Assembly (NCBI GenBank): GCA_014240385.1
Contig: JAAZXA010000068.1
Span: forward strand, 29,090 to 93,089
Origin: Methanobacteriota archaeon
GTDB taxonomy: Archaea > Thermoplasmatota > Poseidoniia > Poseidoniales > Poseidoniaceae
DNA: 64,000 nt
Reading direction: 5' to 3'
Part shown: positions 1 through 64,000 of the stretch, in pieces
How the letters are laid out: every line of letters starts with the position of its first letter
Numbering within the stretch: position 1 is the first letter of the stretch
Program-made: the position numbers and the translations under genes
Notes under the pieces: generated by a model
What the model was told of the DNA's origin: nothing
The model's database searches: none
What the model saw: the letters and a program-made list of their open reading frames with translations, nothing else

Positions 1-152
1 TTTCCAGTTATGGTCGGTAGGTCTACTCGTTCCAACGGAGTCCATTCTGGTTTCCTGCGCTGTAATTCATTGATGAGGTGTTCATCTGAGTATCTTTTCA
101 ATCTCTTCCGGTCACCCTGACTGAGACCTCTAATTTTGTGCTGTTTAGTCAT
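1..152 (-). CDS. hypothetical protein, N-terminal part (continues past window start)
   Basis: ATG (cat 150-152) directly preceded on coding strand by AACCGCTC; reads MTKQHKIRGLSQGDRKRL...; open to window edge. Confidence 0.5.
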   Translation of the reverse strand, partial: MTKQHKIRGLSQGDRKRLKRYSDEHLINELQRRKPEWTPLERVDLPTITG

Positions 153-163
153 GAGCGGTTCAA

Positions 164-379
164 TCATTCAGGGGAGATGGTCTTTGCCCAGCGGATTAGT
201 GCAAGTTCTCTTGCAACTTTGTCGCTGAGTAACATGCACCCAATGTATTGGTCTAGGGCTTGAAATTCCTCTTTTGCTTTTTCACAAAATAATTCATTTT
301 CCTTATTGCCTGCACAGATCGTTCTTATTTTGTGTAGGCTGTAGCGTAAATCAATCACTTCTTCCTCGATTTCCTTCAT
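164..379 (-). CDS. hypothetical protein, 71 aa
   Basis: ACCGCTC-ATG start (cat 377-379); track ORF 164..625 over-extended, motif visible as ..KPLM KEIEEEV.. Confidence 0.6.
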   Translation of the reverse strand: MKEIEEEVIDLRYSLHKIRTICAGNKENELFCEKAKEEFQALDQYIGCMLLSDKVARELALIRWAKTISPE

Positions 380-387
380 GAGCGGTT

Positions 388-1104
388 TCAATTGGGTTTC
401 ATTTGAATCCAATTGTAGAGTCTCAAGAACTCGTACATCACATTTCCAGTTGGGTTTTCTGGATCGTGTGTTGAGGTTCCTTTGATTCCAAAATATTTCT
501 TCACATCCTTCACCCTCCAATTTGAGTTTGGTTGGATATGTGGCCCACCTGGACGGATTTCCTCCGTTTTGGGGTCGTAGCCAGTCCATAGGGACAGGTC
601 TCGGTGACTGATTATGAGGTTCCACATGGCTCCCCCCATTGGGTTGCCATTGACGGAAAGGATGTCTTCGCCGTTTTGACGGGCTATCATTTCCTTTTCG
701 AACTGTTCCATGAAAGGGCTTACGCGCATTTCATGGGTTAGGGGTGTTGCATCATCTTCTTCTCGGGGATCTTTCCCGTTAAAGTGATATTCAATGTGTT
801 CATCCGTTAGTTCGTCGTAGAAATCGTAGGTTCTCCATGTTGCTGTAATTACCAGCCCCATGAACCACCCATCTTTTTCGTCATCATAACATTCATGTTC
901 CCACCAAGTAATGAGATTCTTCCGATACAGACAACTTAGAATTGTGTCCATCTGTTCTTCGGTTTTGTTCATATTGGTAGGCATATCGTGACCGAAGACA
1001 TCGGAGTAATAGGGTTCTCCGATGCCCCAGTTGTACCATCCTGTCTCCTTGAGCCAATCTAGTGTTTCTTTTTCTGCTTCCGTAAGGTGCATTTTGTTTT
1101 TCAT
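388..1104 (-). CDS. hypothetical protein, 238 aa
   Basis: ACCGCTC-ATG start at 1102-1104 (..NKPLM KNKMHLTEAEK.. in track ORF 388..1329); stop 8 nt before next start. Confidence 0.6.
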   Translation of the reverse strand: MKNKMHLTEAEKETLDWLKETGWYNWGIGEPYYSDVFGHDMPTNMNKTEEQMDTILSCLYRKNLITWWEHECYDDEKDGWFMGLVITATWRTYDFYDELTDEHIEYHFNGKDPREEDDATPLTHEMRVSPFMEQFEKEMIARQNGEDILSVNGNPMGGAMWNLIISHRDLSLWTGYDPKTEEIRPGGPHIQPNSNWRVKDVKKYFGIKGTSTHDPENPTGNVMYEFLRLYNWIQMKPN

Positions 1105-1231
1105 GAGCGGTTTGTTGATAGACCGGCTACCTTTGTTGAAGGTTGCCGGATATAATGTCACCTCCAAGTGAAGGGGGGCAGGGGGATTTCCGGTGAGGCT
1201 TGGGTGGCCTCCCTCTACCCCCTGTCTCCAC

Positions 1232-1429
1232 TTATTCTTCATAGCGTTCTTCATAATCATGAATCTTCCAAGAGCCAACGGTATTTCCGTTGATATCTTT
1301 GATTCTTCCTTCCCCGTGTCCGTTGGCAATCATATCGCAGATGTCTGCGAAAATGCGCCTTGTCTCTGGTAAAGGGGTTTCATTGAACGCTGCGTTGTCT
1401 ATGTTGTATTCGATTTCAATTTTCGACAT
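1232..1429 (-). CDS. hypothetical protein, 65 aa
   Basis: ACCGCTC-ATG start 1427-1429; matches track ORF. Confidence 0.55.
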   Translation of the reverse strand: MSKIEIEYNIDNAAFNETPLPETRRIFADICDMIANGHGEGRIKDINGNTVGSWKIHDYEERYEE

Positions 1430-1601
1430 GAGCGGTGGATGGTGTGTAGGTCTGACATGAAGACAAATGTTCCCATACTATCTTCAATATTTTGATTTTC
1501 ATTTCTTTCCTGATGGATCTGTTATTCTGGACATAGTCTCGAATCTCATCCCATCTGCTTTCGTTTTTCCCTAGTTTGTTTCTAGCGTGTTGTTCTAGCA
1601 T
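1416..1601 (-). CDS. hypothetical protein, 61 aa
   Basis: motif start at 1599-1601 (catgagcggatt); overlaps downstream gene by 14 nt. Confidence 0.5.
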   Translation of the reverse strand: MLEQHARNKLGKNESRWDEIRDYVQNNRSIRKEMKIKILKIVWEHLSSCQTYTPSTAHVEN

Positions 1602-1608
1602 GAGCGGA

Positions 1609-1773
1609 TTAGACATCCCAACAAAGGGGCGTTCGGTTCTCCTTTGCAATTCTCCTGCAAGTTGCACAGGGGATTTTTCCCCCGTCTTTGACTATCTTTC
1701 GTTCCTTCTTGCTAAGATATGAAGTAAACGGTTTCTCTCTGTTGCATATTGAACAGTTGTACCATCGTGGCAT
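1609..1773 (-). CDS. Zn-ribbon protein, 54 aa (CxxC...CxxC); not in ORF track
   Basis: motif start 1771-1773; MPRWYNCSICNREKPF...CATCRRIAKEN; stop TAA abuts next ACCGCTCATG. Confidence 0.5.
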   Translation of the reverse strand: MPRWYNCSICNREKPFTSYLSKKERKIVKDGGKIPCATCRRIAKENRTPLCWDV

Positions 1774-1951
1774 GAGCGGTAATGATGGATCGACTTGTCA
1801 TGAAGGAGATCGCAGCGTTTAAGGGTTGCAGACTATCCGATTGTCATAGGCTTCTCGAATAGTCGAGAGCGAATCATCTTCTTGGCCCTCCTTTCCTTGA
1901 CTTAATATCCTGCATCTTACCCAGCTACTAATTACTGAGATTACTCGCTTT

Positions 1952-1975
1952 GGTGTCGTCCAAGGATTGGACACC
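1952..1975. repeat. conserved hairpin element GGTGYCGTCCAAGGATWGGACACC, copy A
   Basis: 6-bp perfect stem GTCCAA/TTGGAC, loop GGA, extended arms; 4 copies in window; followed 30-45 nt later by start-less motif variant CTGTGAGCGG (2003). Confidence 0.7.
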
Positions 1976-2013
1976 TATTGCTTCAATCCGTTCATATTCG
2001 CTGTGAGCGGTGT

Positions 2014-2382
2014 TCAGATGTAGTCATCTGAACCTTCTTCTCTGATGCCCCATCGACCAACTTCAATCTTAATTGAAGGTAGGTAATGTTCATGGCAATT
2101 CTGTATCTCGAATGCAAGCATTCCATCGGGTTCGGAATCATAAGCACCATATTTGCGCCAGACAGACAATAATGCTCGCATTTGTGTCTGTAGGCTCTTT
2201 GCAAGAAGTATTGCATTCTCTGTGTCGATATCATATCCCAAGTTGGTGGTTGCCTCGCTGTAGGTGTCCTTCGCCATGATGGTGAAAGATTCACTCAACA
2301 TTGCTCCTACTGTTTCACAATCCATGCTTGCAGTATACAGTTGCCATGTTTGGGCATCTAGTTTACACTTGTAGTGTTTCAT
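2014..2382 (-). CDS. hypothetical protein, 122 aa
   Basis: motif start 2380-2382; matches track ORF. Confidence 0.6.
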   Translation of the reverse strand: MKHYKCKLDAQTWQLYTASMDCETVGAMLSESFTIMAKDTYSEATTNLGYDIDTENAILLAKSLQTQMRALLSVWRKYGAYDSEPDGMLAFEIQNCHEHYLPSIKIEVGRWGIREEGSDDYI

Positions 2383-2393
2383 GAGCGGTGTTG

Positions 2394-2900
2394 TTATGGT
2401 CCTTCCACATCAACTGTGTCGTTCCAAGTGCAACTGGTAATGTGGTCCCATTCAACTCTTTCAGCGTCTTCACCATCAACATTCCAGGTATGCTCCGTTA
2501 GAGCATTTCTGAAATCGTAGGATGCATACGATAGAGCGTTGTAAGCTTCTTCGGTAGCATCGCTGTTGGCTTTCACGCCTTTGGCGTTCGCATCTCCACT
2601 GCAGTACAGGCGACTTAACGCCCTGAATAGTAAGATTTCCAACGGTGATGGTGTCCAACTCATTGCTCGTTGGATCTCTTCTTCTATCTCTAACTCTGCT
2701 TCGTTGCGGCTGTGCGGTGAGCCTGTTTCGTTGTGGGCGACATGCAGTTGCCAGTCGTTGAGCGCCTCTAGCGCATCAGCGGGTCTATCTTTTTCTCCTA
2801 AGATGTCGCTTAATCTGTTCAAGGCCTCAGTCAAACTTGGAATCGTATGATTCGCAAGATGTTGTCCTGCCCTTGTGTTTAACCAATTTCTATTAGTCAT
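2394..2900 (-). CDS. hypothetical protein, 168 aa
   Basis: motif start 2898-2900 (..HMKPLM TNRNW.. in track ORF 2394..2957). Confidence 0.6.
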   Translation of the reverse strand: MTNRNWLNTRAGQHLANHTIPSLTEALNRLSDILGEKDRPADALEALNDWQLHVAHNETGSPHSRNEAELEIEEEIQRAMSWTPSPLEILLFRALSRLYCSGDANAKGVKANSDATEEAYNALSYASYDFRNALTEHTWNVDGEDAERVEWDHITSCTWNDTVDVEGP

Positions 2901-2908
2901 GAGCGGTT

Positions 2909-3856
2909 TCATGTGGGTCCATTGGATTCTCCGTATGCGCCACTTGGTAGAGTCCATCCTCCCCTGGAACGAATCAATTGTCTTTCTTCAATCCATGCCT
3001 CGACGAGGTATGTGACGCCTTCGTATGGTGTTCCTTTCTCTACCAATTCTCGGACACTCACGCCTTGCTTGATTGTAAAACCGAATTCTTCTTCGTATTT
3101 CGCAATCTTCTCCACCATTGCTGGATAGAGTTCGGCGGCTGATGCCCATTGATTCGCATTTCCGAATATGCAGGTAATGCATGACAGTCTGCCCCATCCT
3201 AGCCAGTATGCTGGATGAGCCATGATTCTGTGTTTTTCCATGATTTCCCACACTTGTTTTTCTGTCCAATCGTGAATTGGCCTCCAATGATGCACCGTTC
3301 TCAATTTTCCATGACAACGGTGATTCTCGAAGGTGTTGTAGTTGGATCGTGATTTGCTTTCTCCTGCTCTCTCACCAGTCACAACAAGGGTCTTCTTGCC
3401 CTTGAATCGTTCTTGGTTGTTGATTGCTGCGCTCATCACATCGATTTTCAAATAGGCACTGCACCATCTTACCCGCAGATCTGCGGAGACTTGTGGAAAC
3501 TTGCGCCTTGTACCATCAGGGCCTTTACCCCCTGATGAATCGATTGTTCCGTCTGGGTTCTCCCAGAACACCTTGCCTGTCGGGCTGTTATCTCGTAGCA
3601 TCTCTTGCTCGAATCCGCCATCTCTCCAACTGAAGTAGATGGGAACATTGAATTCCTTTGCGAATTCCCGACAGTAATCTTCTGTTATCGGCCAATCCAT
3701 GAATGGATCGCTTCCTGGCGCACCATCAATGAGATGGTGCCACAGTTCTATTTTCTCTTTGTCAACACCGTTGTCTAGCAGGTCAAGGAAACAAGCTGTT
3801 GAGTCCTTTCCTCCGCTAAAGGCAACGATGATGTAATCGTATTCATTTAGGTTCAT
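2909..3856 (-). CDS. PP-loop ATP pyrophosphatase (PAPS reductase / DndC / QueC-like superfamily)
   Basis: N-terminal YIIVAFSGGKDSTACFL = SGGxDS PP-loop; motif start 3854-3856; 315 aa. Confidence 0.6.
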   Translation of the reverse strand: MNLNEYDYIIVAFSGGKDSTACFLDLLDNGVDKEKIELWHHLIDGAPGSDPFMDWPITEDYCREFAKEFNVPIYFSWRDGGFEQEMLRDNSPTGKVFWENPDGTIDSSGGKGPDGTRRKFPQVSADLRVRWCSAYLKIDVMSAAINNQERFKGKKTLVVTGERAGESKSRSNYNTFENHRCHGKLRTVHHWRPIHDWTEKQVWEIMEKHRIMAHPAYWLGWGRLSCITCIFGNANQWASAAELYPAMVEKIAKYEEEFGFTIKQGVSVRELVEKGTPYEGVTYLVEAWIEERQLIRSRGGWTLPSGAYGESNGPT

Positions 3857-3892
3857 GAGCGGTTCATTCCGACAAGGGAATTTCCTTGTTGG

Positions 3893-4126
3893 TTATTGTA
3901 GTTGTGAAACTGTTGTTACTGCGCGTTCGCCTTTAATCACCTTCTGTAAAGCATGAAGGCTGATTACAAGGGGGATGTAGGTTTGCCCATCCCCTGTTGT
4001 GTATGTTTCACAGTTTCCCATTTCGTTTACATTGATGGAGATCTTGATTGCTCCACCTTGGTTGCTTCTTCGGGCGTAGCCCACTAGCCTAGCGGGTGCC
4101 GTATCATCTTTTTCTTCAATAGACAT
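3893..4126 (-). CDS. hypothetical protein, 77 aa
   Basis: motif start 4124-4126. Confidence 0.5.
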   Translation of the reverse strand: MSIEEKDDTAPARLVGYARRSNQGGAIKISINVNEMGNCETYTTGDGQTYIPLVISLHALQKVIKGERAVTTVSQLQ

Positions 4127-4136
4127 GAGCGGTAAA

Positions 4137-4586
4137 TCACATTTCGAATTTAGTGATGCCATCATCTTCCGATAATCTCACTTTACGGCCAATCATTGTA
4201 GCCTGTTTTCGAAGTGCTTTGATTTTAGCGTGTTGTTCTAGCAGTCCTTCTCCATCTAGCATTGCTATGATTTGGAAGGCTTTTTTGTGCGAACGAATAC
4301 TATCCAGAATATCGTCAATCTTCGACAATAGTTCCCACATCTCGGGGCTTATCGTCATCTTGACTGCAGTTCTGTAATCGTCTGCACAGAATCCCTTTCC
4401 ATTAGTTTCTCTTCCTTTGACGAAGTGTCCGTGGCCGATGTGACCGGGGACTGGGAGTTTCGCAAAAATATTCTCTCTAAGGGTTGAGTCGTTTCTGCAT
4501 ATACAGAGGGGATTAGCCCTCATTCTCTCTCTCCCGCCAATACTCCAAGAAGCGGGGGAGAACTGTAGTGTAAATTCAGTTTTCAT
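4137..4586 (-). CDS. 6-pyruvoyl-tetrahydropterin synthase / QueD-like protein (putative)
   Basis: FSPASW near N-terminus (cf. FSAAH) and PGHIGHGHFVKG (cf. PTPS/QueD NGHGHNY / RLHGHSF Zn-site motif); motif start 4584-4586. Confidence 0.4.
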   Translation of the reverse strand: MKTEFTLQFSPASWSIGGRERMRANPLCICRNDSTLRENIFAKLPVPGHIGHGHFVKGRETNGKGFCADDYRTAVKMTISPEMWELLSKIDDILDSIRSHKKAFQIIAMLDGEGLLEQHAKIKALRKQATMIGRKVRLSEDDGITKFEM

Positions 4587-4597
4587 GAGCGGTCCCT

Positions 4598-4849
4598 TTA
4601 GGCTAGGGGATTTAATCCTTCTTTCCTGATTATTTCAGTCACTTGAAATTGGTGCCGGTGTTTGGTACAGGTTTCGTTAAGAAGGGGTTCCCAATGGGGT
4701 GCTAAAAGGGCGTTTTTGTTTCCTGGACATACTCCAGTATGTCCTTTGGTAATATTCTCTAATTCTTCCTCTGTTGCCCAGCCTTCTTCGGGCCAGGTGT
4801 GCTCTGCTTTACAGAACTTGCATCGGAAGATTGCTTTTATCTCTGCCAT
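4598..4849 (-). CDS. Cys-rich Zn-binding protein, 83 aa
   Basis: CKFCKAEH...CPGN; motif start 4847-4849. Confidence 0.55.
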   Translation of the reverse strand: MAEIKAIFRCKFCKAEHTWPEEGWATEEELENITKGHTGVCPGNKNALLAPHWEPLLNETCTKHRHQFQVTEIIRKEGLNPLA

Positions 4850-4856
4850 GAGCGGT

Positions 4857-5087
4857 TCAATTTGTTACTTGCCAAATTGATTCTTTCCATCGTCGGCCTC
4901 TGTCGTAACATCTCTTTGTTTCGACCTTGACGAACTCTGGGTTCTTTCCCAAGACATTGTTCAATGTTTGGATTGAGGTTCCTTCTTTGGTATTCATATT
5001 GATGTGCTCAAGTATCTCATGTGTTGAGGCATTTCCTTTCTCTTGCACATACTCTATTGCCATTTTCTTGATTCTAATGGAGACCAT
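4857..5087 (-). CDS. hypothetical protein, 76 aa
   Basis: motif start 5085-5087 (track ORF 4857..5156 over-extended). Confidence 0.5.
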   Translation of the reverse strand: MVSIRIKKMAIEYVQEKGNASTHEILEHINMNTKEGTSIQTLNNVLGKNPEFVKVETKRCYDRGRRWKESIWQVTN

Positions 5088-5095
5088 GAGCGGTT

Positions 5096-5251
5096 CTATT
5101 CGGGCTGTAGAATTTTGTATTGTAACAGGCCCACTTTCAGGAAGTGCCTGATACAATCTGATCTAGATAACCCGTGCGTATCTGCGATTTCATCAATTTG
5201 TTTCAATTGACCTTTGCTTATTCTGAGACTCACCATCCCTTTTGTTGTCAT
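5096..5251 (-). CDS. ribbon-helix-helix (CopG/Arc-like) DNA-binding protein, 51 aa; not in ORF track
   Basis: motif start 5249-5251; MTTKGMVSLRISKGQLKQIDEIADTHGLSRSDCIRHFLKVGL shows beta-strand/helix/helix RHH pattern. Confidence 0.5.
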   Translation of the reverse strand: MTTKGMVSLRISKGQLKQIDEIADTHGLSRSDCIRHFLKVGLLQYKILQPE

Positions 5252-5260
5252 GAGCGGTGT

Positions 5261-5470
5261 TCAGGAAAAGTCTGCTCCGCAATTGTAGCATTGATCTATT
5301 CCTGTGTTTGCATGGTGGTCGCAACATTTCGGGCAGATTTCATTTTCTGCACAAGGGCAACCGTTCAAGATTCTTCGCATCTCTTTAATCCAGCAATTTA
5401 CCAAATAGCGTTGGGTTTCTGTAGTAAAGGTGTCGATGTTGTTTTCCATGTCTTCAAGTATTGTTTCCAT
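5261..5470 (-). CDS. Cys-rich protein, 69 aa
   Basis: motif start 5468-5470; CPCAENEICPKCCDHH...CYNCG. Confidence 0.5.
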   Translation of the reverse strand: METILEDMENNIDTFTTETQRYLVNCWIKEMRRILNGCPCAENEICPKCCDHHANTGIDQCYNCGADFS

Positions 5471-5478
5471 GAGCGGTT

Positions 5479-6354
5479 TCAAACTGGAACCCATAGTTTC
5501 CTGCCATTAGATGAACAGGCTCGGACTAGAGAGGCTGCAGCACTTGGAGAATTGAAGGTCACATCTCGAGTAAATCGTAAATGTTTGCCGTCTTCAATTA
5601 TTGCTCCTTTTTCAAGGAGTTCTTTTCTCCATCTTTGCTCGCTTAACCTCCATGAGTCTCGGGGTTGCTTGTTTGCTGTAGATCCACGAAATACCACGAA
5701 CTTCTCGTTGCGGTATTGGCCTGTTGCTTCAACACCATTTGTTAGTGCAAGCTTCAGCATATCGTTGTCCCAGTATTCTTCTGATAGCCAGTTTCCCTTG
5801 TTATCCATGCATAGAACCTGCTTACCGCCGGCTCCTTCCCATGGACTGTTTGAAAATACGACTGATACTGACGGCCATCTTGACGCTCCGCCCTTAACAT
5901 GTGCAGGGCCGGTGAAGTCAAGTCTCCCTTTGAAGAAAACCAAATGCGAAGCATGAGGAAAAATCCAATTATGCCACATCAGGGTTTCACAGTTGGTAGG
6001 TCGGATTAGCAAGACGACGATTTCTGCATCGCCATTCTGCACAGAATCAAATGCCTTCTTTACGAACGGTTTGATTCCGTGGCTTGTTTTGCTGGAGTAT
6101 GGCGGGTTGCACCATACTATTCCTTCCCACTTCTGTTCTAGGGAGTCCATCTCAATATCGTAGTAATTCTCGCATAGGGCGTTTTCTTCGCTTGCAGCCG
6201 CATCCAATGTGAATGGGCCGAATCTGGCATTTAGAGAATCGAATATTGCTGTCGGAGTGCGCATGTCGTTTTCATCGCTATTCTTCTGCTTTCGATTCTT
6301 ATGCCAGGAGCGAACTTCCTCTGGCGTCATTTCAATTGATATCTTTTCAGACAT
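5479..6354 (-). CDS. DNA N6-adenine methyltransferase (phage Dam-like family)
   Basis: IVWCNPPYS catalytic NPPY motif; motif start 6352-6354; 291 aa. Confidence 0.7.
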   Translation of the reverse strand: MSEKISIEMTPEEVRSWHKNRKQKNSDENDMRTPTAIFDSLNARFGPFTLDAAASEENALCENYYDIEMDSLEQKWEGIVWCNPPYSSKTSHGIKPFVKKAFDSVQNGDAEIVVLLIRPTNCETLMWHNWIFPHASHLVFFKGRLDFTGPAHVKGGASRWPSVSVVFSNSPWEGAGGKQVLCMDNKGNWLSEEYWDNDMLKLALTNGVEATGQYRNEKFVVFRGSTANKQPRDSWRLSEQRWRKELLEKGAIIEDGKHLRFTRDVTFNSPSAAASLVRACSSNGRKLWVPV

Positions 6355-6361
6355 GAGCGGT

Positions 6362-6652
6362 TCAAGGAGGGGAAGGCCATGTTGGGCAATGTTCTCTCAA
6401 CATTGCTGCCAATATCTCAGTAGCCTCTGAAGCTACTTCTCGGCTAATCCCTCGTTCAGTCCATTGGTCGTAATTGCCTTCTAGATTTTCGTAGTCCAGA
6501 AGTTTCAAGCATTCGTATGCTGCAATTGCAACGCTTTGATCATATTTGCATGTACCCTGTAATCCACAGCATGGACAACAGACGCACATTCCTTCACCAC
6601 CATTCCATGTGGCTGCTCCGCAAGTGCAGGGGTATGTTTTCTTTTTTGTCAT
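6362..6652 (-). CDS. Cys-rich protein, 96 aa
   Basis: motif start 6650-6652; CTCGAATWNGGEGMCVCCPCCGLQGTC. Confidence 0.5.
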   Translation of the reverse strand: MTKKKTYPCTCGAATWNGGEGMCVCCPCCGLQGTCKYDQSVAIAAYECLKLLDYENLEGNYDQWTERGISREVASEATEILAAMLREHCPTWPSPP

Positions 6653-6766
6653 GAGCGGTGTCCTCGATTATGAGGATGATTTCGGTTATTTCTCCGTTGT
6701 TGTCTCTCTTTACATCATGTGGTGTGCAAAGTCCGTATTTGGGGTGCATGTAATGCATGAGCGGTT

Positions 6767-7237
6767 TCATTCATCGAATGAAAGTTTGTCAAAACCGAAG
6801 TTCATCGTGTAGTAGTAACCATCATAAATCTCACCATATCCCTCGATGACAACTATGTCACCAATGGACATTGATGTGTGTCCGACTTCGTTTTCACTCA
6901 TCCAGTTCTGTCCGAATCTTGGATTATCTGGTTCGAGCGGTATTGCGTTGTCGAACTCGTCATAGCAGTTAATCCTGCCTTTGCCGTCCCAATTACGATA
7001 TTCTTCTGCAAGTGGGTTTGTTGCGTATGAGTTCATTCTTCGGAAGATGGCTTCAAGGGTGATTTTTGGTTCGTTATCCTGTGAAGGAACCAAGCACAAG
7101 CCGTCTTCCTCAAGGTTGAATACGACCCAACTGGGCAACTCAGCCCATTGTTCTTCGATTTCTTGCTTTGTTTGTAGTTTCCTGTCTCGGAACATAAATT
7201 CACAGTTCCTCTTTCCGTACAAGATCTTAATCTTCAT
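6767..7237 (-). CDS. hypothetical protein, 156 aa
   Basis: motif start 7235-7237. Confidence 0.55.
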   Translation of the reverse strand: MKIKILYGKRNCEFMFRDRKLQTKQEIEEQWAELPSWVVFNLEEDGLCLVPSQDNEPKITLEAIFRRMNSYATNPLAEEYRNWDGKGRINCYDEFDNAIPLEPDNPRFGQNWMSENEVGHTSMSIGDIVVIEGYGEIYDGYYYTMNFGFDKLSFDE

Positions 7238-7246
7238 GAGCGGTAT

Positions 7247-8152
7247 TCAGTCTCGGTAATTCGGGAACTTGTAGTACATAAGCCACCATGTTCCTCTAAT
7301 CTCATCGCCACAATTACTGCAGCATTGAGCCTTGCCGATACTTTTCTTCGTTTGTGTTCCGTAACAGTAATCGATTGGTTCTCCTGCTTCGCTACGGAAT
7401 AGTTTCTCGATAACTGACTTTGGAATATCATTTTCAGCCCATTTGAACACAAGTGTTCCATTGGTTTTCAATAATCTCCATAGTTCTCGGAATCCCTTAG
7501 CGAGGTTTTCTTGCCAATCATGTCCTAGATACCCATACTTCATTGTGATGAATCCTGTGCCTTTCTTTTTCACATGGGGTGGATCCCATACGATGTGATT
7601 GAAGGTCTCGTCATCAAATTGAGGTAAGTAGGTGAAGTCCCCCAGAATATCTGGTTTGCATTCCCATCCGGGTTGGGATGGTATAGGCACACCGTCTGGG
7701 TCTTTTCGAGGCATCATTACTCCTTGAGAGCCTTCGCCTTTGACTTCTATCCTTTGATCTAGGAACAATACATTCGGATTGTTTTTGTGGTTTTTGTGCC
7801 AAATCGACCTTGAACCTGCTGTTGCATCGAGGATCAATAATTCATTGGCAGTTGGTATAATGGTTGAGTTGATGGTGATTCTCCACCATCCTCTGTCTAA
7901 ACCATCTTTTTCCACATCTCCTTTTCCTTTCAAGGAACCAAGTGCTGTTCTTACTCGGTGTTTCCATTCGGGTTGATTAGTTCCACATGTGCAGCATTGG
8001 CTGCAGAGATAATCGTCATCGCATAGGTGAGGGAAAGAATCCTTCACATATTCGTAAATGACGGTTATTTTGTGGATTCCCTCTGGAACCACTTTCGTTA
8101 TTCCACCGTCCATTAGTTCCTTTTGCAATTTTCTGTGTTGCAATTGTTGCAT
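7247..8152 (-). CDS. DNA methyltransferase (N6A/N4C class) with Cys cluster
   Basis: IVWDPPHV (DPPY-type motif IV); motif start 8150-8152 (..EEPLM QQLQH.. in track ORF 7247..8209); 301 aa. Confidence 0.55.
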   Translation of the reverse strand: MQQLQHRKLQKELMDGGITKVVPEGIHKITVIYEYVKDSFPHLCDDDYLCSQCCTCGTNQPEWKHRVRTALGSLKGKGDVEKDGLDRGWWRITINSTIIPTANELLILDATAGSRSIWHKNHKNNPNVLFLDQRIEVKGEGSQGVMMPRKDPDGVPIPSQPGWECKPDILGDFTYLPQFDDETFNHIVWDPPHVKKKGTGFITMKYGYLGHDWQENLAKGFRELWRLLKTNGTLVFKWAENDIPKSVIEKLFRSEAGEPIDYCYGTQTKKSIGKAQCCSNCGDEIRGTWWLMYYKFPNYRD

Positions 8153-8162
8153 GAGCGGTTCC

Positions 8163-9002
8163 TCAGTTCCATCGCATTGCAAACCTGATAAGGTACTTGC
8201 GTTTTGCACATGAGGTCCTTATTGTAACAAACATAGTTCCATATCCGTTAGGATGGCCGTCGTTGACGGTTAGGTCTGTTGGACAATAGATTTCGATTCG
8301 GGCATTGTTCAATACCCAATTCGGCATTTTTGCTAATTGATCTAAGCGGTAAGCTTCTAGCGTCCCCGACATCTTAATTCCCCCTGGGTTATCAATGGGA
8401 ATAATGACGGTGTTGCTTTCCGATTCGCCTGCGGTTCTGCTTAATTTGAATTCGTTCTCATCAATTGCAAATTGTGTTTGCTGGAATGATTGTGCCAATG
8501 ATTTCAATTTCATCTTCAAGTTTTTGTCTTGGATAGTGAAATTCCTATTAGGCCCCCTCATCCTCTCGAGTTTGGGGTTCATCAAGGATTGAGATGAAAA
8601 ATCGTTGCGGGAATTTTTCCATTTGGAGTTGTTTCCCCAACGCATGGTGAATTCACCATCTTCATCTTCTAATTCAACGGTTGATTTGCCTGCAATTGAG
8701 GCTCCACTCATTCCTTTGAATGTTTTCCATTGCGTCTTGGAGAAATTTCTTCCAACTTCTCCATTGGCAATTTCGTGATTAGAATAGTCAATCCGGTTCA
8801 AACTGAGAAGTGGCATTATCTCTTCATTGCCTATACTCCACCATTCATGCTCCTGTGAATTGGGGTCAATTACAGGTGCCGTTGATGAAAGGAGGAGGCC
8901 TTGTTCACAAAATCCGATTCTAATCGAATCCTCGTTTCCAATTAAGCGATTGGCTATGCCAATTATCTGTCTATTTGCTGTAGCATCTAGTGTTGCTTTC
9001 AT
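8163..9002 (-). CDS. hypothetical protein, 279 aa
   Basis: motif start 9000-9002. Confidence 0.55.
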   Translation of the reverse strand: MKATLDATANRQIIGIANRLIGNEDSIRIGFCEQGLLLSSTAPVIDPNSQEHEWWSIGNEEIMPLLSLNRIDYSNHEIANGEVGRNFSKTQWKTFKGMSGASIAGKSTVELEDEDGEFTMRWGNNSKWKNSRNDFSSQSLMNPKLERMRGPNRNFTIQDKNLKMKLKSLAQSFQQTQFAIDENEFKLSRTAGESESNTVIIPIDNPGGIKMSGTLEAYRLDQLAKMPNWVLNNARIEIYCPTDLTVNDGHPNGYGTMFVTIRTSCAKRKYLIRFAMRWN

Positions 9003-9008
9003 GAGCGG

Positions 9009-9107
9009 TCAAATGATTTTTCCACATTTCTGACAAGACTGGGGGTGAACCCCTGAATGTCTAGGACATGGGTTTTCGCAAATACAATCTTCTGATTCAT
9101 CAGTCAT
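9009..9107 (-). CDS. Cys-rich micro-protein, 32 aa (not in ORF track)
   Basis: motif start 9105-9107; MTDESEDCICENPCPRHSGVHPQSCQKCGKII; stop abuts next motif. Confidence 0.3.
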   Translation of the reverse strand: MTDESEDCICENPCPRHSGVHPQSCQKCGKII

Positions 9108-9133
9108 GAGCGGTTTAGGATTACGAGTGTATT

Positions 9134-9376
9134 TCAACTCTTGGGGCGAAAATGTGCCTCGACTCCAGCCCAAATCCATACGGTTTCATGATCTCCATAA
9201 GTGACGATTACTATGTCTTGGGGTTTGTACCCGTCTTGCAATAAATGCTCAATGTTTTCGTCTGGTCCGCTTGAGGCGAACATTTTGAATCCAGGGTAGG
9301 GTGGATCTAGTTCATCTCTTGCGTTCCATAAGACGGTTTCACAAAACCAGCCTTCTACTCTATCTATTTCGGTCAT
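9134..9376 (-). CDS. hypothetical protein, 80 aa
   Basis: motif start 9374-9376. Confidence 0.5.
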   Translation of the reverse strand: MTEIDRVEGWFCETVLWNARDELDPPYPGFKMFASSGPDENIEHLLQDGYKPQDIVIVTYGDHETVWIWAGVEAHFRPKS

Positions 9377-9384
9377 GAGCGGTC

Positions 9385-9951
9385 CTATTGTTCAATCCAA
9401 TGCCCATCAGAATCGTATTCCTTTGGGTCAATGGTTGTCTTTTCATAGGCTTTGTGTGGGTTGATGTACCAGAATGATTCTTTGTTGATGTAAATCACGG
9501 CTTGTTCTAGTTGCCTTCCTTTCTCAGAGTTTCCTCGTAAGATTTCTTCCGGCCTCCAGGTATGTCCATGTTCATCAACCATAGAATCATCACCATGTTT
9601 CGAACGGTGGTCTGAAAGTAAATGGTAGCTTAGGTTCACGGCAAATTGCATTTCACTATGCCAACCTGCAGCGTTTGTGCTCCATCCTGCTTCTTTCATT
9701 CTTTCAATCAATTCGATGGTGACGAATTCTGGTAGTTTCTGTCCTTCACCAAAAGTTGGTGATTCCTTATCGTAATCTTTGTTGAAGTTAGGCCAAACAA
9801 TCTTGAGTCTGTTCAAAAACACAAGAGGGTCTCGGCAGTCCCCGCAACCTGTTACTGCACTGACGCTTCCAAGAGTATATCCGCAAGCGAATCCAATTTC
9901 TTCGTCAGTAAAGTTTTCTTTATCCATATAGTATCCTACTAGTAGTGGCAT
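9385..9951 (-). CDS. hypothetical protein, 188 aa
   Basis: motif start 9949-9951. Confidence 0.55.
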   Translation of the reverse strand: MPLLVGYYMDKENFTDEEIGFACGYTLGSVSAVTGCGDCRDPLVFLNRLKIVWPNFNKDYDKESPTFGEGQKLPEFVTIELIERMKEAGWSTNAAGWHSEMQFAVNLSYHLLSDHRSKHGDDSMVDEHGHTWRPEEILRGNSEKGRQLEQAVIYINKESFWYINPHKAYEKTTIDPKEYDSDGHWIEQ

Positions 9952-9958
9952 GAGCGGT

Positions 9959-10222
9959 TTATTCGTGGATCCAGAATACCCTGATTATGTGCGTTTCTGC
10001 ACTTGTTTCATCTGGTTCAAGGTGTATCTTGGTTATTGTCCTCATTCTTTTGGTTCTCTTTGCTCCTGAATATGTTTCAAGTGACTTTTCTTCCATGTGA
10101 ATAATTTTCCAACGGGAATAGATGTCGAGAAGCCCGTGCTTCTTGCTGCTCATCTTTTTCCTTAGAGTGCTTGAAGCTACCTTTCCTCCAATTTTGGGGT
10201 TTTTCAGTGGTTCAATCTTCAT
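9959..10222 (-). CDS. hypothetical protein, 87 aa
   Basis: motif start 10220-10222. Confidence 0.5.
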   Translation of the reverse strand: MKIEPLKNPKIGGKVASSTLRKKMSSKKHGLLDIYSRWKIIHMEEKSLETYSGAKRTKRMRTITKIHLEPDETSAETHIIRVFWIHE

Positions 10223-10409
10223 GAGCGGTTTCTCCTAAATCTATTATTCCAAGTTCGACTGCAGCAAGTTCAATTGCCACATCTAGCGGCAGTATGTTGC
10301 CGCCTACGCAGTGTCTGTTGTGTTCCATGTAAATGGAGACAACTCGTGAACTGAATTCTGGGGTGTGATTTTCTTCAACTAATTTTCTTGCTTTTGTTGC
10401 TAAATCCAT
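10212..10409 (-). CDS. hypothetical protein, 65 aa
   Basis: motif start 10407-10409 (..KKPLM DLATK..). Confidence 0.5.
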   Translation of the reverse strand: MDLATKARKLVEENHTPEFSSRVVSIYMEHNRHCVGGNILPLDVAIELAAVELGIIDLGETAHED

Positions 10410-10422
10410 GAGCGGTTTCTTT

Positions 10423-10593
10423 TCAGTAGTCCCAATACCACCTATCATTGCCTGCCGCCAGATATTCTGCGCCACGCACAGCCGTATCGAACTTTCGTTC
10501 TAATTCGATTATCCGTTCTTCTAGTTTTTGGATTAAGGCGAGTAATTGGGTTTCTCTATCAATATCTTGCTTTTCAGCATGTTTTGATTTCAT
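10423..10593 (-). CDS. hypothetical coiled-coil protein, 56 aa
   Basis: motif start 10591-10593. Confidence 0.45.
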   Translation of the reverse strand: MKSKHAEKQDIDRETQLLALIQKLEERIIELERKFDTAVRGAEYLAAGNDRWYWDY

Positions 10594-10600
10594 GAGCGGT

Positions 10601-10807
10601 TTATTCACTTCGGACGAAGGAGTCGCCTCCCATGATGCCGAATACCCATTTGGGTGGACACCACGAACCGTTTTCTTCTGATTCTGGCTTCAATAGCAAA
10701 TACATCTGCATTGCGCCTACAAGGAAATCGGCTTCACTAACAAGTGAGCCGTTCTTGTGCCTTGCAGACAATACTTCGATGATTTTTTCTTGTATTTCTT
10801 GTTCCAT
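10601..10807 (-). CDS. hypothetical protein, 68 aa
   Basis: motif start 10805-10807. Confidence 0.5.
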   Translation of the reverse strand: MEQEIQEKIIEVLSARHKNGSLVSEADFLVGAMQMYLLLKPESEENGSWCPPKWVFGIMGGDSFVRSE

Positions 10808-10814
10808 GAGCGGT

Positions 10815-11144
10815 TCATTCCGCATTCCAAAGATGGGGGTTTCCTGAACGAATTATCGTCAGTATTTCCCACCTTTGGAATGTTATGTCGTTAATTGTTA
10901 GTTGTTCGGGTATCTTCTTCATGTCTGGCCTGTATGTAGGAACAGTTCCATTTTCCAACCTTGTCCGAGTCATTAGATCTCCAAAGTGTTCTTCTGCGAA
11001 ATTCTTCCTAATCGCACCGTTCCTTGCGGAACGATAGTATAGGGTTTCGTCTGAATCTCGCATTTTTCCCATTAGAGTTGTCCAATATTCAGGATCGTTC
11101 CAGACTTCAATGTCCATTCCGAGTTCTCTGTTAATTAGAGTCAT
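10815..11144 (-). CDS. hypothetical protein, 109 aa
   Basis: motif start 11142-11144. Confidence 0.55.
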   Translation of the reverse strand: MTLINRELGMDIEVWNDPEYWTTLMGKMRDSDETLYYRSARNGAIRKNFAEEHFGDLMTRTRLENGTVPTYRPDMKKIPEQLTINDITFQRWEILTIIRSGNPHLWNAE

Positions 11145-11332
11145 GAGCGGTTAGGCCATTTACATCTCTTCCTTCTGTCCATGTTTCTCTGAACTCAAAC
11201 TCCTACCATCAGGTCGTCCGAACTGCGGATTTGCTCCTGTCTCGTTCAATGTAGGTTCTCAAGCAAAGGCCATTTTGGACTAGGTAATTATGTTCCATTG
11301 GCCGTCCCCCGGCTACTTGTTGACTTTGCGTT

Positions 11333-11356
11333 GGTGCCGTCCAAGGATAGGACACC
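11333..11356. repeat. conserved hairpin element, copy B (GGTGCCGTCCAAGGATAGGACACC)
   Basis: same element as 1952-1975; followed by CCGTGAGCGG (11375-11384) just after stop of upstream gene. Confidence 0.7.
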
Positions 11357-11405
11357 TTTTGCTTATCGTCGTATTGAGCCGTGAGCGGTTGGCCGAAGTT
11401 GATAT

Positions 11406-11702
11406 TCAAGCCATAGGTGGCGAGACAATCTTGTTGCACTTCGCCGGTATCTTCGTGCAGCGCAAAAAGTCAACATTCTTCTCGGGCATCATAAAGGGGG
11501 CTGTCGTATATGTTGTGCGCTTGTATTCCTTCACGCCATCATGTCCGATGATTAATGCTCCCTCTTCGTTCTTATGCTTCTCAAACCATTCTTTGCATTT
11601 TGCTTCCAATGTCTTGATGTCTTCTTCCATTGCTTTCTTAGCTTCTTTCATTTTTGCCAAATGTACGAATTTATCTCGTATTCTTTTAGGTGCTTTTGCC
11701 AT
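11406..11702 (-). CDS. hypothetical lysine-rich protein, 98 aa
   Basis: variant start context CCCCTC-ATG (catgagggg 11700); MAKAPKRIRDKF... Confidence 0.45.
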   Translation of the reverse strand: MAKAPKRIRDKFVHLAKMKEAKKAMEEDIKTLEAKCKEWFEKHKNEEGALIIGHDGVKEYKRTTYTTAPFMMPEKNVDFLRCTKIPAKCNKIVSPPMA

Positions 11703-11785
11703 GAGGGGTGGGAGACAGGTGGATCCTATAGGGATGGGATGCCAACAGGAGGTTGTGAACACCTGTCCCCCGTGAGCGGTTTCTA

Positions 11786-12142
11786 TCACAACTTCATCAA
11801 CTTTCCCCGAAGGGATTCGAATTTGATGATCCTTTTGATAGCGTTTTGAAATTCCTTGTTCAGTTTTTCATCATCTGATTCAGATAGATGGAATTCAGGG
11901 TTTTTCATATTCAGTAATTTGTATCTCATCACAGAATTGACGAGGAATTTCTGTTCTTCTTCACTCAATTCAGACCTTGGGCGGTTGATTTTGTAATTGT
12001 TAATCAGCCGTTCCAGAACAAACATTTGTTCTCTATGGTCGTATGAGCATGTTTCAAGCCATTGTTTTGCTTCGATTCGTAATTGCTTTCGAAGATCAAT
12101 AACCCTTTCAGTTTTTTTCCTCAAGTGGGTTAGGTTCGTCAT
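11786..12142 (-). CDS. hypothetical protein, 118 aa
   Basis: variant motif catgagtggtt, start 12140-12142. Confidence 0.5.
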   Translation of the reverse strand: MTNLTHLRKKTERVIDLRKQLRIEAKQWLETCSYDHREQMFVLERLINNYKINRPRSELSEEEQKFLVNSVMRYKLLNMKNPEFHLSESDDEKLNKEFQNAIKRIIKFESLRGKLMKL

Positions 12143-12419
12143 GAGTGGTTAAGTCCCATACGCACACTTGATATCCACCTGATAGGATTCCTCCTCTAAA
12201 GGCGGAACCAACCTTCTTGAAACGCTTGTCTTTGGACAAACAGTTGCCGAGTTGTTGGCTTGTCGTCCCGTGCCTCATGGTTTCATTGATGTAATCTTGA
12301 ATTGCATAAGTTGGCTGGGGGCCGTTATCTTCTAGGTACTGGACTATCTTGATTCGTATTCTTTGTGTCTTCATGGAAATCACCCTACGGGGGTTCCCTT
12401 GATGAAGTCTTTGCTTCAT
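12108..12419 (-). CDS. putative winged-helix DNA-binding protein, 103 aa
   Basis: motif start 12417-12419 (..KLPLM KQRL..). Confidence 0.45.
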   Translation of the reverse strand: MKQRLHQGNPRRVISMKTQRIRIKIVQYLEDNGPQPTYAIQDYINETMRHGTTSQQLGNCLSKDKRFKKVGSAFRGGILSGGYQVCVWDLTTHDEPNPLEEKN

Positions 12420-12429
12420 GAGCGGTAAT

Positions 12430-12684
12430 TTATGCCAGCATTCCTCCCAGCATCTTATCGAGTTCCATATCATCTTTCACAGTAACCCAATGGGCTGATT
12501 CTGTGCAGTATCTCTTGAGTACATTGGTTGGATAGCCGATTATGTCTACAATCTTCCATTTCGGTCCATCAAAATTTACCCAGAATAGAGCTTCTTCCGC
12601 ATCTATTCTGGTTTTGATGGCTTTTCCCGAAGGGAGTGTGTAGATCATTTGGTTTCCATTTGAGATTGCATACTTTGCTTTCAT
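12430..12684 (-). CDS. hypothetical protein, 84 aa
   Basis: motif start 12682-12684. Confidence 0.5.
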   Translation of the reverse strand: MKAKYAISNGNQMIYTLPSGKAIKTRIDAEEALFWVNFDGPKWKIVDIIGYPTNVLKRYCTESAHWVTVKDDMELDKMLGGMLA

Positions 12685-13075
12685 GAGCGGTGTTTTTTAC
12701 CTCATGGTAATAGATGATGTAATGCTCTGCGTAAAGCATCAATTCACCTTTCTTCCAAGACTCGTATTCATCTTTTGTTGGCTCCATCCATCCTCCGTTT
12801 TGGGCTTCGGAATGGTCTGCAACTGTTTTTGTTGTCTGTAAAGTCCAGCGTTCGAATTCGTCGTCTTCCTTTTGTTTATCTTGATGATAGTCTACGAGTT
12901 CATCGGACAAGTTGTGGTGTGCTTTCAGATATGTAAGCATCGTTGGGATGTTGGGGAAATTTCTCCCAATTGCCCAAGTTGCTCCGCATCCCGTGTACTT
13001 TCCTTCTCCTTCTTCCCATGTGTCTTCGTAAATTTCAGACATTATGCTAGTGCAATGAAATAATTTCTTTTCCAT
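12569..13075 (-). CDS. hypothetical protein, 168 aa (overlaps downstream gene by ~116 nt)
   Basis: motif start 13073-13075 (..IKPLM EKKLFH..). Confidence 0.45.
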   Translation of the reverse strand: MEKKLFHCTSIMSEIYEDTWEEGEGKYTGCGATWAIGRNFPNIPTMLTYLKAHHNLSDELVDYHQDKQKEDDEFERWTLQTTKTVADHSEAQNGGWMEPTKDEYESWKKGELMLYAEHYIIYYHEVKNTAHESKVCNLKWKPNDLHTPFGKSHQNQNRCGRSSILGKF

Positions 13076-13082
13076 GAGCGGT

Positions 13083-13268
13083 TTAATCGTATTCAAGTTC
13101 GTAATAGCCATGTTCTTTGATCTTCTCGAAGATGATTTTCAACTTCTTGACTTCTCTGCGAACATCGTGATAATCTTGTTTGGATAGAATACGACCATAG
13201 TACATTCTTGCTACTACTTCGAAGAGTATCTCAAAAGCCTCTTCTTCCGTAGGTATTTCTTCATCCAT
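13083..13268 (-). CDS. hypothetical protein, 61 aa
   Basis: motif start 13266-13268. Confidence 0.5.
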   Translation of the reverse strand: MDEEIPTEEEAFEILFEVVARMYYGRILSKQDYHDVRREVKKLKIIFEKIKEHGYYELEYD

Positions 13269-13280
13269 GAGCGGTTCCCA

Positions 13281-13733
13281 TCAAATGTGGGGGGACTGTG
13301 TATCTCCATCGATTGGCATCGGTTGAATGCTAATCCATTTCTCAGTCCTGTAATGCATGTGGTCGTATAGCCATTCTTTCAATGGCGTAATACCTTTGCC
13401 GTAGACTGAAAGGGAATATTGTTGCAAGATAAATCGCTTGCGTTCCTCTGCAGCCTTGAGGTCTGGCAGTAATTCGTTCCAGTAGCCAGCCTTCGCATCA
13501 CCCCATTCGAGGATGTAACCTCCAAATGGTTTGTCGATACGCCAGGCTACAATTCGAGTCCACATATTCCCAAATTCATGTTCGTTGTTTTCAATAGTAA
13601 ATATCACTGGACCCTCGACATCGTGGCCTCCTTCTCTTAGTGTTCGAAGTTCTGTATCTCGCAGATTGAGGTTTTCGTCTGGTGTTCCTGTGTATTCGTT
13701 TATTTCCATCGGTTTATTTGGTCTTTTAACCAT
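13281..13733 (-). CDS. hypothetical protein, 150 aa
   Basis: motif start 13731-13733. Confidence 0.55.
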   Translation of the reverse strand: MVKRPNKPMEINEYTGTPDENLNLRDTELRTLREGGHDVEGPVIFTIENNEHEFGNMWTRIVAWRIDKPFGGYILEWGDAKAGYWNELLPDLKAAEERKRFILQQYSLSVYGKGITPLKEWLYDHMHYRTEKWISIQPMPIDGDTQSPHI

Positions 13734-13740
13734 GAGCGGT

Positions 13741-13923
13741 TCAATAACATCTACATATAATGCATGTAGTTGAAAAATATTCGACTACTGGGCATTCAGG
13801 TAAGCATCTTTGCTCATCTGCGTTTAGATTGCCCCAGCAGTGTTCTTCTGCATATTCTAGGACTGTTTCGTAGTCATATCCCTCATCTCCATTAATGATG
13901 AGCCAGTCGTCTTTGTTTTGCAT
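13741..13923 (-). CDS. Cys-rich protein, 60 aa
   Basis: motif start 13921-13923 (..MKPLM QNKDDW..). Confidence 0.5.
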   Translation of the reverse strand: MQNKDDWLIINGDEGYDYETVLEYAEEHCWGNLNADEQRCLPECPVVEYFSTTCIICRCY

Positions 13924-13931
13924 GAGCGGTT

Positions 13932-14006
13932 TCATTCGTAGGCACAATCGCATGTAGGATATCCTTCATCGTCGTACTCTTCTTCGCAGATTAGGCACCA
14001 GACCAT
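13932..14006 (-). CDS. Cys-rich micro-protein, 24 aa (not in ORF track)
   Basis: motif start 14004-14006; MVWCLICEEEYDDEGYPTCDCAYE; stop abuts next ACCGCTCATG. Confidence 0.25.
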   Translation of the reverse strand: MVWCLICEEEYDDEGYPTCDCAYE

Positions 14007-14015
14007 GAGCGGTGT

Positions 14016-15149
14016 TCAACTTGTCGAGACCCGATGAAAATTGGTAATCAGTCCTGCTTGAGAACTCCCTGTTCGAGCGTTCCAAGCCTTCTCTAATATC
14101 TTCTTATTCATTGAATGGTGGTAACTTGTCCTGTTCCATTGTTTCATGATGTGCTTGTAAAGCCCATCCGGGTCGTCATTGTAAGTTGAGAGTTCAAGAG
14201 CATCTTGATCCTGTTCCCAGACATTGTGTAATCCCCTGGCACTAGTTCCCCCAGCACCATCGGAACGAAGTAAATCCATCATTTCCTTGAAGGTAAATCC
14301 TGCAGCCTTACTGAATGGGTATGAATCTGTATTCCAGACCTTCTTCATGTGGTTTGCTGCCCAAGGCTTGTGTAGGTTGTTTTTCTTTCCAACTTTGATA
14401 AATCTTCCAGATTCACAATCCATAAGTTGCCGTAGCATGGCATTGAGTCTCCAACTAGTTGCATCTACGCATTTAGCACCAAGCATTGATGCTACCTTGG
14501 TTGCGTTCATTCCACCTGCGCCAAGAAGGAAGAAGTCTTTGTCTGCTTCTCTTAATTCTTGACTGGTGTTTAGAACGACATTCCAAAGTTTCGCCTTTGA
14601 GACGATGGTAGTTTCATTCTTGATGTCGGCATTTCCAATGCGATCCATTACTCTAAAAGTTGATTGAGCCAAATTACTACCGTAGCCAACCATAATGTCG
14701 TTGTCTATGTCGTATTGGTTCAAATGATGGATTGCTTCTTCTGCGTTCCTTCCGTGAATTACGGGTATTGTCTGCGGAATCTCTTCGTGCATCTCGCTAA
14801 ACCAGTCGCAACTTGTCTGTTGCCGTTCCACTACCTCATTTTCGGTGAGGCCTGTGAATCTCGGTATCGGGAAATCTGCTGCAATGATGATGTCATTGTC
14901 TTTGATTCCGATTCTCCTATGGTTTGCGACTAGATCTTCAACTTTGAATGTTGAAGCTAGTTCGGGATTCTGTAGGAAATTGAATCCTCCTGAATCCTTA
15001 GCGACTTGATGCTTTGTTGTGAACTCTTGATGGCTAAAGCCATCTCCGATTCTATCATTTATTGTGATGAGCATACTGTCGGTCAATTCCCTAACATCGT
15101 AGGGTCGTTTACCGATGTATTCTGCGTTTTCACTTGTAAAATTCTGCAT
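14016..15149 (-). CDS. tRNA-guanine transglycosylase-like protein (DpdA-like 7-deazaguanine DNA transglycosylase candidate)
   Basis: VAKDSGGFNFLQN matches TGT family DSGGFQ catalytic motif; FLLGAGG; 377 aa; motif start 15147-15149. Confidence 0.55.
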   Translation of the reverse strand: MQNFTSENAEYIGKRPYDVRELTDSMLITINDRIGDGFSHQEFTTKHQVAKDSGGFNFLQNPELASTFKVEDLVANHRRIGIKDNDIIIAADFPIPRFTGLTENEVVERQQTSCDWFSEMHEEIPQTIPVIHGRNAEEAIHHLNQYDIDNDIMVGYGSNLAQSTFRVMDRIGNADIKNETTIVSKAKLWNVVLNTSQELREADKDFFLLGAGGMNATKVASMLGAKCVDATSWRLNAMLRQLMDCESGRFIKVGKKNNLHKPWAANHMKKVWNTDSYPFSKAAGFTFKEMMDLLRSDGAGGTSARGLHNVWEQDQDALELSTYNDDPDGLYKHIMKQWNRTSYHHSMNKKILEKAWNARTGSSQAGLITNFHRVSTS

Positions 15150-15157
15150 GAGCGGTA

Positions 15158-15550
15158 TTATTGTTCATACACGATCCATTCGTTCTGTTCTGTAGACCAA
15201 ACCCAATACTGGCCGTAGCCCTGCATGTGCCATTGCCCTGAACCGGGCGGCATTTCAAAGGGTTCCCCCCAACCTGTCTGTCCAACTGTCGAAGGTTGTT
15301 CGAACTGTTGCGCAGGTGCAGGGGTTAGATCTACTGTTCTTCGGCTTGGTATTGTTACTAGTACTGGTAGCCAGCACCAGACCGTTATCAACAGGTAAAC
15401 TCCGTAGAATACAGGAGAATGAACCCATTGGGGTAGGTCGAATTGTGGTATGTTGTAATTTTGTGTGTTTGCATAGTAGTATGCAATTCCGAGCAACACC
15501 AATATGATGCCCGATATTCTGCGAACTGCCATTCCAATTATGTTCGTCAT
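15158..15550 (-). CDS. membrane protein, 130 aa
   Basis: motif start 15548-15550; two hydrophobic helices (GIILVLLGIAYYY, VFYGVYLLITVWCWLPVLV). Confidence 0.55.
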   Translation of the reverse strand: MTNIIGMAVRRISGIILVLLGIAYYYANTQNYNIPQFDLPQWVHSPVFYGVYLLITVWCWLPVLVTIPSRRTVDLTPAPAQQFEQPSTVGQTGWGEPFEMPPGSGQWHMQGYGQYWVWSTEQNEWIVYEQ

Positions 15551-15576
15551 GAGCGGTGCGGGGTGGTTCGACTACT

Positions 15577-15912
15577 TCAAACCCCTGCGATTGCTTCTTG
15601 TATCAACTCCATTCTTTCAGCGAGGAGTTCTCTTGCGTCTATATCCACAATTGCTGATACATCGACCTTGCCACCTTCAACTATTGTTAATCTGGTTCTC
15701 GGTTTGATGTACAGTTTTTCGTCATCGTTTATTTCAACATGGAAATCACCTGATGTCGTCAATAATGCAATTGCTTGTTTCTTGTTATTCGCTAGGTCTT
15801 CAAACTCAAAGCGGATGTCGGTTCCGCAAGTAGATAGAAGGTATTCTTGCAGTTCCCTTTCGGAACCGTTCCATTCAATGATTTCGTCTCCTTCGATGTA
15901 TTTCAAGTCCAT
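15577..15912 (-). CDS. hypothetical protein, 111 aa
   Basis: motif start 15910-15912 (..NEPLM DLKYIEG..). Confidence 0.5.
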   Translation of the reverse strand: MDLKYIEGDEIIEWNGSERELQEYLLSTCGTDIRFEFEDLANNKKQAIALLTTSGDFHVEINDDEKLYIKPRTRLTIVEGGKVDVSAIVDIDARELLAERMELIQEAIAGV

Positions 15913-15919
15913 GAGCGGT

Positions 15920-17191
15920 TCATTCCAGTATTTTCTGCATCTCCTTTTCGAGCAAAGCATCATTTCTTCGTGCTATGTGCTCTTTCATGGAGTATCGCAG
16001 ACCGTCATACTTGAGGCTGTTCAGCGTAGCCTTGCCAAGATTGGCAACAGGCTTACGCTCATACCAGTCTTTTCGCTTCATCATCTCGCCTGTAACGGGA
16101 TGAGGAACGATTTCATTTCCTTCTGGGCTTTCAGCGAGTTTCAACCATTGGAAGGGCATCAATTTCCATGCGCCTATCTTCTCAGTATATGGCTTGAATT
16201 CTTTCTTGTAGCCCGAAAGTCCTGATTTCTTATCGGGTTCTGGTGTCATCTTGTAAACATGAGTACAGTTAGGATCTTCGCACCATCCACTAGCCATAGG
16301 AGTCCTATGGTAGCCTCGGTTGCATCTACCTCCCTTGTTGAGAGGCATTCCATCTCTGTGCCATTTCTCATGCTTGTCTTCTGAGTAGAAGCGTTCTTCG
16401 ATTCCTAGAGCTTCTTGCAGCCCTATACCATCAGCGTCAATCAAACGGTCAACTTCCCATTCTTTGCAGAATGGACACCACATGCATGAACTCTTCTGGA
16501 CTGGGGAGCCATCTCCCCTGTAATCCCATCCAAGTATCTGCAACATGGCGAGGCATTCTTTCCTATTCATGTCCAATTCCTGGAGAGGATAGGAGTATTC
16601 ATGCCCTTTGACTTTGTTTTGACCGTGGTTTGCTGTGAATCTGTCAGTTCTTCCACCTTCGTTGGCTTCGATGCCAAGCATCCACCATTTTTCCGATACA
16701 GTATGGTCTCCAAAGGTTTCTTCTGCCCATTTCTGTTGGACATTTCCCTTGAATCTCATGCTGCAGGTATGTTGTTGTCCTCCAATTACTGGAAGCATTC
16801 CTCCATCCATCAACCATTCATAGATCTTGTAGACCTTTTCTCCCTTGGTGTAATCATCCTTCTCTGATTTGGGCAAACTTCTCCATTCTTCATAGCGGAG
16901 TTCTTCGCCTGTATCATTGTGATGATAAACGGGGATTGTGTGTCTAACGGTAACTACTGGCAAGCCTACTTCTGCGCATCGCTTCTCTGCGTATGCAAGG
17001 TTTTCGTAGGTTTCAGGCCATTCGCTACCGGGATCCGAGAATACGGCTGCAACGAATGGAGGAAACTTTTCGTCTAGTTCTTGTCGAGTTATCCCCAACG
17101 CTTCGGCTGAGGTGTCTCTGTCTAAGTGCATGGCTAGAAGGGCTGTTGAATCAACCCCTACGCCAAATGATAACAAGTCTATTCGTTTCAT
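15920..17191 (-). CDS. PP-loop-like / PAPS-reductase-like domain protein, 423 aa
   Basis: N-terminal LLSFGVGVDSTALLA resembles SxGxDS PP-loop; motif start 17189-17191. Confidence 0.4.
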   Translation of the reverse strand: MKRIDLLSFGVGVDSTALLAMHLDRDTSAEALGITRQELDEKFPPFVAAVFSDPGSEWPETYENLAYAEKRCAEVGLPVVTVRHTIPVYHHNDTGEELRYEEWRSLPKSEKDDYTKGEKVYKIYEWLMDGGMLPVIGGQQHTCSMRFKGNVQQKWAEETFGDHTVSEKWWMLGIEANEGGRTDRFTANHGQNKVKGHEYSYPLQELDMNRKECLAMLQILGWDYRGDGSPVQKSSCMWCPFCKEWEVDRLIDADGIGLQEALGIEERFYSEDKHEKWHRDGMPLNKGGRCNRGYHRTPMASGWCEDPNCTHVYKMTPEPDKKSGLSGYKKEFKPYTEKIGAWKLMPFQWLKLAESPEGNEIVPHPVTGEMMKRKDWYERKPVANLGKATLNSLKYDGLRYSMKEHIARRNDALLEKEMQKILE

Positions 17192-17198
17192 GAGCGGT

Positions 17199-17954
17199 TT
17201 ATTCCATAGATGCAATCTTTTGCTCTATGGCTGTGTGCTTTCGAAAGATGCTTAGGCATCTAATTCGTGTGTTTGGGCCACAGGTGATTGATACCACACC
17301 ACATCTTGTTGCCCCTTTGGGCTGAATGTAAACCAAATGGTGTAAGGCGAGGAGATATCCTCCTGGCTTTAGCACCCTGATGGCTTCTTTGACCCATGAA
17401 TAGGGCTTGATGTATTCTGTTTTCCATAACTTGTCGGAGTAATCTATCTTGACTCCGTCTGTTGTTTGCATGTCGTAAGGTGGATCTGCAATAACCATGT
17501 CGTATGAATCAGTTTCAATAGGGAACTGTTGTCTGGCATCAGCTACGAATGTAGGATTATTCGCTTCGCTAATGTCCATTGTGTCTTCATTCTCCCTTCC
17601 TTGGATGCTTCCCGAGAATAGGTGTAATACCTTGGTTTCATCGGTGACTTCCATTAGGGCGTCTACTCTACGAAGGAACCCATTTGGGTAGGCTCCCTTG
17701 TATTTCGCCATTGGTCGGCCACAAGCCCACCCTAGACGGAGTGATTTTTCCGTCATGTGGGTCAATGAGGCGTCTTTCTGTTTCAATTTGTTGTAATGCC
17801 TAGCGATTCGATGAATCGTCCCTTTCGAAACTGTTTCACCAATCCTATCGCCTGCCATCTTAGCAGCATCGTCATACGAGTTATTGCTAAGATCGTTGAT
17901 TACTTGCATATGGTCTAGCAATTCAACCTTTCTTCCTTTCAATGTTAAGGACAT
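17199..17954 (-). CDS. DNA methyltransferase (DPPY, N6A/N4C class)
   Basis: MVIADPPYDM motif IV; motif start 17952-17954; 251 aa. Confidence 0.6.
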   Translation of the reverse strand: MSLTLKGRKVELLDHMQVINDLSNNSYDDAAKMAGDRIGETVSKGTIHRIARHYNKLKQKDASLTHMTEKSLRLGWACGRPMAKYKGAYPNGFLRRVDALMEVTDETKVLHLFSGSIQGRENEDTMDISEANNPTFVADARQQFPIETDSYDMVIADPPYDMQTTDGVKIDYSDKLWKTEYIKPYSWVKEAIRVLKPGGYLLALHHLVYIQPKGATRCGVVSITCGPNTRIRCLSIFRKHTAIEQKIASME

Positions 17955-17961
17955 GAGCGGT

Positions 17962-18249
17962 TCAGTCTTTCATATCTTCGACTGCTGCTATCATTTGATA
18001 GAAGCGAGCATTCCTTTGATTGGGGCTCCCCATACCATACTCGTGTCCGTAGATTAGAGGGGTACAGGCCTTGTGCGTATCAGTTAGATGTTTTTCAATT
18101 TCATCAAGAGATACCCCTGCTTCCAATAGGAACTCGGTCCAGTTGCTAAATCTTTCATAACCATCGTGCTTTCTCAACATTCTCAATGATTGTTTCCATC
18201 GTTTCAGATCTGCTTCTTTGTCATCTGTCGTCATTTCTATTTCTGCCAT
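17962..18249 (-). CDS. hypothetical protein, 95 aa
   Basis: motif start 18247-18249. Confidence 0.5.
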   Translation of the reverse strand: MAEIEMTTDDKEADLKRWKQSLRMLRKHDGYERFSNWTEFLLEAGVSLDEIEKHLTDTHKACTPLIYGHEYGMGSPNQRNARFYQMIAAVEDMKD

Positions 18250-18256
18250 GAGCGGT

Positions 18257-18532
18257 TCAGTAATATTTTCTGTTTTGTATCAACCATTCCCATACGAGGG
18301 GTATTCTTTCCCTCATTTGTGGGTTTTTGCCGAATTTAGCGAGGTATTCAATGTATTCTTCAAGGTATGGGATTAGGTCGCTTCTTTCAATCCCTGCGTC
18401 TTGTAGAAGTTCCTCTACTCCTTCCAATATTGTGATTAGTGATTTGTAGCATCCCACTTGTTTCAAGTAGGTAATTGCCTTCTTTGTCTCACCAACCGGT
18501 TTAATGGTTGCTGCGGTCATAAATTCTGCCAT
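18257..18532 (-). CDS. hypothetical protein, 91 aa
   Basis: motif start 18530-18532 (..TPPLM AEFMTAA..). Confidence 0.5.
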   Translation of the reverse strand: MAEFMTAATIKPVGETKKAITYLKQVGCYKSLITILEGVEELLQDAGIERSDLIPYLEEYIEYLAKFGKNPQMRERIPLVWEWLIQNRKYY

Positions 18533-18543
18533 GAGCGGTGGGG

Positions 18544-19476
18544 TTATTCTGTTCCACATTGGTTCGGGCATACCCCGCAAGTTGTTACGCATCCGATAGC
18601 CCATGAGTCCTTCTCTCGATAGGGATCCCCATGGAAATACAATGCTCCTGCGGTTTCTTTCCGACTTTTCTTGCTCCAATCCGCATAACTGTGGGCCTTA
18701 TCGTAGGCAGTTTTGTCTACATACGGCCATCTTGGGTCATTAGGTTCCATCTTCCATGGTGTTTCAATAATTCTCCAATTGTTCTTCTTTGCGGTGTCTG
18801 CAAAATATTCCTGTGCTTCCCAGAGTAGCCTTCCTTCTTCTTGATTTGCATCGAATAAGAAGGTACACAATCTAATGAAAGTGTTTTCGTGTTTTGTCAT
18901 TCGATTGAACTTCTGCAGTGTCTGGATAATTCGCCTTGATCTCGATGAGACTTCGGGGTGTTCATCATATCCAGGAATGACCGACCAGTGTATTTTTACA
19001 CCTGCGATAGCCATTCGTGTCAATGTTTCTTCCGAGGGTATTTTCCAAAATTTTGTGATTACAACGGGAGTTAACCCAGTCTCGGCAATTATTTCTGCCG
19101 TTGCTGCGGTCAAGTCCCAATCAAATGATGGATCACCCATTACCCCGATTCTAACCCATCGGATTTTCGGTTCGTTCCAAATTAACTGCATACAATCCCA
19201 TCGAAGTAAGGCGGGATTCAGGATTTGCGATACTGGTATGTCGAAATCAATTCTCCCGAACATTACTCCTTGAGAATTCTTTGCGTAACAACCAGAACAT
19301 CTTCCTGCGCATCCCTTAACCGTATCACAGATGTTGGCATCTGTCTTTGTGTTGCCCCCAAGTCTGATTTCCTTTGCTTCATAGGGCCGTAGTGGCGCTC
19401 CTGTTGAAGTGTGGGTTTTTCTTGGACTGAGGGCAATTTTCGGTCCAAATCTTCGTTTGGTTTTCTGTATAGCCAT
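18544..19476 (-). CDS. radical SAM domain protein (QueE-like candidate)
   Basis: GCAGRCSGCY = CxxxCxxC-aromatic radical-SAM cluster motif; second CxxC cluster at C-terminus; motif start 19474-19476; 310 aa. Confidence 0.5.
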   Translation of the reverse strand: MAIQKTKRRFGPKIALSPRKTHTSTGAPLRPYEAKEIRLGGNTKTDANICDTVKGCAGRCSGCYAKNSQGVMFGRIDFDIPVSQILNPALLRWDCMQLIWNEPKIRWVRIGVMGDPSFDWDLTAATAEIIAETGLTPVVITKFWKIPSEETLTRMAIAGVKIHWSVIPGYDEHPEVSSRSRRIIQTLQKFNRMTKHENTFIRLCTFLFDANQEEGRLLWEAQEYFADTAKKNNWRIIETPWKMEPNDPRWPYVDKTAYDKAHSYADWSKKSRKETAGALYFHGDPYREKDSWAIGCVTTCGVCPNQCGTE

Positions 19477-19491
19477 GAGCGGTTTGTTGGT

Positions 19492-19716
19492 TCAGCAATG
19501 GACATAGCCCTTGCGAACCTTTTCCTCTACTTTCTTCTCGATGAAGCTGAGAGCTTCTTCTGCAGTTCCGAAGTTTCGGGGTTTGGCCTTTTGGCCTTTG
19601 CTGCCGATTCTCCCCCATGATACCCACACAATATCTTCGAGTGTGGTTTCATTGTCTGCTTGCCAGAACTTGTGGGAGTTCTCTTCTTCATCATGGTATT
19701 CCATGTATACTCGCAT
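19492..19716 (-). CDS. WGR-domain protein, 74 aa
   Basis: KFWQAD...WVSWGRIGSKGQ...FGTAEEALSFIEKKVEEKVRKGY fits WGR signature; motif start 19714-19716. Confidence 0.5.
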   Translation of the reverse strand: MRVYMEYHDEEENSHKFWQADNETTLEDIVWVSWGRIGSKGQKAKPRNFGTAEEALSFIEKKVEEKVRKGYVHC

Positions 19717-19768
19717 GAGCGGTGTCGATTCTCATTATTACTGAGTTGCAATAGTGCCATGAGCGGGC

Positions 19769-20035
19769 TTAATCATCGTAGCCTCTATCTGAATTGTAAA
19801 TGCTAGCGAACTCGCTGAATATTCTTTCGGTATCTCCTAGATCTCCAAAGTGCATCAGCAAGTTCCATGCATTCCATACTTCACCTGAAGGAGAATTGTT
19901 GATTGCTCCCCCAATTTGTTTTACTTCGATTTCGCCATTCTCGGCTGCTTTGATGCCAGCCGCTAGAAAGTCCTCGACCAAATCAACGGCTTTCTCTAGC
20001 GAATCCTCTTCCAATTTTCCAATGTTCAATGACAT
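19769..20035 (-). CDS. hypothetical protein, 88 aa
   Basis: motif start 20033-20035. Confidence 0.5.
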   Translation of the reverse strand: MSLNIGKLEEDSLEKAVDLVEDFLAAGIKAAENGEIEVKQIGGAINNSPSGEVWNAWNLLMHFGDLGDTERIFSEFASIYNSDRGYDD

Positions 20036-20045
20036 GAGCGGTGAT

Positions 20046-20486
20046 TCATTTGCGAATCAGCCAGTTGAAGAATAACTTCTCGTCGTCTGCCAAGTGATAT
20101 TGGCATACGGTGAGGAATCTGTCGTGTCCTTCAAACCATCTTCGATATTGTTCTTGAATCCAAGTGTCAGAAGCGCAAGCGATAATTTCGCTTCGGTTCT
20201 GCTTTGCGTATTTCCAAAGATTCTTGGGTTTCATGTCCACGAAGTTATCGTCTGTTATCATAATCACGATTTCAGCGAATGGAAAGAGTGTTAGGGATTT
20301 AATGCTTACCATTTCCTCGAGTGTTCGTTCATCAAATCGGCAGGCTGGGTGAGTTGCATAGAACTCAGCAAAACCAGCCGAACCATTATTCATGTGCCAT
20401 TTCTCAATGAGCATTTCTAACGACTTGTAGATTACTCTGTCGAGCAGTTTTCCTGCTTCTTGTATTTGTTCAACGAATGTTGTCAT
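20046..20486 (-). CDS. hypothetical protein, 146 aa
   Basis: motif start 20484-20486 (..KQPLM TTFVEQ..). Confidence 0.55.
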   Translation of the reverse strand: MTTFVEQIQEAGKLLDRVIYKSLEMLIEKWHMNNGSAGFAEFYATHPACRFDERTLEEMVSIKSLTLFPFAEIVIMITDDNFVDMKPKNLWKYAKQNRSEIIACASDTWIQEQYRRWFEGHDRFLTVCQYHLADDEKLFFNWLIRK

Positions 20487-20512
20487 GAGCGGTTGTTTTT
20501 GCCGAGGGTATT

Positions 20513-21271
20513 TCAAGCCTTCTTCTCAACCCAGTTAGCGAGTTCACGCATCATTTCGTTCCTAACGCTGTTCAGGGCGGCATTTACCACCCTGATTCCG
20601 GTTTTCAAACTCTTCCGGTGCGCCTCGCTGTTAAATGTGTTATCTGCAGCCTGTAGTTGAGTTTCAAGAACTCTTGATATTTGGGACTCCAAAGCCCCAT
20701 TGAGTGTTGAGTACCCTTGGGCTTCGTAAGTTGAGCCAAAGGGGTTTACTTCTTCTCGGTTTTCCCTAACACGAAATGTGGCTTCCTTACGATTTCTACT
20801 GATTTCTTGTTTGATCCAGTCTATATCGTTGTACCAAACATCTCGGTTTTGCCTGCCATTAATGAACAGGCGAGGGTACCAACGGTGGCCGTATTGTGAT
20901 ATTATTTCAACTTCACAATATTCTCGGTGGTTTTCGTTGTTTTTATCATAGCCCCACCTTTTCCATTCTTTTCGGAAATTGGGTAGGTGTCTGCTGACAC
21001 CCCCTCCAAAACCTGAGTCTTTGGTTGAATAGGATAGGCTGCTCAAATATCGTTCTTGATCCGTTCTAGCCACGCTAATTCTGGCGTAGTTAGAGCGGCC
21101 AAATGATTTTGGGTATTTGATTTCGTAAACATCCGGGTTCAGGTAAACACCATGCTTGTTGTAGGTATGGTATTTCGTATTCGTACAACCTTCCTCTTTC
21201 AAATTCTTTTCGAAAGGGCAGGTGTATGGGATTACTCCCTCAACCGGTAATTTCCATTGCATTTCTGCCAT
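20513..21271 (-). CDS. hypothetical protein, 252 aa
   Basis: motif start 21269-21271. Confidence 0.55.
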   Translation of the reverse strand: MAEMQWKLPVEGVIPYTCPFEKNLKEEGCTNTKYHTYNKHGVYLNPDVYEIKYPKSFGRSNYARISVARTDQERYLSSLSYSTKDSGFGGGVSRHLPNFRKEWKRWGYDKNNENHREYCEVEIISQYGHRWYPRLFINGRQNRDVWYNDIDWIKQEISRNRKEATFRVRENREEVNPFGSTYEAQGYSTLNGALESQISRVLETQLQAADNTFNSEAHRKSLKTGIRVVNAALNSVRNEMMRELANWVEKKA

Positions 21272-21280
21272 GAGCGGTGT

Positions 21281-21832
21281 TTATTCCTCTTTTGAGAGGA
21301 TTGTTGTTGTTGAGTTCACCCAGTCTTGCCAGTTGTCGTCAAAAACGACTGTTCTCTCGACTGCGTTAACACAAACATATCCGTGAACGCTTGATTCTGT
21401 AGCGAATCCTCCGTATTCAGCGTAGATTTGTTGTGCAAACAAGTTTCTAACCTCCGTGGGTTCTTCCATTTCTTCTGGTGGAATTTTTCTGTAAGAGCCA
21501 TTCTCACCGTTGAAATCGTATGTGCGAACTGCTCCGTTGTCTTCATCATAGTCATCAGTTCCAATTAGAATCACCAAGTCTTGCTTGAGTGTTGGCATTC
21601 CATCTTTCTGTTCCCATTTCTTAGTCTCGGGGTTTAGATATGTTCCTTCTCCAACGACCAAGCCCTCTTTGAAGGTCTTGTGACCTTTGCCGATTATAGC
21701 TTGGATGTCGTCACAATATCCTTCATCGTGACCTCCGTTGAAATTAACGGTTATCTGTTCGTAGCCTAATTCTGTCATTCTGTCCATTAGGGCATTCCAA
21801 TCTTCTTCTGGTATCACACTTTTTGTGTTCAT
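21281..21832 (-). CDS. hypothetical protein, 183 aa
   Basis: motif start 21830-21832 (..ETPLM NTKSV..). Confidence 0.55.
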   Translation of the reverse strand: MNTKSVIPEEDWNALMDRMTELGYEQITVNFNGGHDEGYCDDIQAIIGKGHKTFKEGLVVGEGTYLNPETKKWEQKDGMPTLKQDLVILIGTDDYDEDNGAVRTYDFNGENGSYRKIPPEEMEEPTEVRNLFAQQIYAEYGGFATESSVHGYVCVNAVERTVVFDDNWQDWVNSTTTILSKEE

Positions 21833-21842
21833 GAGCGGTGTC

Positions 21843-22385
21843 TCATCCAAAGACAACTTTTCCCATTGTTATGCATTGAAGCATTACATCGGAAGTAATT
21901 GCATCGCCAGATTCGCTGACGAAATCTTCGAAGTGCCTTTGGTAACTTTCAGACATTGTTTGAAGTCCAGATTCAATGGTCTGTTGATTGACAACTCCGA
22001 GAACCTCTGCGTATATCCAGTCATCCTTCTCTTCACTCCATTCTCTCGATTCTAAGTCGTAAATGGTGATCTCGCCTCCCAAGAATGGGATTTGGTGATG
22101 GTAGATGTATCGCTTATTTTCTCTAAGCCAGTCGAAATCTTCTTCACACTTCTTTCCGTAAGGTAAGAAATTAGTTTCTTGGTGGTGTGAATTTTTATGC
22201 TCAACTAATCGTCTTGCGTTCTCCTCTTTGATTAGAGGGTCTCCATGATTGATTCGTGCGCATCCTGCGTGGTTTGTTACGCTTGATCTAGCCCAGTAAC
22301 CTGAGCCTCCTTCAAACGCACCACTAAGGCACGACCATGTATCTCTGTCTTCAACTTCTTTTTCGATAGTAACATTGTACTTCAT
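21843..22385 (-). CDS. hypothetical protein, 180 aa
   Basis: motif start 22383-22385. Confidence 0.55.
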   Translation of the reverse strand: MKYNVTIEKEVEDRDTWSCLSGAFEGGSGYWARSSVTNHAGCARINHGDPLIKEENARRLVEHKNSHHQETNFLPYGKKCEEDFDWLRENKRYIYHHQIPFLGGEITIYDLESREWSEEKDDWIYAEVLGVVNQQTIESGLQTMSESYQRHFEDFVSESGDAITSDVMLQCITMGKVVFG

Positions 22386-22400
22386 GAGCGGTATATGGTT

Positions 22401-22904
22401 TCATTCTGTGTTTGGTTCCCAATCGTCGAAGGTAACCTTTGTCGGTTGGCTTTCGCTCCATGATTCACCATGAACCTCAATCTTGATATCTTCAATCTTG
22501 ATATGTTCTAGGTTTGATTGGACGCACCAAACACCGTGGACTCCCATGTTCTCCGTGATACTGACTCTCCACAATTTATTGTGTAGTTTCACAATGTATT
22601 CGTAGGATTCGTGTATTGAATCTTCAACTGGGGGGAATCTGTCTGTGCTTGTGAAGCTTAGACTGCTTTCGCAGTTCCATGCGTTGTGTAGCACAAGGAA
22701 CTCTTCTTCACCGATATTATCGGATGATGAGAAGGTCCAAGGTATGAGTTCATCATATTCTTCTCCTGCCCACTCCCATTCTGGGTCATTTTTTTCATAT
22801 GGGTTGGGGCATCCCTCATACCATATCTTTCCTTCATGTCGGTAGTGGGTTCTTCCCGGGTAGTATTCGTTCAGAAGTTCTTCTTCTGCTGGTGTATATT
22901 CCAT
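22401..22904 (-). CDS. hypothetical protein, 167 aa
   Basis: motif start 22902-22904, inside 45-bp repeat. Confidence 0.55.
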   Translation of the reverse strand: MEYTPAEEELLNEYYPGRTHYRHEGKIWYEGCPNPYEKNDPEWEWAGEEYDELIPWTFSSSDNIGEEEFLVLHNAWNCESSLSFTSTDRFPPVEDSIHESYEYIVKLHNKLWRVSITENMGVHGVWCVQSNLEHIKIEDIKIEVHGESWSESQPTKVTFDDWEPNTE

Positions 22905-22945
22905 GAGCGGTGTTATTTGGATCAGTTATTCTAGATCTTCGGTGG
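22901..22945. repeat. 45-bp gene-junction repeat, copy 1 (CCATGAGCGGTGTTATTTGGATCAGTTATTCTAGATCTTCGGTGG)
   Basis: near-identical to 27796-27840 (one indel, one substitution); spans start motif of downstream gene, intergenic spacer and last codons of upstream gene. Confidence 0.75.
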
Positions 22946-23137
22946 TTCCAGCCCGTACACTACATGAGTAATCCTGATTTGGATTTCTCCTTCACAGTTG
23001 TTGCAGAAGTAGTAGTAGGTGTCGTGTTCGACGCTCTCCGTGTCTAGATCGCCGTCATCTTTGCACCAGGGGCATTCTCCGAATCCTTGCGGATCCAGTT
23101 CTTCTCCCACTTTGATGCTAATCTCTTTTGATGTCAT
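22931..23137 (-). CDS. Zn-ribbon protein, 68 aa
   Basis: CPWCKDDG...CNNCEGE; motif start 23135-23137. Confidence 0.55.
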   Translation of the reverse strand: MTSKEISIKVGEELDPQGFGECPWCKDDGDLDTESVEHDTYYYFCNNCEGEIQIRITHVVYGLEPPKI

Positions 23138-23160
23138 GAGCGGTGTTTTGAGTCTAAACT

Positions 23161-23349
23161 CTAAACAATGTAGGTGCCTAGGGCTACTGCTGCAGTAAGT
23201 ACAACGAAATTTATCGCTACCATGAGGGCGAGAAACGATCCACTTCGGGCTGTCTTCTTTTCCTCAATGTACTCATTCAATGCTGTTGTGTTTCCCTTCA
23301 CGATTAGGTTGAAGGTTTCTGTTGGCATACAAACTGTTTTGTCAGTCAT
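23161..23349 (-). CDS. small membrane protein, 62 aa
   Basis: motif start 23347-23349 (..RLPLM TDKTV..); C-terminal TM helix. Confidence 0.5.
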   Translation of the reverse strand: MTDKTVCMPTETFNLIVKGNTTALNEYIEEKKTARSGSFLALMVAINFVVLTAAVALGTYIV

Positions 23350-23366
23350 GAGCGGTAGTCGTCCCG

Positions 23367-24494
23367 TCACTTGAGTTCGGTTACAGCGTGAAGGCTGACC
23401 GTGTTCAAATTTGTAGTTTCATGGTACAATATTAGTTGCTTCGATTTGAAGCCTAACCATAATTGTCCCTTTCTGTCTGTAGGGGCGATTAAATCATTCA
23501 GCGTGTCTGTACACACGGACAACGATGAAACCTTCTTTCTGATGGCAACTTCGTCGGTGTCGAATTTCAATCTGAATACTTCGCCATCCTTCTTGCTGCC
23601 ATTGTAGGCTACCATTGTAAGTTCTCCGTTTTGTGTTCCCTCGAAGTAAACCCTCGAGGTCAAGGACGCTGCTGTTTTCACATGTCCAGCAAATTCTTTC
23701 AAATCAAGGATTTCAACATTGTAATCCTCTTCGTCAAATGTTGGAATTTCAACCCTATAGCCCTTATTGGCGTAGGTTGTCGAGTAAGGTTCATATTTGA
23801 CCTTCTCTGATTCCATCGAAAAAGTGTATTCGATTCTGTCGCCGGTTTCCTCTTTGAGGTGGAATGTCAATTCCTTTGAGTTCCTGGCAGCTTCAGCAAT
23901 TTTCTTGTTGCTTGATTCTGCGCCGGTACTTAACCGGAATGGCATGTTTTCAATAACAACGGGTGTGCTATCCTCTGCCGCACATGTTAATCTCCACTCA
24001 AGTGCTGATGTGGATCTGTAGTGCGATGTCTTGGATTGCTTCCCAATGCCATTGAAGTCCATTATTGAATCTGCGGCGTATTCTCCTGCGGATAATTTCT
24101 TATCAATGATTGTGAATCGTTTAACCGATTCGGAATCGAGTGTTATTGCGAATGATTTGGTTGAATTAGGGGTCATCCCGGCACTATCCCTACGGGCGGC
24201 GGCGGGGTGTTTTGGTCTATATTCAACCGGTTCTTCGTCATCCTCTTCATCCTCTTCATCATCTTCTTCATAGATGTCTGAGTCATTGATTTGTTCCCAT
24301 TCTTCATCCGTGATTAATATTGAGTCATCTTCTTCATGTTCATCATCTTCTTCGGATAAGGAGTCATTAACTCCTGTGAATGATTCTGGATCTGTGTCCT
24401 GTTCTGTCTCTGATTCACTTGCGCCCAGTTTCTCTTCCGATACTCCTAGTGATTCGGCAAGTAATCTTCGGGTTGTTTCCCAATCTAGAGTCAT
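23367..24494 (-). CDS. hypothetical protein with acidic N-terminal region, 375 aa
   Basis: motif start 24492-24494 (..DTVPLM TLDWETT..); DE-rich low-complexity stretch. Confidence 0.55.
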   Translation of the reverse strand: MTLDWETTRRLLAESLGVSEEKLGASESETEQDTDPESFTGVNDSLSEEDDEHEEDDSILITDEEWEQINDSDIYEEDDEEDEEDDEEPVEYRPKHPAAARRDSAGMTPNSTKSFAITLDSESVKRFTIIDKKLSAGEYAADSIMDFNGIGKQSKTSHYRSTSALEWRLTCAAEDSTPVVIENMPFRLSTGAESSNKKIAEAARNSKELTFHLKEETGDRIEYTFSMESEKVKYEPYSTTYANKGYRVEIPTFDEEDYNVEILDLKEFAGHVKTAASLTSRVYFEGTQNGELTMVAYNGSKKDGEVFRLKFDTDEVAIRKKVSSLSVCTDTLNDLIAPTDRKGQLWLGFKSKQLILYHETTNLNTVSLHAVTELK

Positions 24495-24705
24495 GAGCGG
24501 TACAGTATCTTTCCCCCGGTTGCGCAGGACATATTTCCAATTCAACCGTGTCGGTATCAAATCTGTGTTCTCTGCCACAATGTCCACATTCCAAACGCCA
24601 GTCTACATCGTAGATTTCAGCTCCCAGTATTCTTGGGTGTTTGATTTTGGATAATGGCACCCATATTGTAGGAAGTCTTGCTTGCAGGATATCTAATTTG
24701 TCCAT
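24415..24705 (-). CDS. Cys-containing protein, 96 aa
   Basis: motif start 24703-24705; CGHCGREH...C. Confidence 0.45.
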   Translation of the reverse strand: MDKLDILQARLPTIWVPLSKIKHPRILGAEIYDVDWRLECGHCGREHRFDTDTVELEICPAQPGERYCTAHDSRLGNNPKITCRITRSIGRETGRK

Positions 24706-24717
24706 GAGCGGTGCGTG

Positions 24718-25596
24718 TTAAACGCGTCTTTTGATAGCCTCATTAACTGACTTCAACCTTTCAAGGAAAGTGTCGAGGTTTTCGATTGTGTCGTCAAATT
24801 CGTTCACAATCTCGATAATTTTCCTCTCCATCTTTTTCTCCTTTACGAAGATGCTTACCATTTCAGGGGGGTCTTCACTTTGCTGGACTTGTGCTGGCAC
24901 AGGTCCTGTGGATTTCTTTCCCTTTTCTTTGCGGTGTTCAGTAAACGGTTCTATTCCGTCTTCATCTACCCAAATGGTTTCCTTCTCGGTATGCAGGATA
25001 TCCGTTTCAATGAGTCCTTCGTACATCGGCTTTTCATCGTCGTATTCTTCGATTAACTCATTTTGTAGTTCGGATTCTAATACATCCACGAAGTTTGAAT
25101 CTAATTCACGAACTTCTGTGGTTTCTTCGGTTTCCTCTGCATCTGGAACGGGTTCGGAGCAATCGAAATTACTTGAGATGTAGTCTAGCATTGCTTGTTT
25201 GGGGTCTTTCCCCTCAGCAATTGCTTTTCCTGCTACATCGAAAATATTCTCTGAATTCTCTAGTACCTGTTCGTTGTCCTTGACCCATTCCAATGCCAAT
25301 ACTTCTTGCATTAATTCTACAATGTCGGCTGGAGGGTCTTCGGGCTCTTCGGTAGTAGGTTCCTCTTCGGTTTCAGTCTCAACCTTGACTTTTGGTTCTG
25401 AAAACTTGGCTGTAAGGTAGGACGCCATTTCAAATCTCCTCTTCTGGGATGAATCGATGTCGTTAAACTGTCCTCCATCGATTGCATTGTTGAGGTAATC
25501 TTCGGCGGCTACCATGTGCCGGTCTCTCCACCCTTCGTCTGTTAGGTCGGTTAATTTGTTTATCACATAGTTCATATCATCTATGATCTCTTGCAT
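24718..25596 (-). CDS. highly acidic protein, 292 aa
   Basis: motif start 25594-25596; ETEEEPTTEEPEDPPAD. Confidence 0.55.
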   Translation of the reverse strand: MQEIIDDMNYVINKLTDLTDEGWRDRHMVAAEDYLNNAIDGGQFNDIDSSQKRRFEMASYLTAKFSEPKVKVETETEEEPTTEEPEDPPADIVELMQEVLALEWVKDNEQVLENSENIFDVAGKAIAEGKDPKQAMLDYISSNFDCSEPVPDAEETEETTEVRELDSNFVDVLESELQNELIEEYDDEKPMYEGLIETDILHTEKETIWVDEDGIEPFTEHRKEKGKKSTGPVPAQVQQSEDPPEMVSIFVKEKKMERKIIEIVNEFDDTIENLDTFLERLKSVNEAIKRRV

Positions 25597-25606
25597 GAGC
25601 GGTTCA

Positions 25607-25813
25607 TTATTCCATTATCCTCACGAAACTTCCGAATGGTTTGCGGCATTTAGCGTGAATCCAAAGGTTCTTGGTGATGCTCAATTGGCTTCCGGGCTTA
25701 TTCTTCATTGAAATTGCCCTTTCTCCTTTTGTCATCAATTCTCCACACCATACGCAAATTTGTTGTTCTGTTTGTGAGGTTCTCCATACAATTCTGTCGT
25801 GTATTTGGGTCAT
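25607..25813 (-). CDS. Zn-binding protein, 68 aa
   Basis: motif start 25811-25813 (..HRQPLM TQIHDR..); CVWCGE...HAKC. Confidence 0.5.
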   Translation of the reverse strand: MTQIHDRIVWRTSQTEQQICVWCGELMTKGERAISMKNKPGSQLSITKNLWIHAKCRKPFGSFVRIME

Positions 25814-25823
25814 GAGCGGTTGT

Positions 25824-26096
25824 CTATGGCAATGGTGCAACCATTTGAGCCATAGGTGGGCTTGGCGGAACAATCTCAATTAATCCTTCAATGCCTGTTG
25901 CAAGGGCTAAGAGGACCTTTCGGTGGATGGTTAAGCGGTGGATTAATTCGTCCAATACATCTGCGCCTTCCAACTCTGCTATGTTTTCCGCCAGACCATT
26001 AGTTGGATTCCACCTGTCTTGGTGCTTTTCCATTAGGTCTGCTTCGTATTTCACTAGGTCAATTCCTAGTAATTCGTGTTGATATTCTTCTAACAT
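25824..26096 (-). CDS. hypothetical protein, 90 aa
   Basis: motif start 26094-26096. Confidence 0.5.
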   Translation of the reverse strand: MLEEYQHELLGIDLVKYEADLMEKHQDRWNPTNGLAENIAELEGADVLDELIHRLTIHRKVLLALATGIEGLIEIVPPSPPMAQMVAPLP

Positions 26097-26274
26097 GAGC
26101 GGTTCTTTTCATTCCAGCGGGGGATGTTTCGTCACCTTGAACTTGAGCCGACCCCCATCACTTGATTCTTGCCTACAAGCAGTGGGGAGGTATCTTTCAG
26201 TGGTGGGCGAGTATCGAGCCCCTTGTTTCAAAGAACCCGGTTATATCATTGGTTGTCTCCTTTCGAGTTTCTTC

Positions 26275-26298
26275 GGTGTCGTCCAAGGATTGGACACC
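26275..26298. repeat. conserved hairpin element, copy C
   Basis: GGTGTCGTCCAAGGATTGGACACC; followed by CCGTGAGCGG (26327-26336) directly after stop of gene 26343..26711. Confidence 0.7.
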
Positions 26299-26342
26299 TA
26301 CTTTCTCTACTTTGGACTGCAATAAGTCCCCGTGAGCGGTAT

Positions 26343-26711
26343 TCACAAATCTCTGTCCAGCAGTAAGGACCTTAATTCACTCCAACAGTCTTGGATTGCT
26401 CCAGGGTCGGTATGTCCTTCAATTGGCCTTACTTCTGCTAAGATTGTGCTGATTAGGTCTCTTACTCGTTCATAATCTACAGTTTTGATTTCATTGTATG
26501 CATCGGCAATCTCATTTTGAATCGACTCATCGATAAACGATGATGTTGCGTCCATAGCGAGCGTTTGCAATATTATCTCTGCTGCTGATTCGGGTAAAAT
26601 CCAAATCGTTTTGGCGTGTCTTTTGCCGAGGTCGATGTAATCGACTCCTTCCTCTAGTTCATCTAGTCTTTTGGCAAATTCTTTTCCATCTACAAGATCT
26701 TCTCTTGGCAT
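26343..26711 (-). CDS. hypothetical protein, 122 aa
   Basis: motif start 26709-26711 (catgagcggatt; ..CNPLM PREDLV..). Confidence 0.5.
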   Translation of the reverse strand: MPREDLVDGKEFAKRLDELEEGVDYIDLGKRHAKTIWILPESAAEIILQTLAMDATSSFIDESIQNEIADAYNEIKTVDYERVRDLISTILAEVRPIEGHTDPGAIQDCWSELRSLLLDRDL

Positions 26712-26753
26712 GAGCGGATTACACAAGTTAGGTGTTTCAAACTGGGGCATCGT

Positions 26754-27338
26754 TCATCCTCCACGGATGCACTCCAGTTCGCACCTTTCCCATGCTTTCT
26801 CTGAGATTCCGAGTTCCATAGCCTTCTTTCGGCTCTTTTCCTCATCCATCTCCCATTCATCTTCGTTGTGCCATACGATGTAATCTGACATGTTTCCGTC
26901 TTCTACTTCTTCTCCGTTTACCCACCAACCCCAGAAATCCATGCCGGCTTCCATAAAGGAAGCATCGACTTCGAATCCGTTGTTGTATAGGTGTTCATAG
27001 ATTGGGAAGGTAGGACTCCATGCTGAATCAAATCTGATTTCCAGTATGTTTTCGTCTGGGTCTAAATGGCAATGAGTCCGTCCGTAGTTGTTTTCGTCAA
27101 CTTCTGCGGGTATGGCCCATTTGGTTCCCCAATTGTTCACATTCCAATTTCTCCACCAAGTCGGGTCGCTATGAAGCTCCTGCTGTGATGTTTCATATTC
27201 ATCACGGTAAGCAGGTGTGTCCGGCGGTGGGATTAGGAATTGGAACAATCCAGTTTCCTTTGTTGCTTTTTCTATTTCAATTAATTTCTGTCTATCATCG
27301 TGTTTGATGATGACATGGTTGTTTGTCCAATTAGGCAT
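26754..27338 (-). CDS. hypothetical protein, 194 aa
   Basis: motif start 27336-27338. Confidence 0.55.
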   Translation of the reverse strand: MPNWTNNHVIIKHDDRQKLIEIEKATKETGLFQFLIPPPDTPAYRDEYETSQQELHSDPTWWRNWNVNNWGTKWAIPAEVDENNYGRTHCHLDPDENILEIRFDSAWSPTFPIYEHLYNNGFEVDASFMEAGMDFWGWWVNGEEVEDGNMSDYIVWHNEDEWEMDEEKSRKKAMELGISEKAWERCELECIRGG

Positions 27339-27346
27339 GAGCGGTT

Positions 27347-27799
27347 CTAAATGATGAGTTCTGCAATTTTGATAATTTCATGTTGTAAATCAACTTGATT
27401 GTTGATTTCCAAGACTTCTTCCTCGTGAATTATTCGGTCAGTCTTTGCTTTGAGGGCTTGAAGGGATTGGTCTGCTAAAACCAAACCAATCTTCAAAGCC
27501 TCAACTTCTGGGAATCCATATTCCTTCAAGTAGCCTGTAATCCAAACGACACTTCGGTTGAGGTCGTGATTTAGAGAATTGCAATAAACCATATCTGAGT
27601 ATTGTTCTAGGGATAGGTTCAAAGCTTCTCTTTTTGACAGACAGACATCTTTCATGATGAGTTCACCATCAATTATGTCATCTTCCTCTGTGTGCATGAT
27701 TTTCTCATTCCAGTAATCTTGGTAGTTTTCTTCGCCTTTTTCGTGTAAGCCGATCCAAGCGCCATACCATTCATCGATTTCTCCGGTTTCGTTTTCCAT
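27347..27799 (-). CDS. hypothetical protein, 150 aa
   Basis: motif start 27797-27799, inside 45-bp repeat copy 2. Confidence 0.55.
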   Translation of the reverse strand: MENETGEIDEWYGAWIGLHEKGEENYQDYWNEKIMHTEEDDIIDGELIMKDVCLSKREALNLSLEQYSDMVYCNSLNHDLNRSVVWITGYLKEYGFPEVEALKIGLVLADQSLQALKAKTDRIIHEEEVLEINNQVDLQHEIIKIAELII

Positions 27800-27840
27800 G
27801 AGCGGTGTATTTGGATCAGTTATTCTAGATCTTCGGTTGG
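27796..27840. repeat. 45-bp gene-junction repeat, copy 2
   Basis: see 22901-22945. Confidence 0.75.
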
Positions 27841-28146
27841 TTCGATTTCTACGATGTAGATTTCGATGCCTTTGGCCTCCAACCAGTCTAATGTGTCGTC
27901 AAAACTCCGATGGTCTTGTTTGAACTCTTCTGTCAAATCAACCATCATGCCTTGCATACATTCATGTGCAATTGCATCAGAGTTGAACGACCAATCCATA
28001 TCTCTCCAACCCATTCCGAATCCAGAACCACCATCGGTCATGTATTCGTCATATTTGTTGGCTATCTCATCCATTCGTTTGCTACGGTTGCTGAAAGTCT
28101 CGATGTTTCCATCGTCCTTCCATCTGAGCATTACTCTGTATTCCAT
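27820..28146 (-). CDS. hypothetical protein, 108 aa
   Basis: motif start 28144-28146. Confidence 0.5.
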   Translation of the reverse strand: MEYRVMLRWKDDGNIETFSNRSKRMDEIANKYDEYMTDGGSGFGMGWRDMDWSFNSDAIAHECMQGMMVDLTEEFKQDHRSFDDTLDWLEAKGIEIYIVEIEPTEDLE

Positions 28147-28155
28147 GAGCGGTTT

Positions 28156-28443
28156 TTAGAACTCGTTTGTAGTTCCTGTTTTGAGTAATGTGATGATTAT
28201 CCGATTAACGGCAATCATCCTATTTGTAATCGCCTTATCGTCAAAATTCTCAAAGTAAGCCATGAGCATTTCATAGTGAGGCATGTTCCATTGATGTGTC
28301 GGTAAAATAAGTTTTTCAACTGCTTCTACATCTGTTGGTTTCAAATTGTCTGATTGTCTGAGGATAGTTGAAGGGAGTTGTCCTGTTTGGTCGTTGAAAC
28401 CCCATGTTGCTTCTAACATCTTTCTAATCCATTTATCTTCCAT
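28156..28443 (-). CDS. hypothetical protein, 95 aa
   Basis: motif start 28441-28443. Confidence 0.5.
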   Translation of the reverse strand: MEDKWIRKMLEATWGFNDQTGQLPSTILRQSDNLKPTDVEAVEKLILPTHQWNMPHYEMLMAYFENFDDKAITNRMIAVNRIIITLLKTGTTNEF

Positions 28444-28530
28444 GAGCGGTTAATCCTCTTCGTATTCTTCGAAGATGTATTCTTCTGTTTCAATGCGTAA
28501 TATCAATGTCGGCATGAGCGGCTCAAACCA

Positions 28531-28797
28531 TCAAGATGGTTTGTAGCAGTTTGATTCGTTTGTTGTTATTCTGATTGTTGAATCTGATATTGACTCGAGC
28601 AATACATCTCCATCATCCTTGACCTTAATTACTATGCAGAAATCTCCGGGCTCGATTATCTCGTCCTCGCTATTTGTTTCTGCAGCATAAAGGCTCACGA
28701 AGTCTCCGACTTCGAAGTTGTTTTGTGAAGTTGTGTAGTTCTGTTCGTATGCGTCTTCAATCAGTTTCTTTAACCGGGTTGCTACTCTTCTTCCCAT
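28531..28797 (-). CDS. hypothetical protein, 88 aa
   Basis: motif start 28795-28797. Confidence 0.5.
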   Translation of the reverse strand: MGRRVATRLKKLIEDAYEQNYTTSQNNFEVGDFVSLYAAETNSEDEIIEPGDFCIVIKVKDDGDVLLESISDSTIRITTNESNCYKPS

Positions 28798-28806
28798 GAG
28801 CGGTGT

Positions 28807-29073
28807 TCATTCTTCTTCAAGATCATCCCAGTGGATAAAATCTCTTTTCATTGTCCTTCTTTTGAATTTAGGGGTGTTTTCTACAAATGGGTCGGGTATT
28901 GTATTTGTCTCTTCTGGTTTGCCAAAAATATAGGCGAACCAGAAATACATCAATATCCCCATAAGAATTATCGTATAGGGGTCTTGCAGCCATTCGTAGA
29001 TGAGTGCGCATAGCAATCCTGTGCAAATTGCTGCTAGTGCGTTTCTTACATTCAATTCAATGTATTGTTCCAT
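28807..29073 (-). CDS. membrane protein, 88 aa
   Basis: motif start 29071-29073; two predicted TM helices. Confidence 0.55.
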   Translation of the reverse strand: MEQYIELNVRNALAAICTGLLCALIYEWLQDPYTIILMGILMYFWFAYIFGKPEETNTIPDPFVENTPKFKRRTMKRDFIHWDDLEEE

Positions 29074-29310
29074 GAGCGGTTTGTACCGGCATACTCTTGC
29101 TTAGACTGTTCGCTGGACAGTTGGCCTGTGAATCTAACTGCAACACTCCGTCTTCCCGTTTCTGTCTCCGTAGATACAATTGAGGGAAGCTGCGGGTTTG
29201 TCAATTGACTCGATGGCATCGTGGCCGAAGCCGCAGGATGCCCTAAGCAGTATCTTACCGTAGGTACTTACCCGACTCGCCAATTAGGGGTCACACCATC
29301 CATGACTGTT

Positions 29311-29334
29311 GGTGCCGTCCAAGGATTGGACACC
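29311..29334. repeat. conserved hairpin element, copy D
   Basis: GGTGCCGTCCAAGGATTGGACACC; followed by TCGTGAGCGG (29369-29378) abutting stop of gene 29379..29585. Confidence 0.7.
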
Positions 29335-29378
29335 GTAAGCGTATTGGTTCTGCCCCGGTTAGGTCTGTCGTGAGCGGT

Positions 29379-29585
29379 TTAATCATTTCTAACAAGGTTG
29401 TAGACATATTCGAATAAATCTCTTCCTTGTTCTGTGAAGCCAGATGGATCATCGTCGTTTTCAACGATGTTTCCTTCTGCATCTAGGTTGTATAGTAACT
29501 TGCGTTCAATAAGTCCTTCATCAATTAAATATTCGATTACTGAATCTCCTGCATCGCAAGCTTCTCCTATGTTGTTTTCTTCCAT
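29379..29585 (-). CDS. hypothetical acidic protein, 68 aa
   Basis: motif start 29583-29585. Confidence 0.5.
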   Translation of the reverse strand: MEENNIGEACDAGDSVIEYLIDEGLIERKLLYNLDAEGNIVENDDDPSGFTEQGRDLFEYVYNLVRND

Positions 29586-29592
29586 GAGCGGT

Positions 29593-30459
29593 TTATGTCC
29601 AAAGACTCCTCGTCATCCTCCATATCCCTGCTTTTGCGAAGTCAGGGTGTTTTTCTATCCCTACTGCGTGTCGCCCTGTGAGCATCGCAGCCAATCCTAG
29701 GCTGTATGATCCTGCAAACGGGTCGAGCACTACATCTCCAGGATAAGTGGAGAAGCGAATAAGTTCAATCAAGAGTTCAACAGGCTTTTCTGTCTGGTGA
29801 ACCTTCTTCCTACCCATCATTCTAGAGTGGGTTTGAACATCTGCTATGCTGTTATTGATTCTTCTGCGCTTCCCTTTCGAGAAGAACAGAATTAGTTCGT
29901 GTCGTGGCCGACCATTGTAGCCAAGTGATATGACTTTCTTATCCCATACCCATTGGCTATTGAATGTGAAACCTGCGGCTTCTGCAATCTTGATTTGATT
30001 GTAGATGTAGTCGTAGGTGTCGTGCTTTGCTGCAGGCATGAAGCAAAAGAAGTGTCCATTGGGCTTCAAGACCCTAAGCATCTCCGAATACAAATCCGAA
30101 TCGATGTCTTTGGTCTCAAAATCCCATCCCTTCTTGAGATTCCTTGCTCGGGTAGTTCCCGTCTGCATTTGAGCATTCAAGATTGAATACGGAGGATCTG
30201 TGATGATAGCATCGAAGCTGTTATCTTCTAACTTTGCTAATTCATCCCAACTGTCTCCTTCAATCAAAGCGCATTGTGTGTCGCCAACTGTGGCGATGTA
30301 TATGCCTCTTGATACTCTGCGAAAGCACTTGTCTATGTTTTCATTGAGTCTTCCACGAATTGTTGTTTCCTTTTCATCAGGCAATGCTTCGTATATCTCC
30401 TTGAGATTCGATTCATTGTCTGCTAGAAATTCAACCAATCTTTCTTTCAATGTTTTCAT
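29593..30459 (-). CDS. DNA methyltransferase (beta-class N6A/N4C, DPPY with C-terminal FxGxG)
   Basis: AIITDPPYS motif IV and VVLDPFAGSYSLGLAA motif I; motif start 30457-30459 (..TEPLM KTLKERL..); 288 aa. Confidence 0.65.
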   Translation of the reverse strand: MKTLKERLVEFLADNESNLKEIYEALPDEKETTIRGRLNENIDKCFRRVSRGIYIATVGDTQCALIEGDSWDELAKLEDNSFDAIITDPPYSILNAQMQTGTTRARNLKKGWDFETKDIDSDLYSEMLRVLKPNGHFFCFMPAAKHDTYDYIYNQIKIAEAAGFTFNSQWVWDKKVISLGYNGRPRHELILFFSKGKRRRINNSIADVQTHSRMMGRKKVHQTEKPVELLIELIRFSTYPGDVVLDPFAGSYSLGLAAMLTGRHAVGIEKHPDFAKAGIWRMTRSLWT

Positions 30460-30480
30460 GAGCGGTTCAGTTTGGGTCAA

Positions 30481-30774
30481 CTAATCTTCAGTTTGATGAG
30501 ACCAGTTTTCGGGTTGTTTGAGCCAAAGTCCAAAAAGCACCTGGGCTCCGTAGTAGGTTCCGAAAGTTTCCAAATCCGATTCCTCGTAGCCGTCTTTTGA
30601 TTCGTGAATGACATAGAACAATTGTTCCATGGTTAGATCTTCTGGTATTTTCCATTCATCTCCGTAATCGTCATTACATTCCAACAAATCGTCGTTTGCG
30701 ATTTTATCTGAGGGTGCTTCCTTAACGATTCCCGATATTGGGTTCCAGAAAGTTCCTGATATTGTTTTAGTCAT
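30481..30774 (-). CDS. hypothetical protein, 97 aa
   Basis: motif start 30772-30774. Confidence 0.5.
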   Translation of the reverse strand: MTKTISGTFWNPISGIVKEAPSDKIANDDLLECNDDYGDEWKIPEDLTMEQLFYVIHESKDGYEESDLETFGTYYGAQVLFGLWLKQPENWSHQTED

Positions 30775-30783
30775 GAGCGGTGT

Positions 30784-30858
30784 TCAAATTTCGTGACAAC
30801 AAGCCATGCACTTGTTTCTGCACATGGCGTATAGTCTGCATACTCTGCATTGTTCCAT
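30784..30858 (-). CDS. Cys-rich micro-protein, 24 aa (not in ORF track)
   Basis: motif start 30856-30858; MEQCRVCRLYAMCRNKCMACCHEI (8 Cys). Confidence 0.3.
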   Translation of the reverse strand: MEQCRVCRLYAMCRNKCMACCHEI

Positions 30859-30865
30859 GAGCGGT

Positions 30866-31207
30866 TTATTCACCATGATGCCATTTGAGAGCCTTTTCAT
30901 CCCAAGGCCCCCAATGCAGGTGATTTAGTACATTCTCAATTACTTCTTCATAGGTGTATTCAATAATCTCATCGGGATTGATTTTTCCTCGTCTGAAGTA
31001 AATCTCCCATGCCATCTTCACCATTCCATTTGGCCCCGATGGGTCAAAAACCCATTCGGTTAGCCATTCATCTGTGAATCTGACAAAGGCGTGGCCGTAT
31101 CGAATTCCTTCGATTTCTCCCTCGCCTGTTACTTCGGCGTGGACTAATCGGTATTCTGGATTCTCTTGAGCCAATTGAGCTGCTAATCGATAGCATTCTC
31201 CTTTCAT
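30866..31207 (-). CDS. hypothetical protein, 113 aa
   Basis: motif start 31205-31207. Confidence 0.5.
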   Translation of the reverse strand: MKGECYRLAAQLAQENPEYRLVHAEVTGEGEIEGIRYGHAFVRFTDEWLTEWVFDPSGPNGMVKMAWEIYFRRGKINPDEIIEYTYEEVIENVLNHLHWGPWDEKALKWHHGE

Positions 31208-31214
31208 GAGCGGT

Positions 31215-31502
31215 TCAGAATGGAAGATCTAATGCAATCTGCTTTGCGTGTTCTGGTGCATGTTTCGCTATTACTTCCCAAAATGGGCTTTCTGTAATTG
31301 CGTCTTTGCCTCCCGTATCACTCCAAGTTGGAGGAAGGGTTGTTTGGTTTCCATTCTTGTCGAGAAGCCATGCTTGAATGAAATAACTTGTTTCGCCTGT
31401 TATTCCCCCACGGTCAAATCCGTAGGCGAGGTTCCAGTTTTGCTGTTCTTCTATGTTTTTCAATACATTCAGGTTCTCTGCATATCCTAGATATCTAGTC
31501 AT
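31215..31502 (-). CDS. hypothetical protein, 95 aa
   Basis: motif start 31500-31502 (..TNEPLM TRYLGY..). Confidence 0.5.
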   Translation of the reverse strand: MTRYLGYAENLNVLKNIEEQQNWNLAYGFDRGGITGETSYFIQAWLLDKNGNQTTLPPTWSDTGGKDAITESPFWEVIAKHAPEHAKQIALDLPF

Positions 31503-31509
31503 GAGCGGT

Positions 31510-31581
31510 TCATTGGTTCGGGCATTTGCCGCATCCATTGTCTGGACAATCGTTGCATGTCCTTGCTTCATCTTCTTCCAT
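31510..31581 (-). CDS. Cys-rich micro-protein, 23 aa (not in ORF track)
   Basis: motif start 31579-31581; MEEDEARTCNDCPDNGCGKCPNQ. Confidence 0.3.
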   Translation of the reverse strand: MEEDEARTCNDCPDNGCGKCPNQ

Positions 31582-31589
31582 GAGCGGTT

Positions 31590-32003
31590 TTACCAGTCAT
31601 ACACCTCAATGATGTTCTTGACTGCGTGTGATTTCATCGTTGTGAAACTGTTTGGGTCAAGATTCTCTTCAAGTGTTTCGACCAATAATCCAAGTAGTTT
31701 GTTGGTGTCCTCTCTCAACTTGTTACTGCGTCTTTTGAGAGCAATATTGATTTCGTCAATCTCATGTTGAGGGCGTGGCCTCCATGCTTGTGCCTTTCTG
31801 AGTTGTTCCTTGAGCGACTCGACTTCAACTTGTAGTTCGTAAATCGGGTTGCCTTCGTCCAACGGTTCACCGTAGTTTTGAGTTGTTAGTTTCTCTTCGA
31901 GCCTTTGCTCAGCGTCTTCAACCCAACTTGGATCTTCTTCCTTTTGGCCTAATGCATTTGCATCAGGGTTTAGTCCTTCAATCTGTTCTTTCAATGATTG
32001 CAT
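31590..32003 (-). CDS. coiled-coil protein, 137 aa
   Basis: motif start 32001-32003. Confidence 0.55.
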   Translation of the reverse strand: MQSLKEQIEGLNPDANALGQKEEDPSWVEDAEQRLEEKLTTQNYGEPLDEGNPIYELQVEVESLKEQLRKAQAWRPRPQHEIDEINIALKRRSNKLREDTNKLLGLLVETLEENLDPNSFTTMKSHAVKNIIEVYDW

Positions 32004-32011
32004 GAGCGGTT

Positions 32012-32368
32012 CTAAGGCGTCAACTCTATTTTCTTTGAGAGTTTTTCTGCACCATTAGTCATCCAAGGTTCAGGTTTGACTGATTGTAGCCACTTATCGG
32101 GAGTTGGAATGAATCCAAAGTCTTCCATAAGGTGCTGTTCAACAATCAACCTCGTCAATACCTGCTTGCCGTTGCTGTTTTCGATTGTTAATCCGAATAT
32201 AGCTTCAGCGTCTCCTATCGCTAAGGTGCTGTGCCTAAATATTCTAGACACGAAATGCCATCTGTGTTCTTTGGGAGCATCTATCCATTTGTGGATATCG
32301 ATGTAATCTTCCATTTTTCCTCCGTATTTTCTTGCTGATGATTCAGCATGATGTACATAAGTTGCCAT
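32012..32368 (-). CDS. hypothetical protein, 118 aa
   Basis: motif start 32366-32368 (..AYLPLM ATYVHH..). Confidence 0.5.
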   Translation of the reverse strand: MATYVHHAESSARKYGGKMEDYIDIHKWIDAPKEHRWHFVSRIFRHSTLAIGDAEAIFGLTIENSNGKQVLTRLIVEQHLMEDFGFIPTPDKWLQSVKPEPWMTNGAEKLSKKIELTP

Positions 32369-32667
32369 GAGCGGTAAATAGGCATTACACCATTGCGCCA
32401 GCACAAGGCCTGCACTTATCCTAGACTTTCTGAGATGTTGAGGCCAAACCGACCAGTTCATCATCGAGGGCTTTCGGGGGGGCGTGTCGACTTCCTTGCT
32501 TGGAGCCACTTTACCCTAGCCCACCGATTTGGGAACGGTATGTCCTGTTCATGCCTTTAGCCGTCCAAATGGAACTAACTGCCGATCCGTAGATGGGTCT
32601 GGGCTTTGGCAATCCTTTGGATTCCGTCATTCCACTCAGCGTGGGTCTAGTGAGAGGTAAGTTGGGG

Positions 32668-32720
32668 GAAACCAAAAAGAAAACCCAACCGCCGTTGCAG
32701 TTGGGTTTGTTTGATTTGTG
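32668..32720. terminator. bidirectional intrinsic-terminator-like hairpin
   Basis: AAACCCAACCGCCGTTGCAGTTGGGTTT stem-loop flanked by A-run on one side and T-rich run on the other; lies after stop of gene 32736..33203 (minus-strand sense); followed by start-less TTGTGAGCGGCTC. Confidence 0.5.
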
Positions 32721-32735
32721 AGCGGCTCTTATGCC

Positions 32736-33203
32736 TTATGCCATTATCTCGCTTGGGTCGTCTTCCCATCGGTTACTCATCGCAATGATTCCTTCAAGAG
32801 GAACGCCATGGACATTTGACTCGAATAAGAATTGGTCTGTAATGTCGTGGCCTTGTTTCTTCCTGTATTGGTTCGTGTTGACGATTTTCACTCGATAGTC
32901 AAAGATCTTAGCGAGTTTAGCGTGATTTTCATATTCCCATCTTTGAGTGTTGGTGTTGTCTACAACGATGTATTCGTCGCCAGAGGCTAGAGCATCGATG
33001 AAGGAGCCCCAACATGATTGATGGGCCATAGGGATTTGCCAGGGGACAAAGTTGTAATTGCCGTCCTTGTCCTCGAAATAGAAATCTGCAGAATGCCAAC
33101 TGGTAGTTGCATTTGCTAGGTCTGTTTTCAAGCGCAAGTAGTGTTTAGCGTAGTAACTTTTGCCGGTTCCGGGTTTTCCCCTAAGAATTAATACTTCTTT
33201 CAT
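32736..33203 (-). CDS. P-loop kinase-like NTPase (polynucleotide/nucleotide kinase-like)
   Basis: LILRGKPGTGKSYYAKHY Walker A at N-terminus; 155 aa; motif start 33201-33203. Confidence 0.45.
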   Translation of the reverse strand: MKEVLILRGKPGTGKSYYAKHYLRLKTDLANATTSWHSADFYFEDKDGNYNFVPWQIPMAHQSCWGSFIDALASGDEYIVVDNTNTQRWEYENHAKLAKIFDYRVKIVNTNQYRKKQGHDITDQFLFESNVHGVPLEGIIAMSNRWEDDPSEIMA

Positions 33204-33228
33204 GAGCGGTTCTTATCGGGTGTTTGCA

Positions 33229-33525
33229 CTATTCGAATTGTGCAATCAAGTTGGTAAACCCATCATTCTGATCCCCATCAACAGTCCTTACGGCGTTGAT
33301 GAATCGTAGTCCACAAGATTGAGCATACCAATCCTTCAATTGTAGGAGGGCTGATTCAACACCAATAGATTCGATGCGAATCAAGGGATCATAACCGTAT
33401 GATTCCATCTGTTGATGTTGTCCTTCGTCCTGTAAGACATAGATCTTGTGACATGTATCGAATGCTATCGATACAGCGTCTTCCAATGTCTTTTCAATTG
33501 CTTTCCAAGTTTTCTTGTTTGGCAT
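33229..33525 (-). CDS. hypothetical protein, 98 aa
   Basis: motif start 33523-33525 (..NLPLM PNKKTWKA..). Confidence 0.5.
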   Translation of the reverse strand: MPNKKTWKAIEKTLEDAVSIAFDTCHKIYVLQDEGQHQQMESYGYDPLIRIESIGVESALLQLKDWYAQSCGLRFINAVRTVDGDQNDGFTNLIAQFE

Positions 33526-33535
33526 GAGCGGTAAA

Positions 33536-33910
33536 TTATATCCACGACATGTGGTTATTCTCAACCCATTCAAACAAAACCGAGTTATGCGGACCTTCTA
33601 ATCCGTCTAAGTCGGTGGCCTTTACGCCGTGTCTGATGTCGTTGATTCCAATCCAAGCCGGGGTTTTGTCATCTCGGGTCAGCATAACTGACCTGAGAAC
33701 TAGCCTGACTTGGCTATGATAGCCTCCGATGTCGATTCTGTCGGCTACGACTCGTTGCCCTATTGAAAGGGCCGCATCCAGGGGATGTGCTTCGTATACG
33801 ACTTTCTTTTGTTCCGAATCCCATCTCTTTGAGCCGGTGTAGCGGAGAGTAAATCTCCCTTCATGGCGTCCAATCTGGTGTCCGAATGCTTCTACAATGT
33901 TTGTAGTCAT
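33536..33910 (-). CDS. hypothetical protein, 124 aa
   Basis: motif start 33908-33910. Confidence 0.55.
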   Translation of the reverse strand: MTTNIVEAFGHQIGRHEGRFTLRYTGSKRWDSEQKKVVYEAHPLDAALSIGQRVVADRIDIGGYHSQVRLVLRSVMLTRDDKTPAWIGINDIRHGVKATDLDGLEGPHNSVLFEWVENNHMSWI

Positions 33911-33919
33911 GAGCGGTTC

Positions 33920-34651
33920 TCAGAAGTTCAACTTCGAGATTCGTCCGTGTTCATCGCATTGCTGCTTGATACGGAGCAATTCGCAGGCACCACGCCTTAT
34001 CCAAGCGTAGGCCTTCTTGCCCATACTCTCGCCATGAGGGATGTCAAGTTCACTCCACTCAGGCCAGTCCCAAGCGTCAAGTCCTTCGACTTGCGGCTTT
34101 AGGAAATCTGGTATGGTGGTTTTTCCTTGTTCATCCATAGCTGAAAGTTGGTGAGCATTCATGTGCTCCGCTACAATCCAAAGGATTGCATCGTACCCTG
34201 AAGAATCATCTCCGAGGTGTTCTAATGCTTCCTCAAGCATCTTTGCAGATGCCTTGTCGTGTCCAAATGCAGTGCTTTGTGGCGTTCCATCCGGCCATGT
34301 CTTCTTCGGGCTGTCCTTTAATGTGGACAACTTTCCAAGATCCGACCAGAAAATAGCCATCTCAAGAATGTGGTATTTACTCCACTCATTATCCATAAGG
34401 ATAACAGGCGTATCTTCCAGATGTTGAAGCATCCCGATGATGTGGTTGTAAAGCCAACCTTCCTCGTGGTGCTCGTTGTTCTGGAAACAGTAGAGCGTCT
34501 CGGTGTCAAACACCAATCCGTCAATACTTGCCTTTCCGTTCTCGAGTAAGACGATCTCAGTAGTGTGTAGGTGCTTGTTGATAGCACCAATCACTTCTTC
34601 GATTTCTGTTCTTTCAATTCTGCCCGTAGGCAGACAATTTTTTTCTAACAT
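33920..34651 (-). CDS. DEDD-family 3'-5' exonuclease-like protein
   Basis: LVFDTETLY resembles Exo I motif (FDTETTG) of DnaQ-like exonucleases; 243 aa; motif start 34649-34651. Confidence 0.4.
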   Translation of the reverse strand: MLEKNCLPTGRIERTEIEEVIGAINKHLHTTEIVLLENGKASIDGLVFDTETLYCFQNNEHHEEGWLYNHIIGMLQHLEDTPVILMDNEWSKYHILEMAIFWSDLGKLSTLKDSPKKTWPDGTPQSTAFGHDKASAKMLEEALEHLGDDSSGYDAILWIVAEHMNAHQLSAMDEQGKTTIPDFLKPQVEGLDAWDWPEWSELDIPHGESMGKKAYAWIRRGACELLRIKQQCDEHGRISKLNF

Positions 34652-34681
34652 GAGCGGTCTTTTTGCGTAGTCCTATTTGAA

Positions 34682-34882
34682 CTATGCAAGATATCCTCGT
34701 CCCATGAAATGCTTTCTACAGCCTCGAAAGCCGCACTTGTGGCATTCGCCAGGGTCGTGGGTATCTGGCTCTTGAGTTCCTTTTGGGACGAGTGGATCAT
34801 CATCATTGTGAATTGTAATGTTCTGCGTCCCGCAATGGGGGCAGTGCATTCTTGGTGGTTCGATGAATATTATCTGATTCAT
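34682..34882 (-). CDS. Zn-ribbon protein, 66 aa
   Basis: motif start 34880-34882 (MKPLM NQIIF..); CPHCG...CHKCG. Confidence 0.5.
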   Translation of the reverse strand: MNQIIFIEPPRMHCPHCGTQNITIHNDDDPLVPKGTQEPDTHDPGECHKCGFRGCRKHFMGRGYLA

Positions 34883-34890
34883 GAGCGGTT

Positions 34891-35118
34891 TCAATTCTTG
34901 ATAGGCATCAGCTTAAATCTGCAGCCTAGCATCAATTCATACATTACACCCCAATAAGGATGGGGTCTCCGTAGAGTCCACCATATATCGCAAAAGCGTT
35001 CAACCCCGACTGATTCAAGCCACTTTATTGCGGCTTTGCTGTTCTTGAATTTCGGGGATTTGAATCGGATTCTCTTTCGATCCTTGTAAAGGTGGATTGT
35101 GTATCTCTTTTCGGGCAT
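34891..35118 (-). CDS. hypothetical basic protein, 75 aa
   Basis: motif start 35116-35118 (catgagcggattt). Confidence 0.5.
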   Translation of the reverse strand: MPEKRYTIHLYKDRKRIRFKSPKFKNSKAAIKWLESVGVERFCDIWWTLRRPHPYWGVMYELMLGCRFKLMPIKN

Positions 35119-35126
35119 GAGCGGAT

Positions 35127-35408
35127 TTAATCCAGTGGATGTTCAGCCTTCGTGTTAAGGATCCATTCCAGCGTCTTGACTACGCCCCGAAGGGCATTGT
35201 AGTTTCGGACTGCTTCGCTGAATTTCTTCTCACGGGGGCTTACTCTCATCTCTTTCAGTTTATGGAGGTGGTTCAACCACCAATCCCTTCGTTCCTTCGC
35301 TTCGTGATACATTTCAATAATGTCATCCCAATTGCGATTAAAATCGAAGGGTGAACTTACTTGGGTCAGTCTGGGAGTTGTCATCATGGGTGGCGCATCA
35401 ATTCTCAT
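35127..35408 (-). CDS. hypothetical protein, 93 aa
   Basis: ATG 35406-35408 lies 9 nt downstream of start-less motif ACCGCTCAC (gtgagcggtg 35416-35425) that abuts stop of upstream gene; MRIDAPPMMTTPRL... Confidence 0.4.
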   Translation of the reverse strand: MRIDAPPMMTTPRLTQVSSPFDFNRNWDDIIEMYHEAKERRDWWLNHLHKLKEMRVSPREKKFSEAVRNYNALRGVVKTLEWILNTKAEHPLD

Positions 35409-35428
35409 ATTTGATGTGAGCGGTGTGT

Positions 35429-35842
35429 TCACGACCAGCAATTAAACTGGTCGATGCGAACACGCTTTTGGTCCTTATCGGCTCCACGCCCGATAGAATC
35501 GGGTGTGGGGACAGTCGAAACAACAGGGTAGCCATAGGCTTCTGCTGCGACTGCTGAACCAACTACAAGTACTCCTTCGGGGACAGTTGCTAGGAAAGCA
35601 AGTCCATCCTCTCGGGGTAGCTTCGTTGGTGTTACGAAATCGACATCCACTTCAACCTCAAGGTCGAGCGGGTTCCCTCCAAAATCTGCATTCAGCATAA
35701 CTCCAGAAGGCTCTACTTCGGTTTCATCCTCAAAGATGAACGAATGCCATGTTGTGCTAAGCACTTTGACTCCGTTACTCAAGGTGTAAACCATGCTGTC
35801 GTCGTATTCGTTTGTTTTCTCCATATTATTGTCTGTTGACAT
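35429..35842 (-). CDS. hypothetical protein, 137 aa
   Basis: motif start 35840-35842 (..NIPLM STDNNMEK..). Confidence 0.55.
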   Translation of the reverse strand: MSTDNNMEKTNEYDDSMVYTLSNGVKVLSTTWHSFIFEDETEVEPSGVMLNADFGGNPLDLEVEVDVDFVTPTKLPREDGLAFLATVPEGVLVVGSAVAAEAYGYPVVSTVPTPDSIGRGADKDQKRVRIDQFNCWS

Positions 35843-35865
35843 GAGCGGTATATTCCTTTCGGAAT

Positions 35866-36765
35866 TCAACTGAACACAGTCAAGAGTTCCTTCCACTCCT
35901 TTGGAGCACCCATTCTTAGCCGAATTGCCCTGTCGAGGGTTCGGAATGTAACGGCATCGCCATTGGCGTGAGTCTCTTTCAAATGTTTCAATACGCCCCT
36001 TTTGATGTTAATATCAACGCCAGGGTACATATTGGGTAGAATTGTGTTCATTCGTTCAAAAACCTCTGTAGTTGTAAGAACAACAGGGACCAACCAAGAC
36101 CTGTCGACCAGGGGTTGAGGCATTTCATGTTCCATCTTGTTTGTGATGAAGATTACCTGTCCCTTGAAATCGAACTTTCTCGGTAGTCCGTTGTTATCAG
36201 CCCATGAACTGTTCCATGAGATGACTCTTTGTCCATATGAGTCAAGTGCAGCCTTGCACAGTTCCATCATAGTCTCCCCAGACCAGATATCCACATCGTC
36301 TAGCACTAGCACTCCACCTTCTTGGCGGTCGTGCATAGCGGTGTAGACTCCGGTAGGAGCAATGTGTCCGGCAACCCAAGTGAATCCTTGCTTGCCTTTC
36401 TTGTCCTCTACGAGGTTCATTCGCTTGAGTGCTTCCTTTACCATGTGAGATTTTCCTAGTCCGCCTGTTCCACAGACGATTACTGAGGGACTAAATCTTC
36501 GAATTACCATCAACACAATTGATTCCATCATTTCGAATCTTTTGTTGACTGAGTGTTTGCTCATTTTATCGGTAATCGATTGGTTTCGCGCTTTCATTTC
36601 TCGGATTTTGGTATTTTCCTCGATTGATTGCGTTTCTGCTGTTGTTGCTGTACTTGCAATTGGTGTTACAACTTCGTTAGTCACACTTGAGGGGTTCGTA
36701 AAATTGATGTTCTCAAGTGTGCCGTTTTTGATATTTGTTTCTCCTTGCAAGTTATTCGTTTGCAT
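35866..36765 (-). CDS. P-loop ATPase (AAA-like)
   Basis: VIVCGTGGLGKSHMVKEAL Walker A and VLVLDDVDIW Walker B; 299 aa; motif start 36763-36765. Confidence 0.5.
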   Translation of the reverse strand: MQTNNLQGETNIKNGTLENINFTNPSSVTNEVVTPIASTATTAETQSIEENTKIREMKARNQSITDKMSKHSVNKRFEMMESIVLMVIRRFSPSVIVCGTGGLGKSHMVKEALKRMNLVEDKKGKQGFTWVAGHIAPTGVYTAMHDRQEGGVLVLDDVDIWSGETMMELCKAALDSYGQRVISWNSSWADNNGLPRKFDFKGQVIFITNKMEHEMPQPLVDRSWLVPVVLTTTEVFERMNTILPNMYPGVDINIKRGVLKHLKETHANGDAVTFRTLDRAIRLRMGAPKEWKELLTVFS

Positions 36766-36776
36766 GAGCGGTGTGT

Positions 36777-37151
36777 TTAGAACACGGGGCAGTCATTCCA
36801 TTCTGCCCAAAAGGCAGACGATTCATCCTTTGCCAGCACAGGGCCGACTAGGACTTTGAATATCTCAAAGCGCATTCCCTCCAATTTTAATGGCAGGGTA
36901 ACATACCTGAGTATTGGAATTGCCTCACGGCCTTCATTCAGGGTATACCTTCTTTGAATAGCCATTAGTGATGATATCAACACTCGGCCTACAACCTTAG
37001 ATGCCGATTCATCGCTGGTGCTGCTTTGATGGGCAGTCCACGCTTTCCAAATCGGGATCCATAGGTAGTCATCCGTGTGTTCATCTGGTTGTATTGACCT
37101 CAACTTAGAGAAGAGGCTGTCTGCAACCGGGTCATTTGTTTGTTCTTGCAT
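36777..37151 (-). CDS. hypothetical protein, 124 aa
   Basis: motif start 37149-37151 (MLIQPLM QEQT..). Confidence 0.5.
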   Translation of the reverse strand: MQEQTNDPVADSLFSKLRSIQPDEHTDDYLWIPIWKAWTAHQSSTSDESASKVVGRVLISSLMAIQRRYTLNEGREAIPILRYVTLPLKLEGMRFEIFKVLVGPVLAKDESSAFWAEWNDCPVF

Positions 37152-37162
37152 GAGCGGTTGGA

Positions 37163-37429
37163 TTAGCAAATTTCAAGCCATGCTTGTGTAGCCATTTCGG
37201 CTTCCTTTTTGCTAATCGCTATCCGGTTTCCACCCTTTGTGGTGGATGTGAGGACTGTTCCTCCTTTAGCCCATTCTTGGGCCTGTCTTTGTGCGTTTTT
37301 CTTGGCCTTTCGACCTCGTTTTCCATTTTCATGGATTTGTGTTGCTGTATCTTCGTAATATTGAGTCGTTCTGTTGAAATCTATTGAGCCTGTTTTGCGG
37401 CTGATTTTCCACGGAAAGATCCTAGACAT
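37163..37429 (-). CDS. basic (K/R-rich) protein, 88 aa
   Basis: variant start context CCCCTC-ATG (catgaggggtgc 37427); GKRGRKAKKNAQRQAQ. Confidence 0.45.
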   Translation of the reverse strand: MSRIFPWKISRKTGSIDFNRTTQYYEDTATQIHENGKRGRKAKKNAQRQAQEWAKGGTVLTSTTKGGNRIAISKKEAEMATQAWLEIC

Positions 37430-37449
37430 GAGGGGTGCAAAATGGGTAA

Positions 37450-37497
37450 TTCAAAACAAAACGCCCAACCGCATTGTCGCGGTTGGGCTTTTTGAAT
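37450..37497. terminator. bidirectional intrinsic-terminator-like hairpin
   Basis: GCCCAACCGCATTGTCGCGGTTGGGC stem-loop between A-run and TTTTTGAAT; shares CCCAACCGC with 32668-32720 hairpin. Confidence 0.5.
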
Positions 37498-37695
37498 ATG
37501 ACTTTGCGTGGGGGGTGCTCGAGATTTTTACTAGCCGCCTGCCTGCTGTATGGCTCTCGAGGGTCCGTGAGGACACGGCTCCTAACACAACTGATTTCCT
37601 TCTTCAAGATCCAGTTGGCCTCATCCCTGAATTAGGGATTACATTCCTCATTACCTATTGAAGCCGTTTCCGGCCTCTGCTGTAATTTTTTCGTA

Positions 37696-37777
37696 CATGT
37701 GGGGTTATCGTTATGTCCATCTCGATTCATGGCTCCATTGCCGACCTCTAATAGGCGGAGCGGGATTTTTTTCGGTG
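37696..37777. repeat. ~82-bp repeat, copy 1 (CATGTGGGGTTATCGTTATGTCCATCTCGATTCATGGCTCCATTGCCGACCTCTAATAGGCGGAGCGGGATTTTTTTCGG)
   Basis: ~97% identical to 40303-40383; upstream (minus-strand sense) of basic-protein gene 37163..37429. Confidence 0.75.
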
Positions 37778-37788
37778 TGTTGAAAGGT

Positions 37789-38067
37789 TCAACGCTTTGC
37801 CTTGAGCATTTCTAGTTGCTGCAAGTGCTGGTTGTCTCTGAGTTGTTGCGCTGCATCCTTCATAACGAGTATTGTTGTCTGGGCATTTCCAATCACTCTA
37901 TCGATTGCTGCCTTTGACGCCTCGTCAATGAGAAGTTGCTCAACGCAATTACTTGCTTCCCTTGCTATCATCTTAATCTCTGATTTTTCACAGTTTTTGA
38001 TGTTTCGGGGGCGACGGTTTCGCTGGTTTCCTTTTCCTTTTCTTGGTTTTATACATTTATCGTGCAT
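37789..38067 (-). CDS. basic protein, 92 aa
   Basis: motif start 38065-38067; KPRKGKGNQRNRRPRNIKN. Confidence 0.5.
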   Translation of the reverse strand: MHDKCIKPRKGKGNQRNRRPRNIKNCEKSEIKMIAREASNCVEQLLIDEASKAAIDRVIGNAQTTILVMKDAAQQLRDNQHLQQLEMLKAKR

Positions 38068-38090
38068 GAGCGGTTTGCTTTGGAACGGGA

Positions 38091-38124
38091 GCCCCGCTCA
38101 ATATCCGCAGATATTGGGCGGGGC
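38091..38124. terminator. 15-bp-stem hairpin (GCCCCGCTCAATATC/GATATTGGGCGGGGC)
   Basis: near-perfect inverted repeat with CGCA loop directly after stop of gene 38145..39071 and upstream of gene 37789..38067; stem contains CCGCTCA. Confidence 0.4.
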
Positions 38125-38144
38125 GTTCTAGATTTTGAACTCGT

Positions 38145-39071
38145 TCATACTCCGACGGATTTTGCTTTCTTGCTGTTTGTGATTGTTACAGCCAAGTTTG
38201 GTAATCCATCTTCATCTGTGCGTAGGTCAATGAAGTAGCCACGGATGCTTTCGTTGCAATCTAATGCTAAACGCCAGACACTTTGTTTTCCTGTTGGAGG
38301 TGCGGCAATTGGTATGCCTGCTCCCTCAACTAGGGTGTGAACAGAGTAATCAGCCTCATTCATTGGGTTTGAAGCTGCTCGTCCGGACAAGATGTAACCA
38401 GGGGTGATTCCCTGTCCATCATGGCGGGTTAGGCTCATCAAGTTGGCTGGACCGTTTAGGTCGCCAAGAAAGTTGATGAGCCCGATTCCGATTTGTCCTC
38501 GAGTAACTTTCCCATTTGATTGTGGGGTTGAGTCCTGTCCTTCCATGAAAAATGGAATAGATCTGATGCGTAGAGCACTATTGATTAGTGCAACGAATCC
38601 TTGAACCATGTTCAGACTGTTGGAGTTGTAAAGCTGCCATCTGCTGAGGCCATCCACTGATGGGGTAGGCCAGTAGTCCAATTTTTCGTGATACTCACAT
38701 TCTGCCATTCGCACGAATACCGTGTTCAGCCCGATGATTGTTGGGCTTGGTGCGGTTACGATGTCTGAGATGATTCCTGCATCTTTGAGGATGCTGAGTT
38801 CATCAACGAGGGCTTGCTTATCAAGTCCGAAGGCCAGCATGTCGCATCTGACTTCGTAGACTGGTCCGTCTCCGTCAGTATTTGGGACATAGATGAAGCG
38901 AGTTCCACCGTTTACAATGTATCGGGTGAAGTTCTTCTTTCCTTTTTGCTTGGTCTTCCTTGTGACTTCTACTCCTTCCAAGTGTTGTTCTGCTGCTTGG
39001 AGGGTATTGATTAAGTCCTCTGGGTCTATCTTTTCGTTCGTTTTGGTTTCTGTTTGCATGTTTGTTTGCAT
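38145..39071 (-). CDS. hypothetical protein, 308 aa
   Basis: motif start 39069-39071. Confidence 0.55.
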   Translation of the reverse strand: MQTNMQTETKTNEKIDPEDLINTLQAAEQHLEGVEVTRKTKQKGKKNFTRYIVNGGTRFIYVPNTDGDGPVYEVRCDMLAFGLDKQALVDELSILKDAGIISDIVTAPSPTIIGLNTVFVRMAECEYHEKLDYWPTPSVDGLSRWQLYNSNSLNMVQGFVALINSALRIRSIPFFMEGQDSTPQSNGKVTRGQIGIGLINFLGDLNGPANLMSLTRHDGQGITPGYILSGRAASNPMNEADYSVHTLVEGAGIPIAAPPTGKQSVWRLALDCNESIRGYFIDLRTDEDGLPNLAVTITNSKKAKSVGV

Positions 39072-39095
39072 GAGCGGTTGATAGTTGAGTTAAAC

Positions 39096-39422
39096 TCAAC
39101 GGTATGCACCATACTTCAAACCGGGGATTGGGTGGTTTCCGGCTCCACGACGCCTCATTGTGGCAATCATGGAATGAAGGACTTGGTTCGCACGGAACGC
39201 AAGTTCATTTGGTCCCTTTGAAGGATCCAAATTTCCTTTGAAGTCGAATGCACCTGCTTCTTGAATGTCTGTCTCGCATAGGAGGCAGAGCCATTCAGGA
39301 GCTTTTCCAATTGTTAGCACCTTGCGGTGTCCAACAGAGGAGAACTCCTCGCTGTTCAGGTTGCAGTTGCATATAGCGCATGTTCTTGTTATCAATTTCT
39401 GCTTCGTTTGTGTTTGTAGCAT
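39096..39422 (-). CDS. Zn-binding protein, 108 aa (first gene of leftward block)
   Basis: ATG 39420-39422; upstream context ACCGCAC 9 nt from ATG rather than abutting; CAICNCN...CLLCETD. Confidence 0.5.
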   Translation of the reverse strand: MLQTQTKQKLITRTCAICNCNLNSEEFSSVGHRKVLTIGKAPEWLCLLCETDIQEAGAFDFKGNLDPSKGPNELAFRANQVLHSMIATMRRRGAGNHPIPGLKYGAYR

Positions 39423-39840
39423 GTGTGGTGTGTGCGGTTTGGGTTCTGGCAGAGCATTACCTTCACCTACTACGGTCTCGATTCTCCCTTGTTTCTCAAA
39501 TCCTAACCGGAAAGTCCGGTAGTCGGGTAGGTTAAATCCACCTATGATGGTGAATTAGTCCTCTTAATTGAGAATCGGCCTGCGTGGAACTCTGCTTCCT
39601 CTACGGCCATGGGGGAGTCGGCTCTAAGCAACATCAAGTCAAAGTAAGCATCCCCGATGGATTGCTCCATCTTCGTCTGCTTAGATCATGCTATGATATC
39701 GTTCGTAGCGACGCTTTGACTTGAATCGGCTTCGAGCTATCGATTCAGTAGTTGGTGGCCTCTACCACTGCTCGCTATCCGTTAAGGATGAGCATGTGGT
39801 TTTGGCCGTTATACGAGCGGTTGCGTAAACATTGGCAATC

Positions 39841-40305
39841 TCATTGAGCGACCTGCCGCTTTCGTCTTGCTAAAGGAACTGGTGTTCTTTTGGGCTTGAC
39901 GGTTTTAGCGGCAGGTTGTACTCGGCTTCTGGACGCCTGATTAAACAGGTTAGTCGCAGATGATGTTCTTGCCTTATTCTTCTGCCCCTTGAACTGGGAT
40001 TTCTTGGCATGTGGCTTTGACGCCTTTGCCTTGACAGTTTTCATGTGCTTTCTCCAAGCCTTGATGTGATTATCATAGATTGGATCTGCGAAAACTGCTT
40101 CTGGCACATACCGAGAGACCATACTTCCGATTCGATTCCAGCCACCAAAACTCAATGAATCATTCATTGCGTTTTTGATTTTGGAAACATAGGATGCTGG
40201 AGCATTCTTATTCAGTTTGCTCCAGTGTTCGGAACCCATCTTGGTAACCCAAGTTGGGATGTAGAGTTCTTGCGGGGTTTCGATGTTCTTATTTTGCATA
40301 TTCAT
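39841..40305 (-). CDS. basic protein with K/R-rich tail, 154 aa
   Basis: ATG 40303-40305 inside 82-bp repeat copy 2 (context CCCCCC-ATG); C-terminal KKSQFKGQKNKAR...KPKRTPVPLARRKRQ. Confidence 0.5.
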   Translation of the reverse strand: MNMQNKNIETPQELYIPTWVTKMGSEHWSKLNKNAPASYVSKIKNAMNDSLSFGGWNRIGSMVSRYVPEAVFADPIYDNHIKAWRKHMKTVKAKASKPHAKKSQFKGQKNKARTSSATNLFNQASRSRVQPAAKTVKPKRTPVPLARRKRQVAQ

Positions 40306-40383
40306 GGGGGGTTATCGTTATGTCCATCTCGAATCATGGCTCCATTGCCGACCTCTAATAGGCGGAGCGGGATTTTTTTCGGT
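40303..40383. repeat. ~82-bp repeat, copy 2
   Basis: see 37696-37777; abuts start codon of gene 39841..40305. Confidence 0.75.
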
Positions 40384-40400
40384 AGTGTTGATGGGAGAAT

Positions 40401-40778
40401 TTAGTCCTCAGCGATTGTGGGATCTTGAAGCGAATCATTTGCTTCTGCTGTTCCCTTTGCTGGGGACAGAACTTTGGACTCATTGAAGGTCCAACCTAAT
40501 TCCATCATCATGGATAGAATCCATTCAGGTGCTTGACTCCAGTTGCCATGGAACTTGATGTTGCACATGTTGGCGAATTCAATTATCTCGCTTTCTAATG
40601 TGCTTTGTGTTTTGCCATGGGTTGCTGCTGTCGCTGCAATTGCCTGATTAATGGATGCTCCAGATGCTTCTACTTCGAGCAATACTGTGTCCCAAAGGGT
40701 CATCATTGCTGAGTATAGGCTCAGGTATATTCGTTCTGCCATCGTGCTTGTTTGCTTGCTAACTTGTGTGTGTTGCAT
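40401..40778 (-). CDS. hypothetical protein, 125 aa
   Basis: ATG 40776-40778 in CCCCAC-ATG context (catgtggggtatgg). Confidence 0.45.
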   Translation of the reverse strand: MQHTQVSKQTSTMAERIYLSLYSAMMTLWDTVLLEVEASGASINQAIAATAATHGKTQSTLESEIIEFANMCNIKFHGNWSQAPEWILSMMMELGWTFNESKVLSPAKGTAEANDSLQDPTIAED

Positions 40779-40802
40779 GTGGGGTATGGGAAGACTTTGT
40801 CT

Positions 40803-40860
40803 TCCTCATTAGCATAGGTCATAGGGGCCGTAGGCCCTGACCGTTTTAGTCATGTTTTGG
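40803..40860. repeat. two-hairpin element, copy 1 (..CCTCATTAGCATAGGTCATAGGGGCCGTAGGCCCTGACC + T/GT-rich tail)
   Basis: hairpin GGAAGAC-tttg-TCTTCC then GGGCC-GTA-GGCCC; 3 copies (40803, 41195, 42041). Confidence 0.65.
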
Positions 40861-41034
40861 TGCTAAGTTTTATTCTACCTCTCGATAGAAACGGCGCAAA
40901 GCAACCTTTGGACTCCTCCCGTAAAGGGTGGTGTGTGTGGTGTTACGGGTGTCCATGGGTCTCTCTCGCCAATAAAGCGAGTTGTAGGCGTACTCCAACG
41001 CCTCGTTGTTCGTCAATGATTTGACTACACCTCA

Positions 41035-41168
41035 TGGTGGACCGTGCTGGATTCGAACCAGCGGCCTCCTAAGACAGACAACTTCGACTCCTTCCGTCCT
41101 GCCCGGGACAGTTCGGTTTTTGTCTTATTCTGTTTCTTAGGCGCTCTTCCTGACTGAGCTAACGGCCC
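41035..41168 (-). tRNA. archaeal-type tRNA with ~57-nt anticodon-loop intron and encoded CCA; isotype unresolved
   Basis: revcomp reads GGGCCGT-TA-GCTC-AGTCAGGAA-GAGC-G-CCTAA[64 nt]TTAGG-AGGCC-GCTGG-TTCGAAT-CCAGC-ACGGTCC-A-CCA: all four stems canonical; loop+intron between CCTAA/TTAGG. Confidence 0.7.
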
Positions 41169-41194
41169 GTAACGGTGTTTTGAGGAAGTATTTC

Positions 41195-41250
41195 TTCCTC
41201 ATTGGTATAGGTCATAGGGGCCGTAGGCCCTGACCCATTTGTGTGTGGTT
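41195..41250. repeat. two-hairpin element, copy 2
   Basis: GAGGAAG-tattt-CTTCCTC then ATTGGTATAGGTCATAGGGGCCGTAGGCCCTGACC, GT-rich tail, then start-less TGTGAGCGGTTT (41261-41272). Confidence 0.65.
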
Positions 41251-41376
41251 TTTGTGTGTTTGTGAGCGGTTTAGCCTGATTTCCAATCCATACTGACGAA
41301 CTTCCTCGTAAACCAATTCTGGCCTTTCGGCACTCTCGGTTTGCGTAAGAGAGCGAGATCGTTCCCCGTGAGGGGC

Positions 41377-41646
41377 TTAGATCTTCGTAGCTCGCCTTCT
41401 GTTCACCTGGAACCATTGCTGGTACAGGTGCTCTCCAATAACTACTGCTGCAGGGTCGAGCATCGGGTTTCCGCTTGCTAGTGGACGGTCAAAAGACCAA
41501 TCCATGTGCTTACGGTGTTGCCGATATTGCTGTCGCCTGTAACTCAAATAGGGGTGTCCTTCACCGTCAAAGCGGTGTCGGTAACGATATTTTCTTATTT
41601 TTCCCCTCTTCCCAGCATTGGAAATCGTTTGTTGGCTAATTTGCAT
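41377..41646 (-). CDS. basic R/Q/Y-rich hypothetical protein, 89 aa
   Basis: ATG 41644-41646, no motif and no SD; in control region; weak. Confidence 0.25.
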   Translation of the reverse strand: MQISQQTISNAGKRGKIRKYRYRHRFDGEGHPYLSYRRQQYRQHRKHMDWSFDRPLASGNPMLDPAAVVIGEHLYQQWFQVNRRRATKI

Positions 41647-42040
41647 TTATCATACAAGCCCTGAACTACCTCATGTCCGTGGGGCTAATCCACATTGTCC
41701 TTTCGGAGCGTAGAATCACCTAAGCAGCAACCAGCCGCTTTTGCTTCGTAACATATCGGACCAACTGACTAATGCCAGTAGTGATTAAGTCACCAACGAG
41801 GTCTTTTCGTCAATGTTACGGTTTTCGGTGGACTACATGGGAAAGGAGCGATGATAGTCGCTACTTTCTCTCAATGTATATCCGTTAGCCGAGAAGAGGC
41901 ACCAAAAGGTGCGGGTATCTCTATTTCTCGACCCGGTGTCTCGGTGAAGTCCTCTTTCGAGGGATCCTCCGCCTTATCCCCTATCTCTAGGGTTTAGCAG
42001 ATACTTCGTGTAGGCCCTTGAGCCAACCGAGAGAGGGCAT

Positions 42041-42100
42041 TCCTGTCCTCATTAGATGAGGTCATAGGAGCCCTAGGCCTTGCCGTAGCAAGGTGGTGTG
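42041..42100. repeat. two-hairpin element, copy 3 (diverged: GGAGCCCTAGGCC)
   Basis: TCCTGTCCTCATTAGATGAGGTCATAGGAGCCCTAGGCCTTGCC + GTGTGTGG tail. Confidence 0.55.
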
Positions 42101-42101
42101 T

Positions 42102-42545
42102 GGTATAATTTCTTCGTGGTTTTAGGCCACAGGAGGTATATGAATAGGCCCTTTTACTCTCTTTCCTTTGGATCTAGAGGCCTCAAGCTGCTACTCTTGG
42201 CCTCTTTCTCTAGAAAGAGTGTATTTTGGGTATTTCTTCATGTTCTCCACTGTATTGTGCCACAGGGGGTATATGAATAGGCCACTTGCAGTCAATTTCA
42301 AGATCGCTGAAAGGGCATGATTAGCTTCTCATGCCTTCGCTTTCAATTATTGCTTCAATATGGGTATTTCTTCATGTTCTCCACTGTATTGTGCCACAGG
42401 GGGTATATGAATAGGCCATATTTCGGTAACATCTCCAGATCTCTCCTTCGAAAGCTACTCCTGGCATGGCCGTAGGCCAAACAGGGTGAAATATGGGTAT
42501 TTCTTCATGTTCTCCACTGTATTGTGCCACAGGTGTTATTTGGCA
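42102..42545. promoter_or_regulatory. periodic array: 4 direct ~56-bp units (period ~126-134 bp), each ending in GGTATATGAATAGGCC box, immediately upstream of TFB gene
   Basis: units at 42102-42150 (degenerate), 42228-42283, 42361-42416, 42495-42533 (last lost the TATATGAA box); unique ~75-bp segments between units. Confidence 0.7.
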
Positions 42546-42563
42546 AGGCCGTTTCCGTTAACC

Positions 42564-43694
42564 ATGGCGAGTAATGACGATACGGCCAATCAGATGGGGG
42601 CGACTGCTGATTTTTCGTCAATATCGTCTGTCCTTTGTCCTGCATTCGAACAGCCGCCTGGGTGTGCCGTCTCCCTTGCCAAGCAACAAAACTTTGATTC
42701 TTTGTCAGTCGACTCTATGACTGGGAGGGCGTATTGCGGATCATGCGGCGTGGAATTCGTTGTTGACCGTTATCAGGTTAGTCATGAGCAGAAAAAGAGT
42801 GATGATGGGATAGAAACCTACGGATCTGTTCTCTCCAAGTCTGGGAAGCAACGGAATAGGGAACAATCCTTTGACCGCCTGGGCTATCTTTGTATTAGCA
42901 AGTTGGACTTATCTCAAAGTGTGTTGGCACAAGCTACCCGCTACCTGTACGATATGATGGAAGGTGGAGCCGCTAAAGGAGGTCGGGGTTTTCCCCAACT
43001 CGAAGTGGTTGCGGCTTATGTGGCAGGTAGAATGCATAATCAATCCCTTACTCTCGAACATGTTGTTAATATCCATCGAGATTGGATTACAGAAGAAGGG
43101 GAGTTCAAATCGATAAAGGCGGCATCTATGAAATCAGTTAATCGATTGCTGCAGAATATGACTAGGGAAAACATTCTGCCTTACCCCCGCCCTTCTGCAG
43201 ATGATATCATTGGTTCTAATTCGTGGTGCTTGGCTAATCTAGATGAAGTCATTATTCAGAATGCTAAGGAGTTGTCTAATTGCGGAGTCCAAGGTTCCCC
43301 CGATTCTATTGCTGCAGCATCGGTGATGGTGGCTGCGAAGAATAAGCGTGTTGTGAAACCCGGAGATGACTTATCGCGGCCACGAACACAAATGGCCGGA
43401 GAGGAAGATGGGCAGCGTTTAACGCTCGAAGTGATTGCCAAATTGTTTCCTGGCACTACTGCTAGAACTGTAAGGCGAAGAATGAAAGAGATTAGGGATG
43501 TTTTGGAACTTAGGCTACCTCTAACACGAGAGCAAGTAGAGGTTCTTGAAAATCCTGATCCCCGCAAGGTGCGTGTCCGTAATACTGTTGAGGAAGTATT
43601 CAGTCAATTGGATTCGGAATTGGAAGGAAAGATACCATTGACTTCTAAGGATGTAGCAATTCTACGAAAATTGAAAGATTCAAACAAGAGGTAA
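42564..43694 (+). CDS. tfb: transcription initiation factor TFB/TFIIB homologue
   Basis: N-terminal Cys cluster (CPAFEQPPGC...CGSCGVEF), two cyclin-like repeats (LEVVAAYVAGRMHNQSLTLEHVVNI), C-terminal BRE-recognition-helix-like TTARTVRRRMKEI; ATG 42564 (track ORF starts earlier inside repeat array). Confidence 0.65.
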   Translation: MASNDDTANQMGATADFSSISSVLCPAFEQPPGCAVSLAKQQNFDSLSVDSMTGRAYCGSCGVEFVVDRYQVSHEQKKSDDGIETYGSVLSKSGKQRNREQSFDRLGYLCISKLDLSQSVLAQATRYLYDMMEGGAAKGGRGFPQLEVVAAYVAGRMHNQSLTLEHVVNIHRDWITEEGEFKSIKAASMKSVNRLLQNMTRENILPYPRPSADDIIGSNSWCLANLDEVIIQNAKELSNCGVQGSPDSIAAASVMVAAKNKRVVKPGDDLSRPRTQMAGEEDGQRLTLEVIAKLFPGTTARTVRRRMKEIRDVLELRLPLTREQVEVLENPDPRKVRVRNTVEEVFSQLDSELEGKIPLTSKDVAILRKLKDSNKR

Positions 43695-44135
43695 TGTGAT
43701 TTCCCTTTTGGTTTTCTTGGAATCTTTTCTGTATTGCAACAGAACATAATGGATGTCTCTGCGATTGTAGCTTCCGTTTTCATCTGGTTCTGCGGACCAA
43801 CAGGCATACCTTAGTGAGCGGTTTTCTTCCTGCATTAGTTCCAACATGGTTTCAGGGCCAACGCTGTACACTTCCTTGACTTCTCTGAGAGATAATTGCT
43901 CATCTGGAACTAATCGCCAAAGTGTTCGTCTGTATTCTCCTGTTCCATCCTTTGTTCTTTCAACACCTGCTGGATCAAACCTTTCTGGGTATGATGAAAG
44001 GATCCCAGCAATTACTGATTTCCGTTCTTTACCCATTTTGTCTAGTATTCGGTCAAAAGGGAGAATTTCATCTTTGGACTCATGGAAGATTTTCTCAATC
44101 TTTGGGACAAGGCGGTTTTTTGCCTTCCTTGCCAT
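43680..44135 (-). CDS. hypothetical protein, 151 aa (possible wH regulator)
   Basis: ATG 44133-44135 preceded by GAGGGGGATGAGG SD-like purine tract; no ACCGCTC motif. Confidence 0.45.
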   Translation of the reverse strand: MARKAKNRLVPKIEKIFHESKDEILPFDRILDKMGKERKSVIAGILSSYPERFDPAGVERTKDGTGEYRRTLWRLVPDEQLSLREVKEVYSVGPETMLELMQEENRSLRYACWSAEPDENGSYNRRDIHYVLLQYRKDSKKTKREITLPLV

Positions 44136-44428
44136 CAGGCCTCATCCCCCTCGTCCTTCCTAAGTTGTGTGAGTTCTTGCACCAGCCGCCAGACTATGTC
44201 GTCCATTGTCTCGCCCCTGTTGCCGAGGCTATTCAAGATTTCATGCGTTCTTTGCTTAACATTGATGTGTTTCAACTTTGAGCCGTCTGCCGCAATGTTC
44301 CCCATGAGACCAACTGTGTGTATCTGTCGTATAAGCGACTCGGAGGGATTGGGATGGGATGTGAAAGGCTGTGATACTTGGGCAAGAGGGGAGAGAGTTT
44401 ATGCACCGTGCGCTGAAAGGCGCCCATA

Positions 44429-44635
44429 ATGAAAGCAGAAGATCCTCTAGTGCAAACCTTACTCAAGACCCTGATGGAGTTAGAAAAGGTGGATGAAAAA
44501 GACTTGAGACACATGATTGAAGTTGCTGGACAACTATGTACCCAACTCGAGCGGCCGGAGAGTATTGCGGCCTTGATGTTTCAGGTGATGGATGTTTCCA
44601 AAGCGGTTGATTCCTCGATTACTGGTTATGCCTGA
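44429..44635 (+). CDS. hypothetical protein, 68 aa
   Basis: track ORF; weak RBS; stop 34 nt before GT gene start. Confidence 0.3.
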   Translation: MKAEDPLVQTLLKTLMELEKVDEKDLRHMIEVAGQLCTQLERPESIAALMFQVMDVSKAVDSSITGYA

Positions 44636-44642
44636 ATCCTTC

Positions 44643-44655
44643 ATACGACTGAACA
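44643..44655 (+). promoter_or_regulatory. TATA-like box CATACGACTGAACA ending exactly 14 nt before ATG 44670
   Basis: member of ATAYGRCTGAACC-N14-ATG family (5 copies). Confidence 0.5.
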
Positions 44656-44669
44656 CCTTCGGCTCTCAC

Positions 44670-47111
44670 ATGAGAGTAGGTTTTCTCCTGTTAGGCAACG
44701 CCCCGTTTTACTTGACTGGGTATGGTACGCAATTGAAAATTCTAGGCGACAAATTAATTGAAGAGGGTTACCCTGTAGGTCATGTTGTTGACTTTGGATA
44801 TGCTGGACAACATATGGAATGGGAAGGGCGAACTGTTTACCCCCATGATAAGTTGCCAGGAACTCTGACTGCTGATACAATGAAATCGCACATCCTGTCT
44901 TTTCAACATAAACACGGTTTAGATCAAGTCGTTGTTTGGTCTTTGGGTGATACATGGAAATTGAGTAAGTTGAATCAAGCCATCAAGCACCCGTATTGGA
45001 TTTGCATGACTCCTGTTGATTCGGATAGGATGGATGGCGGTTCAATTACCGCTCACAATAATTCATGGTTGCAAGCCGCAATATCGAAACATGGTGTTGA
45101 AATTATGAGGGCTGCTGGATTAACTGGCATCAATTACCTCCCCCACATGGTCGGAGATTCCTTTGTGCCAATAAATCAAGAGTATGCTAGAGCCGCATGT
45201 GGTTTGCCTCAAGATCCCTTTGTCGTTGGTTTCTTTGGAGACATGAGTATGCGTAAATGCCCTCATGAGAATCTAGAGGCTTTTGCAATTTTCAAGCAGT
45301 CCGTACCGAACTCCCTCCTCTTCATCAAGACTAGTAACCATGTCCAACAGGTTCAATTCCATGAATTAATTCATAGGCTGGGTTTGCAGAATTCGGTTAT
45401 CACAATTCCCCCCTATGATTCCCTTCTAGGGCTAACGGATTATGAGATGGCACGAGCCCTCTCCAGTTTGGATGTGCTTCTTCATGTGAGTTCCCAAGAG
45501 GGTTTTGGAATCATACAAGTTGAAGCCCAAATGTGCGGAGTACCTGTTATCAACATGGATTTTGGTTCCCAAAGAGAGCTTCAAGGAAATCCCGAACTGT
45601 TGGTTCCTGTGGAACAGATGAATCGTGTTGATGGTGGAATGAAGGTTCCATTTGCGGCACCTGAGAAGATAGCGGAGAAGTTGATGTCTGTTTACAACCA
45701 TCTCAATAAAGTCAGCAGTCTTTCCGATGGTTTTATCGTCAAAAGGGCAATCGAACATGCAGAAACATACAGGGTTGATAAGGTGTGGGACGAGTATTAC
45801 AAGCCATTCCTCAAAGGGATGATTGGATCTATTGATGCGGTTTCTAGAGTTGTTATTCCCCCCCGTTCATTGAAGAAGGTGGGCATTGTTTCTACATTCG
45901 ATACTGAATGTGGAATTGCTACTTACACCCACATGCTTGCTACAAAATTGGTAGAGCAGGGAATGGAAGTTGTTGTCTTTTCGGAAACAGACGGTGAGTT
46001 TGAAGAAGTTCTTGAACATGAAGGTATTCGGCACCATCGATGTTGGAATCGAATGAATCCAAACACCAAATTATTCCGTGAACTTGTTGAGAGGGAGGGT
46101 TGCGATATTATCCACTTCCAGCACGAATGGCAGTTGTTCAAGAGTACGGGGTTGATTGAGGAACTTCGAGATGTACAAGTTAAGAAAGCCATCACATATC
46201 ATACCCCTCAGCCCGACCAAATGCGTAAATTGCTAAGGATTACTGATTCAACCGTTGATGCCCACATAACGCACTGGCCGGAGACTACCCAGTTGTTGCC
46301 AATGGTTTGTGAACATGGGATGTTGAATGGTGTCCAAACCATCAAACATGGTGTCCTTGAGCATTCACTTGTCCAGGACAAGTCTGTTCTGGGCATTCCT
46401 GAAAAGGTTCCAGTATTCTTCACCTTTGGTTTTGCTTCTTCAAGCAAGGGGTTGGATTATTTCATTGATGCGGCCATCCAAGCTTCTAAGAATCCAAATT
46501 GCCGGTACTTCGAAGTTGTAATTGCAATGTCCTATCATCCCGATTGGGATATGAGCGACTTGGCGAAGGAGATTAGAGCGAAGGCTGGTTCTGTTGATTT
46601 CATTACGCTTATTGAAGGATGGATGGATGATGATTCACTTGATGTTCATGCGGCTGCTAGTGACTACCTTGTTTTCCCCTACCGTTGGTACCAACAGATC
46701 CATAGTGCGTCTGGCGCAGTTAGACGCGTTTTGGGTCATGGTAAGCCCGTCTTGGTTACAGATGAGGGAAGGCTTCGAGATTTGACTGGAGGCGTACACG
46801 GTTGGAAGTTCGGCCAATACGATGTAGATGGCTTCGCTGCTGCTATTGTTGATGCGTCTTCATTACTTGGCAGTCCTCGGTATCAAAAGATGGCCCAAGC
46901 GGTCAAGGATTACTCTTCTTTGACCTCGTGGGATAATATTGCTGCGCAACACATTCAACTTTACGATAAGGTCTGTGGCTTGTGGTCGGTGGTTCCAGAG
47001 GGTATGTCACGAGCCCAAAGAGTTGAGATTGATTTACCATTCCCAGAATTACTTGATTCGGATGTTCAAGTGGATCGTTGGCATTTGCATAGGGGTGACG
47101 AAGAAGAATGA
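44670..47111 (+). CDS. two-domain glycosyltransferase (GT-B / GT4-like in both halves)
   Basis: EGFGIIQVEAQMCGVPVI (E-x7-E GT4 signature) in first half, SASGAVRRVLGHGKPVLVTDEG in second; 813 aa from ATG 44670. Confidence 0.6.
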   Translation: MRVGFLLLGNAPFYLTGYGTQLKILGDKLIEEGYPVGHVVDFGYAGQHMEWEGRTVYPHDKLPGTLTADTMKSHILSFQHKHGLDQVVVWSLGDTWKLSKLNQAIKHPYWICMTPVDSDRMDGGSITAHNNSWLQAAISKHGVEIMRAAGLTGINYLPHMVGDSFVPINQEYARAACGLPQDPFVVGFFGDMSMRKCPHENLEAFAIFKQSVPNSLLFIKTSNHVQQVQFHELIHRLGLQNSVITIPPYDSLLGLTDYEMARALSSLDVLLHVSSQEGFGIIQVEAQMCGVPVINMDFGSQRELQGNPELLVPVEQMNRVDGGMKVPFAAPEKIAEKLMSVYNHLNKVSSLSDGFIVKRAIEHAETYRVDKVWDEYYKPFLKGMIGSIDAVSRVVIPPRSLKKVGIVSTFDTECGIATYTHMLATKLVEQGMEVVVFSETDGEFEEVLEHEGIRHHRCWNRMNPNTKLFRELVEREGCDIIHFQHEWQLFKSTGLIEELRDVQVKKAITYHTPQPDQMRKLLRITDSTVDAHITHWPETTQLLPMVCEHGMLNGVQTIKHGVLEHSLVQDKSVLGIPEKVPVFFTFGFASSSKGLDYFIDAAIQASKNPNCRYFEVVIAMSYHPDWDMSDLAKEIRAKAGSVDFITLIEGWMDDDSLDVHAAASDYLVFPYRWYQQIHSASGAVRRVLGHGKPVLVTDEGRLRDLTGGVHGWKFGQYDVDGFAAAIVDASSLLGSPRYQKMAQAVKDYSSLTSWDNIAAQHIQLYDKVCGLWSVVPEGMSRAQRVEIDLPFPELLDSDVQVDRWHLHRGDEEE

Positions 47112-47335
47112 CTGAATGGAAGAAGGAAGATGTTGGCAAGGAAACTCCCGTTTTTATCGAGGGAGTGAAGGTGATTGATATGATTGTTGAAGTAATGTTG
47201 CCAGATGGGCAGGTTATTATTGGGCCTCAATTGGCGTGTGCTCATATTTTTGCTCGTTATTCAATGGTTCCTGCAATGGAGATGGTTAGCGAAGCTACAC
47301 AGAAAACAATTGAAAGCATGGAGGGGGATGCATGA
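47108..47335 (+). CDS. hypothetical protein, 75 aa
   Basis: ATG overlaps upstream stop (ATGA); purine-rich upstream. Confidence 0.35.
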   Translation: MTEWKKEDVGKETPVFIEGVKVIDMIVEVMLPDGQVIIGPQLACAHIFARYSMVPAMEMVSEATQKTIESMEGDA

Positions 47336-47418
47336 CGCCAGGAGTGGTATACAAGTGTGTGAAATGTGGTGTTTGGAGTATGGGTACTCACAAATGCGTT
47401 CAAGAGGAGGAAGAGTAG

Positions 47419-48177
47419 ATGTTATCCGTAATCTGTTGTACTGCCCGTCAAGAGGCAGGTATCAAAGAGATGTTGAAGAGTTTGGAAAAGCAGACGCATA
47501 CTGATTTCGAGTTTGTTTTGGTTGATAAGGCATGGGAATCTCGCAACGGGGCTTTCATCCTGATGCTGGATAATTCGTCGGTTAATTGCAAATACATCAA
47601 AGACGAATCCAAACATGGATTTGTTTCGATTGCCTCTGCTCGGAACCTAGCAGTTGAGTCCTCCGATGGAGATTGGATCGTTTCAGTTGATGATAGGACG
47701 CTGTTCTACCCCGATACCTTGGAACTACATGCGCAAGCATTTGAGGAAGGTTGGGATGGTATGGCGGGTTTTTCTGATTTCCACCACGAAGGCGTTTTTG
47801 CTGAGAAAGAACCAGACAAAGAGGATGAGAGGGGAGATAACCCCCAGTCAGGACATGGGAAATATGCATCAAGTAATTTCTTTGGCTATCACATGGGGTT
47901 CTCGAAGAAGGCTTGGGCTAAGGTCCGGGGTTTCGATGAGAACTATGATGGTGTTTACGGGTGGGAAGATTGTGATTTTGGTTTGAGGCTCGGTAATGCG
48001 GGAGCGGTTGTGAAATTGGGAACCCAATGTCGTGTGCTGCAGATTCGAGACGCTGCACATGGCGAGGTTTTCCAGAAGGATGATGCGCCACATGCAATTA
48101 CTGGAGGTCACATCAGATGGCGTAATGACCGAATGTATAGGCTCACATTAATGAACAGGGGCAGGTGCAGGTGGTAA
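47419..48177 (+). CDS. glycosyltransferase family 2-like protein
   Basis: LSVICCTARQEAGIKEMLKSLEKQTHTDFEFVLVD pattern; GAGGAGGA SD 47404-47411; 252 aa. Confidence 0.5.
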   Translation: MLSVICCTARQEAGIKEMLKSLEKQTHTDFEFVLVDKAWESRNGAFILMLDNSSVNCKYIKDESKHGFVSIASARNLAVESSDGDWIVSVDDRTLFYPDTLELHAQAFEEGWDGMAGFSDFHHEGVFAEKEPDKEDERGDNPQSGHGKYASSNFFGYHMGFSKKAWAKVRGFDENYDGVYGWEDCDFGLRLGNAGAVVKLGTQCRVLQIRDAAHGEVFQKDDAPHAITGGHIRWRNDRMYRLTLMNRGRCRW

Positions 48178-48178
48178 T

Positions 48179-48313
48179 ATGAAAACAAATGGACGCAGAT
48201 ATCGCAGATTAATGGCGGCTTGGAAGAAGAATAGAAGAGGGCGTTCGAAGCCTGTAGCTTCTAAGCGTCAAGGCCGTCCGGTAAGCAAGAAGAGAACCCC
48301 TCGGAGGAGATGA
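48179..48313 (+). CDS. extremely basic 44-aa peptide (not in ORF track)
   Basis: MKTNGRRYRRLMAAWKKNRRGRSKPVASKRQGRPVSKKRTPRRR; AGGTGG upstream; start overlaps upstream stop (TAATATG), stop overlaps next start. Confidence 0.35.
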   Translation: MKTNGRRYRRLMAAWKKNRRGRSKPVASKRQGRPVSKKRTPRRR

Positions 48314-48314
48314 A

Positions 48315-48950
48315 ATGGTTGATGGTCTTCTGCAGCATGATGAATATTCTGATGTTTGTCCAATCTGCAAGGAAATTGTCACCGAAGAAGAATGGCCTGT
48401 GCCGATTTCGAGAATGGAAGAACGGACAGGGCAGAAGTTTCCCCCTTGCGTAGTATGTGGTTCTGATGAAGACATCCATTACAATTACCTGACTATGCCT
48501 CAGAAGGATGGAAGAGGATTCAATCACAATCTTTTGCTGTGGTGCGAATCCTGCGGAAGTGGTACGCAACATGATGGGTTTGATGTATTGACAGGTAAGC
48601 CCAAGATCGCCCTGCGATTACCGAATGAGTTTTCCAATGATTCGATGGAGAAGGCGAAGGAACGGCTTGAAGCGGCTTTGGCCGCAGGTGAACAGGATGA
48701 AGAACTCGCCCAGGAGATCCAAGCAATGTTAGTCATGCGTGGTTTTTTCCGAGTCCACCATTACCCTTGCTTAGATGATGGTTGGGATGCGATGGGGCAT
48801 GGAGTCCGACCACTAGAAAGAAACGAGATTATGAAGAGGTTCTATGAATGGTCTAATGATGAGGCCATAGGTGTGGCCGAACTGTCTGACAATCCTTTGA
48901 CGAAGAATAAATCTCCTAGGACTCGAAAGCGTGGGAAGCGTTGGTGGTAA
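48315..48950 (+). CDS. Zn-finger protein, 211 aa
   Basis: GGAGGAG SD 48303-48309; CPICKEI...CVVCGSD...CESCGSG. Confidence 0.55.
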   Translation: MVDGLLQHDEYSDVCPICKEIVTEEEWPVPISRMEERTGQKFPPCVVCGSDEDIHYNYLTMPQKDGRGFNHNLLLWCESCGSGTQHDGFDVLTGKPKIALRLPNEFSNDSMEKAKERLEAALAAGEQDEELAQEIQAMLVMRGFFRVHHYPCLDDGWDAMGHGVRPLERNEIMKRFYEWSNDEAIGVAELSDNPLTKNKSPRTRKRGKRWW

Positions 48951-48960
48951 CGAACTGATT

Positions 48961-48973
48961 ATATGACTGAACC
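48961..48973 (+). promoter_or_regulatory. TATA-like box ATATGACTGAACC, 14 nt before ATG 48988
   Basis: ATAYGRCTGAACC-N14-ATG family. Confidence 0.5.
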
Positions 48974-48987
48974 ACTTGAACCAAATC

Positions 48988-49146
48988 ATGCGAGACCCAA
49001 CCTACAAAATCGCCCTAGTCTTTGAAGATGCAGAAGGAAACAATGTTACTCTGGCAACAGATGTACCTGAGAACCAAGTCGGATTGGCACATGCTTCAAT
49101 GTTGAAGCTTGCTGCTGGACTCAAAGGCAAGAGCGACGACGAGTGA
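48988..49146 (+). CDS. hypothetical protein, 52 aa (not in ORF track)
   Basis: MRDPTYKIALVFEDAEGNNVTLATDVPENQVGLAHASMLKLAAGLKGKSDDE; start defined by N14 box. Confidence 0.35.
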   Translation: MRDPTYKIALVFEDAEGNNVTLATDVPENQVGLAHASMLKLAAGLKGKSDDE

Positions 49147-49189
49147 TTAAAAGCGTAAATGCTAAGGGGCAGAGCCTCTTCGCCTGTTC

Positions 49190-49729
49190 ATGCTCAGCCA
49201 ACCGCATTCTGCTGTAAATCACATGAATTACAGTATTCTTGGTTCACATACTGTTCAAGATGCGGCCAATAATGCGAAGAATAATTTCTCTCCTTCGCAG
49301 AGATCTAGACATGCTCGAACCGCATATCAGAATAATCATCAGAATCTAATGCAACCGGCTATTGCTAACAATCCTCATCTTGCAGATGTTTTGAGAGGTT
49401 CTCAAGATCCAATGGGCGCCTCTTGGAATACTGGCGCTTTTCTCATCGCCGCAGGCGTGGGTGGGTTATTGTCGGTGGTGTCGTCGTCGAAGGACTTGAA
49501 GAGTTTTGGGAAATCGAAGAAGACACAAAGGAGAAACATTACCATTGGTACTATGATTGCTGCTTGTGGGCTGCTTGCAGTTGGATATTCGAAGAATTCT
49601 GAATTAATTCCCGCAGGTATCGGACTTCTTTCTGGCAATGTGGTTGGCAACAACTTGTGGTCTATCGGCTCCCGCGATTCTGGATTCGACTTTACGCCTT
49701 CGAAGTCCCTATTTGAGTTGGACTACTAG
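49190..49729 (+). CDS. Gly-rich membrane protein, 179 aa (alternative start 49223)
   Basis: track ORF; AACCGC 19 nt upstream of ATG 49223; TM segments. Confidence 0.45.
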   Translation: MLSQPHSAVNHMNYSILGSHTVQDAANNAKNNFSPSQRSRHARTAYQNNHQNLMQPAIANNPHLADVLRGSQDPMGASWNTGAFLIAAGVGGLLSVVSSSKDLKSFGKSKKTQRRNITIGTMIAACGLLAVGYSKNSELIPAGIGLLSGNVVGNNLWSIGSRDSGFDFTPSKSLFELDY

Positions 49730-49742
49730 ATGGGAATGGTTC

Positions 49743-49755
49743 AAACGGCTGAACC
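49743..49755 (+). promoter_or_regulatory. TATA-like box CAAACGGCTGAACC, 14 nt before ATG 49770
   Basis: ATAYGRCTGAACC-N14-ATG family. Confidence 0.5.
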
Positions 49756-49769
49756 GGCTGGCATTGTCT

Positions 49770-50195
49770 ATGTCGGCAGAAGATGACTCGCACACATTAC
49801 GCATCTTTGGGTTACTTTTCGTAAACTCATTTCTGATTGGTGCGGCAGTTGGGATCCACCAGCAGGGGCTTTGGTTCCCTGAAGAAAGTAATTGGGCTAA
49901 GATTGCAGGCCTCTATATGATGAGTGCTACATTTATTCAAATGGTTGCATTTATGATTTACAAATTGTTCTTCCAGGAGCGACTTGAAGATCAATCGTAT
50001 ATTCAAGGGCTTCATTCCTCTATGCGTCGTAGTATGAAGAAAATTAATGCGGAGACTCAACAATTCCAAGTGGGTCTCGAATTGGAAGCTAAGAGAGCCC
50101 AACAGCAGAAGCAGATGCAATTGCTACGAAATAAGGTCATGGAAGATGATGATGAGTCTGGCCTTAGCGAGAAGATGATGATTGAACTTCGGTGA
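49770..50195 (+). CDS. membrane + coiled-coil protein, 141 aa
   Basis: MSAEDDSHTLRIFGLLFVNSFLIGAAVG...; start fixed by N14 box (track ORF 49638 over-extended). Confidence 0.5.
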   Translation: MSAEDDSHTLRIFGLLFVNSFLIGAAVGIHQQGLWFPEESNWAKIAGLYMMSATFIQMVAFMIYKLFFQERLEDQSYIQGLHSSMRRSMKKINAETQQFQVGLELEAKRAQQQKQMQLLRNKVMEDDDESGLSEKMMIELR

Positions 50196-50204
50196 GGCTA
50201 CCTT

Positions 50205-50414
50205 ATGCGAGGGCTTCTTTTTCCAAGTGAATCTGCTCATCAAGCAGAGATAATGGCTGAGGCTTTTGCCAATAAATCGATATGGGACATGCGATGGTAC
50301 AAATTCAAACTTTGGTTCTACACTAGCGTAACTGCTTTCATCTTCATGTTCTTTACATCCCTTATTGAATGGTTCTTTGATTTCAGTCTTTTCAAGTGGA
50401 TGTTCGGGCTGTAG
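50205..50414 (+). CDS. small membrane protein, 69 aa
   Basis: GGTGAGG upstream; hydrophobic C-terminal half. Confidence 0.4.
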   Translation: MRGLLFPSESAHQAEIMAEAFANKSIWDMRWYKFKLWFYTSVTAFIFMFFTSLIEWFFDFSLFKWMFGL

Positions 50415-50419
50415 GTTTC

Positions 50420-50432
50420 ATACGGCTGAACC
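50420..50432 (+). promoter_or_regulatory. TATA-like box CATACGGCTGAACC, 14 nt before ATG 50447
   Basis: ATAYGRCTGAACC-N14-ATG family. Confidence 0.5.
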
Positions 50433-50446
50433 GTCTCACATTGTCC

Positions 50447-51211
50447 ATGACGCTAAGCGGATTCATTGCAATGCCTCGAAAACCGGGGAAAACAAAGATT
50501 GGGCAGATCCTCAAGAATATTGGATTCAAGGATAAGGGAGCAGCAGGAAATATGTGGGTCTTTGGTAAGACTCGGTTCCGTGTAGATGTGGTTGATTTTA
50601 GGGATGATTTGAGAGATCATGACGCTGAATGGGTTGAAGAAGTTGGATGGGATGATAATTGGGCCGTCCGTATTGCTGTCAATCATTCTAACAGAACAGA
50701 TGAAAATTACATCTTGTGGCATTCGATTCTAGTCATAGCCGCTGAGTGCTTAGGCGTTAGAGAAATTTGGTTAGATGGCGGCACAGGCATTCCACAGCAA
50801 CCGTACACACTTCGAGAGTTGTTTCCTGAATTGAAATCTGATGAAGGAGAAGACTTGATTGAAGAATCCGAAGCCGCCCCTGTTCTAGTCGACAAGGCAG
50901 AAGTCTTGGAGCTTCCAGATATTGAAACACCTGCTGAGCCTGTTTTGGTTCCATCTGAGCCTGAGCCTGAGCCTGAGCCTGAACCTGTGCCTGAGCCTCA
51001 AACAGAATCGTCCGAAGAGGATTACGATTCCTGGGGATGGGATGAGGATGAGGATGAGGATGAGGATGAGGATGAGGATGAGGACGATTCATGGAATGAG
51101 GATGAGGATGAGGATGAGGATGAGGATGAGGACGAGGATGAATCCGAAGAAGAGAATGAATCCGAAGAGAATGAATCCGAAGAAGGTGTTGATGTAATCA
51201 CTGAATGGTGA
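50447..51211 (+). CDS. acidic tandem-repeat protein, 254 aa
   Basis: (PE)n then (DE)n low-complexity runs encoded by GAGCCT and GAGGAT hexanucleotide repeats at 50953-51180. Confidence 0.55.
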   Translation: MTLSGFIAMPRKPGKTKIGQILKNIGFKDKGAAGNMWVFGKTRFRVDVVDFRDDLRDHDAEWVEEVGWDDNWAVRIAVNHSNRTDENYILWHSILVIAAECLGVREIWLDGGTGIPQQPYTLRELFPELKSDEGEDLIEESEAAPVLVDKAEVLELPDIETPAEPVLVPSEPEPEPEPEPVPEPQTESSEEDYDSWGWDEDEDEDEDEDEDEDDSWNEDEDEDEDEDEDEDESEEENESEENESEEGVDVITEW

Positions 51212-51234
51212 GTTCTTTGGTTGAAGGGGGTGCA

Positions 51235-51948
51235 ATGGCGTGGGGAGGCCTCCTTTACCTCAAGCACCTTTGGGATTCTTGGAAAAGTCACCGAATAGGA
51301 ATATATGGCCTGTGGGCGTGTGGTAAGACCACCCTGAATCGTTATTTGAATACCTCTGGGGATCTCGAAGAAGATACTGCCCGTATGACTAGCACCGCTC
51401 ACCCCTATGATAAGAAGAAGAAGCAGTATGTTCCACCAAATGCAACCCGCAAGAGAATTCATGTTTTGTCCGAAGCAAATCAGTCATTCCGTAGAACCAT
51501 TCTCTCGTCTGATATTGGAGGCCAGTCCGAATATTTCAATCTCTGGGTTCGAGATTTGGTGTTGCGTGATGTTGAAGTAATCATCTATCTGGTTGATTCA
51601 AGGGATGATCCAGATGGGCTTCAAGAGGCAACATTTCGAGACTTTACGAGAATTATTGCCGAGAGAGATTTCCGTTTTACTGAACGAAAATTGAGGAAAA
51701 AGGCCAGAAATTATCAGCCGAAGGTGGTAGCCCTTGTTGCCAATAAATCGGACCTTTGGCTCAATCCAGACGAACGGGCGTATTACGAGGGGTCTGGCAT
51801 TGGCAGGCATCCAATTTTTGATGCTTACAGGCCGCACTTGGTACGGCTACAGAGAGCCGGTATTCCTACTTTGAAGCGAAGTATTTCAGCCCTCCATGGG
51901 TATGATGTGGAGCGATTAATATGGGATTGCTTGAAGGCGAAGTCGTGA
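51235..51948 (+). CDS. Arf-like small GTPase (Ras superfamily)
   Basis: GLWACGKTTL (P-loop G1), DIGGQ (G3, Arf/Galpha-type), IIYLVDSRDD, NKSDL (G4) with ~50-aa insert between G3 and G4; GAAGGGGGTG SD before ATG 51235. Confidence 0.6.
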   Translation: MAWGGLLYLKHLWDSWKSHRIGIYGLWACGKTTLNRYLNTSGDLEEDTARMTSTAHPYDKKKKQYVPPNATRKRIHVLSEANQSFRRTILSSDIGGQSEYFNLWVRDLVLRDVEVIIYLVDSRDDPDGLQEATFRDFTRIIAERDFRFTERKLRKKARNYQPKVVALVANKSDLWLNPDERAYYEGSGIGRHPIFDAYRPHLVRLQRAGIPTLKRSISALHGYDVERLIWDCLKAKS

Positions 51949-51960
51949 TATGACTAAACC
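51948..51960 (+). promoter_or_regulatory. TATA-like box TGATATGACTAAACC, 14 nt before ATG 51975
   Basis: ATAYGRCTGAACC-N14-ATG family. Confidence 0.45.
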
Positions 51961-51974
51961 ACTTGGCAACTACC

Positions 51975-52748
51975 ATGTCGATGTTTGGCGATGAGGCTTC
52001 GAGTGGTCTGGAGGATTCTCATTTTATGTCGAATGTGAGGTTCACCTTCGATGACAATCCGGATCCATACAAACGAAGAAAGATAAATATGAAAAACGCG
52101 TATGGCGTTTTGAAACCAAAGCGTAGATGGAGGATTGGTTCCCCCGTCCATAACAATGCAGGACAATGTTGTGTTACTGGTATTGATTTGAGGGCTTTGG
52201 GTGCTGAAGCTTACAACAGGGCTTTACTTGACCCGCATACCCTGCAGCCTGTGGATGATGGTCGAACATTGATGACTGAGTTCTTTCTAGATCATTTGAC
52301 GGGCAAACCAGTTCAGTTTGCGGCTCAATCTGGAGTTACTACTGGTTTGCCGCTTCGTTCGTCTTATTGTCCAGGATTATTGCAGATTTATTGGTTGTAT
52401 ACTCAATGGAAATATGAAACCGATATGGAAGAACAGGGTAGGAATAGTTCATTCCTTAGAAGTAGAGGTATTGAATTAAAGCCTTTGAGAAGAAAGGATG
52501 TCAAAAAGCGCAATAGACCCTTGTTAGTCGATGAAATTGAGCCTTTTTTTGCTAAGGTCAAAATGCATGAAGGGCAGGGCATAACCATTGTTGAGTATTC
52601 TAATCCTGATGAAAATTCTAACTTCTTCGGAGAGATTGATTTAGTACACATAACATTGGATTTGCGGAAGATGCGAAGCGAGGAATTAAATAGGGAAAAG
52701 ACAAAGGGGGGCAACCCCTCCGATAATCAAAGCGAGGTTATACCATGA
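51975..52748 (+). CDS. hypothetical protein, 257 aa
   Basis: start set by N14 box (track uses TTG 51963). Confidence 0.5.
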   Translation: MSMFGDEASSGLEDSHFMSNVRFTFDDNPDPYKRRKINMKNAYGVLKPKRRWRIGSPVHNNAGQCCVTGIDLRALGAEAYNRALLDPHTLQPVDDGRTLMTEFFLDHLTGKPVQFAAQSGVTTGLPLRSSYCPGLLQIYWLYTQWKYETDMEEQGRNSSFLRSRGIELKPLRRKDVKKRNRPLLVDEIEPFFAKVKMHEGQGITIVEYSNPDENSNFFGEIDLVHITLDLRKMRSEELNREKTKGGNPSDNQSEVIP

Positions 52749-53449
52749 GCTTCTACAATCCAAACCCCACACCACAAAATACGAACGCTAATGTCGGTAA
52801 TCCGTTCTCTAAGGCACCTCCAGTGCCAACTGGAGCACCAATGGGTATGCAGGGTATGCAGCCAATGGGACAACAAAACCCCTATGGTATGTATCAACCA
52901 ACGCCACAGGCTTTGTGGGCTCAACTTGGTTATCAAACCGAGCCCTCTTTGGTTGAACTCATTCGAGATTTAGTTGTACAGAATTCTTTGGATTCTGCGC
53001 GATTCGCCGTTGAGGGGGGTTTCTTCGCTGATATTGCAATTATGGAGCAACTGATTGATTATCGCTTGAAGGAGTTCTTCACCAATTTCCGATTAGAAAT
53101 ACACCAAGACGCTACGCAAGAAGGTGCTATGTTCATCAAACCTGCTCCAGAGCAGCCTACGGATGAAGGAAAGAGATTGGCAACCCTCACCCAAAGTGAT
53201 TTGACTGCGAAGGTTGAGGAAATCAAGGGTGCAATTCGAGATAATCTATTGCAGACTGCGGATCAGAAAATTGAGTTGCATATCCAGGCGTCTGCTTTGG
53301 CTACGCAACAAGGATTCATGGGCTCTCTTCTAGCAGAGGACGCTAATGGGCAAAGAGGCGGCATTCTTTCTGCTACTGCAGGAGTTGCAGGAGGCATTCT
53401 AAGATCTGCTGCAGGTCTTCCACCTGCGCCAAAACCACCGGGGGCTTGA
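52745..53449 (+). CDS. protein with P/Q/M-rich N-terminus, 234 aa
   Basis: ATG overlaps upstream stop (ATGA); GMQGMQPMGQQNPYGMYQ low complexity. Confidence 0.5.
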   Translation: MSFYNPNPTPQNTNANVGNPFSKAPPVPTGAPMGMQGMQPMGQQNPYGMYQPTPQALWAQLGYQTEPSLVELIRDLVVQNSLDSARFAVEGGFFADIAIMEQLIDYRLKEFFTNFRLEIHQDATQEGAMFIKPAPEQPTDEGKRLATLTQSDLTAKVEEIKGAIRDNLLQTADQKIELHIQASALATQQGFMGSLLAEDANGQRGGILSATAGVAGGILRSAAGLPPAPKPPGA

Positions 53450-53453
53450 TTAA

Positions 53454-53753
53454 ATGAGTGTTGAAAGAGTTGATGAATTGCTAACAGAGATGGCGTCCGG
53501 TTCGAAGTCAAGAAAGAAAGAAATAGATGTTTATTCGATTATGGATGATTGGTTTCAACCTAAATCAGAATTGATGAAGCATGTGATTATTATTCAAATG
53601 ATTGCTTGTATTATCGTATCGATGTTCCTTTTGATTACTGTCGGAGATTCTCTGAGTAGTGAGGGCTTGCTCTTTGCAGTCATGGCTTTCATGTTGTTTG
53701 TTGGCGGATCCTTCCAATTTTACAATCGAATGACGGGTGGAGGGAGATACTGA
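53454..53753 (+). CDS. membrane protein, 99 aa
   Basis: two TM helices; tight coupling to upstream gene. Confidence 0.45.
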   Translation: MSVERVDELLTEMASGSKSRKKEIDVYSIMDDWFQPKSELMKHVIIIQMIACIIVSMFLLITVGDSLSSEGLLFAVMAFMLFVGGSFQFYNRMTGGGRY

Positions 53754-54017
53754 TGCCTTCGGCTAACCATCCTGCATTGTTGATTCCCAAGGTTGCACCA
53801 GTAGCACCTATGAGCCTTTCACTATACTACCTCTACAAACGACCATCAGATTGGAAGGTTGCAGTATCTACGCTGATATTTTCATCGGCCTTGTTGGTTG
53901 CAGGTCTAAGGTGAGGTTTTGATACATTGTACCCAAGTTTGCCCTGAATGTGGCAAAGTTGCATGTGTTGGGCATATGCGATGTCATTCATGCGGGTATT
54001 TTCTTCGCGTTGAAGAT

Positions 54018-54995
54018 CTAGTTCGGTAGTCCATATTCCAGAACTTCATCTAGAAGCTTCTCGTAATCAGCATCATACTCTTCTGCGTCTGGCCTTCCCT
54101 TTCTGCCGCTATTGACGAAATACACACCGTAAGGAACACGGCCTTGAGATACCATGTATTCTGCGACTCTGTGATTAGAGAGCAGCAAAGCAAATGAATG
54201 TGTTAAACCCGCATTGCGTCCCATCGTTTTATTGAAGCGAGGGCCTTTTGGCCGTCCCCTTGTATTTTTCTCCAACTTACGAACCCAATTTTGGTATGAA
54301 GTGTAACGAACATAGGGAATCCCTCGTTCTTTGATCTGCTCAATCACTTCCCAACAAGAGCCAAAACCATGATTTGAGACTCGGGTATCATCATAACCGT
54401 AAGTAACTGAAAAATCATTCCGCCCAGGGGCTATCTCAATGTTAGAATTCAAAACTTGACCGCCATGAGTTCTGGATTCAACTTTGACCCATTCTCCCTT
54501 AATTTGCTTTGGACGGCCATGAGCAGTCCAACACCACAACGAAAAAGGAGTCCTATGCATTTCATTGATACTTGGATCTCTTTTGTAATCCTTCCAATCC
54601 TTGAATCTGCAAAGAACGGTGATGTCGCCCCCATTGACCGCTCTATCAAACGAGTTTGCTTGAATAGAGATTAACGCCCGAGTAAATCCGAGTTCTTCTT
54701 CATATCGAGGCGTAGTTCTTGGTTCTCGATTATTGAATGGCCCCCGATTAAGTCGAACTGGGTGCTCATCAGGAAGATGGCCGATGAAATTTGATGCTTC
54801 CACATCAGGTTTGAGCAACATGGATATTGTACCCACGCGCTTGTTGATTTCCAATCTCACTTTTTCTTCGCCATCCCATGTAGGGTTGCGCTTAGGACAA
54901 CAGTAGCAAGCAACAGTGGCTCTACTCAGCCCGTCCAAACACCATTCAAATTCCCAATCGTCATTTCCTTCTAATTCACGCACTATTACTCGCAT
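54018..54995 (-). CDS. hypothetical protein, 325 aa (possible nuclease / homing-endonuclease-like; unassigned)
   Basis: ATG 54993-54995; no motif or SD; basic, Cys pair CYCCPK; sits between plus-strand block and tRNA-Arg. Confidence 0.45.
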   Translation of the reverse strand: MRVIVRELEGNDDWEFEWCLDGLSRATVACYCCPKRNPTWDGEEKVRLEINKRVGTISMLLKPDVEASNFIGHLPDEHPVRLNRGPFNNREPRTTPRYEEELGFTRALISIQANSFDRAVNGGDITVLCRFKDWKDYKRDPSINEMHRTPFSLWCWTAHGRPKQIKGEWVKVESRTHGGQVLNSNIEIAPGRNDFSVTYGYDDTRVSNHGFGSCWEVIEQIKERGIPYVRYTSYQNWVRKLEKNTRGRPKGPRFNKTMGRNAGLTHSFALLLSNHRVAEYMVSQGRVPYGVYFVNSGRKGRPDAEEYDADYEKLLDEVLEYGLPN

Positions 54996-55297
54996 AAGGA
55001 AAATAAGGGTGGTCTCGGCTCATAAACCCCACGATGGGGGAAGACTAAACCGAATGATCCCCGTAGGGCCAAGTGGACGGCAGGAGGGGCATCGGAGAGG
55101 TCGACACACGCAAATGTGCAGACTCCGATACTCCTGTCGTCCACCTGAGCATTAGAAATAAATGGCGGCGGTATATGTGATCTTCGCTGACCCCCCCCCC
55201 ATGAAAGTGAAAGTGTTGAATATGAATTGAGCCCCGGCGATACTGAGGGTATATGAACTATGCATAGTGGAAGAATTTCCTTGCGGCAGTAATGAAG

Positions 55298-55371
55298 CGG
55301 CCCCACGGGGATTTGAACCCCGGTTACTGGTTCCGCAAACCAGTGTGATATCCAAGCTACACTATGGGGCC
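55298..55371 (-). tRNA. tRNA-Arg (anticodon GCG), archaeal-type, no encoded CCA
   Basis: revcomp GGCCCCA..CTGGT-TTGCGGA-ACCAG..GGGG-TTCAAAT-CCCC-G-TGGGGCC-G; 7-nt loop TTGCGGA. Confidence 0.7.
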
Positions 55372-55839
55372 TTAATCTTCCCATTCATCTTCTCTGTAGT
55401 GGCATTCTACGGAATAGTTGTCCATTTCTATGTCGTCGATCTCCGCCTTCTCGCGTTCCTCTACCAATTTTTGCGTTAGGGCTACGGCCAATACGCCATC
55501 ATCCATAGAGAATCTCCAGAACATTGTTACAAGGCTTACCTTTCCCGGCCCTCCAACCATAGGTACAAGTTCTAGATTGTGTCCTTCGTATTGTTCTTCC
55601 CACCCTGGCACTAATTTCTGAATTTCACCCATTACAGATTCAGCATTGCCGAGGCCGTCAACTTCGAAGGTCACTTCAACCATCCAACATCTTAGGTTGG
55701 AAAGTTCCTCTTGTACAATTTCTGCTAATTCATTAGACAGTTTTTCATTATCTATCTTAATCTCGGTTGAGTCGCAGTTCGGACATTCCTTTTGTCCATC
55801 GACCCATGGTTTTCCACATATTGCACATTTCTTTTTCAT
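55372..55839 (-). CDS. N-terminal Zn-ribbon protein, 155 aa
   Basis: CAICGKPW...CPNCDS; GAGGCGG SD-like upstream. Confidence 0.5.
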   Translation of the reverse strand: MKKKCAICGKPWVDGQKECPNCDSTEIKIDNEKLSNELAEIVQEELSNLRCWMVEVTFEVDGLGNAESVMGEIQKLVPGWEEQYEGHNLELVPMVGGPGKVSLVTMFWRFSMDDGVLAVALTQKLVEEREKAEIDDIEMDNYSVECHYREDEWED

Positions 55840-55971
55840 CTTAATCCGCCTCGTATTGGTGGTGTCCGCATTGGAGGCAGATTACAATTACCCCCGCCCC
55901 ACAGAACTGGTTGCTCGGAACCTCATTCATAATTACATCCATTGATTCGCACTCCCTACACCGCATTGGGA

Positions 55972-56559
55972 TCACGACTTCATCAATTTCTTGATTTCTC
56001 GTACCCCATCTTCCATGTTATGAGGTTCCCAATCGCCATATTTCCATGTGAAGTCTTTCACTATGGCCCCTTGACGATTTCTCTTGTCCACCTTGACCCA
56101 GAGGATCTTAGCGAAGCAGAAGGGGTATTTTCCGTATTCTTCGAAATATTTACTGATGTACCAGAAAGCAGTCTCTGGGTCTTTGGTGATAGCTTCGATG
56201 CCGAAGTTCACGCCTTCTCTCCTGGTAGGACATTTTTTCAAATGACAATATACAGGTAGATTGTGATTGTAGACAATGAATAAATTGTCGGTTTTTCGTC
56301 TGAATATCGCTTTCCAAAACGGCATCTTTGGGGCTTCTTCCTTCATGCCATCGAGCGCATTCTGTAGTTCTCTTTTGTGAAAATCTTTGAGTTTTCGGAT
56401 TTCCCGCTCATGGCTATTTTTCATTTCTTGGTCTCTTTTTTGCAGGGCCATTTCTCTTTCGAGAGATGTTCCGTCATTCACCAATGGAAGGTTTGCCTTC
56501 GCTTTTTCGTTCATATCTCTATGTTTTTGTTTTCTGCCTTCGGAACGCTTTTCGCCCAT
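55972..56559 (-). CDS. hypothetical protein, 195 aa
   Basis: strong SD GAGGTGA (plus-strand tcacctc 56564-56570) 7 nt upstream. Confidence 0.55.
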   Translation of the reverse strand: MGEKRSEGRKQKHRDMNEKAKANLPLVNDGTSLEREMALQKRDQEMKNSHEREIRKLKDFHKRELQNALDGMKEEAPKMPFWKAIFRRKTDNLFIVYNHNLPVYCHLKKCPTRREGVNFGIEAITKDPETAFWYISKYFEEYGKYPFCFAKILWVKVDKRNRQGAIVKDFTWKYGDWEPHNMEDGVREIKKLMKS

Positions 56560-56747
56560 TTCTTCACCTCATTTTCTTTGTGTTAGCAAGTCGGTTACAG
56601 TAAGAGCAACAAGGCCGAATCCGAATACCACTAGGGATCTTTGCATGATTCCTGTTTCCAACATCATGCCCAATCCTGCGCAGAGCATTCCAATTAGTGC
56701 TGCCCTTCTCTTGAATGCGTTTTCTATTGTTTCAATCATTGTCCCAC

Positions 56748-57239
56748 CTATTGGAATTTCTTGTCCCAGTCTCGAATCTCTACAGTCTTAACGAACTTGG
56801 TTCCTTTGCCCTTGCATACATGGCATGAGCCCTTGTAATGTTGGTGGCCTTTGCATTCAGGATAGGTTGAGCATACGAATACCTTCTTTACAGTCCACAC
56901 TGGTTCTTGGTATTCTTTGAAAGCCATGGGCAATAATAGAAATGCCCATTGGTTGCCAAAGAAATCTTTGTGTTCATCGTTAAGATCTGATGGCGGCATT
57001 GTTCGGGCGTGTGTTGAGCGTTCAAAGGGGCCGAATGCTGCCTCTTTCCGTTCTAAATGGCCCAATGTAGAGATGCCGTATGGGGTTTTCTTGCTTATTT
57101 CATCAACTATTTCTTTCATCATCTTCTCTACATTCTCTACTGTTCTTTCGTCTGAATCTTCGATGGATTTGTTCAGGTTGATGGCCCAATGCATCTTCAA
57201 CTCAGGTTTTTCCTTTTGTTGGTTTTTTCTTACAGTCAA
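56748..57239 (-). CDS. hypothetical protein with C-terminal Cys cluster, 163 aa
   Basis: TTG start with GAGGAGGA SD 6 nt upstream (overlaps stop of upstream gene); alternative ATG at MHWAINL. Confidence 0.45.
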   Translation of the reverse strand: MTVRKNQQKEKPELKMHWAINLNKSIEDSDERTVENVEKMMKEIVDEISKKTPYGISTLGHLERKEAAFGPFERSTHARTMPPSDLNDEHKDFFGNQWAFLLLPMAFKEYQEPVWTVKKVFVCSTYPECKGHQHYKGSCHVCKGKGTKFVKTVEIRDWDKKFQ

Positions 57240-57547
57240 GCTTCATCCTCCTCTTGGTTTAGAACTTCTGTGTCGTTAAGTGTGATTTTCCCATCTCCAT
57301 CGTTGTCTTCAAGAGATAGTATGCCTGTTGGAGACCCCATCGTTAGACGCCATATTTTCTCATTTACAATAATATCCCCAGCAATGGTTGGCCCTTCGAA
57401 TATTGTGATAACCCACCAGCCTACGGTTCCTCCGATAATTATCAGTCCTAGGTAATTTATGGGCGTTGATGGGTCAAATATGATGAAACATAGCATCGTA
57501 GCAATAATTGAAGCGAATATTGGCCTACCTAGATCTCGGTTATTCAT
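57236..57547 (-). CDS. membrane protein, 103 aa
   Basis: GGTGAG SD-like; two TM helices. Confidence 0.5.
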   Translation of the reverse strand: MNNRDLGRPIFASIIATMLCFIIFDPSTPINYLGLIIIGGTVGWWVITIFEGPTIAGDIIVNEKIWRLTMGSPTGILSLEDNDGDGKITLNDTEVLNQEEDEA

Positions 57548-57563
57548 GTGCTCACCGAACCTT

Positions 57564-58385
57564 CTACTCTTCCTCAGTCGCTTGATTGTTTTGGAAAGGA
57601 ATGGTTATTTCAGGTTCGGCCACAAGGGTTGGATGTATGCCTTCTACTACCTCTCCATCAACATCCATCATGCCATAGATGTACAAATTCTTTTTCTCGA
57701 GAATGTTCTTGATTGTCTGTCTGTGCCAGACCACCTTTCCCTTCCTTGTTTTGATGGCTTTTGTTGCTAGTTCATTGATTATGTCGGATATTGTGTAGCC
57801 TTGAGTTTCCATATTGAAGATTATGTTTACTACGCTTGCTTCTTCTTCGTTTGGTACAAGCAAACCTTTCTTGGATCTCTTTCCTGTATCATCGATTTCA
57901 ATATTCATGTCATACCCATAGGGGGGTGTTCCAAGCCAAATTCCTTTCAACTTTGCACCTGCCATGCCCATTTTGACTCTTTCTTTGATTTCATTTCGCC
58001 TTAGTTCAGCCAATGCTGCGAATACTATGTAGAAGAAGCGGCCTTGAACCGTTGTAGTGTCCATTTGTTCAGAGATACATGCAATATGGCAGTTGTTTGT
58101 ATCAATTGTGTTTACAAATTCAATTGCGTTCATGGTGTTGCGATGAAACCGGTCTAGTTTGTAACCAACTACTGCGTCCCATTCTTCGCCCATGGTTTCC
58201 ATCATCGCACCATATCCAGGCCTGTTGTCTGTGAATCCACCTGATCCTGTATCTGAGTAGCTTCGAATGTAAGTCCAACCTTGCATTTCGATGTAGTTCT
58301 GGCAAAGCCTCAACTGTTCCTCTAGGCTGTGGCCTTTTGCTTCTTGCTTCTCGGTTGAAACTCTTGTGTAGATTATTGCTCGCAT
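57564..58385 (-). CDS. serine recombinase (resolvase/invertase family) with C-terminal extension
   Basis: N-terminal MRAIIYTRVSTEKQ catalytic-Ser motif; GGAGAGGAAG SD; 273 aa. Confidence 0.7.
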   Translation of the reverse strand: MRAIIYTRVSTEKQEAKGHSLEEQLRLCQNYIEMQGWTYIRSYSDTGSGGFTDNRPGYGAMMETMGEEWDAVVGYKLDRFHRNTMNAIEFVNTIDTNNCHIACISEQMDTTTVQGRFFYIVFAALAELRRNEIKERVKMGMAGAKLKGIWLGTPPYGYDMNIEIDDTGKRSKKGLLVPNEEEASVVNIIFNMETQGYTISDIINELATKAIKTRKGKVVWHRQTIKNILEKKNLYIYGMMDVDGEVVEGIHPTLVAEPEITIPFQNNQATEEE

Positions 58386-58703
58386 TTACTCTTCCTCTCC
58401 CCTGTCCCAATTTTGGAAGTCAACTGGAGCACCGTTTGATTCAATAAGGGGGGTGTCGGACTCGCTCTTGAAAACTGCTTGAAGGCGTAAATGTTGCCGC
58501 CATACCCTCATTTGGTCGTTTTCGATGGGTATAGGCTCATCACATTCACATTCAGGGGCAGGCACATCCAAATAGTCTGCTGTTGCCATCACGCAATCAG
58601 CGATTAGGTCAATTTTCCCGTTGATCTGGTCGATTGATGATTTGATTATCCAGAAAAAGATTGATGCAAAAATAATTGCAACTGTCAAGTGAATTTCGTG
58701 CAT
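58386..58703 (-). CDS. membrane protein, 105 aa
   Basis: N-terminal TM helix; ATG in ..GAACGAACC-ATG context. Confidence 0.45.
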   Translation of the reverse strand: MHEIHLTVAIIFASIFFWIIKSSIDQINGKIDLIADCVMATADYLDVPAPECECDEPIPIENDQMRVWRQHLRLQAVFKSESDTPLIESNGAPVDFQNWDRGEEE

Positions 58704-59082
58704 GGTTCGTTCACCATAACCTTGGTTAATTGTCGCTATGAAGGGTCAGTCGTATTACACCTTCGCCCTGTGAACCGAATTATCACCCGTTTAACACGCT
58801 ATTCCCCCCCACATAGGGGGTATGTTGACGATGAAGGAGTTCCTTTGCGCTCAACCCCCCCACCTTCATAGTCAAAAACGGGTATTTTTCACCTCATAAC
58901 TTCTCATTGAATCGCAAGTCCTCACATCACATCTCAATTGTAAGGTTGGGGTGGAATGAACCTCATGTGGTTCTGCGCTTCTAACCTTCGTTCACAGGCA
59001 ATTCCAATTCCTATCTACACATTAGGGGTGAATTACCTACTTCGTGCAACAAGGGATCTAGATGAAACAATAGGAAACAAGG

Positions 59083-59156
59083 CGGGTCATGCAGGGTTCG
59101 AACCTGCGGCCTACTGGTTAAGAGCCAGTCGCTCTACCTGACTAAGCTAATGACCC
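59083..59156 (-). tRNA. tRNA-Lys (anticodon CTT), archaeal-type
   Basis: revcomp GGGTCAT-TA-GCTT-AGTCAGGTA-GAGC-G-ACTGG-CTCTTAA-CCAGT-AGGCC-GCAGG-TTCGAAC-CCTGC-ATGACCC-G(CC). Confidence 0.75.
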
Positions 59157-59263
59157 AGTTGTTAGTGTGGTGTCCGACTTCGCAGAAGTCATAGGGTTAG
59201 TATGGTGTGAGGACCGTTGTTCGCTCCATCGGACGGACCAAGCGAAGTGTTTTAGTCGGATAA

Positions 59264-59572
59264 TCATTTCCAAGGATTTAGGCTATTTATGTTGTAATCA
59301 ACCAACAGATCAGTCTTCTTCGAAGAGGATTTGTCGTTGATGTACCAACCGAGGGCGGTGCAAGCAAAGTCTCCAAGGATGTTTAGGGCTGTGTCTTTGG
59401 AGTTATCGGGGAATACGCTGCTGAGTTTTTCCTTGAGGTAGTAATTTTCAAGCAGTTCGAAGGCAGTATGGAGAACCAATGTGGTTCCAAGAGTTAGGCC
59501 TACCCCTCTGGCGATTACGCCCATGGCAGCGTGTCCGATTGAGTATGGATCAATGAAGCCCTGGTTGCTCAT
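59264..59572 (-). CDS. hypothetical protein, 102 aa
   Basis: ATG 59570-59572 with AGGAGGGAG SD 4 nt upstream (track ORF extends further to 59680). Confidence 0.5.
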   Translation of the reverse strand: MSNQGFIDPYSIGHAAMGVIARGVGLTLGTTLVLHTAFELLENYYLKEKLSSVFPDNSKDTALNILGDFACTALGWYINDKSSSKKTDLLVDYNINSLNPWK

Positions 59573-60015
59573 TAATCTCCCTCCTTGAATTTCAATAATG
59601 GTGTACCGTAGGAGCTTTCCCGGAATACATCCAGGTCTTTGTGCCTCAGTAGTGCTCCACTGCCCATCTTGGAGTACCACATTCCCTCAATCTTTCTAGA
59701 TCCATGCTTTACCGTGATGTCGCCTATGGCGTTAATTTCTCCGTATATGCAAACTGTGGCTTTATCGTCCTCAAAGGTAGGGGTATAACCGTGTTTTTTG
59801 TAAAACCTGATGAACTCTAGATAAGATGATGTTCCATCTTTGTTAAGATCTATTTCATTCCATACCCATCTGTCCTTTACACCGATGGTGAATGCTATGC
59901 AATTGTAGGCTTTGGTGTATCTATCGATTACCTCGTATTTGAGGTGTGGGAATTGGTTTCTGTAAGTTGTGAGCAACCGGGGTCGATGTGGATGAGGCCC
60001 TCTCAGTTCATGCAC
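59572..60015 (-). CDS. hypothetical protein, 147 aa (GTG start)
   Basis: track ORF; AGGGGG ~9 nt upstream of GTG. Confidence 0.4.
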   Translation of the reverse strand: MHELRGPHPHRPRLLTTYRNQFPHLKYEVIDRYTKAYNCIAFTIGVKDRWVWNEIDLNKDGTSSYLEFIRFYKKHGYTPTFEDDKATVCIYGEINAIGDITVKHGSRKIEGMWYSKMGSGALLRHKDLDVFRESSYGTPLLKFKEGD

Positions 60016-60026
60016 TTAGAGGCCCC

Positions 60027-60656
60027 CTAGAATCCATACGGTTGCCCTAGTAGCCCTCTCGCATTACTGTGTCCGTCTAGGTTAGTGTATCTTCGTCTCG
60101 ATATCTCAACGAATTTCAAGAATATTGTTCCTGTTGTCTGGAGGTTTTGAACCTTCAAACGGATTCTATGCCTGTATGGCCTAAGACCTCGGAACATTGC
60201 TACTTTGAGTGTGGCTGTATCTTTCTTCAAGAACCAATTTCCATACTGCTCAGGCATTCCTAAATCAGATACATCTTCAAGGATGATTCCTTGGTATGAT
60301 GATGATGATGTCGTGTCGTAATGGCTTTCCAATCCGCCTTGAGCGAATCCGTCTAATTGTAAGAAGACTGCGAGTTTCTCAGGGTTTGCAGGGGTGCTTC
60401 CGTCTGGAAGGTCGCCTGCATCTGCTGTAGCTTGAATAATCACATAGTTCAATTCCCCGGATTCTCTGTCATCGAGAATTGTTAGGGTTTCGCCAGCCGC
60501 TATTTCGATTTTGTTTCTGCGGATGGTGATGTCTCGAAGATCTTGTTGGTCTGCTCTGCCGCCATCCATACCTGCCATCGGATCTATGATTAGAGGTATT
60601 TCCATTGGCGGTGCTGAGTCAATTATATCGCTAATTCCATCTGGTTCGTGTTCCAT
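60027..60656 (-). CDS. hypothetical structural-module protein, 209 aa
   Basis: track ORF; start coupled to stop of upstream large gene. Confidence 0.5.
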   Translation of the reverse strand: MEHEPDGISDIIDSAPPMEIPLIIDPMAGMDGGRADQQDLRDITIRRNKIEIAAGETLTILDDRESGELNYVIIQATADAGDLPDGSTPANPEKLAVFLQLDGFAQGGLESHYDTTSSSSYQGIILEDVSDLGMPEQYGNWFLKKDTATLKVAMFRGLRPYRHRIRLKVQNLQTTGTIFLKFVEISRRRYTNLDGHSNARGLLGQPYGF

Positions 60657-63511
60657 CAGTAATCCCTCCGATGTGTTGAGCGTGGGTCTCTGCGTTGTTT
60701 ATGCCTTCTCCTGGATGTGCCGTTAAGGATTACTTCTGTCTGAGGTGTTATTTGGTTCGTGGCATTGTCGAACTCTTGTTTGTTCATTGGAGTTCCTTTG
60801 TGGTTCCTTACATGCTCATGCCAACCCTCAGCAGGTCCAGCAGGCCCAGCAGTTCCTCTACCGAGTCCTTGTTTCTTGTATGCATCTAGAGCGTGTGGGA
60901 TTACTTCGTATTTGAATCCGCCAGATCTCTTAGTCATTCGTCTGACTTCTGGGTCTGGGACTGGTCGAAGTTTGTATTTGTAGCCAACAATGGTGAGCAC
61001 AGGATCTAAGATGTCTTCATCATTACCTGCAATCTGGAATTCGGGTAGGTTCTCTTCACCAACTCCGACCCAGAGCATGTAGGTTGGGTTCGGAGCAATT
61101 GCTGGAGATTCATTGGCTGTTATCCATCCTGTTTTGTTAATCATCAGGGCATCATTGTTATCCATTCCTACATCGTCTCTGAATGCTACTCCTTGAGCCG
61201 CGAACTTTGGTACTCCTTTTGGTTGGTATACTCGAAGTCTTGCGCTTGTGTAGCCAACGAATGTTTTCTGCATTTTCCCTCGAGTTGTTGTTGGTGCAGT
61301 CCAGTCGCATTGGTAGGCTGTTCCGTTGTCTGGTAGTTTACCAAGTTGGTCTCTCATGACACCTCCGAAATGCGTTGATTTAGGACCTGTTTCGGTAGTC
61401 CCAGCATTGAGGACAGTTAATTGTTCATCAGTATCAAAAAGGTATGTTGTTGGGGAGAAGGGTACATCGCTTCGGGTAGCCTTGGCGAAACCACCTGCTG
61501 CAGTAATGAATTTGGGTGTGTGATTCAAACCAACGCCTACATGATATACGACTGACTTGTCTTTTTTGGATAAGGTGTCCAATATTGTGGCTTGGAATTT
61601 GTTTAGCATTGTTTGCGTTCCTGCGGCTTCTGAACCAGCATGTCCAGGAATGAATTGGATTCGAACAGGATCTCCTGCTACGAATCCTTGGTGAGTAAGG
61701 GCTGCTGTGGTGAAAGTACCTTGTTTGTTGCTCAATGTAACTGCCCCTGTAATTTTTGCTACCTCACGGACGGCTCCGTTTTGCCCTCCAAATATGATGT
61801 CGGTTCCTACAGGTATTACGAGGCTGTCCCATGAGCTTCCAGCAATGGCCTCATTTTCTGTTACATTGATTACAAATGATGTCATCCCTACATTCAATGA
61901 AACCAATTCTGCCTCGAGACCCACTGGGAGTGCAACCGTCAATGAATCAACGCCGGTTACCCTGTGTAACCCTGCGCCCGTCATTACCAATTGTCCTGGC
62001 ATCAACTTCTGCGGGACTCTTCCTCCTTGAGCGAGGGCGGCTCCTGCTGGTTTTGTGTTGGGTGCGGTCTTCCTCGTTACTTTGATGGTTTGGAGACCTC
62101 CTCGAGTCACTACTGCATTCTTGTTGTAGTTGTTCAATGTTGAAGTGGCTGTTGCCTTGGTTGATGAGCCACCTCCAGTGAATGTGATTGGGGGCGGGGT
62201 TCCATAACCTGCTCCGGGATTGGTAATATCAACTGATTCAACAGTTGTTGAGGTTAATGTGGCGGTCATGGTTTCTGCGGCGCCACAGTTGGCTTGACCT
62301 GCTAGGAGCGCAGTAGATGAGGCAATTGCGTATGCTCCCGTTCCGCCTGAATCTGCTGCTATGGGAAGGACTGCTGCCCCGAACTGGTCGCAGAATGGAT
62401 CTGCTGGTAATACAGTTAATGTCGGGGGTGCGGTGTAACCTGCTCCTGGCGTTGATACTGTAACTGAAGCTATTGTGGTTGGAATGAGGCTGGCGACTGC
62501 AGTGGCACCGCTTCCTGCAAACCCCGTAAGGCCTGATAAGTCGATGGTGGGTGCTGATGTGTAACTTCCACCTGCTGATGTTATGGTTACTACTGTGATT
62601 GTATTGCCTGCGACATCTACTGTTGCAGTACCAGATCCACTTACTGTAATGCTTAGGCCGGTCCCATTGGTTAGGCCTGTTCCTGCATTGGTGATTGTAA
62701 TTCTTCCTAGAGTGGTTGCGGTTAATACTGGAACACATACTGCTGCAGTTGTTGGTGTGTCGTCATTTGACGGGGTGACTACGAGTGTTGGAACCTTCGT
62801 ATACTTCGCTGTAAGGGCGCTGCCCTCAGAACGGGCTACTGCTGAACCTGCTACGGCGACTGATGCTACGCTAGTGCCTGTTAATTTGGCAACTGCGGTA
62901 GCACCGCCCCCAGTATCAATCCAAGCCTCTGCTTCTGCTGAATAGGTTGGGTCACTTTGAGCACTACTGGAACCTGTTGAATCTGTAAGGGCGACCGTAG
63001 GCGGTGTTGTATACCCACTTCCTCGAGAATTGGCATCGGTTGTATCGCCTTGAGGGAATATGATTTGTTGGATTGTACCATTGCGAATGTAAGCAAATGC
63101 TAGGGCTCCAGAACCTGCGCCTCCGGAGAAGGCGATTTTAGGCCCGATTTCATACCTGCTAGTGGTATCGGGGTTTGTACCCCATGTAGACACCGTAGCA
63201 GACTTTGTAGCGCCCGTGTAATCCGTTATTTCACGGACTTGCCCTGCGCCCGTCCCAGATTCGATGTAAATGTATGCGCCATTGTAGTAATCGTCAGCGG
63301 CATTTGCTGTTCCTGCTAGAACTATTGTAGTTCCGCTTCCGCCTGTTGCCATTCCGTTTGTGTGATTGTCATAGATGAAGCGTCCTGCACCGCTTGAACC
63401 GTCATTGAGGATGTTCAATTTGGTTATGAAGCCCGAAACAACGGCAACTGTCGGAACAGTTTCATAACTGACTCCTGCGCCCGTTATTTCGATTGATTTT
63501 ATACCTGCCAT
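60656..63511 (-). CDS. large repetitive T/G/A/S-rich protein (tail-fibre / receptor-binding-like structural protein, inferred)
   Basis: 951 aa; AAGGTGAT SD 6 nt upstream; three GxGY[TG]xPPxx repeats (SGYTTPPTVAL, GAGYTAPPTLTV, GAGYGTPPPITF). Confidence 0.45.
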   Translation of the reverse strand: MAGIKSIEITGAGVSYETVPTVAVVSGFITKLNILNDGSSGAGRFIYDNHTNGMATGGSGTTIVLAGTANAADDYYNGAYIYIESGTGAGQVREITDYTGATKSATVSTWGTNPDTTSRYEIGPKIAFSGGAGSGALAFAYIRNGTIQQIIFPQGDTTDANSRGSGYTTPPTVALTDSTGSSSAQSDPTYSAEAEAWIDTGGGATAVAKLTGTSVASVAVAGSAVARSEGSALTAKYTKVPTLVVTPSNDDTPTTAAVCVPVLTATTLGRITITNAGTGLTNGTGLSITVSGSGTATVDVAGNTITVVTITSAGGSYTSAPTIDLSGLTGFAGSGATAVASLIPTTIASVTVSTPGAGYTAPPTLTVLPADPFCDQFGAAVLPIAADSGGTGAYAIASSTALLAGQANCGAAETMTATLTSTTVESVDITNPGAGYGTPPPITFTGGGSSTKATATSTLNNYNKNAVVTRGGLQTIKVTRKTAPNTKPAGAALAQGGRVPQKLMPGQLVMTGAGLHRVTGVDSLTVALPVGLEAELVSLNVGMTSFVINVTENEAIAGSSWDSLVIPVGTDIIFGGQNGAVREVAKITGAVTLSNKQGTFTTAALTHQGFVAGDPVRIQFIPGHAGSEAAGTQTMLNKFQATILDTLSKKDKSVVYHVGVGLNHTPKFITAAGGFAKATRSDVPFSPTTYLFDTDEQLTVLNAGTTETGPKSTHFGGVMRDQLGKLPDNGTAYQCDWTAPTTTRGKMQKTFVGYTSARLRVYQPKGVPKFAAQGVAFRDDVGMDNNDALMINKTGWITANESPAIAPNPTYMLWVGVGEENLPEFQIAGNDEDILDPVLTIVGYKYKLRPVPDPEVRRMTKRSGGFKYEVIPHALDAYKKQGLGRGTAGPAGPAEGWHEHVRNHKGTPMNKQEFDNATNQITPQTEVILNGTSRRRHKQRRDPRSTHRRDY

Positions 63512-63530
63512 CTAGATCACCTTCGTGATC

Positions 63531-63944
63531 TCAGACTGCGAAATCATCTTGCATTGTTCCTGCATGAGGCAGGCCGTAGTCCGTGATGATTTTGTAGTGT
63601 AGCTTCCCGTTGTTCGATGCCCTCATTTCTTCTACCTTTGCTCTGCTTAGAGGCGTTACGCGAATTTTGTAGCCTTCGAGATAGATGACTGGGTCGTAGC
63701 AAACTTCACCCGATACATTCAAAAATCTGAAATTTGGCAAATTGCTCTCGCCTTCGGAAATCCAAATACCAAACGCAGGGTTAGGGTCGTCCTGTGGACT
63801 GTTGTTTACATCAATCCATCCTGTCTTGTCGTCTCCGGGACTCTCATCAGCGGACCATCTTGGGATTCCAGAGGGATGCTGTAGGAAGCAACGGCCTGAG
63901 ATATCTCCGACCTTCATTCTCTGTGCTGCACCTACTGTCTTCAA
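63531..63944 (-). CDS. hypothetical protein, 137 aa (ATG alternative start at ~63917)
   Basis: track ORF uses TTG; in-frame ATG 9 codons downstream. Confidence 0.4.
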   Translation of the reverse strand: MKTVGAAQRMKVGDISGRCFLQHPSGIPRWSADESPGDDKTGWIDVNNSPQDDPNPAFGIWISEGESNLPNFRFLNVSGEVCYDPVIYLEGYKIRVTPLSRAKVEEMRASNNGKLHYKIITDYGLPHAGTMQDDFAV

Positions 63945-64000
63945 TGCTGCAGAAAGTGTGATTTCAGTTGTGTCGTTAGGGAATCCTACTCCGTTGTAAG

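Follow-up and report, generated by a model that had tools for sequence, protein, structure and literature searches.

We report a family of marine archaeal viruses, ~130 kb in size and not described before, in which about 100 consecutive small early genes carry the same heptamer fused to the ATG start codon. In the window (the whole stretch of 64,000 nucleotides that was analysed) the heptamer is ACCGCTC. It probably fixes an RNA 5' end next to the AUG, from which expression would be leaderless, by either initiation or cleavage. More tentatively, the sequence patterns suggest a minimal initiator-type gene-start signal that a viral factor, co-evolving with it, may recognise on the DNA, with transcripts made from the A of the ATG.

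The window contains 82 exact copies of ACCGCTC-ATG (Table 1) compared to 0.09 expected (mean of dinucleotide shuffles; shuffle maximum 1). A sequence-only reading of this DNA had correctly described the motif as overrepresented, while its count of about 70 was too low. The single orientation that it reported was confirmed: 82 out of 82 copies read CATGAGCGGT on the plus strand (150-39078), thus ACCGCTC-ATG on the minus strand, and from each ATG runs an ORF of 23-423 aa, which takes up the interval to the next copy. There are, besides, about 12 near-variants. The relaxed forms ACCACTC, ACCCCTC (twice), ACCCCAC and ACCCCCC, named in the same reading, are all situated at ORF starts; five NCCGCTC-ATG sites add to them.

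Table 1. Features of the window (nucleotide positions; variants and heptamers are written on the coding strand).
Feature	Position	Strand	Remarks
Array of 82 ACCGCTC-ATG starts (early or accessory "block")	150..39078	-	runs past the window's left end
CATGAGCGGT starts	150, 377, 1102, 1427, 1771, 2380, 2898, 3854, 4124, 4584, 4847, 5085, 5249, 5468, 6352, 6650, 6756, 7235, 8150, 9000, 9105, 9374, 9949, 10220, 10407, 10591, 10805, 11142, 12417, 12682, 13073, 13266, 13731, 13921, 14004, 15147, 15548, 15910, 17189, 17952, 18247, 18530, 19474, 19714, 20033, 20484, 21269, 21830, 22383, 22902, 23135, 23347, 24492, 24703, 25594, 25811, 26094, 27336, 27797, 28144, 28441, 28795, 29071, 29583, 30457, 30772, 30856, 31205, 31500, 31579, 32001, 32366, 33201, 33523, 33908, 34649, 34880, 35840, 36763, 37149, 38065, 39069	+	
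TCCGCTC-ATG variant	1599..1608	-	61-aa ORF
ACCCCTC-ATG variant	11700..11709	-	98 aa
ACCACTC-ATG variant	12140..12149	-	118 aa
CCCGCTC-ATG variant	19758..19767	-	77 aa
TCCGCTC-ATG variant	26709..26718	-	122 aa
GCCGCTC-ATG variant	28513..28522	-	21-aa ORF
TCCGCTC-ATG variant	35116..35125	-	75 aa
ACCCCTC-ATG, head-class variant	37427..37436	-	88 aa; strong hairpin+T terminator 26 nt before; T-rich tail at ~-25
ACCACAC-ATG, head-class variant	39420..39429	-	108 aa
ACCCCCC-ATG, head-class variant	40303..40312	-	154 aa
ACCCCAC-ATG, head-class variant	40776..40785	-	125 aa; first gene after the D3 promoter-like repeat
ACCGCTC then ACA	2005..2011	-	heads ~224-nt non-coding unit (1781-2004)
ACCGCTC then ACG	11383..11389	-	heads ~230-nt non-coding unit (11152-11382)
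ACCGCTC then ACG	26334..26340	-	heads ~230-nt non-coding unit (26104-26333)
ACCGCTC then ACG	29372..29378	-	closes upstream ORF (TAA adjacent); heads 298-nt non-coding unit (29081-29371)
ACCGCTC-AC and 62-nt hairpin RNA	11710..11780	-	ends exactly at next heptamer (ACCCCTC-ATG, 11702)
ACCGCTC then ACATCAAAT-ATG	35418..35424	-	9-nt spacer, then 93-aa ORF
GCCGCTC-AC "closing" heptamer	32720..32726	-	directly before hairpin+T terminator
Strong terminator-like hairpin + T run	32681..32708	-	
Strong terminator-like hairpin + T run	37463..37488	-	
PP-loop ATPase (PAPS-reductase/DndC-like) gene	15920..17191	-	most conserved block gene
D3 repeat, copy 1 (hairpin and TATGCTAATGAGG box)	40800..40847	-	conventional promoter-like; block head
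D3 repeat, copy 2	41193..41240	-	upstream of the intron-containing tRNA
D3 repeat, copy 3	42043..42090	-	upstream of ~350-nt non-coding stretch and ORF 41646-41377
tRNA gene with ~57-nt intron	41038..41168	-	archaeal-type feature
Four tandem ~133-bp repeats, each ending in a GGTATATGAATAGG-type box	42110..42555	+	last one serves the TFB-like gene
TFB/TFIIB-like gene (Zn-ribbon Cys pairs, two cyclin folds)	42564..43694	+	leaderless, no heptamer
Non-heptamer genes: glycosyltransferases, Arf-like GTPase, serine recombinase, 951-aa structural-like protein	43680..64000	both	

Information content around the starts is limited to positions -7 to +3. The absence of conservation from -8 to -45 counts against the gene-start reading; an A at -8 ("AACCGCTC") is present in 48 of the 82 copies only. 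For 365 unique ACCGCTC sites, one-mismatch variants were confined to heptamer positions 1-4, with none at -3 to -1. The adjoining C(-1) and A(+1) make a pyrimidine/purine initiator dinucleotide. In 14 sampled loci more than 92% of the heptamer copies had ATG directly after them, as 5'-end-dependent leaderless initiation would require, and GTG stood there at two distinct junctions only (three loci). Variants at positions 4 and 6 (ACCACTC, ACCGCAC, ACCCCNC) gather at the block head in two genomes, which would be expected of a promoter class of their own. The inverted heptamer was observed twice compared to 12-17 times expected from Markov models, while against a codon-shuffle null the deficit was marginal (4 observed, 10 expected; 9 of 300 shuffles as low). 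This depletion is suggestive of a DNA-level, orientation-dependent element.

Upstream of the heptamer we found neither an SD nor enrichment of TATA/BRE, and ATG is nearly the sole start codon. Heptamer starts are confined to the early block. An SD-like 4-mer preceded 79% of the 19 non-block genes; the figure was 12% for heptamer genes and 19% for positions picked at random in the block. As the sequence-only reading maintained, the heptamer is not an SD, and it marks an expression class apart from the genes at 42.5-64 kb, which have SDs or TATA-linked leaderless starts. Genes at 43680..64000 are either SD-led or placed behind a TATA-like box, the SDs of late genes are of the normal GGAGG/GGTGA type, and leaderless genes with a box at about -26 are used elsewhere in the virus. 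No description of heptamer-fused gene starts with this architecture was found in the literature, in agreement with the same reading.

The TFB-like gene has a TTATTTGG box ~25 nt upstream of its ATG, and the fold of its product matches TFIIB/TFB (Foldseek E = 3e-7). Relatives encode an RpoA''/Rpo1C-like protein (PDB phmmer 7e-23). The element is archaeal, given the TFB-like gene, the intron-containing tRNA and the RpoA''-like protein of the relatives. An archaeal virus with a TFB-like gene, relatives with an RpoA''-like gene, a motif that is lineage-specific across a virus family, heptamers as recombination junctions, and ACCGCTC copies without ATG are observations that go beyond the sequence-only reading.

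Seven ACCGCTC copies in the block precede AC(G/A) instead of ATG and head non-coding stretches. Where the heptamer stands ahead of a non-coding unit (a terminator module, the tRNA leader or hairpin sRNA), +1 is again an A, and +2 is a pyrimidine. Four paralogous units (headed at 29372, 26334, 11383 and 2005) share the hairpin GGTGTCCWATCCTTGGACGRCACC ~40 nt past the heptamer. The 62-nt hairpin RNA has an MFE of -28.4 kcal/mol (z = -3.9); the same hairpin occurs in a relative of the ACTGAAC lineage, with a different stem sequence and the conserved loop GGCAUCCCAUCCCUAYRGGAU. In locus L188 a heptamer heads the tRNA leader. Since non-coding units are headed as well, the heptamer is not purely a translation signal.

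Under the initiator-type reading, a virus-encoded specificity factor co-evolving with the motif would read the heptamer on DNA in one orientation and direct RNA polymerase to begin at the A immediately 3' of it. Host RNA polymerase probably does the transcribing, and the viral RpoA''-like subunit, the TFB-like factor or both may remodel it. A separate leaderless mRNA, with AUG at its very 5' end, would thus be made for every early ORF, and small non-coding units would each have a 5' end of their own. Because such mRNAs would start at the A of the ATG, neither SD nor TATA/BRE would be needed, and ATG would be nearly exclusive. At 2-7% of junctions in ACCGCTC genomes, and at 26-29% in L188 and L191, an ORF extends 4-345 nt beyond the following heptamer-ATG; such overlaps would be harmless for nested transcripts, while they are awkward for cleavage and re-initiation. 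The encoded transcription components (the TFB-like fold and the relatives' RpoA''-like protein) also count for this reading. So does the coding strand from the terminator at 32681..32708 down to position 1 (~32 kb, ~75 genes), where there is no further strong terminator and there are almost no TATA-like hexamers. On the other hand, heptamers located directly before hairpin+T terminators (window position 32720, L010:18718, L153:330, L191:13589), some of them after the last gene of the block, would be pointless as promoters unless they make small RNAs, and we know of no precedent for a 7-bp TATA-less promoter of an archaeal RNA polymerase. Only one polymerase subunit homologue was found, with no second one within 10 kb on either side, and the TFB-like gene was recovered from ACCGCTC-lineage contigs only; therefore, the two proteins are candidate readers only.

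Among the mechanisms raised by the sequence-only reading, the initiation element and the processing site for leaderless mRNAs emerged as the two leading ones. The latter, which we consider unlikely but treat as the main rival, has a small virus-encoded sequence-specific endoribonuclease, co-evolving with the heptamer, cut polycistronic early RNA between C(-1) and A(+1), much as in mitochondrial tRNA punctuation or in Cas6 processing of CRISPR repeats. Long transcripts from few conventional promoters at the block head would then yield ~100 leaderless mRNAs as well as small RNAs. Such processing fits units flanked on both sides (an n+1 arrangement), closing heptamers past the last ORF, and a 62-nt hairpin RNA bounded exactly by two heptamers. 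Conventional promoter-like elements occur at the block head only, and strong terminators number just two over 39 kb. ATG exclusivity and the absent SD agree with leaderless translation here too. Most ORFs have their stop 0-5 nt upstream of the heptamer, or as a TGA within it, so any cut must be at C^AUG; this arrangement also suits processing. However, such a cut would leave the junction-crossing ORFs without a stop codon, and in ATGA overlaps the stop lies 3' of it. No RNase-like domain was seen among the 87 block proteins, though most are ORFans. Sense-strand ACCGCTC-AC copies occur inside late genes with no avoidance, and an RNA-level reader does not predict the depletion of the inverted motif.

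It is improbable that the heptamer is instead a non-SD ribosome-binding or termination-reinitiation enhancer on polycistronic mRNA, which keeps a viral initiation factor, or the ribosome as it terminates, at the neighbouring AUG. In its favour, 2-12 nt separate the stop from the start codon at most junctions, and the heptamers of the ATTGAAC and ACTGAAC lineages include a TGA stop, where the tolerated variant is TAA (ATTAAAC, ATTTAAC). The ATG of the ACCCCCC-headed gene (40305) overlaps, as ATGA, the stop of an 11-codon upstream mini-ORF (~40302-40337, by direct reading); the same ~85-nt element is found again at ~37690-37770. The closest published analogue, the mycobacteriophage SAS, has a proposed role in translation (PMC3203893). 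Nevertheless, heptamers head non-coding units and also genes that lack an upstream ORF and lie behind 230-360 nt of non-coding sequence, and in some cases the upstream ORF runs on for 50-345 nt after the next start, which disfavours re-initiation, another of the mechanisms raised earlier. Moreover, lineage-specific heptamers with nothing common to all (CTACCCA vs ACCGCTC) could not all pair with one conserved host rRNA, and the host ribosome, judging by the late genes, uses a normal SD.

The search of related genomes, as the sequence-only reading had advised, recovered the same architecture at gene starts in 118-136 kb contigs from many independent marine assemblies, but the heptamer differs by clade. 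Gene order is shuffled among these relatives, shared genes are only ~66% identical, and 1266 heptamer-led ORFs fall into 459 families. Recombination breakpoints coincide exactly with heptamers, where similarity between relatives stops; one gene is 95% identical over 1293 nt amid neighbours that are unrelated or match elsewhere. These patterns, together with the single motif orientation and the inverted-motif depletion, would suit a DNA-level site whose primary role is other than classical promoter recognition, which we regard as quite doubtful. It could be nicked or modified on one strand by an encoded nickase, methyltransferase or DndC-like enzyme, creating polymerase entry points and recombination hot spots; many DNA methyltransferases are encoded in the block, whose best-conserved gene codes for the PP-loop (DndC/PAPS-reductase-like) ATPase. 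Regulatory repeats are able to mediate cassette shuffling, as T4 PeSL elements show (PMC2839356). Yet no nickase was identified, flanking arms for a site-specific recombinase are absent, and recombination at these 10-13 nt, the sole shared sequence, may be incidental. A pure recombination linker for cassette shuffling, the other version of this reading, would leave unexplained the zero spacing to ATG, ATG exclusivity and the purifying selection on every copy across such diverged genomes.

In 67 loci the commonest heptamer was ACCGCTC, ACTGAAC, ACTGACC, ATTGAAC, ATTTGAC/ATTTAAC, ATCGCTC or CTACCCA. The type was clade-specific on a tree of the family marker, the PP-loop ATPase gene, and orthologous genes bear the heptamer of the resident genome. 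Constancy of the motif inside each genome, combined with change from lineage to lineage, is the pattern known for virus-specific promoters co-evolving with their reader. Because all junctions in a genome are identical, the heptamers would double as micro-homology for the exchange of early gene cassettes. The lineage-different heptamers thus point to a virus-specific gene-start signal that would stand in for the ribosome-binding site as well as for the usual archaeal promoter.

We counted 82 copies of the 10-mer CATGAGCGGT, where the sequence-only reading had reported about 70; 0.09 copies are expected as the mean of dinucleotide-preserving shuffles. The copies are on the + strand only, and on the minus strand all 82 read ACCGCTC-ATG, with each ATG opening an ORF of 23-423 aa. 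Thus, the fusion of a heptamer to the start codon was confirmed, and the spacing between the two was zero in 82 of 82 copies. The stop codon of the preceding ORF is usually located 7-12 nt before the next ATG; therefore, the intergenic DNA is often exactly the heptamer. Information content was observed only within positions -7..+3, with A at -8 weakly favored and essentially zero information at -24..-9. Coordinates of this and the other features are collected in the table.

The heptamers are C-rich, with 0-1 G, and more than 92% of all heptamer copies are followed by ATG. GTG was seen after the heptamer at two distinct junctions only, in three of the 14 loci sampled. Against 365 unique perfect ACCGCTC sites, functional variants with one mismatch were found at positions 1 (23 sites), 2, 3, and 4 (18 sites), and none were found at -3..-1. 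In the late regions, the hexamer frequency was at chance on both strands. The inverted heptamer was rarer than expected, with 2 observed versus 12-17 under Markov models and 4 observed versus 10 under a codon-shuffle null (9 of 300 shuffles were equally low), a depletion that we consider suggestive only.

The variants at positions 4 and 6 were concentrated at the head of the block, beside repeats of conventional promoter-like form, in the two genomes whose block head was covered. In the relative IMGVR_UViG_3300020446_000001, the first ~9 kb mix ACCACTC-ATG (8 copies) and ACCGCAC-ATG (2 copies) with ACCGCTC; the block head in the window similarly carries ACCCCNC and ACCACAC. Such variants may represent a distinct, immediate-early subclass of the signal.

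[quoted passage not shown] The zero spacing and the C-rich, non-purine core exclude the heptamer from this category. An SD-like 4-mer (at -20..-8) was present upstream of 12% of the heptamer genes, compared to 19% of random block positions and 79% of the 19 genes at 42.5-64 kb, where 58% had an SD 5-mer. The separate, non-SD expression class proposed from the sequence alone was therefore upheld. A BRE/TATA element ~26 nt upstream was not found either: besides the lack of information at -24..-9, TATA-like 4-mers at -36..-20 were at background (17% of the heptamer genes vs 16% of random block positions). The coding strand of the block is almost devoid of TATA hexamers, and it has just two strong hairpin+T terminators in 39 kb, with none from 32.7 kb to position 1.

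Some of the non-block genes are leaderless, with a box at about -25 to -30; for example, the box of the TFB-like gene is TTATTTGG. In the relatives, the non-block genes that have no SD share a conserved AAACGG(C/T)T box whose distance to the ATG is ~20-27 nt, at the position of a TATA box and with a non-TATA sequence. Near the head of the block, a 48-nt repeat (D3) is made of a GC hairpin (GGTCAGGGCC-TAC-GGCCCCTATGACC) and a TATGCTAATGAGG box, and by its sequence looks like a terminator-promoter composite.

With the most conserved gene of the block as a marker, we fetched 80 metagenomic loci and several long contigs, and took the most frequent NNNNNNN-ATG as the heptamer of each locus. ACTGAAC was found in 25 loci, ACTGACC in 15, ACCGCTC in 13 (in genomes with G+C from 39% to 52%), and ATTGAAC in 7. 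Mixtures of ATCGCTC with ACCGCTC and of ATTTGAC with ATTTAAC were seen in 2 loci each, CTACCCA was seen in 2 loci where the marker was just ~37% identical, and TCCGCTC in one. The most distant homologs of the marker had no heptamer-type motif. This search for the heptamer at gene starts of related genomes, advised by the sequence-only reading, revealed the same architecture throughout the virus family, with lineage-specific words. On the marker tree, the heptamer type was clade-specific, and NCCGCTC was still in use in a relative with 33% identity in the A''-like protein described below. The marker encodes a PAPS-reductase/DndC-type PP-loop ATPase that has invariant cysteines. Several of the heptamers contain GAAC, a known phosphorothioation motif.

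Orthologs bear the heptamer of the genome they reside in, so the word belongs to the genome and not to the gene. The genes shared by the window and IMGVR_UViG_3300020446_000001 have ~66-78% nucleotide identity, and ACCGCTC is kept at essentially every junction in both; this conservation requires that each copy be under purifying selection and that a sequence-specific reader exist. Since the word differs among lineages, the putative reader must be virus-encoded, and the host ribosome is excluded as the reader because the late genes pair with a normal anti-SD. Concerted evolution without selection was rejected, as tracts of 7-10 nt lacking flanking homology cannot be homogenized by conversion and the copies are identical between genomes that share genes at ~66% identity. 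Pairing to rRNA or initiator tRNA was ruled out by argument, given the different words among lineages and the normal SD use by late genes. An anti-heptamer guide RNA was rejected as well: the block lacks the complement, which is at chance level in the late regions.

The related contigs, found in marine assemblies of Tara Oceans, JGI, ENA, and Logan, have lengths of 118-136 kb. MDTC01050129.1, VMHT01099619.1, and IMGVR_UViG_3300020446_000001 are among the contigs obtained from Tara Oceans and coastal samples. Searches of the phage and archaeal-virus records in GenBank yielded neither nucleotide matches nor informative protein matches, and an exact look-up of the window proteins gave no record. 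Magroviruses encode TFB but have smaller genomes (PMC10768690); the magrovirus and Poseidoniales-virus profiles describe genomes of 87-100 kb and mention no such motif. A family of about 125-136 kb with TFB-like and RNAP A''-like genes appears to be undescribed. A two-motif pattern scan of GTDB gave at least 117 matches, of which the multi-copy ones among those listed were tandem repeats inside repetitive bacterial proteins, unrelated to the heptamer; the contig of the window was not among the matches listed. Likewise, ACCGCTCATG occurs 10-20 times per 8 kb in unrelated bacterial MAG contigs (L094, L061, L052, L046, L102), where it forms short tandem repeats within repetitive genes and gives false positives for the heptamer.

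Besides genes, the heptamer also heads non-coding units, where it is followed by A and a pyrimidine. Four paralogous units of 230-300 nt have in common only the hairpin GGTGTCCWATCCTTGGACGRCACC, ~40 nt past the heptamer, with one stem position varying between U-G and U-A. A 62-nt hairpin RNA has two heptamers as its exact bounds. In an ACTGAAC-lineage relative, the apical GGCAUCCCAUCCCUAYRGGAU of this hairpin is kept while the stem sequence is different, and, judged by this comparison, it is probably a conserved viral small RNA. One heptamer heads a tRNA leader, and there are several heptamer-AC-hairpin-T modules, one of them past the last gene of the block. The non-coding units had no Rfam match; at the gathering threshold, Rfam detected tRNAs only. 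Also, some of the heptamer genes come after 230-360 nt of non-coding DNA without any upstream ORF. The presence of the heptamer before non-coding units and before genes that follow long gaps argues that it marks the start of an RNA unit rather than a site of ribosome re-initiation.

The position of the upstream stop codon varies with lineage. It is 0-5 nt before the heptamer in ACCGCTC and ACTGACC genomes and 6-53 nt before it in the CTACCCA lineage. At 50-70% of the junctions in ACTGAAC and ATTGAAC genomes, the upstream ORF ends with the TGA within the heptamer. The variant tolerated at the TGA position in these genomes is still a stop (TAA). Some upstream ORFs, including those in ATGA overlaps, run 4-345 nt past the next heptamer-ATG, at 2-7% of junctions in ACCGCTC genomes and at 26-29% in the relatives L188 and L191.

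Near the block head, the stop of an 11-codon mini-ORF (MIRDGHNDNPP) overlaps the start of the next gene as ATGA, and its ~85-nt element is duplicated 2.6 kb downstream, ahead of a 15-codon ORF. Long non-coding stretches of 350-410 nt in or beside the block head gave no match in Rfam; they may be structured RNAs or regulatory regions.

The block genes are mostly ORFans; the others code for DNA methyltransferases, Mom, ArdA, DUF3860, DUF6011, and PP-loop (PAPS-reductase/DndC-like) proteins, a predicted content that has the profile of an early, anti-defense region. Pfam and PHROGs searches with 87 block proteins and with the head-of-block proteins detected methyltransferases, PP-loop enzymes, an ATPase, RHH, and WGR domains, and no nuclease, RNA-binding, or polymerase domain fit to be the reader. 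No matches were obtained when proteins of the head and late regions of the window were compared by tblastn with every fetched locus.

Two genes outside the block code for transcription-like proteins and, along with the intron-containing tRNA described below, count as archaeal features of this virus family. The AlphaFold model of the TFB-like ORF (pLDDT 63, core 70-88) matches TFIIB/TFB, with top Foldseek matches to E = 3e-7 and a TM-score of ~0.75, normalized by target length, to Pyrococcus TFB. Its homologs were recovered from contigs of the ACCGCTC lineage only. Upstream of this gene are four tandem repeats of ~133 bp, each with a terminal GGTATATGAATAGG-type box; only the last serves the TFB-like gene, and the remaining ones might give rise to ~130-nt RNAs or act by titrating factors. 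In the relatives, a protein of 824-881 aa is encoded convergently to the block end. Its best PDB sequence matches are archaeal RNAP Rpo1C/A'' (7e-23), and it has a ~450-aa insertion within Rpb1 domain 5. No other RNAP subunits were found within 10 kb on either side of this A''-like gene. According to a review, no RNAP is encoded by archaeal viruses (PMC5569661).

Of the other features of the window, a tRNA gene with a ~57-nt intron (Rfam, 48.9 bits) was missed by ARAGORN; an intron-containing tRNA is an archaeal feature. An ORF outside the block has an acidic (Asp/Glu) repeat of GATGAG/GAGGAT type, where the + strand bears 10 copies of the 10-mer GATGAGGATG. The gene of a small serine recombinase located between tRNA-Arg(GCG) and tRNA-Lys(CTT) could be, from its arrangement, an integration module, suggesting a temperate lifestyle.

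Features of the window and of related loci (coordinates refer to the window unless a locus is named; L017 and L218 are parts of IMGVR_UViG_3300020446_000001)
Feature	Location	Strand	Remark
ACCGCTC-ATG copies (block)	150-39078	-	82 copies
Variant NCCGCTC-ATG			five ORF starts
Variant ACCACTC	12142		ORF start
Variant ACCCCTC	11702; 37429		ORF starts
Variant ACCCCAC	40778		ORF start
Variant ACCCCCC	40305		ORF start
Variant ACCACAC	39422		ORF start
Mixed-variant block head	L218:205-8664		
Marker gene	15920-17191	-	
Paralogous non-coding units	1781-2004; 11152-11382; 26104-26333; 29081-29371	-	heptamer+AC(G/A)
62-nt hairpin RNA	11710-11773	-	counterpart L191:11104-11160
Mini-ORF	~40302-40337	-	before gene 40305
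Duplicate of mini-ORF element	~37698-37733	-	
Long non-coding stretches	41650-42043; 39430-39840; 37437-37788; 32376-32735	-	
D3 repeat, copy 1	40800-40847	- (functional)	before gene 40778
D3 repeat, copy 2	41193-41240	- (functional)	before intron tRNA
D3 repeat, copy 3	42043-42090	- (functional)	before ~350-nt non-coding stretch
tRNA gene with intron	41038-41168	-	
Four tandem repeats	42110-42555		
TFB-like ORF	42564-43694	+	
ORF with acidic repeat	50396-51211		repeat 50990-51095 (+)
tRNA-flanked recombinase region	55297-59156	-	recombinase gene 57564-58385
AAACGG(C/T)T boxes	L215:2175-2204, 9201-9230; L217:1494-1523, 9148-9177, 9971-10000		
A''-like gene	L017:8480-11011; L215:10001-12475; L217:10001-12535; L007:20806-21050		

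Taken at the level of sequence, the heptamer probably sets an AUG-proximal 5' end for leaderless expression, by initiation or by cleavage. The mechanism is narrowed to the generation of RNA 5' ends, with initiation favored over cleavage. Our tentative choice is an initiator-type, virus-specific promoter with the start at the A of ATG. Each heptamer would start a transcript that runs on through the downstream genes, and a start at this A would produce a leaderless mRNA. We favor such a promoter because the copies are identical within a genome and switched between lineages, because of the C(-1)/A(+1) dinucleotide, next to which conservation is strictest, and because TFB-like and A''-like proteins are encoded. 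This pyrimidine/purine dinucleotide is present in every lineage but CTACCCA, and it is initiator-like only if the start is the A of ATG. The weak points of the initiator promoter are that there is no TATA/BRE at all, that closing heptamers stand ahead of terminators, and that no reader was found. To our knowledge, a complete lack of TATA/BRE is without precedent for archaeal RNAP.

A more far-reaching version, rather unlikely in its entirety, would be a programmable, self-contained code. One virus-encoded reader, a protein or an RNA, would recognize the 7-nt word before every early unit and yield ~100 leaderless RNAs that need neither promoter nor ribosome-binding signals of the host, by TATA-independent initiation, nick-directed polymerase entry, or cleavage of a 40-kb precursor. 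The word would be rewritten genome-wide together with its reader and would be a universal joint for anti-defense cassettes.

The main rival of the initiator promoter is RNA punctuation, i.e., cleavage at the heptamers by a co-evolving endoribonuclease, which we consider unlikely. Cleavage would agree with the n+1 arrangement of heptamers flanking the units and with ORFs that end at the heptamer. However, obligatory cleavage at C^AUG would remove the stop codons of the ORFs that read across the next start, and the 87 block proteins, which are mostly ORFans, contain no RNase or Cas6 domain. Under initiation, the read-across ORFs would be harmless because nested transcripts would continue through the downstream genes.

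The sequence-only reading had also offered re-initiation of translation. That role, or that of a translational enhancer, is disfavored and appears quite improbable: heptamer starts after 230-360 nt of non-coding DNA and ahead of non-coding units stand against it, and many terminating ribosomes would be too far downstream, with upstream ORFs ending up to 345 nt past the start.

The junctions have a further property related to gene exchange. A comparison of the window with its close relative L135 showed one gene with 95% identity across 1293 nt; the similar stretch starts no more than 2 nt upstream of one heptamer and stops 1 nt beyond the ATG of the next heptamer. The neighbors of this gene in L135 are unrelated to the window or match distant parts of it. 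Gene order is shuffled among the relatives, and 1266 heptamer-led ORFs from ~50 loci fell into 459 families, 177 of them singletons. These breakpoints, the shuffling, and the family counts indicate that the identical junctions act as joints for gene-by-gene exchange. We regard this exchange as a by-product of the expression signal and not as its primary function; there is little chance that the heptamer is primarily a nick, modification, or recombination site. An integron-like array was rejected, since the intergenic DNA is often exactly 7 nt with no conserved flanks, compared to attC sites that are imperfect inverted repeats of ~60-140 bp, and since the only recombinase seen is the late-region serine recombinase, not an integron integrase.

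The known system closest in form is the start-associated sequence (SAS) of Cluster K mycobacteriophages, with a 13-bp GGGATAGGAGCCC-type consensus that includes the SD core AGGAG and is spaced 3-7 bp from the start, in ~15-20 copies per genome of phages of a bacterial host and with one consensus across subclusters (PMC3203893). Like the heptamer, the SAS is a short asymmetric repeat in one orientation near the starts of non-structural genes only, is ATG-enriched, and sometimes has the upstream stop codon inside. Unlike the SAS, the heptamer belongs to an archaeal virus, has 7 nt, zero spacing, and no SD, switches sequence between lineages, and stands ahead of non-coding units and of nearly every gene in an unbroken run of ~100.

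In eukaryotic hosts, the late/intermediate initiator of poxviruses (TAAAT-G) and the short octamers of giant-virus early promoters work with a full viral RNA polymerase, dedicated factors, and an upstream A/T-rich core. They resemble the heptamer as short virus-specific initiators overlapping or abutting the ATG of many genes, with viral readers and very short leaders. The difference is that here only the A''-like subunit (in the relatives) and the TFB-like protein are present, and nothing is conserved upstream of -8. Promoters of T7 type are ~23 bp long with ~17 copies per genome, serve a single-subunit polymerase, and, unlike the heptamer, are not joined to a start codon; the likeness is that they are near-identical in any one genome and vary at few positions among related phages, and that the T7 reader changes to match. 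By analogy, the poxvirus TAAATG and the T7-type co-evolution of promoter and polymerase would be closest to the mechanism that we propose.

For the shuffling aspect, the closest systems are the PeSL cassettes of T4-type phages (PMC2839356, PMC4122927) and the repeats of halovirus HF2 (PMC8707807), which have ~30-70 bp with promoter boxes and stem-loops. Similar to the heptamers, they are regulatory repeats between small variable early ORFs that double as homology for modular gene shuffling, and HF2 is the archaeal-virus precedent for intergenic repeats bearing promoters (PMC8707807). The heptamer differs in having 7 nt and no box, although a composite form of that kind is seen in the D3 repeats near the head of the block.

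Mitochondrial tRNA punctuation, which yields leaderless mRNAs, and processing of CRISPR repeats by Cas6 rely on structured RNA marks of ~28-70 nt. Both are the closest parallels for RNA cleavage, with an n+1 array around an invariant element and products that start at or near the AUG, and there the repeat and the nuclease co-evolve; here, however, no nuclease was found and overlapping ORFs oppose obligatory cleavage. Termination-reinitiation coupling in archaea and bacteria shares the stop and start a few nt apart in long co-directional arrays, but it needs no invariant spacer and cannot act before non-coding units or past long non-coding gaps. No system in this comparison joins a 7-nt word, zero spacing, ~100 consecutive genes and non-coding units, and rewriting between lineages. 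Full-text searches with the 10-mer, the heptamer sets, and the topics, covering literature other than subscription-only, found no described system either, in agreement with the original claim.

There is a real chance that the heptamer is a virus-specific gene-start signal of a categorically new kind. It suggests a route for the expression of ~100 genes in an archaeal cell that uses neither TATA/BRE nor SD, and it bears on the choice of start sites by archaeal/Pol II-type machinery and on how leaderless mRNAs are made and used. The switching of a 7-nt word over hundreds of sites is a natural experiment in the co-evolution of a reader and its sites, and a compact orthogonal expression part could come of this system. 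If cleavage or nicking were true, these viruses would express their genes in a way that is not known from any archaeal or bacterial virus. For abundant uncultured marine archaeal viruses, the heptamer provides an annotation rule that gives the true starts of hundreds of ORFan early, probably anti-defense, genes and of small RNAs, and it reveals that cassettes of an archaeal virus are swapped one gene at a time, at defined joints.

Follow-up and report, generated by a model that had tools for sequence, protein, structure and literature searches.

How are some ninety short genes, packed head to tail on one strand with almost no space between them, brought to expression? The locus that raises this question fills the left part of a 64,000-nt stretch of DNA (hereafter, the window), the source of which is an uncultured marine virus, probably of archaea. 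A first-pass annotation had drawn attention to a heptamer, ACCGCTC, that recurs between the stop codon of one gene and the ATG of the next, and had proposed long polycistronic transcripts with termination-coupled re-initiation or processing at every junction. Our analysis indicates that the heptamer most likely marks where each mRNA begins.

Results

A heptamer abuts the start codons of a one-stranded gene block

In the window, ACCGCTC followed by ATG is present in 82 exact copies on the minus strand and none on the plus strand. Allowing one mismatch or fewer, ACCGCTCATG matched 96 times where 3.29 matches were expected (sd 1.7; at most 8 in 100 shuffles), and 94 of these matches are minus-strand sites from 150 to 39078. 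These sites delineate a minus-strand block of ~90 short genes (150..39078), with the heptamer directly 5′ of each ATG, that extends past the window edge at coordinate 1. The 90 heptamer-ATG genes comprise 82 with the exact word and 8 with one-mismatch variants (TCCGCTC, GCCGCTC, CCCGCTC, ACCCCTC and ACCACTC). The spacing between heptamer and ATG is exactly 0 at 82/82 exact sites, the start codon is ATG in 90/90 block genes, and the region from +4 to +12 is A-rich. Plus-strand genes contain two sense-strand copies of the heptamer as well, neither of them conserved in the relative L061. As the first-pass annotation had it, the PLM that recurs in translations is CCG-CTC-ATG (Pro-Leu-Met), and the over-extension of ORFs that it described is real, a product of the longest-ORF rule, although it affects 35 of the 90 genes and not the ~45 estimated.

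The claim of a tight stop-heptamer-ATG layout was borne out when the distances were tabulated, and the junctions quoted at 150-166, 1599-1611 and 2898-2911 read as described. Over the 90 genes, the stop-to-heptamer distance is 0 nt in 16 cases, 1 in 13, 2 in 8, 3 in 8, 4 in 6, −1 in 2 and 5 in 2; the range from −1 to +5 nt covers 54 of 89 junctions and places the stop 6-12 nt 5′ of the ATG. A further 16 of the 89 show distances of 6-30 nt. The heptamer is kept in all 7 overlapping junctions (distances of −18 to −197) and in all 11 junctions with gaps of 31-360 nt, and it persists after untranslated gaps of 230-360 nt, where there is no other promoter-like element. At ~3-4% of junctions it lies 40-390 nt within the upstream ORF. 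Gene overlaps had been put at 14-116 nt, a range that holds for the overlapping pairs with the exception of the 19760/19716 pair.

The heptamer heads units without a flush ATG

Four units carry a heptamer and a distant start codon, with heptamers at 2005-2011, 11383-11389, 26334-26340 and 29372-29378, the last being a minus-strand copy followed by ACG, not ATG. Each has a conserved G-GTG-TCCAATCCTTGGACGRCACC 27-38 nt downstream of the heptamer, and the nearest candidate start codon is likewise 27-38 nt downstream. Other such units are on the minus strand. At 11710..11780, folding gave a 64-nt hairpin (z = −3.2) behind ACCGCTC-ACG, with a 3′ arm that extends into the following gene's variant ACCCCTC-ATG; this arrangement is conserved in a 90%-identical relative (L014). 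ACCGCTC-ACA at 35418..35424 heads a 292-nt stretch that has no heptamer-ATG gene (folding z = −2.5), and this heptamer site is conserved in L061. A short heptamer-to-terminator unit at 32681..32726 consists of GCCGCTC-ACA and, within 12 nt, a 12-bp hairpin plus T-run; heptamer-headed hairpin plus T-run units are found in at least six lineages. Finally, the unit at 41035..41270 begins with ACCGCTC-ACA (heptamer at 41270-41264, directly 3′ of a TAA stop) and continues through a 95-nt structured leader (folding z = −5.8) into a tRNA-Gln(CTG) gene (41168-41035) that contains an intron of 57 nt. L061 keeps this heptamer site, but the tRNA-Gln(CTG) was not detected there. Among sense-strand heptamers that are not followed by ATG, 17/25 have A as the next base.

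The signal is not limited to places where a ribosome arrives from an upstream ORF, as it is present also at non-ATG units and at genes that follow terminators or long untranslated stretches. Its retention ahead of non-ATG units and after long untranslated gaps makes it more than a re-initiation signal and, together with its location inside ORFs, argues against termination-coupled re-initiation as the main mechanism.

Conventional expression signals are rare in the block

No conserved element was found 5′ of the block ATGs, with ≤0.10 bit at every position from −50 to −13. Over the same range there is no −10-like, −35-like or TATA-like element at a fixed position, in agreement with the earlier description, and the A/T-rich box ~26 nt 5′ of the start that characterizes BRE/TATA promoters is missing from the block genes. 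Matches to sigma-70-like promoters are no commoner in the block than in shuffles. A Shine-Dalgarno 5-mer core precedes 2/90 block genes compared to 12/22 genes outside the block. No heptamer shows complementarity to the anti-Shine-Dalgarno sequence, and the spacing of 0 contrasts with the 5-10 nt required for Shine-Dalgarno-led initiation. By comparison, the minus-strand genes at 54018..63917 (a serine recombinase, structural-like proteins and two tRNAs) have no heptamer, and GGAGG/GGTGA Shine-Dalgarno sequences lie 5-9 nt 5′ of their ATGs. Thus, the window holds what is expected of an initiator-type promoter, a word at fixed distance on one strand of one block with other signals at other genes, with the A of the ATG as its putative start site.

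Within the 39-kb block, just two strong terminator-like hairpins lie on the sense strand, and T never occurs six times in a row. The second strong hairpin (11 bp plus GTTTTGTTTT) is at 37463..37488 on the minus strand, and the gene 27 nt downstream again carries a heptamer (ACCCCTC-ATG at 37436). With so few terminator-like hairpins, no six-T run and no conventional promoters, read-through across many genes is likely. To that extent the long transcripts of the first-pass annotation are supported, with processing at each junction a live option.

Relatives share the layout and differ in the heptamer

The same layout is found in >50 marine metagenome loci, in which the heptamer differs by lineage (ACCGCTC, ACTGACC, ACTGAAC, ATTGAAC/ATTAAAC and ATTTGAC). 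All lineage heptamers have A as the first base, C as the last and A next. Heptamers drift between lineages in single-base steps and some genomes show mixed states, as in L045 (27 ATTGAAC, 13 ATTAAAC and 6 ATTTAAC). The zero spacing to ATG recurs at 413 sites across 13 non-redundant loci. Every lineage has the stop codon within 5 nt of the heptamer at most of its junctions, and the distance is between −1 and +5 nt in 238/461 pooled junctions. In lineages with TGA or TAA inside the heptamer, the upstream gene uses that stop in up to 33/44 junctions; such an in-motif stop (TGA-AC-ATG) is seen in the ACTGAAC and ATTGAAC lineages and is retained by the variants ATTAAAC and ATTTAAC. Because spacing to the ATG is constant while the distance to the stop varies, the signal is tied to the start of the unit. 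Within blocks, the reverse complement of the heptamer was observed once where 7.8 copies were expected, and 0.45% of permuted-word controls were as low. In three relatives (L019, L020 and L050) a heptamer lies between the last gene of the block and the terminator hairpin. The block genes are small (family median about 106 aa) and ORFan-like, with content that differs among relatives, and 79 block proteins matched only five Pfam families. The virus also carries many DNA-modification genes.

Candidate transcription proteins and a second motif

The plus-strand gene at 42564..43694 encodes a TFB/TFIIB-like protein (Pfam E = 2.6e-4) in which four Cys are invariant and two helical domains are cyclin-like, and for which the top Foldseek matches are all TFIIB/TFB/Brf (E = 1.7e-7); we regard it as a candidate factor for transcription initiation encoded by the virus. 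About 30 nt 5′ of the gene's ATG is a TATA-like GTTATTTGG. Among relatives, the TFB-like gene was recovered only from those of the ACCGCTC type. Relatives also encode an Rpo1C/A″-like subunit (best PDB matches, archaeal Rpo1C; E = 3e-15), with its gene just beyond the block in those using the same heptamer. These Rpo1C-like proteins diverge in parallel with the heptamers (78%, 47% and 25-33% identity), as does everything else, which has the same phylogeny. In the 22 kb around the Rpo1C-like gene no further homologue of a polymerase subunit was found, and the window has none at all.

TATA-like boxes had been assigned solely to plus-strand genes, which is roughly right; a distinct 13-mer is found there as well. 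This second promoter-like motif, TTCAWACGRYTGA, lies at 44640..44652 on the plus strand, 17 nt 5′ of an ATG, and again at 49740-49752 and 50417-50429, for three plus-strand ATGs in all, each 17 nt away. Across the window and relatives its distance to the ATG is 16-18 nt. One copy, at position 2174 of L063, lies in a divergent intergenic region ahead of an operon's first gene, and a variant of the motif stands before the Rpo1C-like gene. Compared with the block heptamers used by sister lineages, the 3′ half of the motif (RYTGAAC/RYTGAMC) agrees at 6-7 of 7 positions; this half is 13-16 nt 5′ of the ATG, not flush.

Discussion

We propose, at somewhat less than even confidence, that the heptamer is a virus-specific initiator-type mini-promoter giving leaderless mRNAs. 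The heptamer and the following A would form the core promoter, and RNA synthesis would start at, or immediately beside, the A of the ATG, so that the genes would need no leader or ribosome-binding site. The host archaeal-type RNA polymerase would be reprogrammed with the virus-encoded TFB-like factor and Rpo1C/A″-like subunit. Each of the 90 or more small genes would be the 5′-proximal cistron of its own leaderless mRNA and, because the block is almost without terminators, the transcripts would form a nested, largely 3′-co-terminal set. Here we infer recognition at the DNA level, the A as start site and the identity of the protein that reads the heptamer.

Several observations favor this promoter. 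The heptamers end in C and are followed by A, which follows the rule that multisubunit polymerases start at a purine (+1) preceded by a pyrimidine (−1). They head hairpin plus T-run, tRNA-Gln and distant-start-codon units, and are retained after terminators and 230-360-nt gaps. The lack of Shine-Dalgarno sequences and the invariant ATG are as leaderless translation requires, and the single-base drift resembles that of phage-specific promoters co-evolving with their polymerase or factor. The heptamer-like half of TTCAWACGRYTGA and the TFB-like and Rpo1C-like proteins, as virus-encoded transcription parts, also count in its favor. The antisense depletion, expected for a signal read on double-stranded DNA, is suggestive rather than decisive. 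Other data weigh against a promoter. Seven bases are very few, with nothing conserved upstream, and ACCGCTC is G+C-rich and thus hard to melt. The two copies within plus-strand genes indicate that avoidance outside the block is not strict. As the TTCAWACGRYTGA half is not flush with the ATG, the two motif classes cannot set the start site alike, and just the one polymerase subunit homologue was found in its 22-kb surroundings, with none in the window. The stop near or inside the heptamer fits translational coupling, although compaction explains it too.

Two alternatives place the signal in RNA. We consider it unlikely that the block is transcribed from few promoters into a long polycistronic RNA, which a virus-encoded, heptamer-specific endoribonuclease cuts at C^A. 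Such punctuation would release monocistronic leaderless mRNAs, each ending in stop plus heptamer, and the nuclease would co-evolve with the heptamer. It accounts equally well for zero spacing, ATG-only starts and missing Shine-Dalgarno sequences, suits a block nearly devoid of terminators, and would give the last mRNA the common 3′ end in the three relatives with a heptamer before the terminator. MazF-type nucleases, with lineage-specific recognition of 5-7 nt, offer a precedent. However, no nuclease-like protein is evident among the 79 block proteins (most of them ORFans), cleavage at heptamers 40-390 nt inside upstream ORFs would truncate these without a stop codon, and genes past the two internal terminators would still need promoters, of which none is visible. 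Antisense depletion is unexpected for a signal read in RNA, and the sense-strand copies in two plus-strand genes also count against it. Less probable again is a translation-level signal that allows Shine-Dalgarno-less initiation at the adjacent AUG of polycistronic RNA, through re-initiation of terminating ribosomes or a virus-encoded RNA-binding initiation factor. The close stops (238/461 pooled junctions), the stops embedded in the ACTGAAC and ATTGAAC heptamers and kept in their variants, and the fixed spacing to ATG are in its favor. Yet the hairpin-terminator units and the tRNA 95 nt downstream have no flush start codon, no ribosome terminates in the 230-360-nt untranslated gaps that precede some heptamers, and 90 or more serial re-initiations would be expected to decay. 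Pairing with conserved rRNA is improbable since heptamers differ among related viruses of the same waters, and zero spacing is incompatible with Shine-Dalgarno-type pairing geometry.

It is very improbable that the heptamer acts chiefly at the DNA level with no bearing on expression, for example as microhomology for gene-cassette shuffling, as a site for modification or nicking, or as an operator or cleavage site for shut-off of the kind seen in T4 RegA/RegB targets. T4 early genes do shuffle through repeated promoter cassettes, and the small ORFan-like genes of variable content and the many DNA-modification genes would accord with this explanation. But the heptamer is always flush with an ATG or unit start, on one strand and at a position conserved across lineages, and the block genes need some initiation signal and have no other. 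A shut-off role could supplement any of the other models and cannot replace one.

The objection that junctions leave no room for promoters presumes that the heptamer itself is not one. Short initiator-type promoters, 4-9 nt long and ending at the start site, have been described, including phiKZ TATG and AR9 AACA-N6-TA/G; these late promoters occur in >100 copies per genome, are used by a virus-specified multisubunit polymerase and have no −35/−10 or TATA (PMC5312081). The likeness to such promoters of jumbo-phage non-virion RNA polymerases lies in a very short virus-specific motif ending at the start (G in phiKZ). However, phiKZ and AR9 are bacterial phages with complete split β/β′ polymerases, rather than a TFB-like factor and one Rpo1C-like subunit, and their motif is neither flush with the ATG nor at every gene; AR9 transcripts have 26-491-nt leaders and, unlike those proposed here, are not leaderless. 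Archaeal BRE/TATA leaderless promoters share the leaderless outcome, archaeal-type machinery and pyrimidine(−1)/purine(+1) start, but their element at about −26 is absent 5′ of block genes, and BRE/TATA or the 13-mer stands only before some outside genes.

In the poxvirus late promoter TAAATG, the start codon is joined to an initiator that a virus-specific transcription apparatus recognizes, so that ATG is part of the motif. Poxviruses differ in being eukaryotic cytoplasmic viruses with poly(A) leaders made by slippage, upstream A/T-rich elements and no stop-motif-start packing. The yeast mitochondrial nonanucleotide promoter ATATAAGTA(+1) and T7-group promoters are likewise confined to bases directly 5′ of +1, and the latter differ among related phages and co-evolve with the polymerase, but both serve single-subunit polymerases and number in the tens rather than one per gene. 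The cleavage alternative has its analogue in animal mitochondria, where polycistronic RNA is cut at every junction into leaderless AUG-start mRNAs, although there whole tRNAs, excised by RNase P and RNase Z, serve as marks instead of a 7-nt word. Termination-reinitiation coupling in bacteria and archaea and the Mononegavirales gene-end/gene-start signals resemble the block in stops and starts a few bases apart and a short conserved junction word. The former, however, normally involves overlaps (ATGA, TAATG), often with Shine-Dalgarno sequences, and no lineage-specific heptamer; the latter are read from an RNA template by an RNA-dependent polymerase.

We found no earlier description of a flush heptamer system in the literature. 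The Magrovirales, viruses of marine Poseidoniales, are related in sequence and have 90-110-kb genomes with about 100 genes and no integrase (PMC12999244). Membership was rejected, as the relatives are 116-136-kb contigs, 90 genes occupy 39 kb here, a serine recombinase is present and tblastn with two proteins gave no match among 50,697 phage and virus records in GenBank. We tentatively suggest, at less than even odds, that these loci belong to a previously undescribed family of marine archaeal viruses with large genomes (~116-136 kb) and either a TFB-like/Rpo1C-remodelled polymerase acting at 7-nt TATA-less initiators or a putative heptamer-specific nuclease that reads the code on RNA. In such a family, an initiator flush against every early gene would punctuate the genome into >100 leaderless mRNAs, with a heptamer code drifting between lineages. 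If true, in either the promoter or the nuclease version, this would give archaeal viruses their first known virus-specific code, be it of promoters or of punctuation.

Results

A heptamer lies flush with the gene starts of the minus-strand block

In the minus-strand block, a run of short, tightly packed genes, the heptamer ACCGCTC directly precedes the ATG codons. A search for ACCGCTCATG with at most one mismatch gave 96 matches in the window versus 3.3 expected, ruling out a chance or repeat artefact, and 94 of the 96 fall within 150–39078 of the minus strand. Heptamer and ATG together form a 10-mer that has 82 exact minus-strand copies and no plus-strand copy. When every heptamer-ATG is taken as a gene start, the block contains 90 genes in 39 kb, all of which start with ATG. 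The upstream stop codon is located 0 nt from the heptamer at 16 junctions, 1 nt at 13, 2 nt at 8, 3 nt at 8, 4 nt at 6 and 5 nt at 2, and overlaps its first A at two junctions. By class, the distance is −1 to +5 nt in 54 of 89 junctions, 6–30 nt in 16 and 31–360 nt in 11, with overlap in 7. These distances, tabulated for 89 junctions, show that the stop-motif-start arrangement described in the first-pass annotation was right in all essentials. Its statement that no upstream element lies at a fixed distance also held, as the information profile of the 82 exact sites stays at or below 0.10 bit throughout −50 to −13; the slight signal at −12 to −8 is that of the upstream stop codons. Sigma-70-like matches were not above the level of shuffled sequence, and no hidden upstream promoter element was found.

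CCG-CTC-ATG translates as Pro-Leu-Met. The same annotation had reported ORFs over-extended through this read-through; the effect is real, and the longest-ORF rule over-extends 35 of the 90 block genes, not the approximately 45 it had estimated. The heptamer layout provides an exact rule for calling gene starts and delimits mini-genes of 21–32 aa on both sides. Five such mini-ORFs (31510–31581, 30784–30858, 13932–14006, 28450–28515 and 9009–9107, minus strand), which gene callers would miss, have a heptamer-ATG at the start and a stop codon plus the next heptamer at the end. At 38074–38100 (minus strand), the heptamer of gene 38067 has, 20 nt upstream, a GAGCGG that is able to pair with CCGCTC, and the resulting hairpin could hide this heptamer.

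The layout is a family trait and the word is lineage-specific

Homologues of the window protein encoded at 14016–15149 were used to gather related sequences, yielding more than 50 marine metagenome loci, some on contigs of 116–129 kb. The same block layout is present in every one of these loci, and the word varies. ACCGCTC is used in the window, L001, L019, L020, L050 and L061; a mixture of ATCGCTC, ACCGCTC and TCCGCTC in L010 and L049; ACTGACC in L004, L025 and L034; ACTGAAC in L008, L024 and L035; ATTGAAC with ATTAAAC and ATTTAAC in L045, L042 and L044; and ATTTGAC/ATTTAAC in L047 and L056. Common to all word variants are a first base A and a last base C, followed by A. Thirteen non-redundant loci, in which the median block gene length is 106 aa, contain 413 exact sites and 461 junctions, and the stop-to-word distance at these junctions peaks at 0 (89), followed by 1 (44), 2 (33) and −1 (32). 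A TGA or TAA within the word doubles as the stop codon of the preceding gene at up to 33 of 44 junctions. An ATG stands at the start of three of the 37 whole contigs, which is too weak a signal to serve as a proxy for transcript ends. The lineage variants amount to a set of natural mutants from which the recognition of a 7-nt word could be worked out.

Words without an ATG and other exceptions

The base following the word is A in 17 of the 25 sense-strand words not located before an ATG. Four units combine ACCGCTC-AC(G/A) with a conserved, hairpin-capable 24-nt element, G-GTG-TCCAATCCTTGGACGRCACC, 27–38 nt further on (1949–1985, 11330–11366, 26272–26308 and 29308–29344; also at about 7320 in the related locus L014). 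The GTG, which is ATG in L014, opens ORFs of 18–51 aa, the downstream parts of which are not conserved. These units may be coding or regulatory and are probably not plain non-coding RNAs, as the GTG/ATG opens ORFs and no significant fold was obtained over their whole length (z = −0.4 to −1.4). One non-ATG unit has a 64-nt hairpin after the word, and short units of a hairpin and T-run headed by the word are found in at least six lineages. The word is also present after both terminator-like hairpins of the block and after untranslated stretches of 230–360 nt, and about 3–4% of words lie 40–390 nt inside the upstream ORF.

An ACCGCTC-ACA, the heptamer site of which is kept in L061, is located 95 nt before a tRNA-Gln(CTG) gene (41035–41168, minus strand). 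The gene encodes its CCA, and its 57-nt intron interrupts position 32/33, which is non-canonical. This tRNA was missed by standard ARAGORN and detected by Rfam and by ARAGORN with the intron option; the bulge-helix-bulge motif of the intron was inspected by eye. At the junctions, Rfam revealed no RNA family apart from three tRNAs. The gene-poor stretch of 3 kb that lies upstream of the block contains three copies of a hairpin element (GGTCAGGGCCTACGGCCCCTATGACC then AATGAGGAAG...CTTCC; 40800–40847, 41193–41240 and 42043–42090). Two minus-strand copies of a repeat about 75 nt long (ACCGAAAAAAATCCCGCTCCGCCTATTAGAGGTCGGCAATGGAGCCATGA...) are present at about 37700–37790 and 40310–40400. One copy occupies the place at which the L061 homologue of gene 40305–39841 has the normal ACCGCTC-ATG, so that the repeat may be an inserted mobile element.

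A second motif precedes genes outside the block

A second motif, TTCAWACGRYTGA, is located 16–18 nt before the ATGs of non-block genes. It was found on the plus strand of the window at 44640–44652, 49740–49752 and 50417–50429, and in relatives at L063 2174 and 9202, L020 16681 (minus strand) and L061 12146. In a divergent intergenic region, one copy lies ahead of the leading gene of an operon; a variant of the motif is found upstream of the Rpo1C-like (A″-type RNA polymerase subunit) genes of L004, L020 and L063. TTCAWACGRYTGA probably represents another promoter class, giving leaderless or short-leader mRNAs. Its 3′ half, RYTGAMC, agrees with the words that sister lineages use in their blocks, thus tying the heptamers to a motif that is promoter-like by position. 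Given the position of TTCAWACGRYTGA, the start of the 839-aa glycosyltransferase ORF likely moves to the ATG at 44670 (MRVGFLLLGN...). The protein starting at 50447 contains an acidic GAT/GAG repeat with runs of D and E (50990–51170, plus strand).

Candidate viral transcription genes

The ORF at 42564–43694 (plus strand) shows a weak Pfam match to TFIIB, with four invariant Cys and two cyclin-like domains. The top Foldseek hits of its AlphaFold model (pLDDT 67) were TFIIB, archaeal TFB and Brf, with E values down to 1.7e-7, and its homologues (45–76% identity) come from marine metagenomes only. Just upstream of this TFB-like ORF and extending into it (42110–42555, plus strand) are 3–4 tandem copies, with a period of about 133 nt, of an element containing the TATA-like GGTATATGAATAGGCC; these could be promoters, decoys or an origin.

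In relatives, the Rpo1C-like gene (L004 13606–16125, minus strand; L020 13369–15915, minus strand; L063 10001–12475, plus strand) encodes a protein of 824–848 aa, twice the cellular length. Over its first 170 residues this protein can be aligned with archaeal Rpo1C (A″), from the archaeal split point onward, and Rpo1C accounts for all of its best PDB hits (E = 3e-15). In the same-heptamer relatives L019, L020 and L063, the gene lies just past the block's 3′ end, on the opposite strand. As the window ends within the block, synteny is the basis on which we infer that its virus has this gene too. A motif scan of all loci for a complete viral RNA polymerase gave only the trigger-loop segment of the Rpo1C-like protein, and no other polymerase subunit was found in the 22 kb around its gene; an exact-match walk along a 128-kb contig recovered 2.5 kb. 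The Rpo1C-like protein may replace the host subunit.

Gene content and host

The window had no DNA or protein match to GenBank phage records and no match to GTDB genomes. The block encodes three N6/N4 DNA methylases, a Dam methylase and two PAPS-reductase-like proteins, the rest being almost only ORFans (five Pfam families among 79 proteins). Encoded outside the block are glycosyltransferases, an Arf-like GTPase, a serine recombinase, structural-like proteins and two tRNAs. The TFB-like protein, the tRNA-Gln intron, and the PCNA-like clamp and Rpo1C-like protein encoded in relatives point to an archaeal host. Against this stand one partial homologue in a binned 3.9-kb contig labelled Marinimicrobia and the bacterial look of both internal terminators of the block. 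Magroviruses have genomes of 90–110 kb with about 100 genes and no integrase (PMC12999244), and the window virus does not fit this description.

Discussion

We tentatively favour the explanation that the heptamer is a DNA-level, initiator-type promoter yielding leaderless mRNAs. Inside the blocks the reverse complement of the word occurs once versus 7.8 times expected, and 0.45% of permuted-word controls are as low. Between lineages the word changes one base at a time, and mixed states occur in between, as is the case for phage promoters; the invariant C|A at its end agrees with the start-site rule of multisubunit polymerases. Also counted for a promoter are the ATG of all 90 block genes, the virus's own transcription-factor genes and the resemblance to TTCAWACGRYTGA. 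Since just two strong terminator-like hairpins lie on the sense strand of the block and runs of six T are lacking, the transcripts would be nested and largely 3′-co-terminal, each being translated from its 5′-terminal AUG.

Cleavage of long precursor RNAs at C^A would explain the same anatomy, and also the words sited before terminators. However, it requires a nuclease, and none was found among the 79 block proteins; moreover, it would truncate ORFs with internal words and does not predict the antisense depletion of the word. We consider it rather unlikely. A signal acting at the level of translation, in keeping with stop codons that are close to the word or embedded in it, fails on the non-ATG units and on the long gaps and is quite unlikely. 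The termination-coupled re-initiation proposed in the first-pass annotation does not suffice, as there are non-ATG units, words after terminators or 230–360-nt gaps and words inside ORFs; 90 serial re-initiations without de novo entry would be expected to decay to nothing. Nor is the word a Shine-Dalgarno sequence, as it lacks anti-Shine-Dalgarno complementarity and its spacing to the ATG is zero. GGAGG or GGTGA is found 5–9 nt before the start in 12 of 22 genes outside the block versus 2 of 90 within it, indicating that the host uses the Shine-Dalgarno mechanism and that the block genes bypass it. Pairing with rRNA was considered improbable, since lineages differ in their heptamers, and pairing with viral RNA was rejected, as GAGCGGT is absent from the transcribed strand in the block and in the non-coding 39.4–42.5 kb. 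A pure DNA-level role unrelated to expression is very improbable, as it offers no substitute for an initiation signal.

Leaderless mRNAs are made by punctuation in mitochondria, and archaeal viruses are generally viewed as dependent on host BRE/TATA promoters. The poxvirus TAAATG and the yeast mitochondrial nonamer belong to a class of short promoters that end at the start site. Virus-specific examples of such promoters are TATG of phiKZ and AACA-N6-TA/G of AR9 (PMC5312081). A full-text literature search brought up neither these heptamers nor this virus group. It also gave no heptamer flush with essentially every gene of a block of 39 kb or more, no such word varying between sister lineages and no such arrangement in a virus whose genes include TFB-like and Rpo1C-like ones of archaeal type. 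The virus family thus appears not to have been described previously. If a virus-specific code stands at every gene of a virus with its own TFB-like and Rpo1C-like genes, this would be a takeover of promoter specificity as in T7, phiKZ and poxviruses, here in the archaeal domain.
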